From positions 1-51,622 of the forward strand of contig JAIXPT010000338.1 of assembly GCA_027486095.1 (NCBI GenBank): a stretch of DNA of 51,622 nucleotides. The letters are read 5' to 3'. Shown here one piece after another: positions 1 to 51,622 of the stretch. The position numbers were made by a program, and so were the translations under genes. Position 1 is the first letter of the stretch; every line of letters begins with the position of its first letter. Source of the stretch: Planctomycetaceae bacterium (GTDB taxonomy: Bacteria; Planctomycetota; Planctomycetia; Pirellulales; UBA1268). The notes under the pieces were generated by a model. The model saw only the letters and a program-made list of their open reading frames with translations, did not search any database and was not told the origin of the DNA.

Positions 1-63
1 AGAGCAAGATTACCGAGGCCGCGTGCATATCGTCACTGTTCTGCCGGAGAAGAGCCGATCCGA

Positions 64-915
64 TCAGGCCGCCGCATACGCGCCCGAGTGCGTCTTCGAA
101 CTCTTCGCCTTGGCGATCAGGTAGATCAACACGCCGAAGCCCGCCTTCGCGGTCATGTCGGCGATGGCATAGCCGATCTGCAGGCCGACCACGCCATTGG
201 CACCCACGATGCCATTGGCCGCGTTCGCCGTGCCGGCCTTCGCCGCCAGCGCTTCCGGGGTGCCGCCGAGTGCATAGGCAATCGGGTACACCGCCCACGT
301 GACGAGGATCACCAGACGGGCGATCTCCAAAAGACGCCGGGCCGCCGGAGGCTGGCTATCGAGCGACTTGGTCAGTTCCGTCCACAGCACGTACAGAATG
401 TAGAAGAACGGCACCGAGGAGAGCGCGCCCCACATCACCCGTTCGTTCCACTTCGCCGGGTCGGCGATCACCTCGCCCGGGTAGCCGAGCGCGATCATCG
501 CGGCAGCCGCGATCACGAGCCGAGTCAGCAGGCTCGTCGCCTTTTCCGTGGGCAGCCGGAGCACCGCCACGAGCTCGACCATCAAAAGCGGCACGGTGAG
601 GATCCAATCGGCGTAGCGGTAGAAGTCGTTGAACGCGGCACCGGTGCCCTTGTAGCCGCCGTCAGCCAGCGTGTAAGCGCCGTGCCAACTGTGCCGGATC
701 ATGAAGTAGTGGTAGCACGCGATCGAGACCACGATGCCCGACACGAGCAGAGCCGGCCGGTATTCCGGATCGACGTGCGCGCGAGACATATAGAGGAAGA
801 GAGCCGCCGCTCCCATCGTTGCGACCGTCATCGAAAAGATGTTATCGACCGCGTTGTATTGGAACACCGACAGATCCGGCATCGCGGATCCGAGCAAAAA
901 GAGACCATCGATCAT
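64..915 (-). CDS. Microbial (type I) rhodopsin, DTE-motif proton-pump type (proteorhodopsin/xanthorhodopsin-like)
   Basis: Seven hydrophobic helices. Helix C reads RYADWILTVPLLMVEL, giving D, T(+4), E(+11). Helix B has a His in CYHYFMIRHSW. Helix G reads IADMTAKAGFG, with a Schiff-base Lys 4 residues after Asp. GYPGE and WAVYPIAY motifs are present. ATG at 915 is preceded by an AGGTGA SD-like sequence. Confidence 0.9.
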   Translation of the reverse strand: MIDGLFLLGSAMPDLSVFQYNAVDNIFSMTVATMGAAALFLYMSRAHVDPEYRPALLVSGIVVSIACYHYFMIRHSWHGAYTLADGGYKGTGAAFNDFYRYADWILTVPLLMVELVAVLRLPTEKATSLLTRLVIAAAAMIALGYPGEVIADPAKWNERVMWGALSSVPFFYILYVLWTELTKSLDSQPPAARRLLEIARLVILVTWAVYPIAYALGGTPEALAAKAGTANAANGIVGANGVVGLQIGYAIADMTAKAGFGVLIYLIAKAKSSKTHSGAYAAA

Positions 916-1128
916 CGCTTCACCTGTTTCAATGTGATGAAAAAAGTTGCCGACGCCTCACAGTTCGGCGGCGGCGTGAAATTAAAGGCGCGACATGCAA
1001 GCCGGCCACGGTGACATTACGATCCCCGCAGACCAGCGCTCCATACCTACACCCTCGACCCGGGCGGGATCATAGTCCGCGGGCGGACACTTCTGCAAGT
1101 CTGCCGGGCATGGGGGTGAGACTGGCTC

Positions 1129-2400
1129 TCAGGGGCGATCCGGCATCGGCATGGCCGGCATGGTGGCGACATCCGCCAGCCGGATCCGCAACACAAGCCA
1201 GGCGGAGAAGCCCGCGAGGCAGGCGAATCCTCCGAAGATGAGGGGCAGCGGCACCTGCTGGTCGCGAAGCCAGCCGAACCCGACGTCGGCCAGGCCACCG
1301 CAGGAGATGCTGGCGAAATTCATGAGGCCGTAGCCGGCCGCCCGCTGATCCGGCCTGACGATCTGCGAGAGGATCGGCATGTTGTTCGTGTCGAAGAGGC
1401 CCCAGCCGACGCCAAACAGCATCAAAAACAGGATCGCAAGCGGCAGCGACTTCGTGCCCACCACGATCCCCACGCCAAGCAGCGCTGGCACGATCGCTGC
1501 CATGCCGAGCGCGCTCACGTAGATCCGCCCGCGGTCGCTAGACCGCATCCAGCGGTCGGCGAGCCAGCCGCCGACGATGGCGCTCGCGATTGCGGCCGAC
1601 TGCCACCAGATCACGGCGCTCACGCCGGCCAGCCCTTGCGTGAGGCCGAGGTCTTTCTGGAGCACGCTCGGCATCCAGTCGCGCACCACCCAGCCGGCGA
1701 TCGCGGGCAGCGTGAAGTAGGCGAGCAAAAGCCGAAACGACGGGTTGCCCAGGAGCGCCCGCCACGAAGCGAGCGGCGACTCGGCGGGCCCGGTAGCACG
1801 CGGCTCATGCTCCGCCGGCTCACGCAAGAGGAAGAGCAGCGGCACCGCATAGGCGATGCCCGCAAGCCCGATCGTGGAAAAGCCCCAGCGCCAGCCGAGC
1901 GCGGGGCTATCGGCCACGAAGCCGCCGAGGCTGCCAAGCATCACGCCGAGATAGATCCCTATCTGATGGATGCCGATCGCCCGCGACCGCGTGGCCGAGG
2001 CGTGGTGATCGGCGATCAAGGCCAGGGCCGTCGGAATGTAAAACGCCTCGGAGAGCCCCATCGCGGCGCGGGTGGCGAGCAGGTGGTCGTAGGTGGTGGC
2101 CTGCCCGGTGGCCCAGGTGACGGCCGACCAGGCAAACAGGCTCGCGCACACGATCAAGGGCTTCGAGAACCGGTCGGCGACGAGGCCCGCAAACGGGCTC
2201 GCGAGCGCGTAGGTCCATTTGAACCAGGCGAGCATGTGCCCCCACTGCTCCTGGCTCTCGATTCCCGACACGTCGCCCATGATCGACCGCTGCATCGTGG
2301 CCACGAGCTGGCGGTCGAGATAATTGAGGAGCGCCACCGGCACGAGAAGGGCGACGGCGAGCCAGGCGGTGCGGTTCATGGCGGGGGAAAGCCTAGGCAT
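1129..2400 (-). CDS. MFS transporter
   Basis: About 12 predicted TM segments with an N-terminal LNYLDRQ motif typical of the major facilitator superfamily. The track ORF starts at GTG 2439. ATG 2400 or ATG 2379 are more likely starts. Confidence 0.8.
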   Translation of the reverse strand: MPRLSPAMNRTAWLAVALLVPVALLNYLDRQLVATMQRSIMGDVSGIESQEQWGHMLAWFKWTYALASPFAGLVADRFSKPLIVCASLFAWSAVTWATGQATTYDHLLATRAAMGLSEAFYIPTALALIADHHASATRSRAIGIHQIGIYLGVMLGSLGGFVADSPALGWRWGFSTIGLAGIAYAVPLLFLLREPAEHEPRATGPAESPLASWRALLGNPSFRLLLAYFTLPAIAGWVVRDWMPSVLQKDLGLTQGLAGVSAVIWWQSAAIASAIVGGWLADRWMRSSDRGRIYVSALGMAAIVPALLGVGIVVGTKSLPLAILFLMLFGVGWGLFDTNNMPILSQIVRPDQRAAGYGLMNFASISCGGLADVGFGWLRDQQVPLPLIFGGFACLAGFSAWLVLRIRLADVATMPAMPMPDRP

Positions 2401-2467
2401 GGGCCAGTCAGGTGTGCCATATTGATTACACCAAGACACAAGTCAGCACACCGACGAGACGATCATC

Positions 2468-4420
2468 ATGTCGCTGCGTTCATGGGCCGGATTCATCGTT
2501 CTCGCATGCCTCGCTCCGAATCGCTTGGTCGCCGCCGAACACGCGGCCACTACGCTCTCCGAAGCCGAGCGGCGGGCCGGCTGGAGGATGCTTTTCGACG
2601 GCCACGACGCCGGCGAGTTTCGGGGCTTCCGGCGGGATTCGCTCGGCGATGGCTGGCAGGTGCGCGACGGAGCCCTGGTCCGGGCCGCTGACGGTGCCGG
2701 CGACATCGTTTCCCGCGATGAGTTTGCCGCGTTCGAAGTTCAACTCGAGTATCGGATCGCTCCGGGCGGCAACAGTGGCGTGATGTTTCACGTTCAGGAA
2801 GACGAGCCCCAGCCCTGGCACACCGGCCCCGAGGTGCAGATTCTCGACAACGCCGGAGCCAAAGAGTCGCAGCGAGCTGGCTGGCTCTACGGGCTGTATG
2901 CGCCGCAGCTGCCCACGTGGGTGCGCGACCTCGACGAGCAGGCGGGCCGCACGTCACCCGAGTTCATCGACGCGACCCGGCCTGCCGGCGAGTGGAACCA
3001 TCTCTATCTCAGAGTGGCCCCCGGCGGCTGCGAGGTGTGCGTCAATGGCGTCGCTTACGAGCGGTTCAAGATCGGCAGCAAAGACTGGAACGACCGGGTG
3101 GCGAAGAGCAAGTTTTCGTCGTTGCCAAACTTCGGCAAAGCCGGCCGGGGGCGCCTGTGCCTGCAGGACCACGGAGCCGAGGTGGCCTTTCGCTCGATCA
3201 AGGTCCGGGAACTTCCGCCGAACGGTCAGAAAATTCCATTCGCCGACGACGTCGCCGCCGTGCAGGCCGTGCCCGCGTTTCCTGATGCGACATGGGAGGG
3301 CTGGTCGCCCGAGTCGGCCGATGGCACGCCCGCGGTACCCCTGCGCCCGCTCGTCGTCGCGCACGCGGGCGATGGCTCGGGCCGCCGGTTCGTGCTCGAC
3401 CAGGCAGGGATGATCCACGTGTTCAAGCCAGGGTCGGTGGCGGGAAAGCTGTTCCTCGACCTGCGGCCCGGCACATCGCCCTGGGGAAAATACAACGAAG
3501 AAGGAATGCTCGGCCTCGCGTTCCATCCGCGGTTCGCCGAAACAGGTGAGTTTTTCGTCACCTACAGCCTGAAGGGCGAAGGGCACGTCGAACACCTTTC
3601 GCGGTTTCGCGTGAGCCAGGCCGACCCCGACCGGGCCGATCCGGCCAGCGAGGAGGTCGTGCTCGCGGTGGATCAGCCCTTCTGGAACCACAACGGCGGC
3701 TCGATCGCGTTTGGCCCCGACGGCTATCTCTACTGGGGACTGGGTGACGGCGGCAGCCGCGACGATCCCTTCGGCAACGGCCAGAAACTCGACACGCTCC
3801 TGGGCAAGATCCTGCGGATCGATGTCGATCATCGTGAGAATGGCCGCGCGTATGCGATCCCCGCCGACAATCCGTTCGTCGATCGCCCCGCTGCCCGCGG
3901 CGAGATCTTTGCGTTTGGCTTCCGCAATCCCTGGCAGATCGCATTTGATCGCATAACGGGCCGGCTCTGGGCCGCCGATGTCGGGCAGGATCTGCTCGAG
4001 GAAGTCGATATCGTGACCAAGGGGGGCAACTACGGCTGGAGCCTCCGCGAGGGGACGCAGATTTTCGGCAACCGGCCTGACGCCGGCGACACACTTATCG
4101 AGCCCGTCTGGGAATACGACCACCAGGTGGGCAAGAGCATCACCGGCGGGTTCGTGTATCGCGGCAAGCAGGTGCCCGCGCTCGAGGGCTCGTATCTCTA
4201 CGCCGATTTCGTGTCGGGGCGGCTGTGGGCGCTCGAGTTCGACGCCGCCACGGGCCAGGCCACGAACCTGGAAATCCCCTGGCCCGGCCTACCGATCTTC
4301 GGGTTCGGCACCGATGCCGATGGCGAAGCCTACGTGCTCACCAGTTCGCCGACCGGCCAGGGCGTGTTTCGCCTGGCACCAGCAGCCGCCGCCAACGCCT
4401 CGAGCGCCGTCGCACGGTAG
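2468..4420 (+). CDS. Secreted fusion protein: DUF1080 (3-keto-disaccharide hydrolase-like) domain + PQQ-dependent sugar (glucose/sorbosone) dehydrogenase beta-propeller
   Basis: Signal peptide. N-terminal GWRMLFDG...WQVRDGAL is the DUF1080 pattern. C-terminal HNGGSIAFGPDGYLYWGLGDGGS, GFRNPWQIAFD and GGNYGWS are motifs of soluble PQQ dehydrogenases. Confidence 0.85.
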   Translation: MSLRSWAGFIVLACLAPNRLVAAEHAATTLSEAERRAGWRMLFDGHDAGEFRGFRRDSLGDGWQVRDGALVRAADGAGDIVSRDEFAAFEVQLEYRIAPGGNSGVMFHVQEDEPQPWHTGPEVQILDNAGAKESQRAGWLYGLYAPQLPTWVRDLDEQAGRTSPEFIDATRPAGEWNHLYLRVAPGGCEVCVNGVAYERFKIGSKDWNDRVAKSKFSSLPNFGKAGRGRLCLQDHGAEVAFRSIKVRELPPNGQKIPFADDVAAVQAVPAFPDATWEGWSPESADGTPAVPLRPLVVAHAGDGSGRRFVLDQAGMIHVFKPGSVAGKLFLDLRPGTSPWGKYNEEGMLGLAFHPRFAETGEFFVTYSLKGEGHVEHLSRFRVSQADPDRADPASEEVVLAVDQPFWNHNGGSIAFGPDGYLYWGLGDGGSRDDPFGNGQKLDTLLGKILRIDVDHRENGRAYAIPADNPFVDRPAARGEIFAFGFRNPWQIAFDRITGRLWAADVGQDLLEEVDIVTKGGNYGWSLREGTQIFGNRPDAGDTLIEPVWEYDHQVGKSITGGFVYRGKQVPALEGSYLYADFVSGRLWALEFDAATGQATNLEIPWPGLPIFGFGTDADGEAYVLTSSPTGQGVFRLAPAAAANASSAVAR

Positions 4421-4884
4421 TCAGTCGCGGAGAGCGAAGGCCCAGTTGCCGCGGCATGAAGCATCCAGGCGGCGAGGACGGCCCGCAGCGTCCAGAGAAT
4501 GGTGCGCAGCCAGTTTGACCGGACGAGCCGTGCCACGGCATCGGGAGCGTGCCCCTCGCGTGCGAGCCGCGCGTGGAGCGGCATCTGCACGAACGCCGTC
4601 GAGAGCCAGAGGATCACCACGGCCACGAGCCCGGCGCCGGCCATCAGCGGAGGAATGTTGAGCGGCGGCGCCCAGGCGAGGGCCGCGGCTGTGGCCCCCT
4701 CGAGAAACATGAACGGGATCACGACGCTGCCCGTGCGGCGCTGATTCTCACCGGCGAAGCCCCGTTCGTCGCCGCCGATGCGGGCGAACAGCGGATAGTG
4801 CACGGCCTGCACAAACCAGATGATCCCGCACATCGCCCCCGAGGCGACCGCCTGGATCAGAAGAAGGGCCGTGGTGAATGTCAT
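4330..4884 (-). CDS. DUF1772-like (anthrone-oxygenase-like) small membrane protein
   Basis: Four hydrophobic segments. FVQAVHYPLF and STAFVQMPLHARL resemble DUF1772. Start re-called to ATG 4884. The non-conserved C-terminal tail overlaps the 3' end of the convergent gene by 91 nt. Confidence 0.55.
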   Translation of the reverse strand: MTFTTALLLIQAVASGAMCGIIWFVQAVHYPLFARIGGDERGFAGENQRRTGSVVIPFMFLEGATAAALAWAPPLNIPPLMAGAGLVAVVILWLSTAFVQMPLHARLAREGHAPDAVARLVRSNWLRTILWTLRAVLAAWMLHAAATGPSLSATDYRATALEALAAAAGARRNTPWPVGELVST

Positions 4885-4934
4885 GATGCCGTCGCCATTC
4901 GTGGGCCTCCAGCCTACGGCCGAAACCTCCCGGG

Positions 4935-6152
4935 TCAACGCGTGCGCTCCATCGTGCGCAACCGGGCGGGCGTCACGCCCGCGTGCCGGCGGACGAACGT
5001 CGTCATGTATTGCAGCGATGGAAATCCCGCCCGCATCGCCACCGCCTTGAGCGGCAGATCGGTCTCCACGATCAGCTTCCGGGTGCCGGCGAGCCGGAGC
5101 CGCACGTGCTCCTGATGAATCGAACGACCGACAGTTGACCGGAAGCGCTGCTCGAGTGTCGAGCGTGACAGGCCGGCGGCCGCCGCCAGCTCGTCGATCC
5201 GCGGCCGCCGCCAGGGATCACTGCGCAGCGCCTGGAGCGCCTGGGCGACGTCGGGGTCGGCCGTGGCCAGCGTGTCGGTGGAGCTGCGCGGCACGACGCC
5301 GATCGGGGGCACGACCACGCGCTGCTCCGGCACCGCGGCCCCGAGCATGAGCCGGTCGAGCAATGCCGCCGCCTCGTAGCCGATGCGCCGGGCCGACTGG
5401 TCGATGCTCGAGAGCGGCGGCTCGGTGAGCTCGCAGATCATCTCGTCGTTATCCACGCCGATCACGGCCACGTCGTAAGGCACCCGCAGGCCGGCTCCCC
5501 GGCAGGCCTCGAGCAGATGCCGCGCCCGCACGTCGTTGCACGCCATCACGCCGATCGGCTTCGGCAGCCCCGCAAGCCACGCCCGAAGTTCGCACTGCAG
5601 CTCCTCCCAGCGGCGGGCCGCTGCAACCCGGCCGGTGAACACATGCCACGATCTGCCCCGCGCCTCGGCGGTGGACGTGAACGCCGCGGCCCGCTCCCCC
5701 GACCAGCCCGCGATCGCTGACTTAGGGAAGCCGCAGAACGCCAAGTGATCAAAGCCACAGCTCAACAAGTGCTCGGCGCCGAGCCGGCCGATCGCCTCGT
5801 TGTCGGTGTACACATAGGGAATGCCAGACGCGGCGTCGTACCATCCGTAGCCGCCCCCGACACCGACCACCGGGATCGACAGGCCCTGGATCGCCCCCGC
5901 CACCCGGCGATCGTCGAAGTTTGCGATCACGCCCTGGCCGTGCCAGCGCTTGAGGTCGGGCAGCTTTTCGAGCGGATCTTCCTCCACATACAGGCTCCAG
6001 CGACCGTGCTCGCGGGCATACCGCGCGACGCCGCCGATGATCAGCCGGTCATACGGACGAGCCGCGTCGAGGATCACGGCCACCAGCGGCGGCTGGCACG
6101 ACTGCCCATCAAGGAAAGCCCGAGGCGTGAGCCGACGGGAAGCATGATCCAT
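4935..6152 (-). CDS. XylR-like transcriptional regulator (periplasmic-binding-protein-like sugar-sensor domain + C-terminal AraC-type HTH)
   Basis: LacI/PBP-like core (VAVILD...YAREHGRWSLYVEE). The C-terminus (LSRSTLEQRFR...AVAMRAGFPSLQYMTTFVRRHAGVTPARLR) is an AraC/XylS HTH. Confidence 0.85.
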   Translation of the reverse strand: MDHASRRLTPRAFLDGQSCQPPLVAVILDAARPYDRLIIGGVARYAREHGRWSLYVEEDPLEKLPDLKRWHGQGVIANFDDRRVAGAIQGLSIPVVGVGGGYGWYDAASGIPYVYTDNEAIGRLGAEHLLSCGFDHLAFCGFPKSAIAGWSGERAAAFTSTAEARGRSWHVFTGRVAAARRWEELQCELRAWLAGLPKPIGVMACNDVRARHLLEACRGAGLRVPYDVAVIGVDNDEMICELTEPPLSSIDQSARRIGYEAAALLDRLMLGAAVPEQRVVVPPIGVVPRSSTDTLATADPDVAQALQALRSDPWRRPRIDELAAAAGLSRSTLEQRFRSTVGRSIHQEHVRLRLAGTRKLIVETDLPLKAVAMRAGFPSLQYMTTFVRRHAGVTPARLRTMERTR

Positions 6153-6184
6153 GGGCAGTCCTCTCGGCTCACGCCTCGGGCTTT
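6115..6184. promoter_or_regulatory. Perfect 21-nt inverted repeat (repeat family B arms) enclosing the SD and start codon of the XylR-like regulator
   Basis: Arms aaagcccgaggcgtgagccga (6115-6135) and tcggctcacgcctcgggcttt (6164-6184). The 28-nt spacer contains GAGGA and ATG (6152-6150, minus strand). Confidence 0.8.
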
Positions 6185-6192
6185 CGGATATT

Positions 6193-7230
6193 TCAACAGC
6201 CGAGCAGGTGTTCCAGCACGAGCCGCTCGAGGGCCTCGTAGTCGCGGGCCGCGATGCATTGATCCGCCGTCTTCACCGGGAAACTGCGCACCCTCTCCAC
6301 GAGCCTGAGGAAGATCGCCTTGCTCGTGGCCAGGTGGGCCGCCGCTTTGTCGGCGGCTTGCGTGCGCTGGGCCTTCACATCGAAGCCCACGAAGGCGCCC
6401 GAGGCCGCATAGTCGGCCGCCTCGAGCACCCGCACCTGATCGAATGCCCCGCGGAGGTTCGCCGCCCCAAACACTTTGTCTTGGTCGAACTTGAGGCCGT
6501 TTTGGTCGTTCAAGTGCACGCTCCAGAGCTTGCCAGCCGCGAGGGCAAAGCCCATCTCGTCGGAGGGGTCAAGGCCCGCCAAGATTGCGTGCGCGCTCTC
6601 GATGAGCACGCCGACGCGGGCCGGGTCGGCCGAGCGGGCGCCGAGCGCGAGCGCATGGCCGATCGTGGGAATGAAGGCATGATCCACGGGCTCGTTTGGC
6701 TTGGGCTCGATCGCGATCCGGATTTTCGGGTGCGCTCCGAGGATGGCGTCGATCGCGGCCAGGAGCTGGCCCGATGCAGCGATCGGGCTCTTGCTCTCGC
6801 GCACCGCCGTGCCCTCGCGGGCCGGCCACATCACGATCAGATCGGTGCCGAGCGCCGCGGCGACGTCCACCGCCCGCTTCGAACGCTCGATCGCCCACGT
6901 CCGCGCGGCCGGATCGTTTGACGTGTAGCCGCCGTCGATGCCGTGGGCGTGCTCCCAAAGGCGCGGGGCAACAAACTCGGCGACGAGCCCCCTGTCGGCA
7001 AGCTTTGCACGCATCGCCTCCGCGGCCTTCACGATCTGCGTTGGTGCGAGGCTTTCGAGGTCGGGCACGGCGTCGTCGTCATGGAGCTGGATCCCCTCGA
7101 AGCCGAGGCTCACGGCCGTGTCGAGGACGGCGTCGAAGGGCACCGCCGGCCGGACGGGCGGGCCGAACGGATCGCCACCCTGCCCGAGGTTCCACGGTCC
7201 GATGGAGAAGCGATACGGCGAGGCTGCCAT
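6193..7230 (-). CDS. Xylose-isomerase-like TIM-barrel sugar isomerase (resembles class I XylA)
   Basis: Motifs FSIGPWNLG..GDPFG, LHDDDAVP, EPKPNEP and HLNDQNGLKFDQD parallel actinobacterial class I xylose isomerase signatures. At 345 aa it is shorter than canonical XylA. Confidence 0.75.
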   Translation of the reverse strand: MAASPYRFSIGPWNLGQGGDPFGPPVRPAVPFDAVLDTAVSLGFEGIQLHDDDAVPDLESLAPTQIVKAAEAMRAKLADRGLVAEFVAPRLWEHAHGIDGGYTSNDPAARTWAIERSKRAVDVAAALGTDLIVMWPAREGTAVRESKSPIAASGQLLAAIDAILGAHPKIRIAIEPKPNEPVDHAFIPTIGHALALGARSADPARVGVLIESAHAILAGLDPSDEMGFALAAGKLWSVHLNDQNGLKFDQDKVFGAANLRGAFDQVRVLEAADYAASGAFVGFDVKAQRTQAADKAAAHLATSKAIFLRLVERVRSFPVKTADQCIAARDYEALERLVLEHLLGC

Positions 7231-7309
7231 GCGTCAGAAGTCCCTGGTGGTGATGAGGCGGCGAGGGGTTCGCCGCGGGCCCCTCACCGTATCCCGTCCT
7301 CCTTACCTT

Positions 7310-7327
7310 ATAACGTAAAAGCGTTAT
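7310..7327. promoter_or_regulatory. AT-rich perfect palindrome ATAACG-N6-CGTTAT in a divergent promoter region (candidate operator)
   Basis: Read directly as ataacg taaaag cgttat. It lies in the 142-nt gap between the divergent genes 6193..7230(-) and 7373..8443(+). This is the lowest-GC patch of that gap. Confidence 0.45.
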
Positions 7328-7372
7328 GCTTTTCACGAGCCACCGCTCAGGGCTTGCCGCCGGATCGCTAGC

Positions 7373-8443
7373 ATGAAGCCCATGAAAGCACCGCAAAAAA
7401 CGCTCGACCTCAAGCTCGCCCGGATCATGGCCGATCCGTCGTGCCCCGACTTCATCCTGGCCGACGCCAAAGACGCCGACATGGCGTTTGGCCTCGCCGC
7501 CCCCGGCCTCGCCCCGGGCGGCACGCCCGGCCGCGGCCCCTTCCGCTCGATCCATGACTATCGCAGCGAGATTCGCGGGCTCGTGCACCAGGGGCTCGTG
7601 GACATCATGCTCATGAGCGCGAGCACGAACGAGATCCTGGCCGTGGATGAAAACATCTTCGCCGCGAGCGCCGTCACGCCCGCCGTGCGGATGAACGACA
7701 CGACCGACATCTGGCTCGCCGCGGGCTCGGGCAGCTACACGAAGCAGCCCGCCCTCCCCTTCTCCACGACCACGATCGCCCAGGCCCGCACAGGCCGCAT
7801 CGACGACGCCCGTGCCGAGCCGGGCCGCGGTGCGAATCTCGGCCTCTTTTCACTCACGCTCAACGACGATGCCACGCTCGACCGCGCGATGCTCGAGGCC
7901 TACAAACACTTTCGCATCGAGGCCGAGCGGGCCGGCTTTCGGCATTTTCTCGAGGTCTTCTTTCCCAATGCGCTCGACCGCGTGCCGGGCAAAAATGTGG
8001 GCGAGAAGCCGCAAGACATCGCCAGGTTTCTCGCGGACCACGTCGTCCGCTGCCTGGCCGGCGTGCCCCGGGCCAGCCGGCCGATCTTCCTCAAGATTCC
8101 CTATCTGGGCCCCGAGGTCACCGAGCAACTCGCCGCCTACGATCGCTCCGTCGTCGTCGGGATCCTCGGCGGCGGTGCCGGGACCACGCACGACGCCTTC
8201 GGCCTCGTGGCCGACGCCAAGCGTCACGGCGCCCGGGTCGCCCTCTTCGGCCGCAAGATCAACGCCGCGGAAAACCAGCGCGCGTTCGTGAAGATCCTGC
8301 GGGCCGTCGCCGACGGCGACCTTGCCGCCGACGAGGGCGTGCACGCTTATCACGGCGAACTTCAGACGCTCGGCATCCGCCCGCACCGCGCCCTCGAGGC
8401 CGATCTCGCTCGCTCCTCTACGGCATCTGCCTACGGCGGATGA
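7373..8443 (+). CDS. Hypothetical protein, possibly an aldolase-type (beta/alpha)8 barrel
   Basis: Clean 356-aa ORF divergent from the isomerase gene. I recognised no definitive motif. The functional guess rests only on sugar-catabolic context and alternating beta/alpha-like composition. Confidence 0.5.
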   Translation: MKPMKAPQKTLDLKLARIMADPSCPDFILADAKDADMAFGLAAPGLAPGGTPGRGPFRSIHDYRSEIRGLVHQGLVDIMLMSASTNEILAVDENIFAASAVTPAVRMNDTTDIWLAAGSGSYTKQPALPFSTTTIAQARTGRIDDARAEPGRGANLGLFSLTLNDDATLDRAMLEAYKHFRIEAERAGFRHFLEVFFPNALDRVPGKNVGEKPQDIARFLADHVVRCLAGVPRASRPIFLKIPYLGPEVTEQLAAYDRSVVVGILGGGAGTTHDAFGLVADAKRHGARVALFGRKINAAENQRAFVKILRAVADGDLAADEGVHAYHGELQTLGIRPHRALEADLARSSTASAYGG

Positions 8444-8521
8444 GGATCATCGCGGCAGATCACAGGCCGTCTCGGGCCTACGATTGATCGGCCTTCAACG
8501 AACACGATCGATCGCGTCCCG

Positions 8522-9157
8522 TCAGCCGCCGTCGAGGGCTTGGAGTGACAGCCGCACGTCGCGGAGTCGAGCCAGCGTCTTCGGCGTGCGCAGCTCAGGG
8601 TACTCCTCCATCAATGCGACGACATCGGCGAGGTCGTGCTGCCGTTTGCTGGGTCGGCGGCGCGGCTCAGCGGCGGCCTCCAGTTTGAGGACGATCAGGT
8701 CGGCTGGCATCGCCACCCGCATGCGGAGGCCATCCGAGAGATCTGTCAGCTCAGCATGCAAAACGGCGTCGGCGATCCCTACGTCCTCGGCGGAAAACTG
8801 AACCGTCGTCCGCAGGCTGCCCGGCCCCGTGGGTGGCGCGCGCCAGTTGTCGCTGTGCTCGTGGCGACCCGTGTGATCAAAGCCGGCGGCCAGCAGTGCG
8901 GCCCGCGGGACGTCGTCGAACCGTGGCACCGCGACGTCGATATCGAGGGTGGTGCGAGGCTCCGTCGTGCGGATCTGCACTGCCACGCCGCCGATCAATG
9001 CGTACGACACACCCGCTTGATTGAGCAGATCTGCCACGAGCCGGAGCGGCCGTTCTTTTGTATCACTCGGATCGATTCCCATCATTTCGGCCCACAGGGA
9101 GTCGAGCCGAAACCCGACCGCCATCCGGCTGCGAGCTGTCTCGGGTGCGGTGCTCAT
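8522..9157 (-). CDS. Nucleotidyltransferase-fold protein (AbiEii/DUF6036-like), solitary
   Basis: ALIGGVAVQIRTTEPRTTLDIDVAV is the hG[GS]..DxD minimal NTase signature. The C-terminal helical part reads DLIVLKLEAA...KRQHDLADVVAL. Start re-called to ATG 9157. Confidence 0.6.
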   Translation of the reverse strand: MSTAPETARSRMAVGFRLDSLWAEMMGIDPSDTKERPLRLVADLLNQAGVSYALIGGVAVQIRTTEPRTTLDIDVAVPRFDDVPRAALLAAGFDHTGRHEHSDNWRAPPTGPGSLRTTVQFSAEDVGIADAVLHAELTDLSDGLRMRVAMPADLIVLKLEAAAEPRRRPSKRQHDLADVVALMEEYPELRTPKTLARLRDVRLSLQALDGG

Positions 9158-9327
9158 GATGAAACTATAACCCGACCGATTAAGCCAGTGTAGATCCCTG
9201 GGCACGGGGGAAAGGATCGGGGACTGATTCTCACGGAATGGCCGACCTGGCCCGGGCGTCAACGGCGCCCGCCTACGGCGGATAAGATGGGCGCGACGCG
9301 GGATCATGCCGCGCCGCAGGAGATGCC

Positions 9328-10476
9328 ATGAAGATCACGAAGCTCACGACGTTTCTCGTCCCGCCACGCTGGTGCTTCCTCAAGGTGGAGACCGACGCAG
9401 GCATTTCCGGCTGGGGCGAGCCGGTGGTCGAGGGGCGGGCGCACACCGTCGCTGCGGCCGTCGATGAGCTATCCGACTATCTCGTGGGCAAGGATCCGCG
9501 GCACATCGAGGATCACTGGACGGTGCTCTACCGCGGCGGGTTTTACCGTGGCGGGGCCATCCACATGAGCGCGCTGGCGGGCATCGACCAGGCCCTCTGG
9601 GACATCAAGGGCAAGGCGCTCGGCGTGCCCGTGTACGAACTCCTCGGCGGCAAGGTCCGCGACCGGATCCGTGTCTACTCCTGGATCGGTGGCGACCGCC
9701 CTGGCGAGACGGCGGCCCAGGCGAAGGAGCGGGCAGCCCGGGGATTCACGGCCGTCAAGATGAACGCCTCCGAGGAACTGCAATACCTCGACACATTCGA
9801 CAAAGTCGATGCCGTGCTCGCCAACGTGGCGGCGATCCGCGAGGCCGTGGGCCCAGACTTCGGGATCGGCGTCGATTTCCACGGCCGCGTGCACAAGCCG
9901 ATGGCCAAGGTGCTCTTCAAGGAGCTCGCCCCATACCGGCTGATGTTCGTCGAGGAGCCCGTGCTCAGCGAACACGCCGAGGCGCTCAAGGAGATCGCCC
10001 CGCTCGCCGGCATCCCGATCGCGCTCGGCGAGCGGCTCTGCTCACGCTGGGACTTCAAGCAGATTCTCCAGGCGGGCTACGTCGATATCATCCAGCCCGA
10101 TCCATCGCACGCGGGCGGCATCACGGAGACGCGGAAGATCGCCCACATGGCCGAGGCCTACGACGTGGCGCTCGCCCTCCACTGCCCGCTCGGGCCGATC
10201 GCGCTGGCCGTGAATCTGCAGCTCGACGCCGGCTGCTACAACGCCTTCATCCAGGAGCAGAGCCTGGGCATCCACTACAACCAGGGCAACGACCTGCTCG
10301 ACTACGTTGCGAATCCGCAGGTCTTCGACTACGCCGACGGCTACGTGAGGATCCCAGACGGCCCCGGCCTCGGCATCGAAGTCAACGAGACCTACGTACG
10401 CGAGCGGGCGGCCGTCGGCCACCGCTGGCGCAATCCGATCTGGCGGCATGCCGACGGCAGCTTCGCCGAGTGGTGA
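9328..10476 (+). CDS. dgoD: D-galactonate dehydratase (enolase superfamily)
   Basis: The N-terminus [41 protein letters not shown]..., and the rest of the protein, track E. coli DgoD closely. AGGAGA SD precedes the ATG. Confidence 0.92.
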
Positions 10477-10495
10477 GGGTCACCGCCGGTCTCCC

Positions 10496-10515
10496 CGAGC
10501 GGAGGCAGGCTCGGC
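10496..10515. terminator. Weak candidate bidirectional terminator hairpin between convergent genes
   Basis: ccgagc-ggaggcag-gctcgg is a 6-bp stem lying between the dgoD stop and the stop of the repeat protein gene. No U-tract. Confidence 0.25.
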
Positions 10516-10518
10516 CAG

Positions 10519-12579
10519 TCAGCTGCGCGTCGTCCTGACAGTCAGGCGAACCGCGGGCGAAAATCCCGCCGCCACCCCGTCGGCCGAGAGACCGCGGACG
10601 GTGAGGATGTGGACGCCCTCACCGAGCGGCGTCGGCACGATCGTCCAGCGGCCATTCACCGCGACCGTCGAGCCGACAGGGATCCCGTTGGCATACAGCG
10701 TGATCCGCTCGCCAGACCGGGCGACGCCACCGATCGGCGGGGCGGCCACGTTGGTCCGCGCGATTCCCGACGTGATGCGAGCCGATGTGCCCCGCACGAT
10801 CGGGGCGACGACCACGTTGTCGGCGAGATTCACCCGCAGGCCGGCGCCCTGCCAGCCGACGTACGGCAGGCCCGAGTTCACGATCAAAAACCCGCGGATC
10901 GTGGAGCCTGCACTGCCCTCCGGAATGTGGATGGCCTGCCCACTCTTGAAATCTCTGATCGTGCCCCCGTGACGGAGCGAGACGTTCGCGACGCCCGGGC
11001 GGATTTCGATGCCATGTCGGAAAGCATCCCGGCCGCCACCCGCGACGTTCACTCTTCCGGTGGCGGTGACGGCTGCGGCACTCTCGAAACGGATGCCCGC
11101 GAGTGCCGCCGTGGCACCGATCGGGCCGCCGAAAGCCACGGATCCTGAGCCGGCCGCGACGGCGAGAGGCTGACGGCCATCGATCGTGTGCGTGAACGTG
11201 ATCCCGCCCCCACCCGCCGCTGAATCCACCCGCGTCGGTCCCATGAGCCGCGCGGGGCCTGCAAATACGACGTCGCCGCTCAACGCCTTGATGCTGCCGA
11301 CGATCGCGATCAGGCCGTTCGCCGCCTGGAGGCGGATATCTCCAGCGACGATGTCGCGTGTGTCGAGCGTGCGAGGACGGCTCGGCAGCGAGGCGGCCTG
11401 GAACGACCGCAGCGACGCACTGGAGGCGGCCGGTTCCATCGCGAAGTCGATGCTCCCGCTCGTGCCACTGGCGGTCTGGCCCGTGCCACCGGCGGCGTTG
11501 ATCGATCCTGCCACGCTGATTCCGTCGCTCGCGGTCAGGGTGATCGAGCCGGCGTTGCCGCCGTAGGCTTTTGTGCCCGACCCGGCCTGTGTGCTCCCGC
11601 CGGCCACCGACAGCCCGCCCAGGCTGAGCGTGGTGCCGGCCTGCATCGTGATCGAGCCGCCGGCCCCGGCCGTAGCCGTGGCCGCCGATGACGACCCGTC
11701 GCTGGCGGTGCTGCCGCCGCCGGCCGACACGCCGCCCGGCACGCTGATTGAGCCGCCGGCCGTGAGCGTGATCGCGCCGCCTCGGCCCGCCGTCATCGAC
11801 CCCGCGCCGCTCGCCGTGGCGGTCGCGTTGCCGCCGTTCGCCGAGAGGGCGCCCGCGATGGAGATCGAGCCAATCGCATCGATGGCCACCGCATACCCGT
11901 TGCCGGCATCCAGCCCACCCGAGCCAGGCACCGGGCCGCTCGTATTCCAGCCGTCATTGAGCAGCGAGCCCGACATCGTGAACGACGCACAGGCGATCGA
12001 GATCGCGCCGGCGAATTCGTCGATATCGTCGATCGCGACGGCCCCCGAGGCCACGATGACGAGGCTTTCGCCAGGGCCATACACGGTCCCGGAGATCGAC
12101 ACCTCACCGGCGTAAATGGCCACTGGTCCGTTCACGCCGATGTAGTCTGCCGCGGCAATGCTGACCGTCGCGATCGGGCTCGTCTCGGATCCGATCGCGA
12201 GGGCCGGGCCGGGGTACGCTGCCGACAAGAGCGGAAGCTGGATCGCCGAGGTGAACCCGAAGAATTGGCCGCCGCCGTTGCTGGCGTTTACGACGTTGAC
12301 CGTAAACACGTCGTCGAAATAGCTGCCCGAGGAAACACCGGAAATCACGGTGCCCCCGAGCCCGGTCACCGTGAAATCGCCGTTGTCGTCGATTGCCAAC
12401 ACGGCAGCATCCGCGGCGGCCCCGTAGGTGAGCGTGAGCGTCATGTCGCTGAGCGACACATCGACGGCCAACGGCGTCTTCGCTTCGAGTGTCTCGAGGG
12501 CGGGTCGATATCCATACCGCTGGCCGCGTGATCTCCGGCGGGCCTGCCGACGGAGCACGGCATCGTACAACTGCCTCAT
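10519..12579 (-). CDS. Large secreted repeat protein (parallel beta-helix-like Gly/Ser/Ala repeats + C-terminal Ig-like domain)
   Basis: Reiterated units occur (GGAITLTAGGSISVPGG, GGSITMQAGTTLSLGG, GSITLTASDGISVAGS). The C-terminal ITLYANGIPVGSTVAVNGRWTIVP...ILTVRG is Ig-like. ATG 12579 has an AGAGAGG SD. The track start is GTG 12609. Confidence 0.7.
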   Translation of the reverse strand: MRQLYDAVLRRQARRRSRGQRYGYRPALETLEAKTPLAVDVSLSDMTLTLTYGAAADAAVLAIDDNGDFTVTGLGGTVISGVSSGSYFDDVFTVNVVNASNGGGQFFGFTSAIQLPLLSAAYPGPALAIGSETSPIATVSIAAADYIGVNGPVAIYAGEVSISGTVYGPGESLVIVASGAVAIDDIDEFAGAISIACASFTMSGSLLNDGWNTSGPVPGSGGLDAGNGYAVAIDAIGSISIAGALSANGGNATATASGAGSMTAGRGGAITLTAGGSISVPGGVSAGGGSTASDGSSSAATATAGAGGSITMQAGTTLSLGGLSVAGGSTQAGSGTKAYGGNAGSITLTASDGISVAGSINAAGGTGQTASGTSGSIDFAMEPAASSASLRSFQAASLPSRPRTLDTRDIVAGDIRLQAANGLIAIVGSIKALSGDVVFAGPARLMGPTRVDSAAGGGGITFTHTIDGRQPLAVAAGSGSVAFGGPIGATAALAGIRFESAAAVTATGRVNVAGGGRDAFRHGIEIRPGVANVSLRHGGTIRDFKSGQAIHIPEGSAGSTIRGFLIVNSGLPYVGWQGAGLRVNLADNVVVAPIVRGTSARITSGIARTNVAAPPIGGVARSGERITLYANGIPVGSTVAVNGRWTIVPTPLGEGVHILTVRGLSADGVAAGFSPAVRLTVRTTRS

Positions 12580-12609
12580 CGAAGCCTCTCTTTCTTGCAC
12601 TGCGTTCAC

Positions 12610-13419
12610 TCAGGCAAACGACCGCATGTACTCTAGACTGCGGCGGGCGAGTGTCTCGATGCCCGGGGAATAGTCGAACACTTCGACGCTCGTCCAGCCC
12701 GAATAGCCGACGCTTTCGAGGGCCGCGAAGATCGGCGCAAAGTCCACGGCCCCGAAGCCCGGGCCCTGCAGATTGGCGTCGTTGGCATGGAAGTGCGCGA
12801 GATGCCGGGCACTGGCCTCGATGATCTCGGGGATCGGGTCGGCCTCGCTCGACATCGCCTTCACGTCGAGCAGAAGCCTCACATGCGGCGACCCGATCCG
12901 CTCGATCAGGCGGCAGGTCTCGGCGGCCGTGGTGAGCACGTCTGTCTCATTCGGGGCGAGTGGTTCGAGCGCCACCACCGTGTCGGTCGCTTCGAGCGTC
13001 GGCACCAGCCGGCTGAACACGTCGGAAAGTCGGTCGAACGCCTCCTCCGGCGTCACGCCGGGCAGCAGGCTCCGCTGGCCCGGCGAGCCGAACACCATCA
13101 CGCGGCCGCCGAGCTCGCGGCACAGCCGGGCGAGGTCTGCGAGGTAGGTGAGCGTTCGCTCACGTACCTCGGCGTCGGGATGCGTGACATGAAATCCCTC
13201 CGTCTTGGCGAGCAGCCAGTGGAGCCCCACGCACTCGAGGCCGGCCCGCTCGATCGTGCGGCGAATATCCCGCCGCTGAGATGCGCTCACGTCCGTCGCC
13301 AGCCTGCCGAGCGTGAATGGAGCCACCTCCAGCCCCTCGTAGCCGCATGCCGCCGCGAAGTCGCAGGCTTTCTCCAGCGGCCAGTCTTGAAATGTCTCGT
13401 TGCAGATCGCGAAGCGCAT
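12610..13419 (-). CDS. Sugar phosphate isomerase/epimerase (xylose-isomerase-like TIM barrel, AP endonuclease 2 fold)
   Basis: MRFAICNETFQDWPLEKACDFAAACGYEGLEVAPFTL and the rest match the common PVC TIM-barrel family. The stop codon abuts the next ORF. Confidence 0.85.
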   Translation of the reverse strand: MRFAICNETFQDWPLEKACDFAAACGYEGLEVAPFTLGRLATDVSASQRRDIRRTIERAGLECVGLHWLLAKTEGFHVTHPDAEVRERTLTYLADLARLCRELGGRVMVFGSPGQRSLLPGVTPEEAFDRLSDVFSRLVPTLEATDTVVALEPLAPNETDVLTTAAETCRLIERIGSPHVRLLLDVKAMSSEADPIPEIIEASARHLAHFHANDANLQGPGFGAVDFAPIFAALESVGYSGWTSVEVFDYSPGIETLARRSLEYMRSFA

Positions 13420-13435
13420 GATTGAGCTTTGAGAG

Positions 13436-13505
13436 GATTACTGTCACGCGGGTCCCGTCGCTTCCGCTCCGGGCTTTATGTGGCCAGTGCAGGATCGGGC
13501 TTTTC
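13436..13505 (+). repeat. Interspersed repeat family A (core ggtcccgtcgcttccgctccgggcttt), copy 1
   Basis: About 70 nt are similar to the reverse complement of 27265..27340. The core also recurs at 39136..39160 and 40865..40889. Confidence 0.8.
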
Positions 13506-13525
13506 AATCATCACGAGTGGCGGGC

Positions 13526-14542
13526 TCAGGGGGCGAGCGGGGCCGGCGTGGTGGCGGCATACGCTTCATACGCCCGGCCGATGCCTGCCTGCTCTTCGTC
13601 GCCCTCGTGGAAGATGAAGCGGTGCCGCAGGCTGATGCGGTCACCCGCCGCGAGGGCCACCGCCCCGCTCTCGGCCTCCGGGTTCATCTGCTTCATGCCA
13701 AAGGGATTCGCGCAGAACAGGCCGTAGGTGCGCACATGCCAGGCCGTGGGGTGCCGGAAGCTCGATGGGTGGTTGAGGATCGCGATCCCGAGATGCTCGC
13801 CTTCGACAGGGCCGTGGTAATCCACCCAGGCGGCGTGCTTCGACCAGGCCTCGGCGTCGCGATCTCCGGCACTGTTCACGATGGTGCCGCCTGCTCGCCG
13901 ATCGACCGCCATGCTGTCGGGCACGCGGATATACACGCCGGCGTCCTTCATGTCGGCAAGCTGCACAGGGCCATGCGCCGCCACCAGATCGATATCGACA
14001 TCGATGATCCGCGCACTGTCGGCCGTCGCAAACGTCATCCTCCGCTCTTCGGCCACGAGCGGCCTGTTGGCCGCGTCCACGATGTCGTTGTGGGCGTGGA
14101 TGACGGCCGTCGTGCCGCCGGCGAGCGCGCGGTAGCCGCGATGCCTGATGGCCCCGAGCGTCGTCATCTTCTCGGCCTTCTTCGCATCCTCTCCATACCC
14201 GATCGTGGCGGCCTCGACCCACGTGTCGAATCCCGCCACCCCCTGATGGGCGAAGGTCAGCCCGCGCTGGTGCACATGGTCGGTCGTTTCACCAGGTTCA
14301 TCCGCCATGGGAAACGCCCGCGTCATCGCCTTGCCGGTCGGCCCGATGATCCGCCACAGGAAGGGCTTGTTGGCCCGATCGACGAAATACTCCGCGATTG
14401 GCTCGCCGTGAAGCCGGACGATCGCCCCCCCGGTGGCGGTTTTGGCCACCTCGAAAGGCTCGGCCGCCCGGGCGAGCCCTGTCGCCGTGCATCCCACGAC
14501 GGCCAGCCTGAGAACCACCCGCTGCCAACAAGGCCTGATCAT
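13526..14542 (-). CDS. PmoA-family / DUF6807-type protein (historical name; no methane-oxidation role implied)
   Basis: Signal peptide. KPFLWRIIGPTGKAMTR and DHVHQRGLTFAH motifs resemble the family usually paired with Gfo/Idh/MocA oxidoreductases in PVC genomes. It sits divergent to such a gene. Confidence 0.7.
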   Translation of the reverse strand: MIRPCWQRVVLRLAVVGCTATGLARAAEPFEVAKTATGGAIVRLHGEPIAEYFVDRANKPFLWRIIGPTGKAMTRAFPMADEPGETTDHVHQRGLTFAHQGVAGFDTWVEAATIGYGEDAKKAEKMTTLGAIRHRGYRALAGGTTAVIHAHNDIVDAANRPLVAEERRMTFATADSARIIDVDIDLVAAHGPVQLADMKDAGVYIRVPDSMAVDRRAGGTIVNSAGDRDAEAWSKHAAWVDYHGPVEGEHLGIAILNHPSSFRHPTAWHVRTYGLFCANPFGMKQMNPEAESGAVALAAGDRISLRHRFIFHEGDEEQAGIGRAYEAYAATTPAPLAP

Positions 14543-14611
14543 CGATCACACTCCGTGGAGAGGAACGCGGCCGCCGTACTATACTGCGGCTGTCCCGTGG
14601 AGAAAGCTTCC

Positions 14612-16084
14612 ATGCCGCTGACCCGTCGCAGTTTCGTTGAACGTGCGCTCTCCCTCGCCGCGGCCGCCACCGCTGCCGACCGGCTGTCGGTTGCCGCCGA
14701 CGCCACTCCCGGCCCGGCCCGCGCGGCCGGTCTGAACGAGAAGATTCGCGTGGCCGTGGTGGGCGTCGGCCCGGCAGGCCGCGGGTTTAGCCACATCGCC
14801 GGCTGGCTCGGCAATCCCACCGCCGAGCTCGTGGCCATCTGCGATTGCGACCCCGAAGCCGAGGGCCGCGTGGCCAAGCGGCTCGAAAAGAAGCCTGCCA
14901 AGCCGAGGTTTGAAAAAGACTACCGCCGGCTCCTCGAAGACGACTCGATCGACGTGATCTCGATCGCCACCCCCAACCACTGGCATGCCCTGATGGCGAT
15001 CTGGGCGATGCAGGCCGGCAAGGATGTGTATGTCGAGAAGCCTTGCAGCCACAACGTCGAGGAGGGCCGCGTGACCACGCAATGGGCCCGCAAGCTCGGC
15101 CGGATGTGCCAGATGGGCGCGCAGAGCCGCAGCATGACGGGCATGCGGCAGGCGATCGAATTCATCCACTCAGGGAAGATCGGCACGGTGAATCTGGCCC
15201 ATGCGCTCTGCTACAAGCGCCGCAAGAGCATCGGCCTCGTGGATACGCCCGCGCCCTTGCCGCCCGGGCTCGATTTCGATCTGTGGGCCGGGCCGGCACC
15301 GGCCGTCGTGCCGCATCGCGAGCGGCTGCATTACGACTGGCACTGGAACCGCCTCACCGGCAACGGCGACCTCGGCAATCAAAACCCTCACGAGCTCGAC
15401 AAGGCCCGCTGGGGCCTCGGCAAACAGACGCTGCCCACGCGGGTGGTGAGCCTCGGAGGTCGGCTCGGCTACCACGACAACGGTGACACTGCCAACAGCC
15501 AGATCACCCTCTTCCAGTGGGACGACGCCACGGTCGTCTCCGAGGTGCGCGGGCTCGAGCTCAAGACGCCGCCCACGATCGCCCGCCAGGCCGGCCCCGT
15601 CGCGGTGGCCAACATCTGGTGGGGCACCGAGGGCTATGTGGTCGCGCCCAGCTACAACAGTGCCGTGGCGTTCGACTACGACGGCAAAGAGCTCGGCAAG
15701 TGGTCGGGCGGCACCGACCAACTGCACTACGACAACTTCCTCGAGGCCGTGCGCAGCCGCGACCGCTCGACGCTGCACCTCGACATCGAAGACGGCCATC
15801 TCTCGAGCGCCATGGCGCACCTGGGCAACGTGTCGTGGGCGCTCGGCGAGAAGGCGAGCCTCGGCGCTCGGCCGAAGATCGCCGCCGCCGAGCCCCGTGT
15901 CGCCGAGACATTCGCCGCCTTCGAGGCCCACCTGCGCGACAATGCCATCGATGACTCCGACACGCCCTACCTGCTCGGCCGCGAGCTCGCGATCGACGCG
16001 GTCACCGAGACGTCGAGCGACGCCGAGGCCAATGCCCGCTTCAGCCGCGAGTATCGCAAGGGCTACGACTTGCCGCGGGTGTAG
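14612..16084 (+). CDS. Gfo/Idh/MocA-family oxidoreductase with Tat-type signal
   Basis: MPLTRRSFVERALSLAAAATAA is a twin-arginine-like leader. IRVAVVGVGPAGRG is the Rossmann motif, followed by EKPCSHN. Start re-called to ATG 14612 (GGAGAAAG SD). The 378-aa N-terminal extension in the track is antisense to the previous gene. Confidence 0.85.
   Translation: MPLTRRSFVERALSLAAAATAADRLSVAADATPGPARAAGLNEKIRVAVVGVGPAGRGFSHIAGWLGNPTAELVAICDCDPEAEGRVAKRLEKKPAKPRFEKDYRRLLEDDSIDVISIATPNHWHALMAIWAMQAGKDVYVEKPCSHNVEEGRVTTQWARKLGRMCQMGAQSRSMTGMRQAIEFIHSGKIGTVNLAHALCYKRRKSIGLVDTPAPLPPGLDFDLWAGPAPAVVPHRERLHYDWHWNRLTGNGDLGNQNPHELDKARWGLGKQTLPTRVVSLGGRLGYHDNGDTANSQITLFQWDDATVVSEVRGLELKTPPTIARQAGPVAVANIWWGTEGYVVAPSYNSAVAFDYDGKELGKWSGGTDQLHYDNFLEAVRSRDRSTLHLDIEDGHLSSAMAHLGNVSWALGEKASLGARPKIAAAEPRVAETFAAFEAHLRDNAIDDSDTPYLLGRELAIDAVTETSSDAEANARFSREYRKGYDLPRV
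16053..16081 (+). repeat. Left copy of a perfect 29-nt direct repeat (atcgcaagggctacgacttgccgcgggtg)
   Basis: Forms the last codons of the Gfo/Idh/MocA gene (..YRKGYDLPRV*). It is identical to 22253..22281. Confidence 0.95.
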
Positions 16085-16137
16085 CCTGTTCACCTCGACC
16101 GTGCCCCGCCCCCGAATGCCTCCCACGCACGGCTCCC

Positions 16138-16998
16138 ATGCACGAATGGATTCGCGATCTCGCCACCCGGCGATTCCCCAAGGGCGTGCGATCCCAGGGC
16201 GGCCAAGACTGGATTCTCGCCGAAATCTTCCGCCACGTCCCGACCGTCAACGCGCCGCCGTTCTGCGTCGAGTTTGGGTTTGATGCCGCCACGCTCGACG
16301 GCGGCACGGGTGCCAACGTCGCCGCGCTCGTGCTCGATCACGGCTGGCAGGCCCTGCTGCTCGATCGAAGTCACGAGAACCCGGCGATCAATTTGCGGCG
16401 GGAATTCCTCCATGCGGGGAATATCGTCGCGGTGTTCGCGAAGTGGGCTGTGCCGACGCAGCCCGACTACATCTCGATCGACGTCGATTCGACGGACCTC
16501 TGGCTCTTCCGCGCGCTCCTGCCACACTACCGTGCGGCCGTCTATTCGGTCGAGTACAACTGCCACTTTCCGCTCGAGCTTTCCGTCACCCGTGGCGACG
16601 ATGCCGATGCGTGCTGGCGCGGCGACCGCGGCTACGGGGCGTCGCTCACGGCACTCGCAGCCGTGGCCCGTGAACACGGCTATTCACTCGTCGCGGTCGA
16701 GCCCATGCTCGACGCATTTTTCATCCGCGACGACCTGCTCGACGACGGCTCACTGGAACGCGCACCACCCCTGGAAACGTGGCGATTCGCCACCGACCTG
16801 CGGATTCATGCCCCTGTGCAGCGGCGGCGCCACGTCGGCTCATGGCTCGATTACGACGTCTGGCGCGCGAGCGGCGGAACCGTCTCCGCCGCCCGGCGGG
16901 CAGCCCGCGCTGCCTGCCTCCCTTATCTCTGCGAGCCAGCCCAGCCTCCCTGGCTCACGCGGACGTGGCGGCACATCATGGGCCGCAAGGGCCATTAG
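16138..16998 (+). CDS. FkbM/Methyltransf_21-like protein (putative SAM-dependent methyltransferase)
   Basis: SQGGQDWILAEIF....CVEFGFDA...GWQALLLD resembles the SQxGED..L..F / V(D/E)xGA / GW.G.LIE pattern of FkbM-type methyltransferases. The match is degenerate. Confidence 0.5.
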   Translation: MHEWIRDLATRRFPKGVRSQGGQDWILAEIFRHVPTVNAPPFCVEFGFDAATLDGGTGANVAALVLDHGWQALLLDRSHENPAINLRREFLHAGNIVAVFAKWAVPTQPDYISIDVDSTDLWLFRALLPHYRAAVYSVEYNCHFPLELSVTRGDDADACWRGDRGYGASLTALAAVAREHGYSLVAVEPMLDAFFIRDDLLDDGSLERAPPLETWRFATDLRIHAPVQRRRHVGSWLDYDVWRASGGTVSAARRAARAACLPYLCEPAQPPWLTRTWRHIMGRKGH

Positions 16999-17138
16999 CC
17001 AGCTCACGCAGTCTGCGCACAGACGCAGCTTCGCGACGCAACCTCGAGACTTGGCACGAGTCGGGGCGATCCGGATTCCGATAGCCTCCACAGGCACCAA
17101 GTCACTGGTAAGCCGTCGCTTTCACGAAGACCTGACGA

Positions 17139-18959
17139 ATGATCTCGATCATCATCCACGCCACGGGGGATCCCGATCTCGCCTGTGAGACGATTCGGCG
17201 GGCCACCTGCATGGCCGCGGACAATCGGCAAGTGATCGTCGTGGGGGCGGTGGATGATCTGCGCGCCCGCATGAGATCCTGCCAGCCTGGATCAGAGCTC
17301 ACCTGGGTCGCAGGGCCCAGGCTCAATCGGGCCGCAGCCGTCAATGAAGGCCTGCGCGTGGCACATGGCGAGATGATCTCGACGCTGTCCACCGGTGAAT
17401 TCCATTTCGACGATACGCTGCGCATCGTCGCCGAAGCCGCCCGGCAACACCTCTTCACCGACTGCTTCTACGGCGACGCCATGCTCACCGACGCAGCCGG
17501 CAAGCCGGTCGCCGAGTTCAACGCCTCGGCTCGACCCGAGCGGGCCCAGCGGCCCAGGCTGCGGTTGTGCCCCGCGGCCGTCTTCATCCGCCGCCATGCC
17601 CTCGACCGCATCGGCCCGCTTGATGCGTCGCTTCACGCCTGGGCCGATTACGAGCTCTGGCTGCGGCTCGCACGCGCCGGAGCCACGTTCACACATCTAC
17701 CCCGGCTGCTGGCCTCCCGGCCCACGAGCGCCGAAGATCCGGCTCCGAGCGACTTTGCCGTCATCCCGAGCCGGCATTCGCTCGACGAATTGATGCGCGT
17801 GCGCCTGGCCAGTGGGGCGTGGCCACTGTCTGCGTCCATGGTCGCCTGGTATGGCGTCACGCGGGCCCTGGCATCGGCACCTGCCACACGCAGTCGCGGC
17901 AGTCTGCGGACGGCGCTGCATCATGCGTGGGAAGCGCAGCGTCGCTTTGGTTCCGGCAGGCCGGCCTGGCTCCTGAATCAGCCGACCACCGCCGTGATCG
18001 TGCTGGCCGCCTCCACGGCCGGCAAATTCCTCTCCGAGTTTCAGGTCAAAGTCCGCAACCCGTTGAAGCTGCGCAGATTCCAGGCTGTGAGAAGCAAGAT
18101 TTTCCGGCTCCGACACCACGCGCCACGCCCGCTTTCACTCCCCCGTCACTACGCCCGCTCCCGCGTCCTCTTGTCACCGCCCTCGATCTCGATCGTCACC
18201 CCGAGCTTCAATCAAGGCCATGTCCTCGAGCAGACGATCCGCAGTGTCCTCGACCAGGGCTATCCGGCGCTCGAGTACGTGGTGCAGGACGGAGGCTCGA
18301 CCGACTCGAGCGTGGACATTCTCCGCCGATACGCCCCGCAGCTCTCATCCTGGGACTCCGCGCCAGACGGAGGACAGGCGGCGGCCATCAATCTCGGCAT
18401 GCGCCGCACATCGGGTGAGATCATGGCCTATCTCAACTCGGACGACATGCTCCTTCCCGGCAGCCTCGCCTACGTGGCCGAGTATTTCCAGAATCATCCG
18501 GAGGTGGACGTCGTCTACGGGCACAGGATTCTCATCGACGAGGATGGCCGGGAAATCGGCCGCTGGGTGCTGCCGCCGCACGACGACCATGCCATCGCGT
18601 TCAGCGACTTCATCCCGCAGGAAACGCTCTTCTGGCGGCGACGTGCGTGGGATCGAATCGGAGCGCACATCGACGAATCACTCCGATTCGCGCTGGATTG
18701 GGATCTGATCCTTCGTTTCCGTGAGGCCGGTCACGTGTTTCGCAGGCTGCCGAGATTCATCGGTGCCTTTCGTGTGTGGCCAGATCAAAAAAGCTTGTCG
18801 TCGTGGCTGCCGTGGGGCCGGCGCGAGAGCGAACGGCTCACCGCTCGGACGCTCGGCAGCACGCCATCCCGTTCGACCACGCGCCGCGAAATCCGCCGAT
18901 ATGTGCGGCACCACTGGCTCTGCGACAAGCTCTATCAGGCAGGGATGCTGCGTTATTGA
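17139..18959 (+). CDS. Tandem family-2 glycosyltransferase (degenerate N-terminal GT2-like domain + canonical C-terminal GT2 domain)
   Basis: C-terminal domain: ISIVTPSFNQG, VQDGGSTD, YLNSDDML (DxD), QETLFWRRRAWDRIG. N-terminal domain: ISIIIHATGD... and AAVFIRRHALDRIG. Confidence 0.8.
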   Translation: MISIIIHATGDPDLACETIRRATCMAADNRQVIVVGAVDDLRARMRSCQPGSELTWVAGPRLNRAAAVNEGLRVAHGEMISTLSTGEFHFDDTLRIVAEAARQHLFTDCFYGDAMLTDAAGKPVAEFNASARPERAQRPRLRLCPAAVFIRRHALDRIGPLDASLHAWADYELWLRLARAGATFTHLPRLLASRPTSAEDPAPSDFAVIPSRHSLDELMRVRLASGAWPLSASMVAWYGVTRALASAPATRSRGSLRTALHHAWEAQRRFGSGRPAWLLNQPTTAVIVLAASTAGKFLSEFQVKVRNPLKLRRFQAVRSKIFRLRHHAPRPLSLPRHYARSRVLLSPPSISIVTPSFNQGHVLEQTIRSVLDQGYPALEYVVQDGGSTDSSVDILRRYAPQLSSWDSAPDGGQAAAINLGMRRTSGEIMAYLNSDDMLLPGSLAYVAEYFQNHPEVDVVYGHRILIDEDGREIGRWVLPPHDDHAIAFSDFIPQETLFWRRRAWDRIGAHIDESLRFALDWDLILRFREAGHVFRRLPRFIGAFRVWPDQKSLSSWLPWGRRESERLTARTLGSTPSRSTTRREIRRYVRHHWLCDKLYQAGMLRY

Positions 18960-18980
18960 ACGCCCACGTTCTTCGGCGTC

Positions 18981-21461
18981 TCAACGCTTCCTGACAAAGA
19001 GCACGTCTTTCTGCTCGAGCCGCGCCGTCCGCGGATCGCGCCAGCCATCGGCCTCGTCGAAGAGTTCGAATCCGAGGCTCGTCATCTGCGCACAGATCTC
19101 GGCATAGGTCCGAGCGTCGTCATGCCCGCGAGTGAGGCTCAGCTCCAGGAACACGGCGTCGATCTTCGCGCGCAGCGTGTCTGCTGCACCTTCCAAGACA
19201 AGATGCTCGGCGAACTGGACGTCGGCCTTGAGCAGAATCGGGGCGCCCCAGTTCCTCGAGCGATCGAGCGCGTCGATCGTCGTGCAAGGGATGTGCACCC
19301 GAGCCGTCTCTCCGTGCACCTGGTCCACGGAGAGGAGCGAACTGCCGTAGAGGCTGTCCGACACGAGCAGGGTCGTCTGACCGCAACGATTCGTGACGAC
19401 CTGCTCGACCACCTCGTGGCTGGGGAGGGCATCGACATACCAGCGTCGCTGGCTCTCCGGGTAGCGGCGAAAAAGGGGCTCGCAGAGCACGAAGTGCCCG
19501 TGCGGAAACACGCTCGCCGCCATCTCGGACCACAGGCCCGTGGATGCTCCGACATCCACCACCGTGCGTGGCCGGCCGCCATTCCGTGCATAGCGCGAGA
19601 GCATCTGCCAGGCGGCATGCCGCGCCCAATACATGCCGCGCGGCGGATCCGGAGCCACGTAGTCCGAGAGCCCGTCCTCCGGCGGCCACAGTTCCTCGAA
19701 TCGTTCGTCGGCCGGGCGGCCGAGCTCCATCGATCTCCAGAGCCAGGGCTCCACGCCAGTGGCCACGAACCGCGGAGCAAGATGATCGCACGTCGCCCGG
19801 ATCTGCCGGGACATGGCTCCGGAACTGACGGCGCCCACGACCTCACGGAGCGACTGTGGCTCGTAGGAAGCCACCTCGCCCAGCCCGAATCGCCGCACGA
19901 AATCCGCCACGGCCGTAGACGGATCCCCCACCACCACGATCGGCGTCCGGATCGCGGCGAGATGAAACACGGCTCGGCTCGGCAGGCTGAGGCGAGCGAT
20001 CGCCCGCGCTTTCTGATCCGTCGGCATGCCGGTGGGCACCAGGAGAAACGGCCGGCGACGCAACTCCGCCACCAGATCATCTCCCCAGAGTGGCTCCCGC
20101 ACGACGATGCCGACCTCGGCCAGCCGCTGTCGATTTGTCCCCACCCACGAAAGCTGCGGGTTGTTGCAAAACCAATCGAGCTCGACGCCGCTGCCATCCA
20201 CGGCGTGCACCACGTGCTCGATCCATTCGGGGCTCCACGCGTTTCCGATGATCGCCCCGCGTCGGTCGGCGACGGGCTGTCGCTCGAAAGGCAGATCGAC
20301 GAGCTCTGCGGGGACAACGGGTGGCAGAAGATAGAATTTTCTGCCGAAGCGTTGCTCATACATCGTCCGCATCTGTGGTGAAATCGCGAACCGCACGTCG
20401 CTGTTTCGAATCGCCTCCTCCATCAGGCTCTCGGGGATTCCGTTGCTGACGAGAGTGTTGTCGTCCATGACGTGCAGGACGAGCCGAGTGCCGAAGAGAT
20501 GCAGCAGGGCGAGCGCCATCTGCAGATCAGTGGCGTGAAAAGGCACCACGTAAGCGCGGCGGGGAGGGGCATGCTCGAACCACTCATGGACACACCGATA
20601 CACATCCGCACGACCGAGCCCGGAGGGGAGTTTTCTCGTGATCGCCGTGGCGACATGCTCTCCCCCATACGAGCTCGTCGATTCGAGCACCGCCATGCTG
20701 CGCAGATCTGGAAACATGTATTGCAGGAGCAAGCCGGTTCCGTGGCGAGCGTTGATTTCGTCCGGACAGACGATGGCCGAGTCGCAGGCCACGGCCTGCA
20801 GCCGCGGCTCGCCGGCGGCTTGATCCGCGTTCGATGATGCGGCCGGCATCCTGGCCGACAGCGGCGCTGGCGATGGCCCGTGGGCCTGCAAGGCGCGCAT
20901 CCCCGCGATCGTCCAGCGAGGCAGATGCGGCGCAAGGCCCTGCCACGTGGTTTTTCGCCGGCCGAATATCCGCCTGGCTGCAGTGGCCTTGCCGCCTCGG
21001 GCAGCCGGGAAATCGCCCGAAAACACCTCGACTGCGGTAATCGGCAGACCGAGTTCACGGGTATCCGGGGCAGCGGCGGCCAGCGGCTGTACGACCAGCA
21101 TCAAGCGCTGACCCACGCCGTCGATCCCGTGCGCTCGCGATACGCGGCACACAAGGTCTCGCCCTGATGCGATCACGTCTCGATCCGCAAGCCGCTGGTC
21201 GTTCCAATACACCTGGAGCGGAATTTTCGACGTACAGCCACGCAGGGCGGCGGTATCGATCCGCACGACGTAATCATCGCGGGGCAGTCGCAGCCCGATC
21301 ACCGCGACGGGCTCGCTCCACCGAAACATGACACCCGCGGCGGTTTCGACAGGATGAAAATTCTGCAGCCGCCCGCCGACCGGGTCGGCGATCGTCATCC
21401 GCATGACCAGCCCCGGTTCATCGGGGAGCGTGTGCGTGTGCTGCCTTGCCGGCGGAATCAT
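18981..21461 (-). CDS. Multidomain protein: unknown N-domain + GT-B-like middle region + C-terminal FkbM-family methyltransferase
   Basis: C-terminal VVDVGASTGLWSE...FVLCEPL...NRCGQTTLLVS...TTIDAL...ILLKADVQFAEHLVLEGA is a classical FkbM layout. The middle region has Rossmann-like alternation. It starts 9 nt after the upstream FkbM gene stop. Confidence 0.7.
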   Translation of the reverse strand: MIPPARQHTHTLPDEPGLVMRMTIADPVGGRLQNFHPVETAAGVMFRWSEPVAVIGLRLPRDDYVVRIDTAALRGCTSKIPLQVYWNDQRLADRDVIASGRDLVCRVSRAHGIDGVGQRLMLVVQPLAAAAPDTRELGLPITAVEVFSGDFPAARGGKATAARRIFGRRKTTWQGLAPHLPRWTIAGMRALQAHGPSPAPLSARMPAASSNADQAAGEPRLQAVACDSAIVCPDEINARHGTGLLLQYMFPDLRSMAVLESTSSYGGEHVATAITRKLPSGLGRADVYRCVHEWFEHAPPRRAYVVPFHATDLQMALALLHLFGTRLVLHVMDDNTLVSNGIPESLMEEAIRNSDVRFAISPQMRTMYEQRFGRKFYLLPPVVPAELVDLPFERQPVADRRGAIIGNAWSPEWIEHVVHAVDGSGVELDWFCNNPQLSWVGTNRQRLAEVGIVVREPLWGDDLVAELRRRPFLLVPTGMPTDQKARAIARLSLPSRAVFHLAAIRTPIVVVGDPSTAVADFVRRFGLGEVASYEPQSLREVVGAVSSGAMSRQIRATCDHLAPRFVATGVEPWLWRSMELGRPADERFEELWPPEDGLSDYVAPDPPRGMYWARHAAWQMLSRYARNGGRPRTVVDVGASTGLWSEMAASVFPHGHFVLCEPLFRRYPESQRRWYVDALPSHEVVEQVVTNRCGQTTLLVSDSLYGSSLLSVDQVHGETARVHIPCTTIDALDRSRNWGAPILLKADVQFAEHLVLEGAADTLRAKIDAVFLELSLTRGHDDARTYAEICAQMTSLGFELFDEADGWRDPRTARLEQKDVLFVRKR

Positions 21462-21470
21462 GAACGGCCT

Positions 21471-22148
21471 TCAGAAATAGTAACCCTGGGCGAGCCGTGA
21501 TGTGCGATTGACGAAGAACACGTCCTGGGCGATCAGATTGCCGGAGTCGTCGCGATACGAGTCGGCAAGCTCGACGGGAAAGAAGCCGCGCGGCGCGAGG
21601 TGATTCATGAGGTCGAGAAGCAGTGGATTGATCCCGCCGTACGCGCGGCTCAGCCACGTCTCCAGAAGAAGGAGCTCGACTCCGGGAAGATGCCGTTCCA
21701 TCCCCTCGAGCGCGGCGAGCTCCCCGCCCTGGATATCCATTTTCACGAACTCGGGCACGGCACCGTACGAGTCGATCACCGCATCGAGTGTCGTCTGCGA
21801 CACGGAAAGCATGCGAAACAGGCCGTTGGTCTCATCGACCGGCAGAGCCGTGCTGCCAGACGCATGAATCGCCCGCCGAAACTCGACCACCGCCTCGGCT
21901 TTGCCGACCGCGACGGGATGGAGCTTCCAAGCAGGCTGTTGTGCCAACCGTGGCAGCAGCCGCTCGCGATACTCCGCATCCTCGTGGGCCAGCGGCTCGA
22001 AGAGGTGATACGTGCTGTGCGGGAAAATCTGCATCATCGCCGACGACCAGTCGCCGTTTGATGCCCCCACGTCGAAAATCACGCGGGGCGCGAAGCCCCG
22101 GTCACGAAAACGCTGCAGCCGCTCGCAATCGACCTCGGCAAATGTCAT
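21471..22148 (-). CDS. FkbM-family SAM-dependent methyltransferase
   Basis: VIFDVGASNGDWS...YHLFEPL...TTLDAVI...FVKMDIQGGELAALEG. Confidence 0.8.
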   Translation of the reverse strand: MTFAEVDCERLQRFRDRGFAPRVIFDVGASNGDWSSAMMQIFPHSTYHLFEPLAHEDAEYRERLLPRLAQQPAWKLHPVAVGKAEAVVEFRRAIHASGSTALPVDETNGLFRMLSVSQTTLDAVIDSYGAVPEFVKMDIQGGELAALEGMERHLPGVELLLLETWLSRAYGGINPLLLDLMNHLAPRGFFPVELADSYRDDSGNLIAQDVFFVNRTSRLAQGYYF

Positions 22149-22252
22149 CGGAGCCTCATTTGGCGAGCACGCCTGAACCGTACCAAGCCCGGGGAATAGC
22201 CCGGCGAGTCGGCCTCGTCAACGGCACTTCCGCTGGCTACGCCGGCGCACGG

Positions 22253-22281
22253 ATCGCAAGGGCTACGACTTGCCGCGGGTG
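22253..22281 (+). repeat. Right copy of the perfect 29-nt direct repeat
   Basis: Overlaps the 3' end (minus strand) of the YhcH-family gene (..ACTRGKS*). The flanking 2-3 nt on each side also match except for 2 positions. Confidence 0.95.
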
Positions 22282-22742
22282 CAGGCGTCGATCTCGACCT
22301 TGACGACGACCTTCACGACCTCAGCCGGTGAGTCGATGCAGCAGCACGGTGCGTGGGCGTCGTCGGGAAACAGGATCATGAACTGCCCCGCTCGCAGCGT
22401 TGCAGGCACCGCAGCGGCCGGCAGCGTAAAGAGGGCCAGATCTTTGACGGCGTCGTAGGGCTGCGTCGTGTGGGTGCATTCGTGCAGCGGTGCCCAGTAG
22501 ATCAGCTCGCCACCGCTCACGAGATACTGCACGTCGATGTAGCGACGATGAGCCTCGACCTGCATCCCGGCGACGGGCCGCGTCTGGTAGCGCTGGGCGA
22601 TGGCATACACCGCATCGCCGGCAATCTCGTGGCGGCCGACGGCGAGGTCGGGGCCTACTTGCTCGAGGAACGCGAACGCACGCGCGAGCTCCGCGTGCAG
22701 CGGGTGGTAGCGGTGCCAGAGCGGAAGGGCGTCGAGGATCAT
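22263..22742 (-). CDS. YhcH/YjgK/YiaL (DUF386, EbgC-like) family protein
   Basis: GRHEI.GD.VYAI.Q.Y.T, EAHRRYIDVQYLVSGGE, FMILFPDDAHAP and VVKVVVKV match the family. Start re-called to ATG 22742. The upstream 133 aa in the track overlap the next gene. Confidence 0.8.
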   Translation of the reverse strand: MILDALPLWHRYHPLHAELARAFAFLEQVGPDLAVGRHEIAGDAVYAIAQRYQTRPVAGMQVEAHRRYIDVQYLVSGGELIYWAPLHECTHTTQPYDAVKDLALFTLPAAAVPATLRAGQFMILFPDDAHAPCCCIDSPAEVVKVVVKVEIDACTRGKS

Positions 22743-22801
22743 GATGTGCGGGCCTTCTACACGATGAGGTTCACCCGAGCTGGAGAACGGCCGACTGGCC
22801 G

Positions 22802-25800
22802 TCACGTTCCGCCGACCACATCGACACGACGCGGCGAGTCTTTCGTCTTCCGGACTTCGGCTCTGACGTCCTGGCTCGCACCCGCCGCAATGGGCACGCG
22901 CAGCAGCAGTTTGTTGCCACCCTTCGCGAGTGGCACGGCACCGGTGTTCGCGAGATCGAGCCGCGCTGCTCCGAGCCAGGCAGCCGTGCCATCGGGCACG
23001 CCGAGCCGGAGGTCCACGGGGCCGGCTGCGTCGGCGGTGATTTCGCCCAGCAGCCACACGGAGTGGCCGGCAGACCCGCCGGGGGCGATAAGGTCGTCGA
23101 GCGGCAGCCCGCCCGCCGTCTTGGCGTAGGCCGATGTCCACCGCAGGCCCCGGCCATTCAAGATCTGCTTCTGCACCTGGTCGTCGGCCGGCACCGCGTT
23201 GGACGCGGCATTCGCAAAATCAGCCGGCGGATTCTCGAGCAGCTTCCACCGCTGGATCGTGGGCGTCGAGCGGATCGCATACGGGCCGGGCTTGCCGAGC
23301 TCCGACACGAATCGCGCGAGATCGAGGAACTCCTGCTCGGTGAGGAAAGCCGTGAGGCCCTTGGGCATCAGTGACTTCCCTTCCACCTCCTCCTCGATGT
23401 CGGCGGCCGGAATCGTGATCATCTTTCCGGTCGCGTCGCGAAGCCGCACGCGCAGGTCGTCGCGATCGACGAGGATTCCAGTGTGGACCTCGCCGGAGTC
23501 GGTGATCACGTTGCGGGTAACATACGCCTCCTTGATCGAGGCATCGGGATTGAGAATCGACGCCACGACATATTCCGGCGGCGAGATCGAGCCCACTGCC
23601 GACAGCTCGGGCCCGATGTTGCCGCCTGCCTTGGCAATCGCATGGCATTTCATGCAGGCGATCTCCGCCCGGCGAAACACCGCTTCCCCACGGGCTGGAT
23701 CCCCCTTCGCCATCACCTCCCCGGCGAGCCGCACGATCTCCTCGTGCGCAGGAGGAGCCCCGGCAGCCGCGATTCCCGCGGCCTTCGTCAGCACGTCGGC
23801 GACGGCCGGCTCAGTGCGGCCCGTGGCATACATGTGCCGGAGAAACATCTTCGCGACATCGGCCGAAGGCGGGCGGCTTGCGAGGGCCGCAGCGAGGGCC
23901 GCCGGCCCGTCGCGCCGGTCGAGGAGCGCGTCGAGCAAGTCCTTGGGCAGCTTGTCGGCGGCGACACCGGCGAGCACCTGGGCCGTGCGGGTCGCGGCGG
24001 CGGCCGCGTCGAGCTTGGCGAGCGCTGCGATCGCGAACAGCCGCACCGGTTCCGGTCGGCTCGATTCACAGAGGGATTCGATCGTGGCCCTCGCCTCGGG
24101 CGTGCCGAGCGTGGCGAGCGCGAGGATCGCCTGCCGCTGCGGCTCGCCTCCGGCCTTCTCGCCGGCGGCGAGCTCATGGAGTGCGGGCACGAGCGCAGCC
24201 TCGCGCCATGCAGCCGCAAGCTTGATCGCGGGAATCTGCTGGCCTCGATCGGGGTCCTGGAGCAGCGGCTCGAGCGGTTTCAGCTCGCCCGTCGGCTTGA
24301 TGCCCCGCTCCACCGCCGCCTGCACGAGCCCCGCGGCGATCGCGGCCCGCTGGCTGGCGGGAATCTTCGCGGGCTCGACAAACTCGGCGAACAGCCAGCC
24401 GAGTTCCTCCGGGCCGCCACGCTCGAGCAGCATCGAGACGGCTGTCCCCACGCGGTTTTCCGGCAGCCGGCCGCTTTCGAGCAGCGTCACGAGCGGCTTG
24501 GCCGAGCCCGACGCCCCGCCCGCCACGGCGGCGGGCACCCGTCGCGACAGCGTCTTGACCGTTTCGTTGAACACATACGAGAGATAGTCGTCTTGTGGCA
24601 TCACGAGCGACTCGATCGCGATGTTGAGCGCCTCCTGATCGCGAAAGAAGCTCAGCGCCCGCACCGCCTCCAGCCGGACGAGCGGATGCTCGTCGGCCAC
24701 GGCCTTCCGCAGCCGGCCATAAGCATCTCCCGCCCGTTCCCGCCAGAACGAAAGCACCCGCACGGCGGCCGCACGGGCTTTCGGCTCCGGCGACGCGAGC
24801 ACTCGATCGAGCAGAGGCTCGTTGACCACGTCCTGCGCCTGAAAGACCCAGAGTGCCTCGACGAGATGGTGCGGCAGTTCGGGGTCTTTCGCATCGAGCC
24901 CTGCGATCCATGCTTCGGTTGCCGGAATCACCTCGGCGGCCGGCCGGGCCCGCAGTTCGGCCCGGGCCCGATAACGCGTGCGATCTTCATACACCTCGAG
25001 CGCGTCGAGCAGTTTCGCGACGGGCTCGCCGGCGATCTTCGTCGGCACGACGAGCGGCCGGTCCTTCGCCTTCACCCTCCAGATTCGGCCGTGGGCATGG
25101 TCGCGATTCGGATCGCGGAGCGAGTGCTGCATGTGGCCGACGAGCGGGTTGTACCAGTCCACGAGATAGAGGCAGCCATCGGCGCCGAATTCCAGATCCA
25201 CCGGCCTGAAGTTGCGATCGTTCGACTTGAGCAGGGGATCGACCGGATCAGCCGCGAAGCCAGAGCCGTCCTCCCGCATCTTGTATTGCAAGACGCCCTG
25301 GAAGCCGATGCAGTTGTTCAGCAGATAGTTGCCCTGGGCGTCGTCGGGAAACTGCCGGCTGGACACGAACTCGCAGCCCGACGTCGGCCGCCACTGCTTT
25401 TGGAGAAACTGCTTCAGGCCGCCGTGCTTGTGGGGATAGTCGATGTCGCCGGAGAAGGCGGTGCCGAAATAGTTCGCGCCGCCCGAGGCGTCGGCCACGA
25501 AATACTGCCCCCAGCGATCGAACGTCTGCCCCCAAGGGTTTGCGAAGCCATACGACACGAACACGTCGAACTGCTCCCGCCTGCGGTCGTAGCGGAAGAT
25601 GCCGGCATTCGAGCAGCGATTCGGCCCGCGGACCGTCTCCACGGCCGTCTGGTGAAACGTGCCTTCCATCATCAGGAGGCCGCCCGCCGGGTCGCACGCA
25701 AAGGCGCCGATCGCATGATGCGAGTCGGCCGAGTCGAAGCCATCGAGCACGATCGTGCGTATGTCGGCCCGGTCGTCGCCGTCGGTGTCTTCGAGAAACA

Positions 25801-27190
25801 GGAGGTTTGGCTCTTGGGCCACGTAGCAGCCGCCATCGGCGATCTCGAGGCCCGTCGGCAGATGGAGGCCGTCGGCAAACACCGTTTCCCTGTCGGCCTT
25901 GCCGTCGCCATCGGTGTCTTCGTAGATCAGAATTTTGTCGTTGACGGGCGTGCCCGGGAAATACTGCGGGTAGCAGGGCATCGTGGCGATCCAGAGCCGG
26001 CCCTTGGCGTCGAACGCCATCTGCACGGGGTTGGCCAGATTGGGAAACTCGACCTCCGAGGCGAACAGATTCACCTCGTAGCCGTCCTCGATCTCCATGA
26101 GCGCGAGCGACTCCGCGGGCGTCGTCGCCGGGGCGAGCGCCTCGGGCTTGACGTTCGTCGCCACTGCCGGCACCTCGCCGGTGCCGGAGTCGTCGATCGC
26201 GTCGGGCACGGGCTTGCCCTGGGCCACGTCCCAGATCCGCCGATCGCGCACGGCCGTCATCGCCCGCAGCTTCTTGAACTCCGCCGGAAAGTTGACCGTG
26301 CCGTAGGGGTTCTTGCGGCCGCCGTAGATGTAGCAGCCGTTCACGCCGCGATGGTCGTAGAAAAACTGCAGATTCTTCTCGTTCACGGCGGCCAGAAGCT
26401 TCGCCCGATCGACGGTGGCCTCGGCGGACCTCGCCCCAAACAGCGCCTCGTCGAGCAGCTTCGCCATCTCGGCGTCGCCATGCGCATTCATGTGGATGCC
26501 GTTGATCGTCCAGCGTCGGTCCGCCTTCGCCATCGCCGCCAGGCTCGGCGTGAAGAGATCGACGAACACGGCCCCCTGTTCGGCCGCCACCTTCCGCATC
26601 GCCGCGGTGTAGAGGGCGAGATGGCGATTGGTGGCGGCGCCGTCGGGCAGGCCCGGCTGCTTCAAGTTCTCATGCGCCGTGGGCGAAACGAGCACCACCC
26701 GTCGCACCGGCTTCGTGCCGCCCGCCGCGGTATTTGCACCGCCGGCTTTGTCCCACTCGCCGCCAGGCGACGTGTAGCGGTCGATTGAGAAGGGATCCTT
26801 CACGAATGCCGCGAGATCCTTCTCGAACTTGGCGATGCCAGCCGGACCGGCAAATGACTCGTTGAATCCGAACATCGCGATCACCACGTCGGGCGCGTGG
26901 TCGGCGAGGTTGCTGCCATGATCGTGGAAGCCCTGCGACCGCAGGCGGATCGTCAATTCGTCGGCCGACCAGCCGAGATTGCGCACATAGAGCTCGTGCC
27001 GGGGAAACCGCTCGTGCAAGAGCGTCTCGAAGTTTCCAAAATACTGCATGCGCTCGGCGAGGGTGTTGCCGACGAACACCACATGATCATGGGGCTGGAG
27101 TTCGAGCCGAGCCGGCTCGGCGGCGAGGGAGTGCGTCGCAAGAGTCAGTGCCAACGCACACGCCAATTGGATGCTCAAGCAAACGTTCAT
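22802..27190 (-). CDS. Giant PVC-type protein: SGNH-like N-domain + putative membrane-bound dehydrogenase beta-propeller + HEAT repeats + CxxCH heme-binding domain
   Basis: Signal peptide MNVCLSIQLACALALTLA. VVFVGNTLAERMQ shows GNTL in place of GDSL. DTDGDGKAD and FRPVDLEFGADGCLYLVDWYN are propeller motifs. HEAT-like helical repeats follow. CMKCHAI is the heme c site. Start re-called to ATG 27190. Confidence 0.85.
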   Translation of the reverse strand: MNVCLSIQLACALALTLATHSLAAEPARLELQPHDHVVFVGNTLAERMQYFGNFETLLHERFPRHELYVRNLGWSADELTIRLRSQGFHDHGSNLADHAPDVVIAMFGFNESFAGPAGIAKFEKDLAAFVKDPFSIDRYTSPGGEWDKAGGANTAAGGTKPVRRVVLVSPTAHENLKQPGLPDGAATNRHLALYTAAMRKVAAEQGAVFVDLFTPSLAAMAKADRRWTINGIHMNAHGDAEMAKLLDEALFGARSAEATVDRAKLLAAVNEKNLQFFYDHRGVNGCYIYGGRKNPYGTVNFPAEFKKLRAMTAVRDRRIWDVAQGKPVPDAIDDSGTGEVPAVATNVKPEALAPATTPAESLALMEIEDGYEVNLFASEVEFPNLANPVQMAFDAKGRLWIATMPCYPQYFPGTPVNDKILIYEDTDGDGKADRETVFADGLHLPTGLEIADGGCYVAQEPNLLFLEDTDGDDRADIRTIVLDGFDSADSHHAIGAFACDPAGGLLMMEGTFHQTAVETVRGPNRCSNAGIFRYDRRREQFDVFVSYGFANPWGQTFDRWGQYFVADASGGANYFGTAFSGDIDYPHKHGGLKQFLQKQWRPTSGCEFVSSRQFPDDAQGNYLLNNCIGFQGVLQYKMREDGSGFAADPVDPLLKSNDRNFRPVDLEFGADGCLYLVDWYNPLVGHMQHSLRDPNRDHAHGRIWRVKAKDRPLVVPTKIAGEPVAKLLDALEVYEDRTRYRARAELRARPAAEVIPATEAWIAGLDAKDPELPHHLVEALWVFQAQDVVNEPLLDRVLASPEPKARAAAVRVLSFWRERAGDAYGRLRKAVADEHPLVRLEAVRALSFFRDQEALNIAIESLVMPQDDYLSYVFNETVKTLSRRVPAAVAGGASGSAKPLVTLLESGRLPENRVGTAVSMLLERGGPEELGWLFAEFVEPAKIPASQRAAIAAGLVQAAVERGIKPTGELKPLEPLLQDPDRGQQIPAIKLAAAWREAALVPALHELAAGEKAGGEPQRQAILALATLGTPEARATIESLCESSRPEPVRLFAIAALAKLDAAAAATRTAQVLAGVAADKLPKDLLDALLDRRDGPAALAAALASRPPSADVAKMFLRHMYATGRTEPAVADVLTKAAGIAAAGAPPAHEEIVRLAGEVMAKGDPARGEAVFRRAEIACMKCHAIAKAGGNIGPELSAVGSISPPEYVVASILNPDASIKEAYVTRNVITDSGEVHTGILVDRDDLRVRLRDATGKMITIPAADIEEEVEGKSLMPKGLTAFLTEQEFLDLARFVSELGKPGPYAIRSTPTIQRWKLLENPPADFANAASNAVPADDQVQKQILNGRGLRWTSAYAKTAGGLPLDDLIAPGGSAGHSVWLLGEITADAAGPVDLRLGVPDGTAAWLGAARLDLANTGAVPLAKGGNKLLLRVPIAAGASQDVRAEVRKTKDSPRRVDVVGGT

Positions 27191-27264
27191 TCTTGATTTC
27201 CCAGGGATTGATTTGTTCGTGGGAGGCGAGCCAGTATCGTGATGCACCGGTTCGGGGGCGGCGT

Positions 27265-27340
27265 GGGGCAAAAGTCCCTGTGCGTGGCCAGCCACAAAAA
27301 GCCCGGAGCGGAAGCGACGGGACCTGCGTAACGGCAATCT
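27265..27340 (-). repeat. Interspersed repeat family A, copy 2 (inverted)
   Basis: The reverse complement reads agattgccgttacgcaggtcccgtcgcttccgctccgggctttttgtggctggccacgcacagggactttt. It aligns with 13436..13505. Confidence 0.8.
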
Positions 27341-27387
27341 TAAACGCTGAATTATAGCCGCCAACGAGCCCGGCGAGGCTGGTGGAT

Positions 27388-27828
27388 TCACGTCGCCGGG
27401 GTGGCGGCAAACTCTCCGTGGACCGTGAGCACGAGCCGGCGGGGGCCGCCGCGATCGCGATGCTCGCACAGATAGAGGCCTTGCCACGTGCCCAGGCACA
27501 GCCGGCCGTCGGCGATCGGCACGGTCACGGAGCTGCCGAGCATCGCGGCCTTCACGTGGGCAGGCATGTCGTCGGGGCCTTCGCTCGTGTGGACGTAGGC
27601 CAAGTCTTCACGGGCGATCTCATTGAATGCCATCTCGAGGTCGTGCGGCACGTCAGGGTCTGCATTCTCGTTGATGCACAGGCTGGCCGATGTGTGCTGG
27701 ATGAACACCTGGAGCAGGCCGACACGCACCCGCGAGAGCTCCGGCAGCGCAGCCTCGACCTCCGCGGTGATCAGGTGAAATCCACGCCGCCGCGGCGCGA
27801 GCCGCACGTGTTCCTGGAGCCAGGCCAT
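27388..27828 (-). CDS. YjbQ/UPF0047 family protein (secondary thiamine-phosphate synthase-like)
   Basis: GFHLIT.EV, HTSASL.INEN.DPDV..D, H...GPDDMPAH.KA...G.S..VPI..G.L.LGTWQG.YL.EHR signature. Start re-called to ATG 27828. Confidence 0.85.
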   Translation of the reverse strand: MAWLQEHVRLAPRRRGFHLITAEVEAALPELSRVRVGLLQVFIQHTSASLCINENADPDVPHDLEMAFNEIAREDLAYVHTSEGPDDMPAHVKAAMLGSSVTVPIADGRLCLGTWQGLYLCEHRDRGGPRRLVLTVHGEFAATPAT

Positions 27829-27924
27829 CAATGATCCTCCGTCGTGCCCGGGCTGTCGCCCTCCACGCTGGCGAGATCGCACGTGCGTCCGCTACATTCG
27901 CGTGGTTTCAAGGCCGAGATCATC

Positions 27925-30900
27925 ATGCACGAACTGCCCAAGCAATACGACCACACCGCCGCCCAGGCCCGCTGCCGTGCGCTGTGGGATACAAACCGCA
28001 CCTGGCACGCCGAGCCCGCCCCGGCGGGCGACCCGCGGCCCGTTTTTTCGATCGTGATTCCGCCGCCAAACGTGACAGGCGCGCTCCATCTGGGCCACGC
28101 GCTCAACAACACGCTGCAAGACGTGCTCGTGCGCACGCGGCGGATGCAGGGCTTTCGCACGCTCTGGATGCCCGGCACCGACCACGCCGGCATCGCCACG
28201 CAAGCGGTCGTCGAGCGGCGGCTTTTGGAAGAGGAAAAACTCTCCCGGCACGACCTCGGCCGCGAGGCGCTCGTGGCCCGGATCTGGGCGTGGAAGGAGC
28301 AGTATGAAAAGCGGATTCTCGGCCAGCTGCGCGACCTGGGCGCGAGCTGCGACTGGGACCGCACGCGGTTCACGCTCGACGACCAGTGCGCCGCGGCCGT
28401 CCGCGAGGCGTTCTTCCGGCTGTTTCACAAGGGCCTCGTGCGCCGCGGCAAGCGGCTCGTGAACTGGGACACGTTTCTGCAGACGGCCGTGAGCGACGAC
28501 GAGGTGTTTCACGAAGAGGTGAAGGGCCACTTCTGGCACATCCGCTACGACGTGATCGACCCCAATCCCGGCGAGCCCGTGAGCGTGACCGTGGCGACGA
28601 CCCGGCCCGAGACGCTCCTTGGCGACACGGCCGTCGCGGTCCATCCGGCTCCGGCGGCCGCGCTCGACGCGGCGGAGCGGGCGCTCCGCGAGAAACGGGC
28701 GCTGGCCAATGCGAAGGAGCATGCCGAGATCGATCGGGCGCTCGACGACCTCACGCAGCGTCGCACCGACCTGCTTCCCCTGCTCGACACGCTCGCCGCC
28801 ATGGCCCGGGCCGGCAGGCAGGTGCGTTTGCCACTCCTCGGCCGCGCGATCCCGCTCGTGGCCGATGAATGGGCGAAGCCCGAGATGGGCTCGGGCTGCG
28901 TGAAGATCACGCCGGCCCACGACCCCAACGACTACGACGTGGGCCGGCGGCAGAGCCTGCCGATGCTGAACATCCTGAACCCCGACGGCACGCTCAACGC
29001 CGAGGCAGGCCCCTACGCTGGGCTCACGATCCCGAAGGCCCGCACCAAGGTGGTGGGCGACCTCGAGGCCGGCGGACAGCTCGTGCAGGTGGAAGACCGG
29101 GTCATCGAGCTCGCCCATTCCGACCGCTCGAAGACGCCGATCGAGCCCTATCTGGCCGACCAATGGTTCATCCGCATGGATGAGATCGCCCAGCCCGCCC
29201 TCGATGCGGTCGCGGGCGGCGCCGTGCGGATCTTTCCCGAGCGGTATGTGAAGAGCTATCTCGACTGGCTCGGCGAGAAGCGCGATTGGCCAGTGAGCCG
29301 CCAGCTCTGGTGGGGCCACCGAATTCCGATCTGGCACGTCGAGGGCGTGGCCGAAGCCGACCTGGCGACGGCATTCGCCGGACGCGACGGCGTGGCCTGG
29401 GCGAGCGACGGCGGCGCGGGCTGGCATGTCTGCTCCCGCGATGAATCGCTCGGCGTAGACGGGATCGCCGGGCACAAACTCGTGCGCGATCCCGACGTGC
29501 TCGACACGTGGTTCTCGTCGGCGCTCTGGCCGCACTCGACGCTCGGCTGGCCCGCCGCCACGCCCGAATTGGCCAGCTTCTACCCCACGAGCACGCTCGT
29601 CACGAGCCGCGACATCATCACGCTCTGGGTGGCGCGGATGGTGATCATGGGCCTCTTCGACACCGGCAGGATTCCATTTCGCGACGTGGCGATCCACCCC
29701 AAGATTCTCGACCGCTACGGCGAGACGATGAGCAAAAGCAAGGGCAACGGCGTTGATCCCGTGGACGTGATCGAAGCCCTCGGCGCCGATGCGCTCCGCT
29801 TCGGCATGACGAGCATGGCCACCGAGACGCAGGACGTGCGCATGCCCGTCGAGTTTCAGTGCCCACACTGCGAAGCCCGAATCGAGCAGACGACGCAAAA
29901 CCGGATGCTGCCCCGGATCGCATGCCCGAAGTGCAAGCAGGCGTTCCGCACGCAATGGGCTGCGAAGCCGGAAGATCTCGCCCTGCCGCGCGGCCCGGCC
30001 CTCTCGGAGCGGTTCGAGGCGGGCCGCAATTTCTCCAACAAGCTCTGGAACGCCACCCGCTTCGTGCTCATGAACCTCGAGGGTTTTGCTGCGGGTGGCC
30101 TCGCTCCTGACACCGCCGCCGCCGAGGCCATCCCGCTCGAAGACCGCTGGCTCATGAGCAGGCTCGCGAGCGTGACTCGCGATGCCACCCGGGCGATCGA
30201 TGAGTATCGCTTCGCCGAAGCCGCCCGCATCCTCTACGCCTTTACGTGGGACGATTTCTGCAGCGCGTATCTCGAGCTCTGCAAGGCCCGGCTGGCCGAT
30301 CCGGCGACGCGTCCGCAGGCGCAGGCGATGCTGCTTCTCGGGCTCGACACGATCCTGCGGCTGCTGCACCCGATCATGCCTTTTGTCACCGAGGAGATCT
30401 GGCAGCATCTCCGCACGATCGCAGGGAATCGCCGCACGCCGTGGGATGCCTCCGCGCTGCCAGAGTCGATCATGGTGGCCGCCTGGCCCGCACCGCCGGC
30501 CGCCTGGGTGGATGGCCGCACGGAGACACAGTTTGGCATGTTCCTCACGGTGGTCGGCGCGATCCGCGAGATCCGCTCGCGGCAAAACGTGCCCCCGCGC
30601 ACGAGCGTGAAGGTGGCGCTGCGAATGCCGGCCGACACGACCGCGCTCCTCGCCCCGATGCTGGGCTCGCTCGCTTCGATGGCCGTCGCCGAGATCACGG
30701 CGGCGGGGCCCGAAGCGACTGGCTCACCCGGAGCGGCGACGGCGACGGCCGGCGGCTGTGACGTGTTCGTGGACCTCGCCGACCTGATCGACGTGACCGC
30801 CGAGATCGCCCGCATCACCAAGGAAAATGAGAAAACGGCCGGCTTCATCAAAGCCAAACACGCCAAGCTCGCCGATGAAAAATTCACCGCCAAGGCCCCG

Positions 30901-31002
30901 GCCCAGGTGGTGCAGAAGGAGCGGGAGCAGCTCGCCGAACTGGAAGCGAAGCTGGCCAAAGGCCGCGAAACCCTCGCGGCGCTCGAGCGCCGTCCGACGT
31001 AG
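27925..31002 (+). CDS. valS: Valyl-tRNA synthetase
   Basis: PPPNVTGALHLGHA (HIGH), TMSKSKGN (KMSKS), editing domain, anticodon-binding domain and C-terminal coiled coil. Start re-called to ATG 27925. It carries an extra CxxC-X17-CxxC insertion (see findings). Confidence 0.95.
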   Translation: MHELPKQYDHTAAQARCRALWDTNRTWHAEPAPAGDPRPVFSIVIPPPNVTGALHLGHALNNTLQDVLVRTRRMQGFRTLWMPGTDHAGIATQAVVERRLLEEEKLSRHDLGREALVARIWAWKEQYEKRILGQLRDLGASCDWDRTRFTLDDQCAAAVREAFFRLFHKGLVRRGKRLVNWDTFLQTAVSDDEVFHEEVKGHFWHIRYDVIDPNPGEPVSVTVATTRPETLLGDTAVAVHPAPAAALDAAERALREKRALANAKEHAEIDRALDDLTQRRTDLLPLLDTLAAMARAGRQVRLPLLGRAIPLVADEWAKPEMGSGCVKITPAHDPNDYDVGRRQSLPMLNILNPDGTLNAEAGPYAGLTIPKARTKVVGDLEAGGQLVQVEDRVIELAHSDRSKTPIEPYLADQWFIRMDEIAQPALDAVAGGAVRIFPERYVKSYLDWLGEKRDWPVSRQLWWGHRIPIWHVEGVAEADLATAFAGRDGVAWASDGGAGWHVCSRDESLGVDGIAGHKLVRDPDVLDTWFSSALWPHSTLGWPAATPELASFYPTSTLVTSRDIITLWVARMVIMGLFDTGRIPFRDVAIHPKILDRYGETMSKSKGNGVDPVDVIEALGADALRFGMTSMATETQDVRMPVEFQCPHCEARIEQTTQNRMLPRIACPKCKQAFRTQWAAKPEDLALPRGPALSERFEAGRNFSNKLWNATRFVLMNLEGFAAGGLAPDTAAAEAIPLEDRWLMSRLASVTRDATRAIDEYRFAEAARILYAFTWDDFCSAYLELCKARLADPATRPQAQAMLLLGLDTILRLLHPIMPFVTEEIWQHLRTIAGNRRTPWDASALPESIMVAAWPAPPAAWVDGRTETQFGMFLTVVGAIREIRSRQNVPPRTSVKVALRMPADTTALLAPMLGSLASMAVAEITAAGPEATGSPGAATATAGGCDVFVDLADLIDVTAEIARITKENEKTAGFIKAKHAKLADEKFTAKAPAQVVQKEREQLAELEAKLAKGRETLAALERRPT

Positions 31003-31082
31003 GGACAGGGCTCCAGTCCTGTCCGGTGTAGGGACAGGGCTCCAGTCCTGTCCGACGTAGGGACAGGGCTCCAGTCCTGTCC
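30996..31082 (+). repeat. Three tandem 29-nt REP-like units, each GTAG + hairpin GGACAGG-gctccagt-CCTGTCC
   Basis: Units are at 30996-31024, 31025-31053 and 31054-31082. They are identical apart from the first 3 nt. The valS TAG stop (31000-31002) lies inside the GTAG of unit 1. Confidence 0.9.
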
Positions 31083-31085
31083 ACC

Positions 31086-31107
31086 CGACAGGCCTGGAGG
31101 CCTGTCG
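31086..31107. repeat. Variant hairpin of the same family (CGACAGG-cctggagg-CCTGTCG)
   Basis: Immediately follows the tandem array. It has the same stem sequence and a different loop. Confidence 0.8.
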
Positions 31108-31150
31108 CTCCAGCCACATGAAACGCTCGCCGTTTTGAGATACCATCACG

Positions 31151-31191
31151 GAAGGGCGGGTGCCGGCGGCCAAGAGCGCGGCACGCCCTTC
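31151..31191. other. Strong GC-rich hairpin (13 bp with a 2-nt bulge, 13-nt loop) upstream of the BFN nuclease gene
   Basis: gaagggcgGGtgccg - gcggccaagagcg - cggcacgcccttc. Confidence 0.5.
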
Positions 31192-31226
31192 CCTCGCCCA
31201 CCAGCCCCGCACGTCGGAGTCGAATC

Positions 31227-31628
31227 ATGACCGTCCAGATGGAGCTCTCGCGGATCATCATCAGCGAGATCAACGATCAGCAGGTCGTGTATCTCAAAGA
31301 GGTCGAGGGCGACCGCACGTTTCCGATCCTGATCGGCCTCTTCGAGGCCACGAGCATCGATCGCCGTGTGAAGCACCACCAATCGCCCCGGCCGCTGACA
31401 CACGACCTCCTCGTGGCCAGCGTCGAACTGCTCGGCGGAGAGTTTCAAGACGTCGTGATCAGCGAACTCAAGGAACACACCTACTTCGCCACGATCCGCG
31501 TCGTGAAAGATGGCGAGGTCGTGGAGATCGACGCCCGCCCGTCCGACGCGATCGCAGTGGCCGTGACCTGCGAGCCGAACCTTCCGATCTACGTGGCGGA
31601 AGAAGTGCTCGAGAGCGTGCTCGGGTAG
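31227..31628 (+). CDS. Bifunctional nuclease (BFN/DUF151) family protein
   Basis: FPILIG..EA..I........RPLTHDL........G....V.I..L...TY.A.I.......EIDARPSDAIA.A is the family pattern. Confidence 0.85.
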   Translation: MTVQMELSRIIISEINDQQVVYLKEVEGDRTFPILIGLFEATSIDRRVKHHQSPRPLTHDLLVASVELLGGEFQDVVISELKEHTYFATIRVVKDGEVVEIDARPSDAIAVAVTCEPNLPIYVAEEVLESVLG

Positions 31629-31920
31629 CGACAGGCTCCAGGCTGCCCCGCGTAGCGACAGGCCCGGAGGGCCGGGTAAATTCCAGCCGACAGCGTCGGC
31701 CAAGCGAAAATCGGCACGACGCCGATGTTTCGCGTACAGACAGAGCTGGAGCTCCGTCGCTACATCCAAACATCCGATACGCCTGGAGCTCCGTCGCTAC
31801 GTTCCGCACCAGGCCCGGAGGGCCGGGTTGATTCGAGCCGACGGAGTCGGCCAAGCGAAAATCGGCACGACGCCGATGTTTCGCGTACACACAGAGCTGG
31901 TGCTCCGTCGCTCCATCCGG
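31625..31920. repeat. BIME-like mosaic: GTAGCGACAGG-type REP units in both orientations plus two copies of a ~109-nt unit (31659-31767, 31810-31918)
   Basis: Plus-strand units begin with GTAG at 31625 (containing the TAG stop of the BFN gene) and at 31652. Degenerate inverted units end at 31763, 31800 and ~31912. The 109-nt units are near-identical and contain hairpins gccgac-N3-gtcggc and atcggc-acgac-gccgat. Confidence 0.85.
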
Positions 31921-31924
31921 CAAG

Positions 31925-32287
<363 letters not shown>

Positions 32288-34048
32288 CTACAGTCCAAAC
32301 GCCTTCCGCAGCACGCGCAGCGACTTCTCGCCATGCTCTGCGGCTACGACCACATTCAGCCGCACCTCGCTCGTGCTCACGAGGTCGATGTTGATGCCTT
32401 CGTCGGCGAGCGGCTTGAAGAGCCTGTCGGCCACGCCCGCGTGGCTGCGGATGCCCACGCCCGTGATCGAGAGCTTGGCCACGTGCGGCACGTCGGCCAC
32501 GGTCGCCCCGCGGGCGGCGGCGATCTTTTTGGCGGCGTCGGTCGCCCGGTCGCGATCGCCGGCCGGCACGGTAAACGAGATCTCGGCCCGGCCGTCGCGG
32601 GGATGGCTCTGCACGATCATGTCCACATTGAGCCCGGCCCGGCCCAGCTCCTCGAACACAGCGGCCGCCACGCCCGGCGTGTCAGGGAGGTCGGTAAACG
32701 TCACGAGCGCCTGCGACGAATCGAGCTGGCAGTCTTCGATCGCGAGGTCTTCCATGCCCCCGAGCCGCTGCACCACCTCGAGCGGGCTCGACTTCACGAG
32801 GTGCGTGCCCGCGACGTCGGCCTCGCCGTCCACCGTCTCCGCTTCGAGGCCGAAGGCCCGGTGCACCGCCTGCACGGCCGCCTGGGCGTCGGATTTGTCC
32901 ACGAGCGCCGAAATCTTGATCTCGCTCGTGGTGATCATGCGCACGTTGATGCCGGCGGCCGAGAGCGCCGAGAACATCCTGCCCGCCACGCCCTCCTCCC
33001 GCTCCATGCCCACGCCCACAACGCTCACCTTCGCGAGCGAGGCATCGTGTGAAACGCCCGTCGCCCGCAGGTCGTTCGCGACCGCCGCGGAGAGTTCGAG
33101 CGCCTCGGCGAGGTCGTCGGCAGGCACCGTGAACGAGATATCGGCCCGCCCCCCCTGCCCGACGTTCTGCACGATCATGTCCACTGCGATGCCGCTGGCG
33201 GCCAGCCGCGAAAAGAGCGCGTGGCTCGACCCCGGCTGGTCGGGAACATTTTCGAGCGTGATCCGCGCCTCGTCCTTGGCGAGGGCCACGCCGCTCGCCG
33301 GCCGGGGCGTCGATTCCTCGGCCGAAAGGATCACGGTGCCTGGCATGTCCTTGAAGCTCGACCGCACGAGCACCTTCACGCCGAATTTCTTGGCGAACTC
33401 GATCGACCGCGAGTGCATCACGCCGGCCCCGAGGCTCGCCAATTCGAGCATCTCGTCGTAGCTGATCGAGCCCAGCCGCCGGGCCTCCGGGAGCATGCGC
33501 GGGTCGGTGGTGTAGACGCCATCGACGTCGGTGTAGATCTCGCAGAGGTCGGCATCGAGCACGGCGGCCAGCGCCACCGCCGTGGTGTCGGAGCCGCCGC
33601 GGCCGAGGGTCGTGATGTTGCCGTTTTGATCGATCCCCTGGAAGCCGGCAGCGATCACGATCGCCCCGTCGGCGAGCAGGCTTTTGACATGCTCGGTGGA
33701 GATCGACTTGATGCGGGCCTTGGTGTGCGTGGAGTCGGTGCGGATGCCGATCTGGGCCCCCGTGAGGCTCACCGCCTTGTGGCCGAGCGCCTGGATCGCC
33801 ATCGCAAAGAGGGCCACGCTCACCTGCTCGCCGGTGGAGAGGAGCATGTCCATCTCGCGGGCGCTCGGCCGATCGGTGATCGCCTTGGCGAGATCGACGA
33901 GGATGTCGGTCTGGTGGCCCATCGCGCTCACCACGACGACCACCTGCTTGCCCTCCTCGTGCCGCGCGATCGCTTTCTTGGCCGCCGCCACGATCTTCTG
34001 CGGATCAGCCACGCTCGTCCCGCCAAACTTTTGCACCACCAGCGCCAT
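32288..34048 (-). CDS. lysC: Aspartate kinase, long form with duplicated ACT-domain pairs (586 aa)
   Basis: MALVVQKFGGTSVA, VVVVSAMG.QTD, GGSDTTAVALAA. Two successive ACT pairs follow (AKVSVVGVGM..., AKLSITGVGI...). The ATG shares 1 nt with the upstream stop (TGATG). Confidence 0.92.
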   Translation of the reverse strand: MALVVQKFGGTSVADPQKIVAAAKKAIARHEEGKQVVVVVSAMGHQTDILVDLAKAITDRPSAREMDMLLSTGEQVSVALFAMAIQALGHKAVSLTGAQIGIRTDSTHTKARIKSISTEHVKSLLADGAIVIAAGFQGIDQNGNITTLGRGGSDTTAVALAAVLDADLCEIYTDVDGVYTTDPRMLPEARRLGSISYDEMLELASLGAGVMHSRSIEFAKKFGVKVLVRSSFKDMPGTVILSAEESTPRPASGVALAKDEARITLENVPDQPGSSHALFSRLAASGIAVDMIVQNVGQGGRADISFTVPADDLAEALELSAAVANDLRATGVSHDASLAKVSVVGVGMEREEGVAGRMFSALSAAGINVRMITTSEIKISALVDKSDAQAAVQAVHRAFGLEAETVDGEADVAGTHLVKSSPLEVVQRLGGMEDLAIEDCQLDSSQALVTFTDLPDTPGVAAAVFEELGRAGLNVDMIVQSHPRDGRAEISFTVPAGDRDRATDAAKKIAAARGATVADVPHVAKLSITGVGIRSHAGVADRLFKPLADEGINIDLVSTSEVRLNVVVAAEHGEKSLRVLRKAFGL

Positions 34049-35292
34049 CAGAGCGTCCCTTCTTTGCCGAGAAACGTGCCCATCAATCTCCAGCCCGGCT
34101 CGATCACCGTCCCGCTCGCCGCCGCAGCCGCCTCGTCGTAGGTGTGTTGCCCGCCGGCGGCGATGTCGCTGCCGGCGATTACGAAGGGCACCCGGCCGCG
34201 CGAATGCGTCTTCGTGGCGATAAAGGTGGGATGGTCGGGGCAGACGAGAATCCGGTGGGGGCCGAGCGACGCGAGATGCGCGGCGATCGGGCCCACGATC
34301 TTGGCGTCGATCTCCTCGATCGCTTTGACTTTTTCGACGGCATTGCCCTGATGGCTCGCCTCGTCGGGGGCCTCGACATGCACGCACACGAGGTCGGTGT
34401 GCGCAAGCTCGTCGATCGCCGCCCGACCCTTGGCTGCGTAGTCGGTGTCGAGGTAGCCGGTGGCCCCGGGCACCTCGCGCCGCTTCCAGCCTGCGAGGGC
34501 CGCGAGGCCGCGCAGCAGATCGACGGCCGTGATCATCGTGCCGCTCATGCCATACTTTTGGGCAAAGGGCTCGAAGGCCGGGGCCTTGCCCACCCCCCAC
34601 AGCCAGACATGCGTGGCCGGCCGCTTCCCAGCGGCCATCCGCGCCTTGTTTACCGGATGGTCAGCCAGCCAGGCGGCGCTGTTGCTCATGATGTCGGCCA
34701 AGAGCCGGCTGCCGAACCCACGGGGAAAGGCATCGGCAACGGGCTTGTCCATGAGATCGTGTGGGGGCGTGGCCTTGAGATCGCCGGCAAGCGGCGCCGG
34801 GCCGTCGCCCTGCCCGCGATGAATGAGCAGGTTGCGATAGCTGACGCCGGGCTTGAATTCCCAGCTCGCGATGTCGGGAAAGTCTGCAGCAAGGCCGCGC
34901 TGGCAGGCCGCGAGCAGCTGCGTTGCCTCGTCGGTTGAAACATGACCGGCCGTGAAGTCCTCCATGATGGGCCCGGATTCGCCCGGGGCGATCGTCACGA
35001 GGTTGCAACGCACGGCCCAGTCGTGGGGCCCGAGCACGATGCCCTGCGCGGCGGCCTCCAGCGGCGCGCGACCCGTGAAGAATGCAAGAGGGTCGTAGCC
35101 CACGAGGCTCATGCACGCCACCTCGGAGCCGGGCGGCAGGCTCTCCGGCACGTGGTTTGTCAGCCCGACGCGACCCCGCGCGGCCAGGGCGTCCATCGCA
35201 GGCGTGCGGGCGGCCTGAAACGGCGTCTTGCCGCCGAGCGAATCCTGCGGGGCGTCGGCCGCGCCGTCTGGGATCACGATCACGTATTTCAT
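34048..35292 (-). CDS. Cofactor-independent phosphoglycerate mutase (ApgM) family protein; by context the 'proposed homoserine kinase' subgroup
   Basis: MKYVIVIPDGAAD...GKTP...A.TP.MD.LA..G, HVEAPDEASHQGN and CPDHPT are metalloenzyme motifs. The gene sits between hom and lysC. Confidence 0.85.
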   Translation of the reverse strand: MKYVIVIPDGAADAPQDSLGGKTPFQAARTPAMDALAARGRVGLTNHVPESLPPGSEVACMSLVGYDPLAFFTGRAPLEAAAQGIVLGPHDWAVRCNLVTIAPGESGPIMEDFTAGHVSTDEATQLLAACQRGLAADFPDIASWEFKPGVSYRNLLIHRGQGDGPAPLAGDLKATPPHDLMDKPVADAFPRGFGSRLLADIMSNSAAWLADHPVNKARMAAGKRPATHVWLWGVGKAPAFEPFAQKYGMSGTMITAVDLLRGLAALAGWKRREVPGATGYLDTDYAAKGRAAIDELAHTDLVCVHVEAPDEASHQGNAVEKVKAIEEIDAKIVGPIAAHLASLGPHRILVCPDHPTFIATKTHSRGRVPFVIAGSDIAAGGQHTYDEAAAAASGTVIEPGWRLMGTFLGKEGTL

Positions 35293-35311
35293 CGGTGCGC
35301 CGCGGCTCAGG

Positions 35312-36613
35312 TTACTCGTCGAGGACGCTCAGGCAGACGCTCCGCCCGCTGACGACGTCGCTCGCGTCGATGTGGTCAAGCGCCTTGCGTACCGATGTGG
35401 TGCCGCAGGGGTGGGTCATGATCACGAGCGGCACCGTAGCATCGCCCGCCTGGCCGGCGTCGTGCTGGATGACCGAGGCGATCGAGATCCCGTGTTCACC
35501 GAGGATCCCCGTGATCCGTGCGAGCACGCCCGGCCGATCCTTGACGCGGATCCGCAGGAAGTGCCGCTCGACCATGTCCACGCCGGCGATCCGGGCCGCG
35601 GGCGAATCGGCCGAGAGCACGCCGGTGGTCTTGAAGGTGATCACCGCCCGGCCCACGACCGTGTCGATGATGTCGGCCACGACGGCCGATGCCGTCGGCA
35701 TCTGGCCGGCTCCGAGGCCGTGGAAGAACATCCGCCCGACGGCGTCGCCCACGATGCTCACGGCGTTGTAGGCGCCGCGGGTTTCGGCGAGCGGCGTACC
35801 CTGCTTCACGAGCGCCGGGGCCACCCGCATCGCGAGGCGGCCGTCGCTGCGGCTGGCCACGGCCACGAGCCGAATCCGATAGCCGAGCTCGGCGGCGTAG
35901 TTCAAGAGGCCGAGATCGATCCCTTCGATCCCGGTGCGCGGAATCTCGCCCCACGGCACCCACACGCCAAACGCCAGGTGGGCCAGGATCGCGAGCTTCT
36001 GCGTGGCATCGGTGCCATCGACGTCCATCGCCGGGTCGGCCTCGGCGAAGCCTTTTTGTTGCGCGAGCTTGAGCGCGGCAGCGTAGTCGGCGCCGTCTTC
36101 CTCCATCCGCGTGAGGATGAAGTTGCTCGTGCCGTTCAAGATGCCGCGGATGCTCTCGATGCGGTTCGCGGCCAGGCACTCGCCGATGGCCGCCACGATC
36201 GGGATCCCGCCCGCCACGGCCGCTTCGAAGGCGATCGAGCGACCCTTCCGCCGGGCCAGTTCGAAGAGCTCGGGGCCGTGCTCGGCAAGAAGCGCCTTGT
36301 TGGCCGTGACCACGTCCTTGCCGTGCTCCAAGAGGTCGATCATGATCGTCCGCGCGGGCTCGAGGCCGCCCACAAGCAGAGCCGCCACCGAGATCGACGG
36401 ATCGCGGGAGACGTCGCGATAGTCGGCCGAGAGGTTTCCGCCCGGCACGTCCACCGCCCGCGTTTTGGCGACGTCCTTCACGACCGCCTTGGCGACCACG
36501 ATCGGCCGGCCGGCATGCCGCTCGATGTGGTCGGCCGACTCCACGAGCAGGCGCACCACGCCCGACCCGACGGTTCCCATGCCGACCACGCCGACTCGCA
36601 CTGGCTCGCTCAT
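35312..36613 (-). CDS. hom: Homoserine dehydrogenase
   Basis: VGVVGMGTVGSGVV Rossmann motif, NGTSNFIL, LGYAE-like FAEADP, C-terminal ACT domain. Start re-called to ATG 36613 with a GAGGAG SD. Confidence 0.92.
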   Translation of the reverse strand: MSEPVRVGVVGMGTVGSGVVRLLVESADHIERHAGRPIVVAKAVVKDVAKTRAVDVPGGNLSADYRDVSRDPSISVAALLVGGLEPARTIMIDLLEHGKDVVTANKALLAEHGPELFELARRKGRSIAFEAAVAGGIPIVAAIGECLAANRIESIRGILNGTSNFILTRMEEDGADYAAALKLAQQKGFAEADPAMDVDGTDATQKLAILAHLAFGVWVPWGEIPRTGIEGIDLGLLNYAAELGYRIRLVAVASRSDGRLAMRVAPALVKQGTPLAETRGAYNAVSIVGDAVGRMFFHGLGAGQMPTASAVVADIIDTVVGRAVITFKTTGVLSADSPAARIAGVDMVERHFLRIRVKDRPGVLARITGILGEHGISIASVIQHDAGQAGDATVPLVIMTHPCGTTSVRKALDHIDASDVVSGRSVCLSVLDE

Positions 36614-36771
36614 CCGCCGCTCCTCGCGGCTCGCCTGGACATCAGGCCCGCGCCGCTGGCCCCGATCGTAATGAGGCCGCGCCTCGCCCGAAAGCACGGG
36701 CGGCAATCACCGCCGCGGGGCGCATGCCGGTCGTGCCGGTCGTGCGGCCCGCGGCAGACGGCCTGGTCCGC

Positions 36772-37179
36772 TCACTTCCGGCCGGCGGCATCGAGTGCCG
36801 CTTGCATCGCCGCGACGAAGCGTCGGGCGGTCTCGAGCGTGTTCACGACCTGCTCCCGCGGAATATCCACAAAATCGCCGTAATCGGCGTCGAGCCGCTG
36901 CGCGTACAGCCCGTCAAACGCCACGGCCTGCTCCGGAGCGAGGAACCCCTCGGGAACGAGCTCTTCGTGGACCGCCTTGATGATCCCGCGATGCTTCGTG
37001 AACCTGCGGTCCCGAGCAATGAACACCGCCGTTGCCGCGTGAAAGCAGGCGTAATAGGCGCGGTTCCACGCGAGGCGGGCGCTGCCACGGAGGGCCGCCG
37101 CCTCGGCGTCATCGAGGCACTCTCGCGCCAGCCGCATCTGCTGTGCGACAATCCTCTCGCGGGCCTCTTGCTCGGTCAT
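36772..37179 (-). CDS. HEPN-domain toxin of an MNT-HEPN (type VII TA) pair
   Basis: All-helical 135 aa with an R-X6-H element (HRGIIKAVH). The ATG overlaps the MNT stop as ATGA. Confidence 0.75.
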   Translation of the reverse strand: MTEQEARERIVAQQMRLARECLDDAEAAALRGSARLAWNRAYYACFHAATAVFIARDRRFTKHRGIIKAVHEELVPEGFLAPEQAVAFDGLYAQRLDADYGDFVDIPREQVVNTLETARRFVAAMQAALDAAGRK

Positions 37180-37547
37180 CCAATCCCCTCGGCTGCCTGA
37201 AAGACGCCGATTCCCTCGGCATCGATTTCCTTGCGGATCGGGGCTGCCTGATAGATTCCGCGCCACCACTCGTCACTCGTGCGAATGGAGAGCTCGGGCC
37301 ACGTGCCCCGCCGCAGTCCGATCTGCCTCACCGTCGCCCGCATCGTCCCGATCTCCTCCGGAGTGAGTTGCCGGTGGGTGAGCACGAGGAGATCGATATC
37401 TGAATCGGGCGTGTCGTCGCCGCGGGCCTTCGATCCGAACAAGACGACCGAGTCAACCGGCCAGCCCGCCGACAGAGCCGCCGCAACGTCTTCGATCGTC
37501 TGCCGATCGGCGTCCGTCAGCAAAGCAAGCGATGGCAACGTCGCCAT
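37176..37547 (-). CDS. Minimal nucleotidyltransferase (MNT) antitoxin of an MNT-HEPN pair
   Basis: VVLFGSKARGDDTPDSDIDLLV is the GSxxRGx(5)SDxDL motif. Confidence 0.8.
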   Translation of the reverse strand: MATLPSLALLTDADRQTIEDVAAALSAGWPVDSVVLFGSKARGDDTPDSDIDLLVLTHRQLTPEEIGTMRATVRQIGLRRGTWPELSIRTSDEWWRGIYQAAPIRKEIDAEGIGVFQAAEGIG

Positions 37548-37659
37548 GGTTGGGGGCTCCGGGAGAACTGAGCTTGCATTCTACCCACAACGCCCGTCCA
37601 TCGCCGCCGGCTTGGTAGACTCCGGGTGCCCCAACACTCTGCAGAAAAGGCAGCCACCG

Positions 37660-38880
37660 ATGATGCTTCGTGCGCTGGCATACGTCTTGTTTTTCGCAGT
37701 GTGCCTCGGTGGCATGCCGGCCATGGCGGCGGAGCGGGAACGCGTGATCCTTTGGCCCAGCGGCGCGCCGCTCGCCAAGGGCACGGCTGCAACCGACGAG
37801 CCCTTCGTCGAGGTCTATCCCGCCGCACACGATGCCGCAGCCGGGCCCGCGTTCGTGATCTGCCCCGGGGGCGGCTACGGCGCACTGGCAGCTGACCACG
37901 AGGGCACGCAGATCGCCCGCTGGGCAAATGGGCTCGGGGCGACGGCCTTCGTGCTTCACTATCGGCTCGGCAGCAAAGGCTACCACTACCCCGCGCAGCT
38001 CCTCGACGTGCAGCGGGCGCTGCGATGGGTGCGGGCGAATGCCGCGAGGTATTCGATCGATCCACAACGCGTCGGCATCATCGGCTTCTCGGCGGGCGGG
38101 CATCTCGCCTCGATGGCCGCCACGCTCTTCGACGAGCGGCCGGAGGGCACCACGCACGACGCGATCGATGCCGTGAGCGCGCGGCCTGATATCGCGGTGC
38201 TCGGCTATCCCGTGATTTCGATGACCGCGGCTCACGCCCACAAGGGCTCCCGCAAAAACCTGCTCGGCCCCGCCGCTGACGACGATGCCGCCGCCCGCCC
38301 ACTCGACACCGACACCCGCGTGACGGCGAACACGCCGCCCACGTTTCTCTTTCAGACCGATGAAGACGCCGGCGTGCCGGCCGAAAACGTGATCAGCTTC
38401 TACCTCGCCTGCCGGCGAAACCACGTGCCCGCCGAACTGCATGTCTTCGAACGCGGCCCCCACGGTGTCGGCTTCGGCCTCGGCGATCCCGTGCTCTCGA
38501 CGTGGCCTGATCGCCTCGCCGGCTGGCTCCGCGACCGCGGGTTTCTCGCAGTCGCCAGCCGCGTGCCCGTGCAGGGCACGGTCACGATCAACGGCACCCC
38601 CGTGAGCTGGGGCATGATCTCGTTTGCCCCGGAGAATCCGCGGGCGCCGGTCGCGACCGCCCGGATCCGCAACGGCGCCTTCAAGCTCGACGAAAAGCTC
38701 GGGCCGGTCGCGGGGCCCGTGCGCGTGACGATCACCTCCTCCTCCGCCGATACGCCCGGCGTCGAAGGCACGAACGGCGTCGTCACGACGACGAAGGCCC
38801 GGCCCGATGCGGAGCCGTGGCGGCTCGACTTCTCGGGCCCCGGCATCCCCGAGCCGCTCGTGATCGAGATCACGCGTTGA
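37660..38880 (+). CDS. Secreted alpha/beta-hydrolase (esterase/lipase, AES-like) with C-terminal beta-sandwich domain
   Basis: Signal peptide. PGGGYG oxyanion region, nucleophile elbow GFSAGGH, and a late DED..VP...H catalytic region. Start re-called to ATG 37660. Confidence 0.8.
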   Translation: MMLRALAYVLFFAVCLGGMPAMAAERERVILWPSGAPLAKGTAATDEPFVEVYPAAHDAAAGPAFVICPGGGYGALAADHEGTQIARWANGLGATAFVLHYRLGSKGYHYPAQLLDVQRALRWVRANAARYSIDPQRVGIIGFSAGGHLASMAATLFDERPEGTTHDAIDAVSARPDIAVLGYPVISMTAAHAHKGSRKNLLGPAADDDAAARPLDTDTRVTANTPPTFLFQTDEDAGVPAENVISFYLACRRNHVPAELHVFERGPHGVGFGLGDPVLSTWPDRLAGWLRDRGFLAVASRVPVQGTVTINGTPVSWGMISFAPENPRAPVATARIRNGAFKLDEKLGPVAGPVRVTITSSSADTPGVEGTNGVVTTTKARPDAEPWRLDFSGPGIPEPLVIEITR

Positions 38881-38907
38881 TGCCCGGCGTGTGACAAGGC
38901 ACCGCGG

Positions 38908-39037
38908 CGTCCCTTCGGCTCACGCCTCGGGCTTCCGTTAAAAATCCCCGCGGAAGGCCCAGCCCCGGCGAATCACACGCACGCCCGACGCGTGAGCGCC
39001 CACCCCCAGGAGGCCCGAGGCGTGAGCCGAAGGGACG
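38908..39037. repeat. MITE-like 130-nt element bounded by 29-nt inverted repeats (family B)
   Basis: cgtcccttcggctcacgcctcgggcttcc (38908-38936) against the reverse complement of ggaggcccgaggcgtgagccgaagggacg (39009-39037). There is 1 mismatch and a 72-nt spacer. Confidence 0.7.
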
Positions 39038-39047
39038 CCGTTTCAAA

Positions 39048-39232
39048 AAGCCCCGGGCGGAAGCCCGGGGACTCCGCGTGACAGCGGAGACCGGTCCCCA
39101 TGCGGCATGGAAACCGGGATCGCCCGCCACCCGGTGTCCCGTCGCTTCCGCTCCGGGCTTGTTGGGTCGCGGGAAGCCCGCGGCGTGAGCGCCCACCCCC
39201 AGGAAGCCCGAGGCGTGAGCCGAAGGGACGCC
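39048..39232 (+). repeat. Composite repeat E1 (three small hairpins + family A core) followed by family B units
   Basis: 39048-39165 aligns with 40776-40894. Hairpins are ccccgggc-ggaa-gcccgggg, ctccgc-gtgaca-gcggag and ccatgc-g-gcatgg. 39177-39232 is a 56-nt near-copy (3 mismatches) of 38984-39039. Confidence 0.85.
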
Positions 39233-39312
39233 CGGCTCTTCGCCGCGGGCGTGTATAACGCTGGCCTGCCGCGCCTGTCGCCGCGGCCGTTTCGCCCCCT
39301 CGGAGCACAGCC

Positions 39313-40374
39313 GTGGAGTCAGCCGCCCGTGAGTTTTTGATCCGCCTGCTCGAGACGCCGAGCCCATCGGGCTACGAACAGCCGATCCAGAAGGTCGTGC
39401 GCGACTATCTCGCGGGCGTGGCCGACACGGTCTCCACCGATGCCCACGGCAACGTGATCGGCGTGAAGAACGCCGGTGCTCCCACGCGCATGCTGCTCGC
39501 CGGCCACTGCGACCAGATCGGCCTGATCGTGCAATACATCGATTCCGACGGCTACATCTCGGTGCAACCGATCGGCGGCTGGGATCCGATGCAGCTCGTC
39601 GGCTCGCGCATGGTCATCTGGACAGCCACGGGCCCCGTGCCCGGCGTGATCGCCCGCAAGCCGATCCATCTGCTCACGGAGGAGGAGCGGAAGGTCGTTC
39701 CCAAGATGAAAGACCTCTGGATCGACATCGGCGCGCCCGACAAGGCCGACGCCGAGAGCGTGGTGCGCGTCGGCGATTGCGTGACGTTCGAGCTCAAATT
39801 CCAGCCGCTCCGCCACAACCGCGCCTGCTCCGTGGCGATGGACGACAAGATCGGGCTGTGGGTGGTGCTCGAAGCCTTTCGCCGGGCGAGCGCGGCCGGC
39901 CCCCTGCCCTGCGCACTCCATGTGGCCTCGACCGTGCAGGAGGAGATCGGCCTCCGCGGGGCCCAGACGAGCTCCTATGCCGTCGATCCGCACGTGGCGA
40001 TCGCCGTGGATGTCACGCACGCCACCGACTGCCCCACGATCGACAAGAAGTCGGAGGGCGACATCGGCCTCGGCGAGGGGCCGGTCGTCTACCGTGGGCC
40101 CAACATGAACCCGCACGTGGTCAGCCGGCTCCTCGCCGCCGGCAAAGCCAAGGACATTCCGATCCAGCTGGCCGCCAGCGGCCGGGCCACGCCCACGGAT
40201 GCCAACGTCTTGCAGACCACGCGGGCCGGCGTGGCGACGGGCCTCGTGAGCGTGCCCAACCGCTACATGCACTCGGCCGTCGAGACGATCTCGCTCGACG
40301 ATGCCGACCGGGCCGCCGACCTGCTCGCCGCCTTCTGCCGCGGCCTCGAAGGCCCAATCGACTGGGCCCCGTGA
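39313..40374 (+). CDS. M42-family metallo-aminopeptidase (FrvX/endoglucanase-annotated family)
   Basis: LLETPSPSGYE, TDAHGNVIG, AGHCDQIG, DDKIG and VQEEIGLRGA motifs. GTG start. Confidence 0.88.
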   Translation: MESAAREFLIRLLETPSPSGYEQPIQKVVRDYLAGVADTVSTDAHGNVIGVKNAGAPTRMLLAGHCDQIGLIVQYIDSDGYISVQPIGGWDPMQLVGSRMVIWTATGPVPGVIARKPIHLLTEEERKVVPKMKDLWIDIGAPDKADAESVVRVGDCVTFELKFQPLRHNRACSVAMDDKIGLWVVLEAFRRASAAGPLPCALHVASTVQEEIGLRGAQTSSYAVDPHVAIAVDVTHATDCPTIDKKSEGDIGLGEGPVVYRGPNMNPHVVSRLLAAGKAKDIPIQLAASGRATPTDANVLQTTRAGVATGLVSVPNRYMHSAVETISLDDADRAADLLAAFCRGLEGPIDWAP

Positions 40375-40405
40375 GGCAAACCCCACCGAGGCCACAGAGC
40401 CGCCG

Positions 40406-40633
40406 CTACACCGCTGACTCGATCGGCTCGAGGGTCGTGATGTGCGGGTGTGCCACGATTCGGGCCAGGCTGGGCACCCCGTGGCGATCCGGCGACGCGA
40501 TCACCGTCTCGGTGCGTGCGGGAAACGCCATCTCCGGATGCCGCACCTCATAGCCCTCGCCGCTGGAAGTCACGACACGAAAGGGCTGGAACGGTCGCAC
40601 ATCGAGCCGGCTCTTGATCGCTTCGTAGGTCAT
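40406..40633 (-). CDS. Small hypothetical protein (75 aa)
   Basis: ATG 40633 with GGAG upstream. The pattern RPFQPFRVVTSSGEGYEVRHPEMAF resembles small conserved hypotheticals recurrent in PVC and cyanobacterial genomes. No function is known. Confidence 0.4.
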   Translation of the reverse strand: MTYEAIKSRLDVRPFQPFRVVTSSGEGYEVRHPEMAFPARTETVIASPDRHGVPSLARIVAHPHITTLEPIESAV

Positions 40634-40775
40634 GGCTGCTGCTCCGAGTTCCAGGGTCACCCACGCAACCAAGCAGGTGTACGCGTAGGCAGGATCATGG
40701 GCGGCCCGAAGCGTGTCAAGGCAACGCGGGCCTGCACAAGCGTCGGTGGGCAGAAGCCGGGGACACCTCGCCAAC

Positions 40776-40926
40776 AAGCCCCGGGCGGGAGCCCGGGGAC
40801 TCCGCGCCGAGGCGGAGCCCCGGCTCCATGCGGCATGGATAACGGCATTGCCCGCTCACCCGGTGTCCCGTCGCTCCCGCTCCGGGCTTGTTGGCACACG
40901 GAAGCCCGAGGCGCGAGCCGAAGGGA
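40776..40926 (+). repeat. Composite repeat E2 + family B unit (direct copy of 39048..39232 without the internal duplication)
   Basis: Same order of hairpins with identical stems and different loops (ggga; gccgag). Then gtcccgtcgctcccgctccgggcttgttgg and ggaagcccgaggcgcgagccgaaggga. Confidence 0.85.
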
Positions 40927-41019
40927 ATCCGCGCCGCGATTCGCAACCGGCCATCCGCCCGGCTTGCGCAGCGAGCCGGCCAAGCCGGGCCGGCGGTGGT
41001 CGCGTGAGCTCCTCGCATT

Positions 41020-41045
41020 CGACAGGGCTGGAGCCCTGTCGCTAC
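41020..41045 (-). repeat. REP-like unit GTAG+CGACAGG-gctccagc-CCTGTCG abutting the helicase gene
   Basis: The minus strand reads GTAGCGACAGGGCTCCAGCCCTGTCG. Its TAG is the stop codon (41044-41042) of the DEAD-box helicase gene. Confidence 0.85.
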
Positions 41046-42457
41046 AGGGCGCGGCGGTGTTTGCTGCGCTTCGGACGCGCGGGCGCAGCTGGGGCCGGCG
41101 AGGCGGCCGGTGCGGGCGCGGACGACGCGCTGTCGTGAGCCGTGCTGCGCCGTTCTGAGCGCGATGACCGCTCCCGCCGCCCTGCGGCGCCTTGCCGCCC
41201 TGCTCCACCTTGCCGTTCGTGCCGGCGCGGTGCGTCCGACCGGCCTCCGCGGGAACGCCGCCGGCCGCCGTATGCCGCCTGGGGTTCCGCGGAGGCCGAG
41301 ACGCCTTCGGGCGCGTTCTCGGCCGGAATGCGCATCCGGATCAGCCGCTCGATCGCAGCCAGCCGCGGCCGCTCTTCGTGGTCGCAGAAGCTCACGGCCG
41401 TGCCCGACTGCCCGGCCCGGCCCGTGCGGCCGATGCGGTGCACGTAGGTTTCGGGCTCGTGCGGCAGTTCGTAGTTCACGACGTGCGACACGGCATCCAC
41501 ATCGATGCCACGGGCCGCGATGTCGGTCGCGATGAGCACTGGCGGTCGCGGCGACTTGAACGCCGCGAGGGCCCGCTCGCGCTGATTCTGCGACTTGTTG
41601 CCGTGGATCGCGGCTGCGGAAATCCCCGCCTTGTCGAGGTCGCGGTGCAGCTTGTCGGCACCGTGCTTCGTGCGGGTGAACACGATCACCCGCGACATCG
41701 GCTCCTCGCGCAAGAGCTGCACGAGCCGCTGCTTCTTCTCCTGCTTGGCCACGTGATACACCGACTGCGCGACCGTCTCGGCCGACGTGGCCTGCGGGGC
41801 CGTCTTCACCTCGAGCGGATCACAGAGCATCGAATCGGCAAGTTCGCGAACCTCGGCCGGCAGCGTGGCGGAGAAGAACAGCGTCTGGCGATCGCGCGGC
41901 AAGAGGCCCACGATCCGGCGCACGTCGTGGATGAAGCCCATGTCGAGCATCCTGTCGGCCTCGTCGAGGACGAGGAACTCGACGGACCGGAGATCAACGA
42001 GCCGCTGGCCCACGAGATCGAGGAGCCGGCCGGGAGTGGCCACGAGCACGTCCACGCCGCGGGCCACGGCATCGGCCTGGGGCCGCTGGCTCACGCCGCC
42101 GTAGATCACGGCCGCGGTGGTGCCGGCATGGCGGCCGTAGGCCCGCACGCTTTCGTGGATCTGCGCGGCGAGCTCCCGCGTGGGGGCGAGCACGAGCACG
42201 CGGCAGCGCCGGGAAGCCGCACGGCCAGGCGCGGCGAGCAATCGCTCAATGATCGGCAGCGTGAATGCGGCCGTCTTCCCGGTGCCCGTCTGGGCGCAGC
42301 CGAAGAGGTCGCGGCCAGCGAGCACGTGGGGGATGGCCTTGGCCTGGATCGGGGTGGGCGTGGAGTAGCCCTCGTCGGCGAGCGCGCGGAGCGTGACGGC
42401 CGAGAGGCCCAGATCGGCAAATGTGGGGCTGGAAAGCGAAGCGGAGATGGAGTTCAA
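41042..42457 (-). CDS. DEAD-box ATP-dependent RNA helicase (RhlE-like) with Arg-rich C-terminal tail
   Basis: Q-motif (GYSTPTPIQ), [18 protein letters not shown] ([11 protein letters not shown]), [13 protein letters not shown]. Apparent TTG start. Confidence 0.92.
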
Positions 42458-42821
42458 GACAGTTCTTTCTAGGCGAACAAACAGAAAACAAGCCCGGAAA
42501 ACAGGGGCGGAGCCACGTTGGCCAAGCGATCCCGGCGATGGATCACGGCCTGCCGAACCGTCGCCTGGGCCGGGAGTCGGCTGGAAGCCAACTCACACCG
42601 GAAGACAACCGCTGCGAGAGATGCGATCGCGGCAGACACAGATCGGCGCTTGGCCGAAACACTGCCATCATCGTTTCCGAACAGTCGAATCATACCACGC
42701 CGGCGGCAGTGACGCAACGCGGCGGCGATTCCAGCAATCGCGCGGCCGGCGGGCCCCATCTTTGCCCCTCGCCGCCCCTTCTCTCGTTTACCTGCTTAGG
42801 ACAAACCCCGGAGACTCGCCC

Positions 42822-43349
42822 ATGCCTCGTGGAGCCCCTCGTTCATTTCCCCTGTTGACGATTGTCAGTTGCATGATCCTCGCCGCAGCGGCGACCACTC
42901 CTCTGCGCCCGTCGGCGGCGGCTGAGAGCGCTCCGTCTGTTGCACCGCGCGAGCTTGTCAAAGCCGTCAATCAGCTTGCATCCACCGACATCCCGCTGGC
43001 TCCGGCCCAGGGCATGCCGTGCACGCTCGACAAGCTGCCGGGGTCGCTCACCAAAATCCTGCCCCTGCTGCCGCCTGACCACCGCACCTTGATCCACGAC
43101 TGTGCGCACGGCCGCCTGCGGCTCGAGCGTGCGGTGGAGGCCTTCGATCTCGTGGCGATGATCGAAGACCCCGCCGACCGGCCCGCGGCCGTGGCCAAGA
43201 TCCGCGCATTTTTCGACGGCCGGGCGGTGGATGTCGTGGTGGGGCGGGGCCTCTCTGATGAACCCTATCCGCTCAGCTTCGACTGGGCCGTGGTGCTCGA
43301 CTCCCGCTCAGGCCGGCTGTTCAGCTTCGTGCTCAACTGCCACGACTGA
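42822..43349 (+). CDS. Hypothetical secreted protein
   Basis: ATG 42822 with GGAG upstream and a signal-peptide-like N-terminus. No recognisable domain. Confidence 0.45.
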   Translation: MPRGAPRSFPLLTIVSCMILAAAATTPLRPSAAAESAPSVAPRELVKAVNQLASTDIPLAPAQGMPCTLDKLPGSLTKILPLLPPDHRTLIHDCAHGRLRLERAVEAFDLVAMIEDPADRPAAVAKIRAFFDGRAVDVVVGRGLSDEPYPLSFDWAVVLDSRSGRLFSFVLNCHD

Positions 43350-43526
43350 TGTTCTGCCAAAACGGCACACTCCGCAGCAGGCGGTTGTTTTGCGACGGCG
43401 TCCACCGCCGGTTTTCGACGCAAAGGGCCTGGGAGCCGACACTTTGGCACGCGGGTTGCTTCCCGACCGTCAGAGCCGTTCAATGGCTGCCAAACCTGTC
43501 CGCTTCGCTTTCCGAAGGAGTCAATC

Positions 43527-45233
43527 GTGGCCAAGCAAATGGTGTTCGACGATGAGGCCCGTCAGCCGCTGCTCGCCGGCGTTTCGAAGCTCGCCCGCGC
43601 GGTGAAAAGCACGCTCGGCCCCCGCGGCCGCAACGCCGTGCTCGACAAGGGCTGGGGCTCGCCGAAGGTTACCAAAGACGGCGTCACCGTCGCCGAAGAC
43701 ATCGACCTCGAAGACCCCTACGAAAACCTGGGGGCCCAGCTCGTCAAGGAAGCGGCCAGCAAGACCAACGACGTGGCCGGCGACGGCACGACCACGGCCA
43801 CCGTGCTCGCCGAAGCGATCTTCCGGGAAGGGCTCAAGATGATCGCGGCGGGGGCCGATCCGATGGCTCTCTCCCGCGGCATCCACAAGGCTGTGGAGGC
43901 GGTCTCGAAGGCCGTGCTCTCGATGGCCACGCCGATCAACGAGAAAAACAAAAAGGAGCTGATGCAGATCGCGACGATCGCCGGGAACAACGACCCCACG
44001 ATCGGCAACGTGCTCTCCGAAGCGATCCTCAAGGTGGGCAAAGACGGCGTGATCACCGTCGAAGAGGGCAAGCAGGCCGAAACGACGGTAGACGTGGTCG
44101 AAGGCATGCAGTTCGACCGCGGCTTCCTCTCGCCGCACTTCGTGACCGACACCGACGCCCAGACCTGTGAATTTGAAAACCCCTACATCCTCTTGTTTGA
44201 AGAGAAGGTTTCCAGCGCGAAAAACCTCGTGCCGCTGCTCGAAGCGATCAGCAAGTCCGGCAAGCCGCTCGTGTTGATCGCCGAAGACGTGGAGGGCGAG
44301 GCCCTGGCCACGCTCGTGGTCAATAAATTGCGCGGCATCGTGCAGAGCGTGGCCGTGAAGGCTCCGGGCTATGGCGACCGCCGCAAGGCGATCCTCGGCG
44401 ATCTCGCGGTGCTCACCGGCGGCCAGGCGATCTTCAAGGATCTCGGCATCGCGCTGGATTCCGTCAAGCTCTCCGACCTCGGCCGGGCCAAGAAGGTGAT
44501 CGTGGAGGCGGAGAACACCACGATCGTGAGTGGCGGGGGTACCAAGGCGGCCATCGACGGCCGCGCCGCCCAGATCCGCGACGAGATCTCCAAGACCACG
44601 AGCGACTACGATCGCGAAAAGCTCCAGGAACGCCTCGCCAAACTGGCCGGCGGCGTGGCCCAGATCAGCGTGGGCGCGGCCACCGAAACGGAGATGAAGG
44701 AGCGCAAGGCCCTCATCGAAGACGCCAAGAGCGCGACGCAGGCGGCCCTCGCCGAAGGCATCGTGCCCGGCGGCGGCGTCGCCCTCTTGCGCAGCGAAAA
44801 AGCCGTCGAGAAACTCGATCTCGAAGGGGATGAAAAGATGGGGGCGTCGATCGTCAAGAACGCCCTCCGCTACCCTCTCGAAGCGATCGCGGCGAATGCC
44901 GGCGTGGATGGCCCGGTAGTGGTGAATCGCGTCCGCCACATGAAGGGCAAGAACGACGGTTACGACGCCGACAAGGAAGAGTATTGCGACCTCGTCAGTG
45001 CCGGCGTGATCGATCCCGCCAAAGTGGTGCGCACGGCGCTGCAAAACGCCGCCAGCGTGGCGGCGCTCTTGCTCACGACAGAGTCGCTGATCACGGAAAT
45101 CCCCAAGGCCGAAGAAGAAGCCGGCGGCGAGGGCCACGACCACCACGGCATGGGCGGTGGCATGGGTGGCATGGGTGGCATGGGTGGCATGGGTGGCGGC
45201 ATGGGCGGCATGGGCATGCCCGGCATGATGTAA
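43527..45233 (+). CDS. groEL: Chaperonin GroEL, copy 1 (GGM-repeat C-terminal tail)
   Basis: Canonical GroEL sequence throughout ([12 protein letters not shown] etc.). The tail is [28 protein letters not shown] start with GAAGGAG SD. Confidence 0.95.
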
Positions 45234-45288
45234 GGAAGAGCGACCCCGACATTTGCAACGTTTCCTTCCCTTTTGGAGAGAGTTTCTG

Positions 45289-45594
45289 ATGGCTGCGAAG
45301 AACCTGAAAATTCGTCCGCTCGACGACCGCGTGGTGGTGGAGCCCGTGGAAGCCGAAGAGCGCACCGCCGGCGGCATCGTGCTGCCCGACTCGGCCAAAG
45401 AGAAGCCGCAGCGCGGCCACGTGGTGGCGCTCGGCCCGGGCAAGCTGCTCGAAAACGGCCAGCGTGCCAGCCTCTCGGTGTCGGTGGGCGACGAAGTGAT
45501 CTACGGCAAGTATTCCGGCAGCGACATCGAGGTCGATGGCCACGACGTCAAGATCCTGCGCGAGAGCGACATCCTGGCGAAGGTCCTGAGCTGA
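45289..45594 (+). CDS. groES: Co-chaperonin GroES
   Basis: [47 protein letters not shown]. Confidence 0.95.
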
Positions 45595-45646
45595 TTTTTT
45601 TCGTGTCCCCGGCGACCGTCACACCATTTTTCGAGGAGACCGTTTC

Positions 45647-47266
45647 GTGCCCAAGCAACTGATGTTCGACGACAACGCCCGTGCCAAGCTGCTCAAGGGC
45701 GTGGAGAAGCTCGCCGGAGCCGTCGCCGTGACGATGGGCCCGACCGGCCGCAACGTCATCATCGACAAGTCGTTCGGCGGCCCGACGGTGACGAAAGACG
45801 GCGTGACGGTGAGCAAGGAAGTGGACCTCGAAGACGCCTTCGAGAACATGGGCGCGAAGCTCGTGAACGAAGTGGCCTCGAAGACCTCGGATCTCGCCGG
45901 CGACGGCACGACCACGGCGACGGTGCTGGCCCGAGCGATCTTCCGCGAGGGCACCCGGATGGTGGCCGCGGGCAGCAACCCCACGGCGGTGCGCCGCGGC
46001 ATCGAGAAGGGCGTGGCGGCGGCCGTGGGCCATTTGATGGAGATTGCCAAGAAAGTCGATCGCCCGGAAGAGATCGCCCAGGTCGGCTCGATCAGCGCCA
46101 ACAACGACCGCGCGATCGGCGACCTGCTCGCCGAGGCGCTGCAAAAGGTGGGCAAAGACGGCGTGATCACCGTCGAAGAGGGGAAGACGACCGAGACGAC
46201 CGTGCGATTCGTAGACGGCATGCAGTTTGACAAGGGCTACATCTCGCCCTACTTCATCAATCGCACCGCCGAAATGGACTGCCAGCTCGACGACGCCCTG
46301 ATCCTGATCCACGAAAAGAAGATCTCGAATCTGCGCGATCTGCTGCCCTTGCTCGAGAAGGTGGCCCAGTCGGGCAAGCCCTTCCTGATCATCGCCGAAG
46401 ACATCGACGGCGACGCGCTCACCGCGCTCGTGGTCAACAAGCTCCGCGGAGTTCTCAATATCTGCGCGGCGAAGGCTCCCGGCTTCGGCGACCGCCGCAA
46501 GGCGATGCTCGGCGACATTGCCGTGCTCACCGGCGGCACGCTGATCAGCGAGGATCTCGGGCTCAAGCTCGAGAACCTCGATCTTTCGCACCTGGGCAAG
46601 GCCAAGAGCATCACCGTGGACAAGAGTGAGACCACGATCGTGCAGGGTGCCGGCAAGCAGGCCGACGTGCAGGCCCGCGTGCAGCAGATCCGCAACCAGA
46701 TCGAGGGCACCGAGAGCGAGTACGACCGCGAGAAGCTTCAGGAGCGGCTCGCGAAGCTCACCGGCGGCGTGGCGATCGTGTCGGTCGGTGCCGGCACCGA
46801 GGCCGAGATGAAGCAGAAGAAGGCCCGCGTCGAAGACGCCCTGCATGCGACCCGTGCGGCCGTCGAAGAGGGCATCGTGCCCGGCGGCGGCGTGGCCCTG
46901 CTCCGCTGCCGCGAGGCGGTGGAGAAGGCTCGCTCGCAGGCCAAGGGCGACGAGAAGATCGGCGTGGATATCGTGCTGCACGCCCTCGAGGCGCCGATCC
47001 GGCAGATCGCCGAGAATGGCGGCATCGATGGCTCGGTCGTGGCCGACGAAGTCGCGGGCAAAGACGTGCACATCGGCTACGACGCCAACAAGGGCGAATA
47101 CGTGGACATGCTCAAGGCCGGAATCATCGACCCGGTGAAGGTGGTGCGCGTGGCCCTCACGAACGCCGCCAGCATCTCCGGGCTGCTGCTCACGACCGAA
47201 GCCCTGGTCACGAACCTCGACAAAGACGACTCGAAGAAGCGTCGCGCGGAAGGCAGCATCCGCTAG
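45647..47266 (+). CDS. groEL: Chaperonin GroEL, copy 2 (no GGM tail; basic tail [10 protein letters not shown])
   Basis: Canonical GroEL sequence. GTG start with GAGGAGA SD, 52 nt after groES. Confidence 0.95.
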
Positions 47267-47276
47267 CGTGTTGGAG

Positions 47277-47294
47277 GACAGGCTCGAGCCTGTC
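47277..47294. terminator. Same-family hairpin GACAGGCTC/GAGCCTGTC 10 nt after the groEL2 stop (terminator-like, no U tract)
   Basis: An 18-nt perfect palindrome between groEL2 and dnaJ. Confidence 0.4.
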
Positions 47295-47360
47295 GATGCA
47301 CACCGGCTTCACGTGCCGCCGCACGGCAGGTGCCGCCTGTCACCGACCGGTCACGCCCAC

Positions 47361-48500
47361 ATGGCTCCTACTCTCCGCGACTTCTACGAGGTCTTGGGCG
47401 TCGAACGCACCGCGTCGAAGTCGCAGATCGCCGATTCCTACCGCAAACTGGCGATCCGCTTCCATCCCGACAAAAACCCCGGCGACGCCGAGGCAGCCGA
47501 CCGTTTCAAGGAAGCCGCCCGGGCGTTTGAGGTGCTCTCCGACGACACGCTGCGATCGCGCTACGACCGCTACGGCCACGCGGGGCTGCAGGGCGGGCCG
47601 ACGCACGATTTCAACGACATCGGCGACATCTTCGAAGCCTTTGGCGACATCTTCGGCGGCGGCTTGTTTGGCGGCGGCGGCCGGCGGAGCAACCGGCCCC
47701 GGAAGGGGCGCGACGTGTTCACGAGCGTGTCGCTTTCGCTCGTCGAGGCGGCCCGGGGCGCCACGAAGACGGTCGAATTCACCCGGCACGAGGCCTGCGC
47801 CGCCTGCGATGGCAGCGGAGCGAAGCAAGGCACGGCACCGGCGCCCTGCGACTACTGCGCCGGCCGTGGCCAGGTGATCCAGCAGGCGGGCGTGTTTCGC
47901 CTCCAGACCACCTGCCCAGCCTGCCAGGGAGCTGGCAGCATCGTGCGCGACAAGTGCCGCGAGTGCGGCGGCGACGGCCTCACCGAAGAGCATGTCGAAC
48001 GCCGGGTGACGATTCCGGCCGGCGTGGACAACGACGTGCGCGTGCGGCTCGCCGGCGAGGGCGAGCCAGGGGGAAACGGCGGGCCACCGGGCGACTGCTA
48101 CTGCATGATCGAGATCGAGGAGCATCCCTTTCTCAAGCGCGATGGCCGCGACCTGCATTGCGAGGTGCCGGTGACCTTCAGCCAGGCGGCCCTCGGGGCC
48201 ACGCTCGACGTGCCCACGCTCGACGGCCCGAAGCCGCTCGACATCAAGCGCGGCACGCAGGCCGGCGAGGTGATCCGCGTGCGCGGCCTGGGCATGCCCG
48301 AGGTGCGCGGGCGGGGCATCGGCGATCTGCACGTGCACGTGCATGTGGAGGTGCCGAAGAGCCTCTCGCCCAAGGCCGAGAAGCTGCTCCGCGAGCTCGC
48401 GACCGAGGAGCAGAAGGCGGTGAGCGCCAAGCGCTCGAGTTTTTTCAGCCGCCTCGCCGAGTATTTCCAGGCTCACGAAGATGACGCGCCCAAAACCTGA
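47361..48500 (+). CDS. dnaJ: Chaperone DnaJ (type I: J domain, G/F region, four CxxCxGxG zinc motifs)
   Basis: DFYEVLGV...HPDKNPGD. CAACDGSG, CDYCAGRG, CPACQGAG, CRECGGDG. Start re-called to ATG 47361. Confidence 0.93.
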   Translation: MAPTLRDFYEVLGVERTASKSQIADSYRKLAIRFHPDKNPGDAEAADRFKEAARAFEVLSDDTLRSRYDRYGHAGLQGGPTHDFNDIGDIFEAFGDIFGGGLFGGGGRRSNRPRKGRDVFTSVSLSLVEAARGATKTVEFTRHEACAACDGSGAKQGTAPAPCDYCAGRGQVIQQAGVFRLQTTCPACQGAGSIVRDKCRECGGDGLTEEHVERRVTIPAGVDNDVRVRLAGEGEPGGNGGPPGDCYCMIEIEEHPFLKRDGRDLHCEVPVTFSQAALGATLDVPTLDGPKPLDIKRGTQAGEVIRVRGLGMPEVRGRGIGDLHVHVHVEVPKSLSPKAEKLLRELATEEQKAVSAKRSSFFSRLAEYFQAHEDDAPKT

Positions 48501-48557
48501 CCGCCGCCCCACGCACCAGCCACACGTCCGCACCGCCCCGAGACCGGAGACAGCCCG

Positions 48558-49067
48558 ATGACCAGCCCCGACGACGAGACGGCCGATCAGCCCACGGACA
48601 CCGCGCCCGCCGAGGCGGGGGGCGCGACGCTCGAGGAGCAACTGCAGGACGCCGAGGAGCGTGTGCTCCGTGTACAGGCGGAGCTCGAGAATTTTCGCAA
48701 GCGATCGCGCCGGGAGTATGAAGACGCCCAGCGCTATCGCGAAATGGACCTGCTCCGCGACCTCCTTCCCGTCCTCGATACGGTGCTCCGGGCCGTCGAG
48801 GCTGCGGAGAAGACTGCCGACGTCGAGAGCTTGAAGGCGGGCTTCCGCATGACAGCCCAGCAGATCGAGAAGCTGCTCGACGCCCACGGCTGCAAGACGA
48901 TCGACACGGTCGGCCACGCCTTCGACCCGTCCGTGCACGACGCGATTTTGCAGCAGGCTGTGCCCGATGCGGCGCCGGGCACGGTGGTGGGCGTGGCCAG
49001 CCGCGGCTATCGGCTCCACGACCGCGTCGTGCGGCCCGCCCAGGTGATCGTCGCCAAACAGGAGTAA
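48558..49067 (+). CDS. grpE: Nucleotide exchange factor GrpE
   Basis: RVQAELENFRKR, LLPVLD and FDP..H.A motifs, followed by a C-terminal beta domain. Confidence 0.9.
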   Translation: MTSPDDETADQPTDTAPAEAGGATLEEQLQDAEERVLRVQAELENFRKRSRREYEDAQRYREMDLLRDLLPVLDTVLRAVEAAEKTADVESLKAGFRMTAQQIEKLLDAHGCKTIDTVGHAFDPSVHDAILQQAVPDAAPGTVVGVASRGYRLHDRVVRPAQVIVAKQE

Positions 49068-49073
49068 TGCCCG

Positions 49074-49361
49074 ATGCCCACCTACGACTACGTCTGCGAT
49101 GGCTGCGGCCACACTTTCGAACTCTTCCAGTCGATGACCGATTCCGTCAAGAAGACCTGCCCGAAGTGCAAGAAGCCGAAGCTCCGCCGGCTGATCGGCG
49201 CGGGCGGCGCGATCGTGTTCAAGGGCTCTGGTTTTTATAAAACTGATTACCGCAGCGAGTCGTACAAAAAGGGCGCCGCGGCCGATTCGGGCGGCAAGGC
49301 GGAAGGGGCGAAGGGGGGCGGTGAGAAGAAGGCTGAGCCGAAGGGCGGAGGCGAAGGCTGA
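49074..49361 (+). CDS. FmdB-family zinc-ribbon protein
   Basis: MPTYDYVCDGCGHTFE......CPKC. The Gly/Lys-rich tail GSGFYKTDY is typical of the family. Confidence 0.85.
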   Translation: MPTYDYVCDGCGHTFELFQSMTDSVKKTCPKCKKPKLRRLIGAGGAIVFKGSGFYKTDYRSESYKKGAAADSGGKAEGAKGGGEKKAEPKGGGEG

Positions 49362-49364
49362 GCG

Positions 49365-49538
49365 ATGCCGAAGTGCCCTGTCTGCGACGCCCACGTGGAT
49401 CTCGAGAAGACACCGACGGTGCCGTTCTGCAGCGACCGCTGCCGCCTGATCGACCTCGGCCGCTGGCTCGACGAGGCCTATGCGGTGCCCGAGCCCAAGC
49501 GGCCCGACGGCGACGACGACGAGGCCGACACCGACTAG
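49365..49538 (+). CDS. yacG: YacG-like zinc-finger protein (DNA gyrase inhibitor family), 57 aa, absent from the ORF track
   Basis: Hand translation gives [57 protein letters not shown]. The CPxC...PFCS.RC..IDLG.W pattern matches YacG. Confidence 0.7.
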
Positions 49539-49609
49539 CAAAAAGCTGCCTGGCCGCTTTTTTGCGTATACTCCTCGCCGCTCGCAACCTGCACCTGCCC
49601 GGAGGGAAA

Positions 49610-50785
49610 ATGTCGCACGCCGACACGCCGCCAGACGGCCACAGCCGCACGATTCACGAGATTCTCTGGAGCGAGGCGTTGCCGTGGTGGCTCTTGTTCC
49701 GCGCCGCGGGTTCCGCATTTGCCCCGACCGTGATCCTGCTGGCCCTGCTCGGTGGTCTCGCCACGTGGGCCGGCTGGTCGATCGCCGACAGCCTGCGGCT
49801 GGCCGGCAGCGATCCCGCGGCCGACGCCATCCTCGATGCCTCGCTCGGCGGAGGCCTGGTGATCCCGGGCCCCGACGGATCGAACGCCGCGGCAGTGCTC
49901 ACACCCAGCCGGCAGGCCTTCCCGGCCCTGCGGGCGGCGTGGAACTGGCTGCCGAGGCCCGTCGCCGACGTCCTCGAGCTCGTCGGGATTCCCTTTCGCC
50001 CCACCGCCACGCTCGCCCAGATGGGCGGGGCCCTCGCGCGGGTCGGGTGGTTCGTGCTCGTGTGGTCGATCTTCGGCACCGCGATCACGCGGCACGTGGC
50101 CCTCAAGCTCGTGGGCGAGGAGGCGCCCGGCCTCGTCGGCGCCGTGCTTTACGGCGCCCGCAAGTGGCTCGCTGCGTTCAACTCCGTCGGCTTCGTGCTG
50201 CTCGGGATCGTGGCCCTTTCGATTCCCGGCGCCCTGCTCGGGCTCTTGATGCGCACCGACTGGGGCCTGGCCGTAGCCGGGGCCATCTGGCCGCTCGTGC
50301 TCGCGGGGGCCGTGGTGCTCGCGATCCTGGCGATCGGCATCGTGTTTGGCTGGCCGCTGATGGTGGCGGCCGTGGGCGTGGAGCGGGGCGACAGCTTCCA
50401 GGCGATCTCGACGTCGTTTTCCTATCTCTACCAGCGGCCGCTGCACTATGCGTTTTACGCACTCGTGGCGGGCATCGTGGCCCTGCCGGCGTGTGCCGCC
50501 GCAGGTCTCTTTGCCGATGCCACGAGCACGCTCGCGCTGTGGGCCGCGAGCTTCGGCATGGGCCACGACCGCACGCTCGCCGTGCTCGAGGGGCTGCGTA
50601 GCCAGGCCGAGGCCCCGTGGGGCATCCGCGCGCTCGGCTTCTGGACCCGCGGGCTCGGGTCGCTCTTGGGCTCATTCGGCTGGGGCTATTTCTGGGCGAT
50701 CGCCACCGCCGCCTACATGCTGCTCCGGCAGGATGTGGATGGCACGGAACTCGACGAAGTGGTGATCGACGAGCCCGGCCTGTAA
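49610..50785 (+). CDS. Multi-pass integral membrane protein of unknown function
   Basis: ATG 49610 preceded by GGAGGG. About 7-8 hydrophobic segments. No recognised family. The 79-aa N-terminal extension in the track overlaps yacG. Confidence 0.65.
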   Translation: MSHADTPPDGHSRTIHEILWSEALPWWLLFRAAGSAFAPTVILLALLGGLATWAGWSIADSLRLAGSDPAADAILDASLGGGLVIPGPDGSNAAAVLTPSRQAFPALRAAWNWLPRPVADVLELVGIPFRPTATLAQMGGALARVGWFVLVWSIFGTAITRHVALKLVGEEAPGLVGAVLYGARKWLAAFNSVGFVLLGIVALSIPGALLGLLMRTDWGLAVAGAIWPLVLAGAVVLAILAIGIVFGWPLMVAAVGVERGDSFQAISTSFSYLYQRPLHYAFYALVAGIVALPACAAAGLFADATSTLALWAASFGMGHDRTLAVLEGLRSQAEAPWGIRALGFWTRGLGSLLGSFGWGYFWAIATAAYMLLRQDVDGTELDEVVIDEPGL

Positions 50786-50787
50786 TT

Positions 50788-51168
50788 TCACCCGACCCAC
50801 CGCTTCACGAGCCCTGGGAACGATCCCAACAGTTCCCCGCGGCTCACGGCCTCGTCGGCTCCCGCGGCGACGGCGTCGGCGAGGCGGTCTTTCTGCACGT
50901 GCGGCCCGAAGGCCACCAGCTTGGCAGCCCGCCCCGTGCGCTCCACCTGCCGCTCGACGAGCTTCACCGCCCGGGCCACGATCACGGCCGGGTCGCCGGC
51001 GAGCGCCTGCAGATCGAGGAGCATCAGGTCGAAGGGCCCGTCGTGCGGCTCGTCATCGAGGCTGCGCAGGGTCTCCACCCGGGCCGGCAGTGGGCGGGCG
51101 AGCCCCGCGAGCCGGCTCGTCGAGAGCAGGTCGGGCGAGACGAGCAGAATTCTCACGTCGTCGGCCAT
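50788..51168 (-). CDS. Hypothetical protein, possibly a degenerate CheY-like receiver fold
   Basis: ATG 51168 with GGAGGG SD. VRILLVSPD ... DLMLLDL ... resembles a receiver layout, but the signature residues are incomplete. Confidence 0.45.
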   Translation of the reverse strand: MADDVRILLVSPDLLSTSRLAGLARPLPARVETLRSLDDEPHDGPFDLMLLDLQALAGDPAVIVARAVKLVERQVERTGRAAKLVAFGPHVQKDRLADAVAAGADEAVSRGELLGSFPGLVKRWVG

Positions 51169-51256
51169 GATCCCTCCGCATGATGCGGTCGGCTACGATC
51201 CCGAGACCGGCCGCCAGGGTATCAGCCACGGCCTCCCGCGACCACCAGGTGACGAC

Positions 51257-51622
51257 ATGCATCGTGCCCATCCCGACCCGAGCCCGTGGTTTGGCAGGGA
51301 GGCGGTGGCGATCTCGCCGGTCGGTAGCCCAGGCTTCAGCGGGGCGGGCGTGTTCGTGGTGCGGCCCGCCTCGGGATCACGATTCGTGCTCAAAAACTTC
51401 GCGGCGGCGACACCCCTTGCCCAGGCCGCCTGGGTGCACGGGCTGATGCGGCACCTGCGTGCCTGCGGTCTCGCGTCCGTGCCGAACGTGATGCCGCTGC
51501 AGAGCGAAGGCGGCCCGGCGCACGACCGTGCCTCGGCCACCCTCGCCGCTGATCAAAGCGGCACGCTCTGGGAACTGCTCGAGTGGATTCCGGGAGCCGC
51601 CCGCTCCGCTCCGGGCCGCGCG
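51257..51622 (+). CDS. Phosphotransferase (APH/CotS/homoserine-kinase-type-II-like) family protein, 5' partial (runs off the window)
   Basis: Hand translation gives MHRAHPDPSPWFGREAVAISPVGSPGFSGAGVFVVRP..SRFVLKNF...LWELLEWIPG. The Gly-rich loop and VLK lysine are typical of the APH N-lobe. No stop occurs before the window end. Confidence 0.45.
   Translation, partial: MHRAHPDPSPWFGREAVAISPVGSPGFSGAGVFVVRPASGSRFVLKNFAAATPLAQAAWVHGLMRHLRACGLASVPNVMPLQSEGGPAHDRASATLAADQSGTLWELLEWIPGAARSAPGRA

Follow-up and report, generated by a model that had tools for sequence, protein, structure and literature searches.

How can a block of accessory genes settle between two genes whose ends overlap, leave both of them intact and contain no mobility gene of its own? 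The question is raised by four genes for glycosyltransferases and methyltransferases that stand between the gene of a Gfo/Idh/MocA oxidoreductase (OX) and a convergent YhcH/YjgK/YiaL (DUF386) gene, framed by perfect direct repeats. The DNA analysed, a 51.6-kb contig referred to below as the window, comes from a freshwater Pirellulales species.

Results

The 29-mer ATCGCAAGGGCTACGACTTGCCGCGGGTG occurs exactly twice in the window, both times on the plus strand (Table 1), and a third copy was not found there even with up to three mismatches tolerated. None of 100 shuffles produced such a pair, which bears out the claim of the earlier note that it is beyond chance. Translation likewise agreed with that note in that the left copy supplies the last residues of OX before the stop codon, whereas the right copy supplies the last codons of YhcH on the minus strand. 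The left copy is the final 29 nt of OX before the stop, and OX orthologues end in REYRKGYELPRV. Outside the window copies, the 29-mer was encountered only at the conserved 3' ends of OX orthologues or paralogues and is thus not a dispersed repeat. Both copies contain a species-specific C (GAC) where all relatives have GAG or GAA. On reading the sequence, the dyad within the 29-mer spans only 5 bp.

Related genomes contain the site without the insert. As the earlier note had anticipated, OX and YhcH converge directly in four related lineages, with a 22-nt overlap that in each case surrounds a single copy of the target sequence; OX identity to the window is 93% in L095 and L096, 92% in L104-L106 and 90% in L001. 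L002 is likewise empty, with the two genes 3 nt apart, and the four cassette genes are also absent from L005 and L007. The site is unoccupied in every relative sampled, whether its OX identity is 92-93%, 89-90% or ~79%, and no other element was seen there in any of the 12 orthologous OX/YhcH loci. The collections searched contained no OX relatives of 93% to 99.8% identity. These alignments show that the cassette entered the OX/YhcH overlap after the split from the nearest sampled relatives. As ~51 bp of the overlap is now found on either side, the left copy completes OX, the right copy completes YhcH, and neither gene is damaged.

The duplicated target is longer than the perfect repeat. BLAST against the empty-site relatives put it at ~50-51 bp rather than 29: the homology of the left junction to the single-copy sites of L095, L096 and L001 reaches 16103, and one 50-bp stretch of these three lineages aligns at both junctions of the window. 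The length given in the earlier note thus needs correction: only the first 29-32 of ~51 bp are identical. In the sister strain L089, a JGI contig 99.65% identical to the window (75 mismatches), position 22282 is T, the TAG is kept and the perfect repeat measures 32 bp. Six differences separate the copies beyond the first 32 bp, and they are concentrated in the 9 nt after the stop codon (5/9 differences plus an indel), a segment that is hypervariable among lineages. Segments that would also be expected to drift after an in-situ duplication have changed at 1/19 positions only (Fisher p=0.007): none of the first 10 nt of the right copy and one of the last 9 nt of the left copy, both stretches now being non-coding. 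The strains still differ at 22282 (TAG or CAG), which shows that the right copy is at the very start of its decay.

The inserted DNA is essentially a conserved cassette, since its limits coincide with those of the same cassette between other genes in L097, L083 and L088. Nucleotide homology covers 16133-22232 in comparison with the cassette of L097 and begins at 16124 in comparison with L088. The gap between repeat and conserved cassette is thus only ~30 nt at the left end and ~20 nt at the right end. Exactly four genes, I1-I4, lie between the repeat copies. Domain searches returned one GT2 match (PF00535, E=6e-26) and two FkbM matches (TIGR01444, ~1e-21 and 9e-21). In structure searches, the predicted fold of I1 resembled the sugar C-methyltransferases TcaB9 and KijD1, and the predicted GT-B fold of I3 resembled PimA (TMt ~0.7). 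The gene assignments made earlier could be retained, with GT2 and FkbM resting on Pfam/NCBIfam matches and a GT-B domain and a methyltransferase-like fold on structure searches. One correction concerns I1, listed earlier as FkbM-like: it had no FkbM match in Pfam and shows only a class I methyltransferase-like fold. Homologues of I1 were found in polysaccharide clusters with Wzy_C, DegT, Bac_transf and epimerases. With its glycosyltransferase and SAM-methyltransferase domains, the set qualifies as one for glycan synthesis and O-methylation, and the cassette probably alters a methylated surface glycan. I1-I2 are likely expressed by read-through from OX, and I4-I3 from the cassette's own promoter-like region upstream of I4, which is conserved in the window, L082/L097, L083 and L088 and travels with the cassette. 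A consensus scan of the junctions detected neither terminators nor sigma-70 consensus promoters.

Elsewhere in Pirellulales the cassette lies between groES and rnc (L097), between MFS and epimerase genes (L083) and in L088. Flanking repeats were not found at the L097 and L088 loci, and L083 has a 14-nt match only (TCCGTTCCGGGCGT), which may be chance. The sample of the empty-site lineage L095 also yields a contig with the cassette at groES/rnc, and a metagenome scan with an I3 alignment returned five loci, all distant. An apparently broken GT2 gene in L097 proved to be a gene-calling artefact; the gene is intact. The islet is the tetranucleotide outlier of the window, with a GC3 of 77-80% vs 84-88%. 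The deviation for which the earlier note proposed a check is thus present, but its use as proof of recent foreign origin was rejected: the cassette lies ~10 GC3 points below the flanks in all four hosts examined. Divergence at four-fold sites was 0.38-0.61 for the cassette (window vs L097) and 0.20-0.37 for the flanks (window vs L095), a comparison across differing codon bias and between contigs, L097 and L095, not proven to share one genome.

Neither the islet, as already noted, nor any large ORF of the 51.6-kb contig encodes an integrase or transposase; the four genes are assigned to glycosyltransferase and methyltransferase folds. A hidden recombinase in I1 or the N-terminal part of I3 was ruled out by structure prediction and fold search, which gave methyltransferase-like and GT-B folds. 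Terminal inverted repeats are absent, the best inverted match of the ends being within shuffle range for all four cassettes. A diversity-generating retroelement was rejected as there is no reverse transcriptase and the alignment differences are not confined to adenines, and a Xer-dependent IMEX or dif module because the repeat belongs to the conserved coding sequence at the OX 3' end and also occurs at OX homologues with different neighbours. The islet and its near flanks (14713-24580) contain 3 SNPs in 9.9 kb between two strains, vs 4-6 per kb further out; for the two strains compared, this low-diversity tract is compatible with homologous recombination in the flanks.

A second, older islet has the same kind of gene-end duplication, and the two together lie within 14 kb of the contig. 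It interrupts the end of a 356-aa gene, whose present 3' end (the left copy) has a GC3 of 0.57 vs 0.67-1.0 in the remainder of the gene. The gene thus uses a compositionally foreign 3' end, while a native-like relic lies beyond the islet, which means that the incoming DNA brought a copy of the end of its target gene. The region downstream of the 356-aa gene is a hot spot: its cargo differs among the window, L001 and L002, and L095 has none. No core sequence is common to the repeats of both islets, so that a single site-specific recombinase for both is not indicated.

Table 1. Features of the cassette locus and of the second islet in the window.
Feature	Positions	Strand	Remarks
OX, Gfo/Idh/MocA oxidoreductase, 490 aa, Tat-type leader	14612-16084	+	Pfam PF01408, PF19051; translation
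Perfect 29-bp direct repeat, left	16053-16081	+	encodes (Y)RKGYDLPRV of OX
Full duplicated target, left	16053-16103	+	29 nt, TAG, then non-coding YhcH-tail relic CCTGTTCACCTCGACCGTG
OX stop TAG	16082-16084	+	directly after left repeat copy
Inserted DNA, 6,149 bp, essentially the conserved four-gene cassette	16104-22252		homology to cassettes elsewhere
I1, 286 aa, no Pfam family	16138-16998	+	predicted class I SAM-methyltransferase-like fold, pLDDT 90.7
I2, 606 aa	17139-18959	+	solid C-terminal GT2, residues 348-540; N-terminal half weak, degenerate GT2-like
I3, 826 aa	18981-21461	-	GT-B (GT4-like) fold, residues ~225-600; FkbM methyltransferase domain, 633-800
I4, 225 aa, FkbM-family methyltransferase	21471-22148	-	Pfam/NCBIfam
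Upstream region of I4-I3, promoter-like: TTGACG, 17 nt, TATTCC	22149-22232	-	inferred from conservation
Perfect 29-bp direct repeat, right	22253-22281	+	minus strand = YhcH codons TRGKS + stop
Full duplicated target, right	22253-22302	+	29 nt, CAG (L089: TAG), then YhcH tail in use
YhcH stop codon	22263-22265	-	inside right repeat copy
YhcH/YjgK/YiaL (DUF386) gene, 159 aa	22263-22742	-	Pfam domain to residue 150, variable tail
Second case, left copy = 3' end in use of 356-aa gene	8398-8443	+	compositionally foreign
Second islet, ~0.8 kb	8444-9239		absent from sister L095
AbiEii-like nucleotidyltransferase ORF of second islet	8522-9307	-	start crosses right repeat copy into native downstream spacer
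Second case, right copy = displaced native-like relic of 356-aa gene 3' end	9240-9285	+	native sequence downstream

Discussion

We tentatively favour, as a reading with a little less than an even chance of being right, that incoming DNA with a junction copy of its own crossed over with the resident site in the conserved 29-32-bp block. The two target copies would then be two alleles of one junction, not a fresh duplicate that decayed in place. The incoming DNA would already have borne an OX/YhcH junction, coming from a related genome with the cassette at the same site, and would have recombined with the resident site inside the block, which is conserved because it is read on both strands. In E. 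coli, RecA-dependent exchange needs a stretch of identity of about this minimal length (29-32 bp). A circular form may have integrated by one (Campbell-type) crossover, or the exchange may have been the right-hand one of the two that make a homologous replacement; by either route the variable tail of the donor would stay in the left copy and the resident tail in the right copy. Since the cassette supplies no enzyme, the reaction would depend on host RecA or on a recombinase gene at another place in the genome, and homologous recombination in the flanks may later have spread or homogenised the arrangement within the species. The arrangement would now be starting to decay, with TAG turned into CAG at 22282 in the window strain; owing to this change, a deletion from repeat to repeat would lengthen OX by 58 residues.

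The empty sites, the 50-bp stretch that aligns at both junctions, the insert limits shared with the cassette elsewhere, the lack of mobility genes and inverted termini, the concentration of the copy differences in 9 nt, the TAG/CAG polymorphism, the low-diversity tract and the foreign gene end of the second islet argue for the crossover. On the other side, both copies carry the species-specific C, which would demand either a donor more closely related than any genome sampled or homogenisation of the position in heteroduplex; no donor with the cassette at the OX/YhcH site was found except strains of the same species. Furthermore, the four changes of the resident tail could be one complex mutation or the result of selection after release from the overlap, and the origin of the very first duplication is left unexplained. 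The cassette without flanking repeats at other loci and the repeats of the two islets without a common core also speak against the crossover. Its main rival, a duplication of the target in place, is possible if rather doubtful. The cassette would have been copied or moved from another locus by illegitimate recombination, through a replication template switch that returned 51 nt upstream of its departure or through filled-in staggered breaks, and the identical 51-bp copies would have diverged later; selection would have kept the event, as only a duplication preserves both overlapping gene ends. Self-duplication predicts the lineage-specific C common to both copies. The lack of a mobility gene, inverted termini and conserved arms is in accordance with it, as is the relocation of the cassette without repeats in other lineages, which would make illegitimate events its norm. 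The perfect part also stops at the OX stop codon, beyond which the left copy is no longer constrained, and the T/C polymorphism at 22282 would represent ongoing decay. Such a history is hard to reconcile with 5/9 differences and an indel in one 9-nt segment against 0/10 and 1/9 in the parts that are now non-coding (p ~0.007), or with a coding tail in use that has changed more (4/9) than the neutral relic. Moreover, illegitimate recombination typically operates at the scale of microhomology, far below the 51 bp duplicated here, and it offers no explanation of why the gene at the second islet now uses a foreign 3' end.

Insertion by an integrase at the OX 3' end, with the 29-51-bp repeats as attL and attR, would make the islet a decayed, CIME-like integrative element whose tyrosine or serine integrase and other genes were later deleted, or one mobilised in trans by an integrase elsewhere. 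The geometry is classical, with repeats of a gene 3' end that restore the gene and homology on one side only, which starts sharply at the left edge and continues past the stop codon, and two such islets occur within 14 kb, the second with an element-supplied gene end. Nevertheless, we consider this origin improbable: neither an integrase nor a pseudogene remnant is present, the gaps of ~30 nt (left) and ~20 nt (right) offer no room for arm sites or remnants, another element occupies the site in 0/12 orthologous OX/YhcH loci, the repeats of the two islets have no core in common and the cassette occurs elsewhere without att-like repeats. The proximity of the two islets hints at a general Pirellulales route, to which we give a small chance, whereby cassettes would be inserted at the 3' ends of conserved genes with gene-end duplications of 45-65 bp and without a cassette recombinase. 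Each insert would replace the end of its target gene with one of its own, and through the repeats it might afterwards be excised and enter related genomes, amounting to a mobility-gene-free mobile element served by host recombination or a trans-acting enzyme. It is very improbable that the cassette was ancestral at the OX/YhcH site and was lost repeatedly by direct-repeat recombination restoring the single overlapping junction. A perfect repeat of 29-32 bp could support RecA-dependent deletion, and the cassette family is old in this clade; yet every sampled relative (92-93%, 89-90% and ~79% OX identity) is empty, the L095 sample has the cassette at groES/rnc instead, and the cassette would have to have been lost precisely and independently four or five times at least. 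Since the window is a metagenome-assembled contig, a graph loop at the 29-mer, the true place of the cassette being another locus or a separate circle, also deserves mention but is scarcely credible. The same arrangement is present on the JGI contig of L089, an independent strain (75 mismatches), and three more JGI places are listed as similar; the right junction is crossed by a Logan contig as well (L081, independent), and a graph loop is unable to make the diverged 22-nt extension of the left copy.

The locus resembles several known systems in part. As in the target-site duplications of transposons and IS elements, the target is directly duplicated on both sides of the insert. However, such duplications usually measure 2-14 bp and are identical, whereas 51 bp are duplicated here, the copies are non-identical beyond 29-32 bp, and a transposase gene and terminal inverted repeats are lacking. 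CIMEs are cis-mobilizable elements, integrase-less derivatives with att-derived direct repeats (PMC5704250). With these and other 3'-end genomic islands the locus shares direct repeats derived from the target 3' end, a restored gene and single-copy empty sites in relatives, and the second islet adds a gene end in use from the insert with the native end displaced. In contrast to islands and CIMEs, there is no tyrosine or serine recombinase gene inside, no remnant of integration or transfer genes and no space for them or for arm sites between the repeats and the cargo; the insert is a metabolic cassette that occurs elsewhere without repeats, the target is an overlap of protein genes instead of a tRNA gene, and the two islets have no common core. 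The locus does correspond to the minimal mobile elements of Neisseria (Saunders and Snyder 2002; described in PMC3787668) in being a whole-gene, mobility-gene-free cassette between conserved flanking genes whose presence differs among close relatives. Homologous recombination in the flanks probably exchanges such cassettes, and the tract from 14.7 to 24.6 kb and the neighbouring hot spot would be compatible with this. Minimal mobile elements are defined without flanking direct repeats, whereas a 51-bp duplication is needed here because the flanking genes overlap. A short homologous anchor, host recombination and the absence of element enzymes recall homology-facilitated illegitimate recombination and Campbell-type integration (for example PMC3240628), although the anchors described experimentally are usually longer. 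In content, with GT2, a GT4-like GT-B fold and three methyltransferase-type domains, the cassette is like polysaccharide clusters (O-antigen or EPS-like, methylated glycan), except that its four genes form a compact unit that moves on its own, apart from any larger polysaccharide cluster.

In summary, the locus does not define a new class of element. It documents with unusual clarity, in a natural case, the entry of accessory genes into a bacterial chromosome without mobile-element machinery, since the occupied site can be compared with several empty ones and with the cassette at other loci. A site of overlapping genes can take an insert, provided that the overlap is present twice. If the repeats are two alleles joined within the 29-32-bp block, short dual-coding segments would be natural landing pads, through which related Planctomycetes may exchange cassettes. 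Surface glycan traits are often under pressure from phages or grazers, and such pressure would explain the frequent relocation of the cassette.

Results

The 29-mer ATCGCAAGGGCTACGACTTGCCGCGGGTG occurs twice on the plus strand of the 51,622-bp window; no third copy was found there with up to three mismatches allowed, and 100 shuffles yielded no match. The left copy encodes the C-terminal residues (Y)RKGYDLPRV of the Gfo/Idh/MocA oxidoreductase (OX), whose TAG stop lies directly 3′, and the right copy covers the final five codons plus stop of the convergent YhcH/DUF386 gene (YhcH), read on the minus strand. An earlier note, made from the window alone, had described an exact repeat beyond chance that overlaps these two gene ends, and this description holds. 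It had also considered a repeat dispersed over many loci. Outside the window, all occurrences of the 29-mer were 3′ ends of OX homologues, ending REYRKGYELPRV, which excludes a dispersed element.

Four genes, I1 to I4, lie between the copies (see table). Their annotation as a glycosyltransferase and FkbM methyltransferase module stands for I2, I3 and I4; I1, previously called FkbM-like, falls into no Pfam or NCBIfam family. In a confident structure prediction, I1 resembles class I SAM-dependent sugar methyltransferases, e.g. TcaB9 and KijD1, and its homologues are located within polysaccharide clusters. As the earlier note had stated, none of the four genes encodes a recombinase or transposase, all being of glycosyltransferase or methyltransferase types. 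Neither was found among the remaining large ORFs of the contig, which include rhodopsin, MFS, GSDH, a XylR-like regulator, MR_MLE, ValRS, aspartokinase, homoserine dehydrogenase, GroEL/ES, DnaJ and GrpE. The rhodopsin gene, of the bacteriorhodopsin family (PF01036, E=1.5e-40), opens the contig of this Pirellulales MAG; related loci stem from lake metagenomes.

Features of the window and of related loci
Feature	Contig	Position	Strand	Description
Bacteriorhodopsin-family gene	window	64-915	-	
356-aa gene, 3′ end in use	window	8398-8443		
356-aa gene, displaced copy of the end	window	9240-9285		
Extra DNA relative to L095	window	8444-9239		0.8 kb
AbiEii-like nucleotidyltransferase ORF	window	8522-9307	-	
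Hot-spot cargo	window	8444-9327		AbiEii
Hot-spot cargo	L001	4488-6086		saccharopine dehydrogenase
Hot-spot cargo	L002	639-6071		two sulfatases and YHYH/PBP gene
Hot-spot cargo	L095	~380-420		empty
686-aa gene	window	10519-12579	-	no family, faint Ig-like C-terminus
TIM-barrel/DUF6807 extra spacer	window	13421-13521		~100 nt
SNP cluster, DUF6807 gene	window	13961-14064		~20 differences in 100 nt
OX	window	14612-16084	+	490 aa
29-mer, left copy	window	16053-16081	+	
Left junction segment	window	16053-16103		
Insert	window	16104-22252		I1 to I4
I1	window	16138-16998	+	model pLDDT 90.7
I2	window	17139-18959	+	clear GT2 domain; N-terminal half weakly GT2-like
I3	window	18981-21461	-	GT-B (GT4-like) fold, C-terminal FkbM methyltransferase domain
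I4	window	21471-22148	-	FkbM methyltransferase
29-mer, right copy	window	22253-22281	+	
Right junction segment	window	22253-22302		
YhcH/DUF386 gene	window	22263-22742	-	159 aa
SNP cluster, valS	window	29001-29109		9 differences in 110 nt
valS-end tandem repeat	window	30992-31082		3.1 units of 29 nt
Related single unit	window	41025-41045		DEAD-box helicase gene end
groEL, groES, groEL, dnaJ, grpE	window	43527-47266		groEL, groES, groEL in tandem
Match to both junctions	L095	7050-7099		50 bp
Match to both junctions	L096	2570-2619		50 bp
Match to both junctions	L001	11436-11485		50 bp
14-nt direct repeat	L083	9113-9126, 14938-14951		around cassette
YHYH/PBP-domain gene	L001	11927-13664		between YhcH and large GDSL/HEAT gene
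YHYH/PBP-domain gene	L002	2065-3558		in hot spot
YHYH/PBP-domain gene	L104	4945-7473		adjoins YhcH

Scanning a single genome of each species gave 80 OX loci. The order TIM-barrel gene, DUF6807 gene, OX and convergent YhcH was kept only in the closest of them, and the four islet genes were absent from all syntenic OX/YhcH loci of the scan. Protein look-ups added three lineages closer than those of the scan. OX and YhcH overlap by 22 nt in L095 and L096 (OX identity 93%), L104-L106 (92%) and L001 (90%), each with a single copy of the sequence, whereas in L002 (89%) 3 nt separate the two stops. Where the genes overlap, the equivalent of the window's 29-mer contains the YhcH stop. By BLAST, one and the same 50-bp stretch of L095, L096 or L001 matches both junction segments of the window; the insertion is thus derived, and the duplicated target measures about 51 bp. 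Backed by these empty sites, the earlier note's observation and its reading as an insertion into overlapping gene ends with target duplication are essentially right, the length of 29 bp excepted.

The arrangement recurs on the JGI contig L089, and a listing gives three more JGI places as similar. With 75 mismatches to the window (99.65% identity), L089 is another strain; the right junction is also spanned by a Logan contig of a different run. With the arrangement on L089 and the right junction on the Logan contig, an assembly artefact is practically excluded. The species is present in the samples JGI 3300071647 and ERR14109607. Between window and L089 we counted 0.33 SNPs per kb in the islet, 5.8 in the left flank and 3.9 in the right flank, and 14713 to 24580 holds three SNPs in 9.9 kb. 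This low-SNP tract fits homologous recombination that recently spread or homogenised the islet together with its near flanks. Diversity is patchy, as I4 accounts for six of the seven differences in the Logan strain. Dense SNP clusters against L089 in the DUF6807 gene and valS look like short imports from diverged relatives. The end of valS carries the tandemly repeated unit GTCCGACGTAGGGACAGGGCTCCAGTCCT, present in at least five copies in L089; lacking spacers, it is not a CRISPR array. An imperfect 31-nt match lies at the end of L097.

Relatives of the I3 protein (82%, 68%, 66% and 64% identity) are encoded on contigs that carry all four genes, with order and orientation unchanged, among quite different neighbours: between groES and rnc (L097-L100/L082), between an MFS gene and an epimerase gene (L083), and between a 2-hydroxyacid dehydrogenase gene and another gene (L088). 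Nucleotide homology to the window extends exactly from 16133 to 22232 in L097 and begins at 16124 in L088; thus, the insert is this cassette and almost nothing besides. A promoter-like conserved stretch upstream of I4 is included. The groES in the chaperone cluster of the window is a different copy from that adjoining the cassette in L097. Since L082 and the empty-site contig L095 stem from the same sequencing run, the sister lineage probably has the cassette at another locus. Terminal inverted repeats were found in none of four cassettes, and the other cassette loci showed no flanking direct repeats except a 14-nt match in L083, TCCGTTCCGGGCGT, which may be due to chance; one copy lies directly 3′ of the MFS gene stop. 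In tetranucleotide usage no part of the window deviates more than the islet, and GC3 is 77-80% in its genes compared with 84-88% in the flanks. This deviation had been proposed as a check for insertion. Cassette GC3 is about ten points under the neighbours in every host, so low GC3 is a property of the cassette and not a sign of recent arrival.

A second islet distinguishes the window from L095, in which the 0.8 kb of extra DNA after a 356-aa gene is missing. L095 338-378 matches both window 8399-8439 and 9241-9281, and the islet is flanked by two diverged copies of about 46 bp of that gene's 3′ end, the end in use and the displaced copy being 73% identical. The displaced copy is native-like, whereas the copy in use is compositionally foreign with foreign codon usage (GC3 0.57, the remaining blocks of the gene ranging from 0.67 to 1.0); over 45 nt it shows 11 mismatches to L095. 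Here, the incoming DNA clearly supplied a gene end of its own for the target. No integrase was found at this islet (8398-9285). The start of the AbiEii-like ORF lies outside the extra DNA, past the right repeat copy and within native spacer sequence downstream. Between the 356-aa gene and the MR_MLE gene, this spacer forms a hot spot for cargo, with no relic repeat in L001 or L002. The YHYH/PBP-domain gene, with sulfatase neighbours, changes position among L001, L002 and L104, and a few intergenic spots around the OX/YhcH locus exchange accessory genes. Both the window and L095 have the 686-aa gene between the MR_MLE and TIM-barrel genes; L104 lacks it, and L001 and L002 have a different 0.85-kb segment in its place. 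The extra TIM-barrel/DUF6807 spacer corresponds to 3 nt between aligned blocks in L095.

Discussion

A cassette without a mobility gene has been inserted into the overlap of two convergent genes, and each side of it bears about 51 bp of the target. How it arrived can be approached through the differences between the two copies. Beyond the 29 shared bases, the left copy continues TAG CCTGTTCACC TCGACCGTG and the right copy CAG GCGTCGATC TCGACCTTG. The right copy of L089 begins with TAG, giving a perfect repeat of 32 bp, so the C at 22282 of the window is a recent change; with this C, deletion of the islet by recombination between the repeats would lengthen OX to 548 residues. The 9 nt past the stop codon are hypervariable among lineages (CCTTCCACC in L096 and L001, CCGCCCACC in L104, CCGGCGACC in L095), the remainder of the 51 bp being conserved.

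The explanation we favour, though tentatively, is a crossover with DNA bearing its own copy of the OX/YhcH junction. Such DNA would recombine within the conserved 29-32-bp block, in a Campbell-type event or as one crossover of a homologous replacement, driven by the RecA of the host or by a recombinase supplied in trans, and the islet would later spread through its flanks. The main rival is a true target duplication in situ, in which template switching or illegitimate joining out of register made two copies that then decayed unevenly; it is a real but lesser possibility. If a perfect 51-bp duplicate decayed in place, the newly unconstrained parts should also have drifted. Yet where the right copy has newly become non-coding, the window copies differ at 0 of 10 positions, and where the left copy has, at 1 of 9, against 5 of 9 plus one indel past the stop (Fisher p=0.007, on small numbers), and the tail in use has changed more than the neutral relic. 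Strains still vary at the TAG of the right copy, which suggests that the insertion is young. Together, these observations favour two junction alleles, one arriving with the cassette and one resident, although one complex mutation in the resident tail is possible instead. On the side of duplication in situ, a C (GAC) is common to both copies and absent from every sampled relative; under the crossover, either the donor would be an as yet unsampled relative very near to this species, or homogenisation would have affected the position.

A decayed integrative element (CIME, a concept defined in PMC5704250) is unlikely, there being neither a remnant nor space for one, and no other element at the OX/YhcH site. 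That the cassette was ancestral here and repeatedly and precisely lost is very improbable.

Islands flanked by att sites in gene 3′ ends share the geometry, but their defining integrase is absent here. Minimal mobile elements of Neisseria (PMC3787668) are alike in gene content and population behaviour but are defined without flanking repeats. The islet is neither a transposon, having no transposase among its four genes and no terminal inverted repeats, nor a dif module. It is an integrase-less, repeat-flanked islet, whose special feature is that the duplicated target is a two-gene overlap. Excision between the repeats would give an empty site OX...ATCGCAAGGGCTACGACTTGCCGCGGGTG-TAGGCGTCGATCTCGACC...YhcH and a circle junction ...GCCGGCGCACGG-29-mer-TAGCCTGTTCACCTCGACCGTGCCCC.... 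If gene-end duplications flank many islets in closed genomes of these bacteria, the significance of the finding would rise.

Follow-up and report, generated by a model that had tools for sequence, protein, structure and literature searches.

Short hairpin repeats headed by a conserved GTAG provide the stop codons of many genes in this Pirellulales-type genome. Searching for any GTAG next to a hairpin, whatever the stem sequence, we counted 487 such REPs genome-wide; 121 of them (25%) provide the stop codon of the preceding gene with the TAG of their head, against fewer than one expected. This excess was a preset test of an earlier note on the window, the 51,622-nt stretch of DNA analyzed here, in which a REP-like family had been proposed to coincide with three stop codons. 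Among congeneric species, the stop position is conserved, REPs recur at the same gene ends and, in several relatives, they flank RAYT transposase genes. The assembly (G000) is a 3.77-Mb metagenome-assembled genome (MAG) with 77% completeness and a 2.5-kb contig cutoff. Its genes were called with a home-made caller at a GC content of 67.5%, where spurious long open frames are common.

The ~490 GTAG-headed hairpin repeats of G000 include family A (GTAGCGACAGGCCTCCAGGCCTGTC plus an inverted partner arm) and family B (GTAGGACAGGCTTCAGCCTGTC). Exact GACAGG..CCTGTC hairpins number 319 in the whole genome, and there are ~49 copies of a composite element, 117 nt long and bounded by REP-like ends. In aligned copies, conservation at the four positions of the 5′ GTAG is 94–100% in family A and 86–96% in family B, as the earlier note had anticipated. 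Single REP hairpins fold as DNA at −6.9 to −10.8 kcal/mol (z-scores −4.4 to −6.3), and a REPIN-like inverted doublet of family A folds at −24.8 kcal/mol. Among 323 REP clusters, 107 hold two copies and 25 hold three or four. By spacer type, 117 clusters lie in convergent, 81 in tandem and 10 in divergent spacers, compared to 402, 1,609 and 319 among all spacers; REPs are enriched between convergent genes. Rfam 15 returned no match at gathering score, only chance matches to miRNA hairpins (20–28 bits versus gathering scores of 80–168). The palindrome, copy number above 100, conserved GTAG head, extragenic 3′ placement, doublets and arrays support assignment of the repeats to the GTAG-type REP/REPIN class.

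Within the window, GTAGSGACAGG-N6–10-CCTGTC has four exact matches (copies 1 to 3 and the helicase REP in Table 1), compared to none in 100 shuffles. The three TAGs that drew attention to the family are the stops of Pfam-confirmed genes, while several neighboring copies needed revision. The second and third tandem copies begin at 31028 and 31057 rather than 31025 and 31054, and the repeat placed near 31086 is inverted with a GGAG head; with it, the array folds up as one long hairpin (−40.6 kcal/mol as DNA). At the BFN gene, the stop does lie in a REP head, one that has decayed and lost an intact hairpin. The copy noted at 31652 has REP-like ends and belongs to a composite element, the first of two, and that at 47277 is a hairpin with a GGAG head that does not provide the nearby stop.

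Table 1 Genes and repeats in the window.
Feature	Coordinates	Strand	Remarks
valS gene	27907–31002	+	Stop TAG 31000–31002 is the TAG of the first REP head; Pfam tRNA-synt_1, Anticodon_1, Val_tRNA-synt_C
REP copy 1 (GTAGGGACAGGGCTCCAGTCCTGTC)	30999–31023	+	Rare family variant; gives the valS stop
REP copy 2	31028–31052	+	Tandem array with 29-nt period
REP copy 3	31057–31081	+	Tandem array
Inverted family-A REP	31087–31111	−	Degenerate GGAG head (GGAGCGACAGGCCTCCAGGCCTGTC on the minus strand)
BFN-domain nuclease gene	31227–31628	+	Stop TAG 31626–31628 inside decayed REP head; Pfam BFN
Decayed REP head at BFN stop (GTAGCGACAGGCTCCAGGCTGCCCC)	31625–31650	+	Without intact hairpin
Composite element, 117 nt	31652–31768	+	REP-type ends GTAGCGAC...GTCGCTAC
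Truncated REP arm	31780–31800	−	GTAGCGACGGAGCTCCAGGCG on the minus strand
Composite element, copy two	31810–31918	+	93% identical; one end degenerate (GTCGCTCC)
Helicase REP (GTAGCGACAGGGCTCCAGCCCTGTC)	41021–41045	−	TAG 41044–41042 is the DEAD-box helicase stop
DEAD-box helicase gene	41042–42421	−	Ends ...KHRRAL at the REP TAG; Pfam, orthologues
Family-B-like hairpin	47273–47294	+	GGAG head (GGAGGACAGGCTCGAGCCTGTC); 7 nt past TAG stop 47264–47266

Genome-wide, the coincidence of head and stop is sharply defined. For the 487 REPs, any stop-to-head offset other than 0 occurs at most nine times, the stop lies downstream of the head in only three and the offset +4, at which a native stop would be directly abutted by the GTAG, has no case in G000. 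In family B, 60 of 122 copies (49%) provide a stop. Of all TAG stops, 17% are REP-borne, and 4.3% of called genes end in this way, among them valS, lysS, pheT, gyrA, ligA, gltA, leuA and der, and the hairpin begins 1–2 nt past them. Independently of the caller, long open frames with coding-type GC3 end at the head TAG in 115 cases, whereas the two shifted frames give 2 and 5. TAG accounts for 26% of all G000 stops, and 67% of TAG stops are preceded by G. Sequence upstream of the heads also differs from that of free GTAG stops: base −1 is G in 2% versus 24%, and a last residue Thr (ACG) is enriched (22% versus 5%). Two heads reading ‘GTAA + REP’ still serve as stops.

We made 107 orthologue comparisons of gene ends between congeneric species. 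The REP TAG occupies the ancestral stop position in 69 of the 107 (64%) and lies within one codon of it in 94 (88%); the remaining offsets comprise both extensions and shortenings. Because the TAG sits mostly at or near the ancestral position, the proteins compared are neither systematically truncated nor extended. In all 20 genes tested, conserved orthologues end at the same place; the last residue of the BFN and helicase proteins is identical across 11–12 species, with all BFN orthologues ending ...VLG at the same codon. For valS, the helicase, C198, PepP, NtrC and LeuA, one species has family A and another family B at the corresponding gene end. In 26 of the 107 comparisons, the orthologue has a bare GTAG stop without a REP, for example BFN in G001 and G002, or an amidohydrolase gene that is bare in G004 and G005 versus REP-filled in G000 and G006. 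Orthologues of REP-TAG genes use TAG in 71% of cases, and TGA genes keep TGA in 22 of 24.

Several ends show intermediate states. Behind the helicase gene, G012 and G014 read ‘TAA GTAGGACAGGCTTCAGCCTGTC’, a native TAA directly followed by an entire GTAG-REP, and G010 reads ‘TAG GACAGGCTTCAGCCTGGC’, differing by 4 nt across a GTA microhomology. The M16 peptidase of G000 is four codons longer versus four congeners in which a REP lies 6–9 nt past the native stop, and the C339 gene ends ‘TAG cgcggccccatGTAGGAC’ in G004 and ‘ATG TAG GAC’ in G005. The hairpin has decayed with the TAG intact at the G013 helicase and G000 BFN genes, and the BFN site of G011 has an analogous arrangement, ‘TAG + remnant + full REPIN’. 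In G008, a RAYT gene is flanked by a GTGG-headed version of the same hairpin, and 12 of 17 REP-stop gene ends carry TGA.

The suggestion that a RAYT drives the repeats is borne out for the family, not for this genome. RAYT genes are flanked by family B in five congeners (G010:C81, G013:C115, G002:C3, G007:C239 and G006:C418) and by family A at G011:C85. Every REP family is matched by a RAYT of its own, with stems that covary between related RAYTs. An identical 22-mer flanks RAYTs at four Acidobacteriota MAG loci (L295, L296, L305 and L310), and the Planctomycetota and Acidobacteriota RAYTs tied to this REP are only ~39% identical, which would tentatively point to a RAYT–REP recognition code conserved since very deep divergence or else to cross-phylum transfer. 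In G000, searches with Pfam PF01797, an acidobacterial RAYT query and, by tblastn, genus-specific RAYTs found none. The earlier note had named the lack of a RAYT-like gene as a refutation, and formally that is the outcome here. It carries little weight in an assembly with 77% completeness, given that sister REPtrons lie on tiny REP-bounded contigs of 2.7–5.7 kb. The single Y1_Tnp-domain protein of G000 (C84:7206–8264) was rejected as a RAYT, being atypical, specific to G000 and without flanking REPs.

As the probable origin of the coincidence, we propose that GTAG-headed REPs and REPINs spread by RAYTs land at or beside native stops, where the TAG of the element takes over and is kept by selection. 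Each REP would carry its own 5′ GTAG, the guide tetranucleotide of RAYT-type Y1 (HUH) transposases; cognate RAYTs, present in sister species, would have spread the REPs, with that of G000 lost or unassembled, and copies build up immediately 3′ of genes. An element may then insert on or directly beside a native stop, its TAG becoming the stop either immediately or following a microdeletion or the disappearance of the native stop, and selection would retain the head once its TAG serves (lock-in). An element-borne GTAG is favored by the helicase ends of G012 and G014 versus G010 and by E. coli TnpA(REP), for which GTAG is a protein-bound guide sequence within the REP and cleavage occurs at C|T (Messing et al. 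2012, PMC3479197). Takeover is favored by the M16 peptidase and C339 genes, lock-in by the decayed hairpins with intact TAG and the two ‘GTAA + REP’ stops, and we count G008 on the same side. Against the proposal stand the missing RAYT, which bears on current mobility in G000, the lack of an offset +4 case there and the bare GTAGs, equally expected if GTAG targets came first. Some site preference in REP insertion seems needed, because 64% at offset 0 exceeds the precision of random nearby insertion plus deletion.

The idea, also raised by the earlier note, that the elements insert at pre-existing TAG stops would have the stop come first: the hairpin alone inserts 3′ of a native G|TAG, in the manner of IS200/IS605, with stops favored because they form a large share of tolerated GTAG sites at 67.5% GC. 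Consistent with it are the bare GTAGs at orthologous empty sites, the TAG and TGA usage of orthologues and the repeated arrival of different families at the same stops. Stop GTAGs also represent 489 of ~3,450 non-coding-compatible GTAGs; this ~14% is a minimum, as genes missed in annotation swell the intergenic total, and lies within two- to threefold of the observed 25–35%. We nevertheless regard this order of events as doubtful, given the complete GTAG-REP past a native TAA in G012 and G014, the separate GTAG of every tandem or nested copy, the E. coli precedent and the TGA stops of G008. The extended 5′ consensus further suggests that the element brings bases 5′ of the TAG.

Replacement or truncation of gene ends, by REPs inserting inside the 3′ coding end with an in-frame TAG that removes a dispensable tail, could explain why valS, PepP and M16 tails vary by 1–4 codons. 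It is largely refuted and very improbable, considering the shared stop codon at most orthologous ends, the presence of extensions besides shortenings and the constant last residues of BFN and helicase. Out-of-frame insertions should moreover be twice as frequent as in-frame ones, yet only 3–9 heads lie inside called coding sequence in G000. Non-mobile, locally evolved 3′-end structures starting at TAG and selected as terminators or mRNA stabilizers would fit the location at gene 3′ ends, the convergent-spacer enrichment and the stable folds. This account is contradicted, and we give it scarcely any credence: 138 family A and 117 family B copies are identical in sequence, copy numbers among congeners range from 0 to 246 (A) and 3 to 295 (B), a shared 22-mer borders RAYT genes across several species and also in another phylum, and the downstream logos of both families contain no T-run as in Rho-independent terminators (T at most 51% per position, non-consecutive). 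Chance or a gene-caller artefact, for which home-made calls and spurious frames at high GC might speak, is refuted by the GC3 frame control, the empty shuffles, Pfam support for the window genes and the orthologues ending alike.

More tentatively, stop-codon capture may act as a retention trap that shapes genome-wide stop usage, with GTAG preserved beyond the loss of hairpin and RAYT. After waves of REPs, G-TAG stops would then stay in lasting excess, and congeners with GTGG heads would keep TGA; the G-preceded TAG stops of G000 and the many bare GTAG stops at orthologous REP sites can be set beside this reading. The counts show that repeats, whether selfish or domesticated, can provide the translation stop for 4% of genes, repeatedly at the same ends across species, and REP-borne stops should be expected in annotation. 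As REP-bounded RAYT loci easily drop out of MAGs, the apparent lack of a RAYT from a draft genome calls for caution. The genus offers a natural contrast of GTAG and GTGG heads on one hairpin for the effect of REPs on stop usage. REP-stop genes are also natural test cases for REP tuning of expression, because a hairpin 1–2 nt past the stop has the geometry reported to stall E. coli ribosomes.

Stop-supplying GTAG REPs are already known; Di Nocera, De Gregorio & Rocco (2013, BMC Genomics 14:522, PMC3733652) noted that the GTAG ends of REPs "often provide" a TAG stop. They are unusually frequent and well resolved here; new are the quantification, the recurrence at the same gene ends and the visible intermediates. 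GTAG-tagged REPs and SMAG-type repeats (PMC3733652; Nunvar et al. 2010, PMC2817692) share with ours a GC-rich hairpin of 20–26 nt whose 5′ GTAG is unpaired, copy numbers in the hundreds, occurrence as single units, inverted dimers and arrays, RAYT genes flanked by repeats and a location mostly in convergent or tandem spacers near 3′ ends. The main text of PMC3733652 does not contain the stem GACAGG and gives no counts, orthologue analysis or mechanism for the stop overlap, which is here quantified and placed at the ancestral stop position. Inverted doublets folding into a long hairpin resemble REPIN–RAYT systems (Bertels & Rainey 2011, as cited in PMC3733652), and a family-specific RAYT with GTAG at the 5′ foot is common to these and E. 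coli REP/BIME–TnpA(REP) (PMC3479197), the only RAYT known for GTAG-dependent binding and cleavage. Unlike in these systems, G000 has no detected RAYT, and loop and stem differ from enterobacterial and Pseudomonas families. E. coli REPs within 15 nt of a stop stall terminating ribosomes (ref. 17, as cited in PMC12306157); judged by sequence, our hairpins likewise start inside the ribosome footprint of the stop, but here the element includes the stop codon itself. With IS200/IS605 elements (IS608, ISDra2), the system shares Y1 HUH transposases and a hairpin plus tetranucleotide recognized in single-stranded DNA, whereas our repeats are 22–117 nt long and carry no transposase. The 5′ target tetranucleotide of IS608 is external to the transposon. 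Unlike there, the evidence here favors a GTAG inside the element.

Across the window's own assembly (G000), the TAG within the GTAG head of hairpin repeats (REPs) was the exact stop codon of the same-strand upstream gene for 121 of 487 heads. This incomplete metagenome-assembled genome (MAG) comprises 3.77 Mb in 456 contigs, with 67.5% GC and 77% completeness; the window is its contig C370. Heads were collected with a stem-free definition (GTAG, 0-1 nt, then a hairpin starting GAC[AG]G[AG]), which returned the 487 copies in 323 clusters; a narrower fixed pattern overlooks the second arm of family A as well as the family-B copies of other genomes, and a search for GTAG plus any hairpin carries a background of ~3.4%, as judged from other tetranucleotides. 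Exact GACAGG-N-CCTGTC hairpins number 319 in the whole assembly. Two families were distinguished: family A (cGTAGC-GACAGGCC-TCCA-GGCCTGTC-GAAt...; 138 exact copies), usually partnered by the inverted arm GACAGAGCTGGAGCTCCGTCGCTAC in a doublet of ~67 nt with a fold of -24.8 kcal/mol (as DNA), and family B (cGTAG-GACAGGC-TTCA-GCCTGTC; 117 exact copies). Conservation of the individual GTAG bases is 86-100% in both. An Rfam search with the elements gave no relevant match.

Genes were called with our own codon-usage caller built for this genome (2784 genes, 79% coding density), with stop codons TGA in 1810, TAG in 725 and TAA in 249. Any other offset between head and stop from -90 to +300 was shared by at most nine heads, and a gene stop downstream of the head occurred for only 3 of the 487. 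A check independent of the caller, which counted heads ending an open frame of 100 codons or more with coding-type GC3, gave 115 for the TAG frame, but 2 and 5 for the two frames shifted from it. Family B supplies the stop with 60 of 122 copies. Altogether, REP heads provide 16.7% of TAG stops and end 4.3% of genes; adding decayed heads would raise this share, and since the loose pattern for these has 6.5% false positives at TGA stops, it was used qualitatively only. At least one stop is supplied by 113 of the 323 clusters, and eight end both genes of a convergent pair. At C72:10802-10827, a 26-nt perfect palindrome, GTAGGACAGGCTGAAGCCTGTCCTAC, forms the whole spacer of such a pair and gives both stops. 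In this genome, G precedes TAG and TAA stops in 61-67% of genes, compared with 28% for TGA; REP heads are the source of part of the TAG bias.

Cluster placement follows gene ends: 117 of 208 placed clusters lie in convergent spacers, far above chance given that these make up 17% of all spacers, and divergent spacers are a rare site (10 clusters). A contig end lies within 150 nt of 57 clusters, which indicates that REP repeats break the assembly. A second abundant repeat (consensus GCGCCGGCTCGGGGTTACCCCGTACCGTCTCGCCGGACGTTCGCC; ~76-104 copies in the genome, none in the window) is often found at gene ends immediately 3' of family-B REPs and is kept at orthologous sites of congeners.

Within the window, the motif described in the earlier note had four exact matches, against none in 100 shuffles, and the three gene ends it named are listed in the table. 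Further REP copies had been proposed at 31652-31918; in this stretch, a 117-nt composite element with ends of REP type, present ~49 times across the genome, instead occurs twice. The copy near 47277 supplies no stop, its head being GGAG and lying 7 nt past the stop of its gene.

REP-associated features of the window and states of the helicase gene end among congeners
Feature	Position (nt)	Strand	Description	Genomes	Basis
Tandem array	30999-31111		Unit of 29 nt (GTAGGGACAGGGCTCCAGTCCTGTC and a 4-nt spacer) three times in tandem, then an inverted hairpin with degenerate head (fourth)		Sequence
valS stop	31000-31002		TAG of the first array unit; 1031-codon frame		ValS by Pfam
BFN-domain gene stop	31626-31628		Within decayed head GTAGCGACAGGCTCCAGGCTGCCCC		Sequence, Pfam
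DEAD-box helicase gene stop	41044-41042	minus	Within GTAGCGACAGGGCTCCAGCCCTGTC		Sequence, Pfam
Helicase gene end, state 1			REP absent; native TGA, TAA or TAG stop		Congener comparison
Helicase gene end, state 2			Native TAA, then directly a complete GTAGGACAGGCTTCAGCCTGTC	G012, G014	Congener comparison
Helicase gene end, state 3			REP TAG is the stop	G010; G000 and G011 (family A); G013 (decayed)	Congener comparison

The suggestion that a REP-associated Y1 transposase (RAYT) drives the family is supported by REP-flanked RAYTs in several congeners (the other G-numbered genomes); no search found one in G000. Using one of the acidobacterial RAYTs described below as query, we found family B flanking RAYT genes in five congeners (G010:C81, G013:C115, G002:C3, G007:C239 and G006:C418) and family A flanking one (G011:C85), and at the RAYT of G008 the flanking hairpin is a version of family B headed by GTGG. 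These RAYT genes with flanking REPs (REPtrons), together with those in Acidobacteriota, identify families A and B as RAYT-associated REPs. G000 has either lost its RAYT or carries it on a short contig, bounded by REPs, that falls under the 2.5-kb cut-off; REPtron contigs of sister MAGs measure 2.7-5.7 kb.

Several other Y1 genes were rejected as RAYTs. The first PF01797 matches in the genus (G011:C223, G004:C9 and G007:C14) have no REP flanks, match NF047646 best at 63-70 bits (below its 80-bit cut-off) and are only 27-31% identical to true REP-flanked RAYTs, placing them in another clade. The Y1 gene syntenic in G011 and G004 is absent from the corresponding site of the window, which carries an unrelated repetitive surface-type ORF (10519-12525, minus strand) encoding a 668-aa Gly/Ala/Ser-rich protein with an Ig-like C terminus; in the two congeners, a 0.8-kb Y1-family gene occupies this spot between the same conserved neighbors, making it a variable locus. 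The sole Y1_Tnp-domain protein of G000 (C84:7206-8264, minus strand; 29.5 bits) is atypical, without REP flanks and confined to G000 within the genus. Its 352 aa contain a split Y1_Tnp domain with an HUH motif (NHLHVL) and a Tyr motif (YIDLNP) separated by an insertion of ~130 aa; a degraded gene copy lies at C339:14452-15078, and a PDB sequence search with the protein gave no match. Lastly, the Y1 gene on G004:C106 has flanks of another kind: at this locus (2500-7500), the arrangement is TIRYT-like, with an IS200-like gene between copies of GAAAGCCCGAGGCGTAAGCCGAGTGGATGCC, a repeat that also follows some genes in G000, G004 and G005.

Exact copies of the family-B 22-mer are present in many MAGs that carry a Pirellulales or Planctomycetia label, as well as in Acidobacteriota, Verrucomicrobiia and Ca. 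Kuenenia. Some cross-phylum matches on small contigs may be binning errors; the acidobacterial ones lie on megabase contigs, where the 22-mer flanks four RAYT genes (loci L295, L296, L305 and L310). The nearest relatives of these RAYTs have REPs with co-varying stems. The four acidobacterial proteins are ~39% identical to the RAYT of G010:C81 (L312) and share the same 22-nt REP, GTAGGACAGGCTTCAGCCTGTC, which implies either very deep conservation of RAYT-REP pairing or cross-phylum transfer.

The earlier note had also considered that the elements truncated or replaced the original gene ends. We compared orthologue ends from congeners for valS, the BFN and helicase genes and 20 conserved housekeeping genes that end at a REP TAG (including ligA, lysS, pepA, gltA, gyrA, leuA, pheT and der). 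In 69 of 107 orthologue ends the stops align exactly, and in 94 they are at most one codon apart; the C termini of the BFN protein (...VLG, 11/11 species) and the helicase (...RRAL, 12/12) are invariant. The REP TAG thus sits at a long-standing stop site, which excludes systematic truncation. At six gene ends (valS, the helicase gene, C198, pepP, ntrC and leuA), the REP family present varies with the species, so REP arrival at gene ends is recurrent. In G003, G004 and G005 (L015, L027 and L011), another family with a GTGG head, GTGGGGCAAGCGTCCCGCTTGCC, is found at the same valS and BFN ends, and in G005 it begins directly after the TAA stop of the BFN gene.

How TAG and stop came to coincide was judged from the state of these ends, with the reservation that, the relatives being ~75-85% identical at the DNA level, it is uncertain which way any one site has changed. 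In the five closer congeners, 69% of the REP-TAG gene ends also have TAG: the REP at this stop is intact in 28 and decayed in 4, and a bare GTAG stands at 24; for calibration, TGA-ending genes of G000 were still TGA in 22 of 24 closer-congener comparisons. Two orthologue ends have heads that now read GTAA with the hairpin still following. The most divergent congener, G008, uses TGA at 12 of 17 of these ends, which fits the TAG having been brought by the REP, as far as a single outgroup-like genome that leaves the direction unfixed can tell.

We consider it probable that the element brings its own GTAG, and with it the TAG. At the helicase locus, the three states occur in an otherwise identical context, states 2 and 3 differing by 4 nt across a GTA microhomology. 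At two further loci, the REP TAG appears to have taken over once the native stop was gone: in G000, the M16 peptidase gene runs four codons longer than in congeners, and at the C339 gene a 12-nt deletion in G005 relative to G004 takes out the native stop. Nested copies, where a complete new REP comes directly behind the 5' remnant of another that sits at the stop (such as GTAGCGACcGGCCT followed by GTAGCGACAGGCC...), likewise favor an element-borne GTAG, as does the structure from E. coli, where GTAG is the protein-bound guide sequence and part of the REP, with cleavage between C and T (PMC3479197). That native G-TAG stops were instead the insertion target seems less likely to us, though bare GTAG stops are common at orthologous sites and no less than 14% of the GTAGs that could tolerate an insertion are stop GTAGs. 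G directly precedes GTAG in 2% of REP heads versus 24% of ordinary GTAG stops; REP heads carry an extended 5' consensus, in line with an element-borne GTAG. The last residue is Thr (ACG) in 22% of REP-TAG genes versus 5% elsewhere, and the extra C-terminal Thr of ValS corresponds to the ACG found before heads within the tandem array. Once a head serves as stop codon, its TAG would come under selection, which would explain decayed hairpins with an intact TAG as well as the GTAA variants.

The definitions of RAYTs and of REPs headed by GT[A/G]G come from Nunvar et al. 2010 (PMC2817692). GTAG-tagged REPs adjoining 3' ends have been described in more than 80 species including Planctomycetes; according to the same study, which gives neither numbers nor a mechanism, their termini 'often provide' flanking ORFs with a TAG stop (Di Nocera et al. 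2013; PMC3733652). G000 is a further case of such REP-supplied stops. In E. coli, REPs at most 15 nt from the stop reduce translation, according to a study cited in PMC12306157; in G000, the hairpin starts 1-2 nt past the stop. New relative to this published work are the quantified, unusually strong stop-codon supply, the evidence for an ancestral stop position, the recurrence across species and families and the visible intermediate states.
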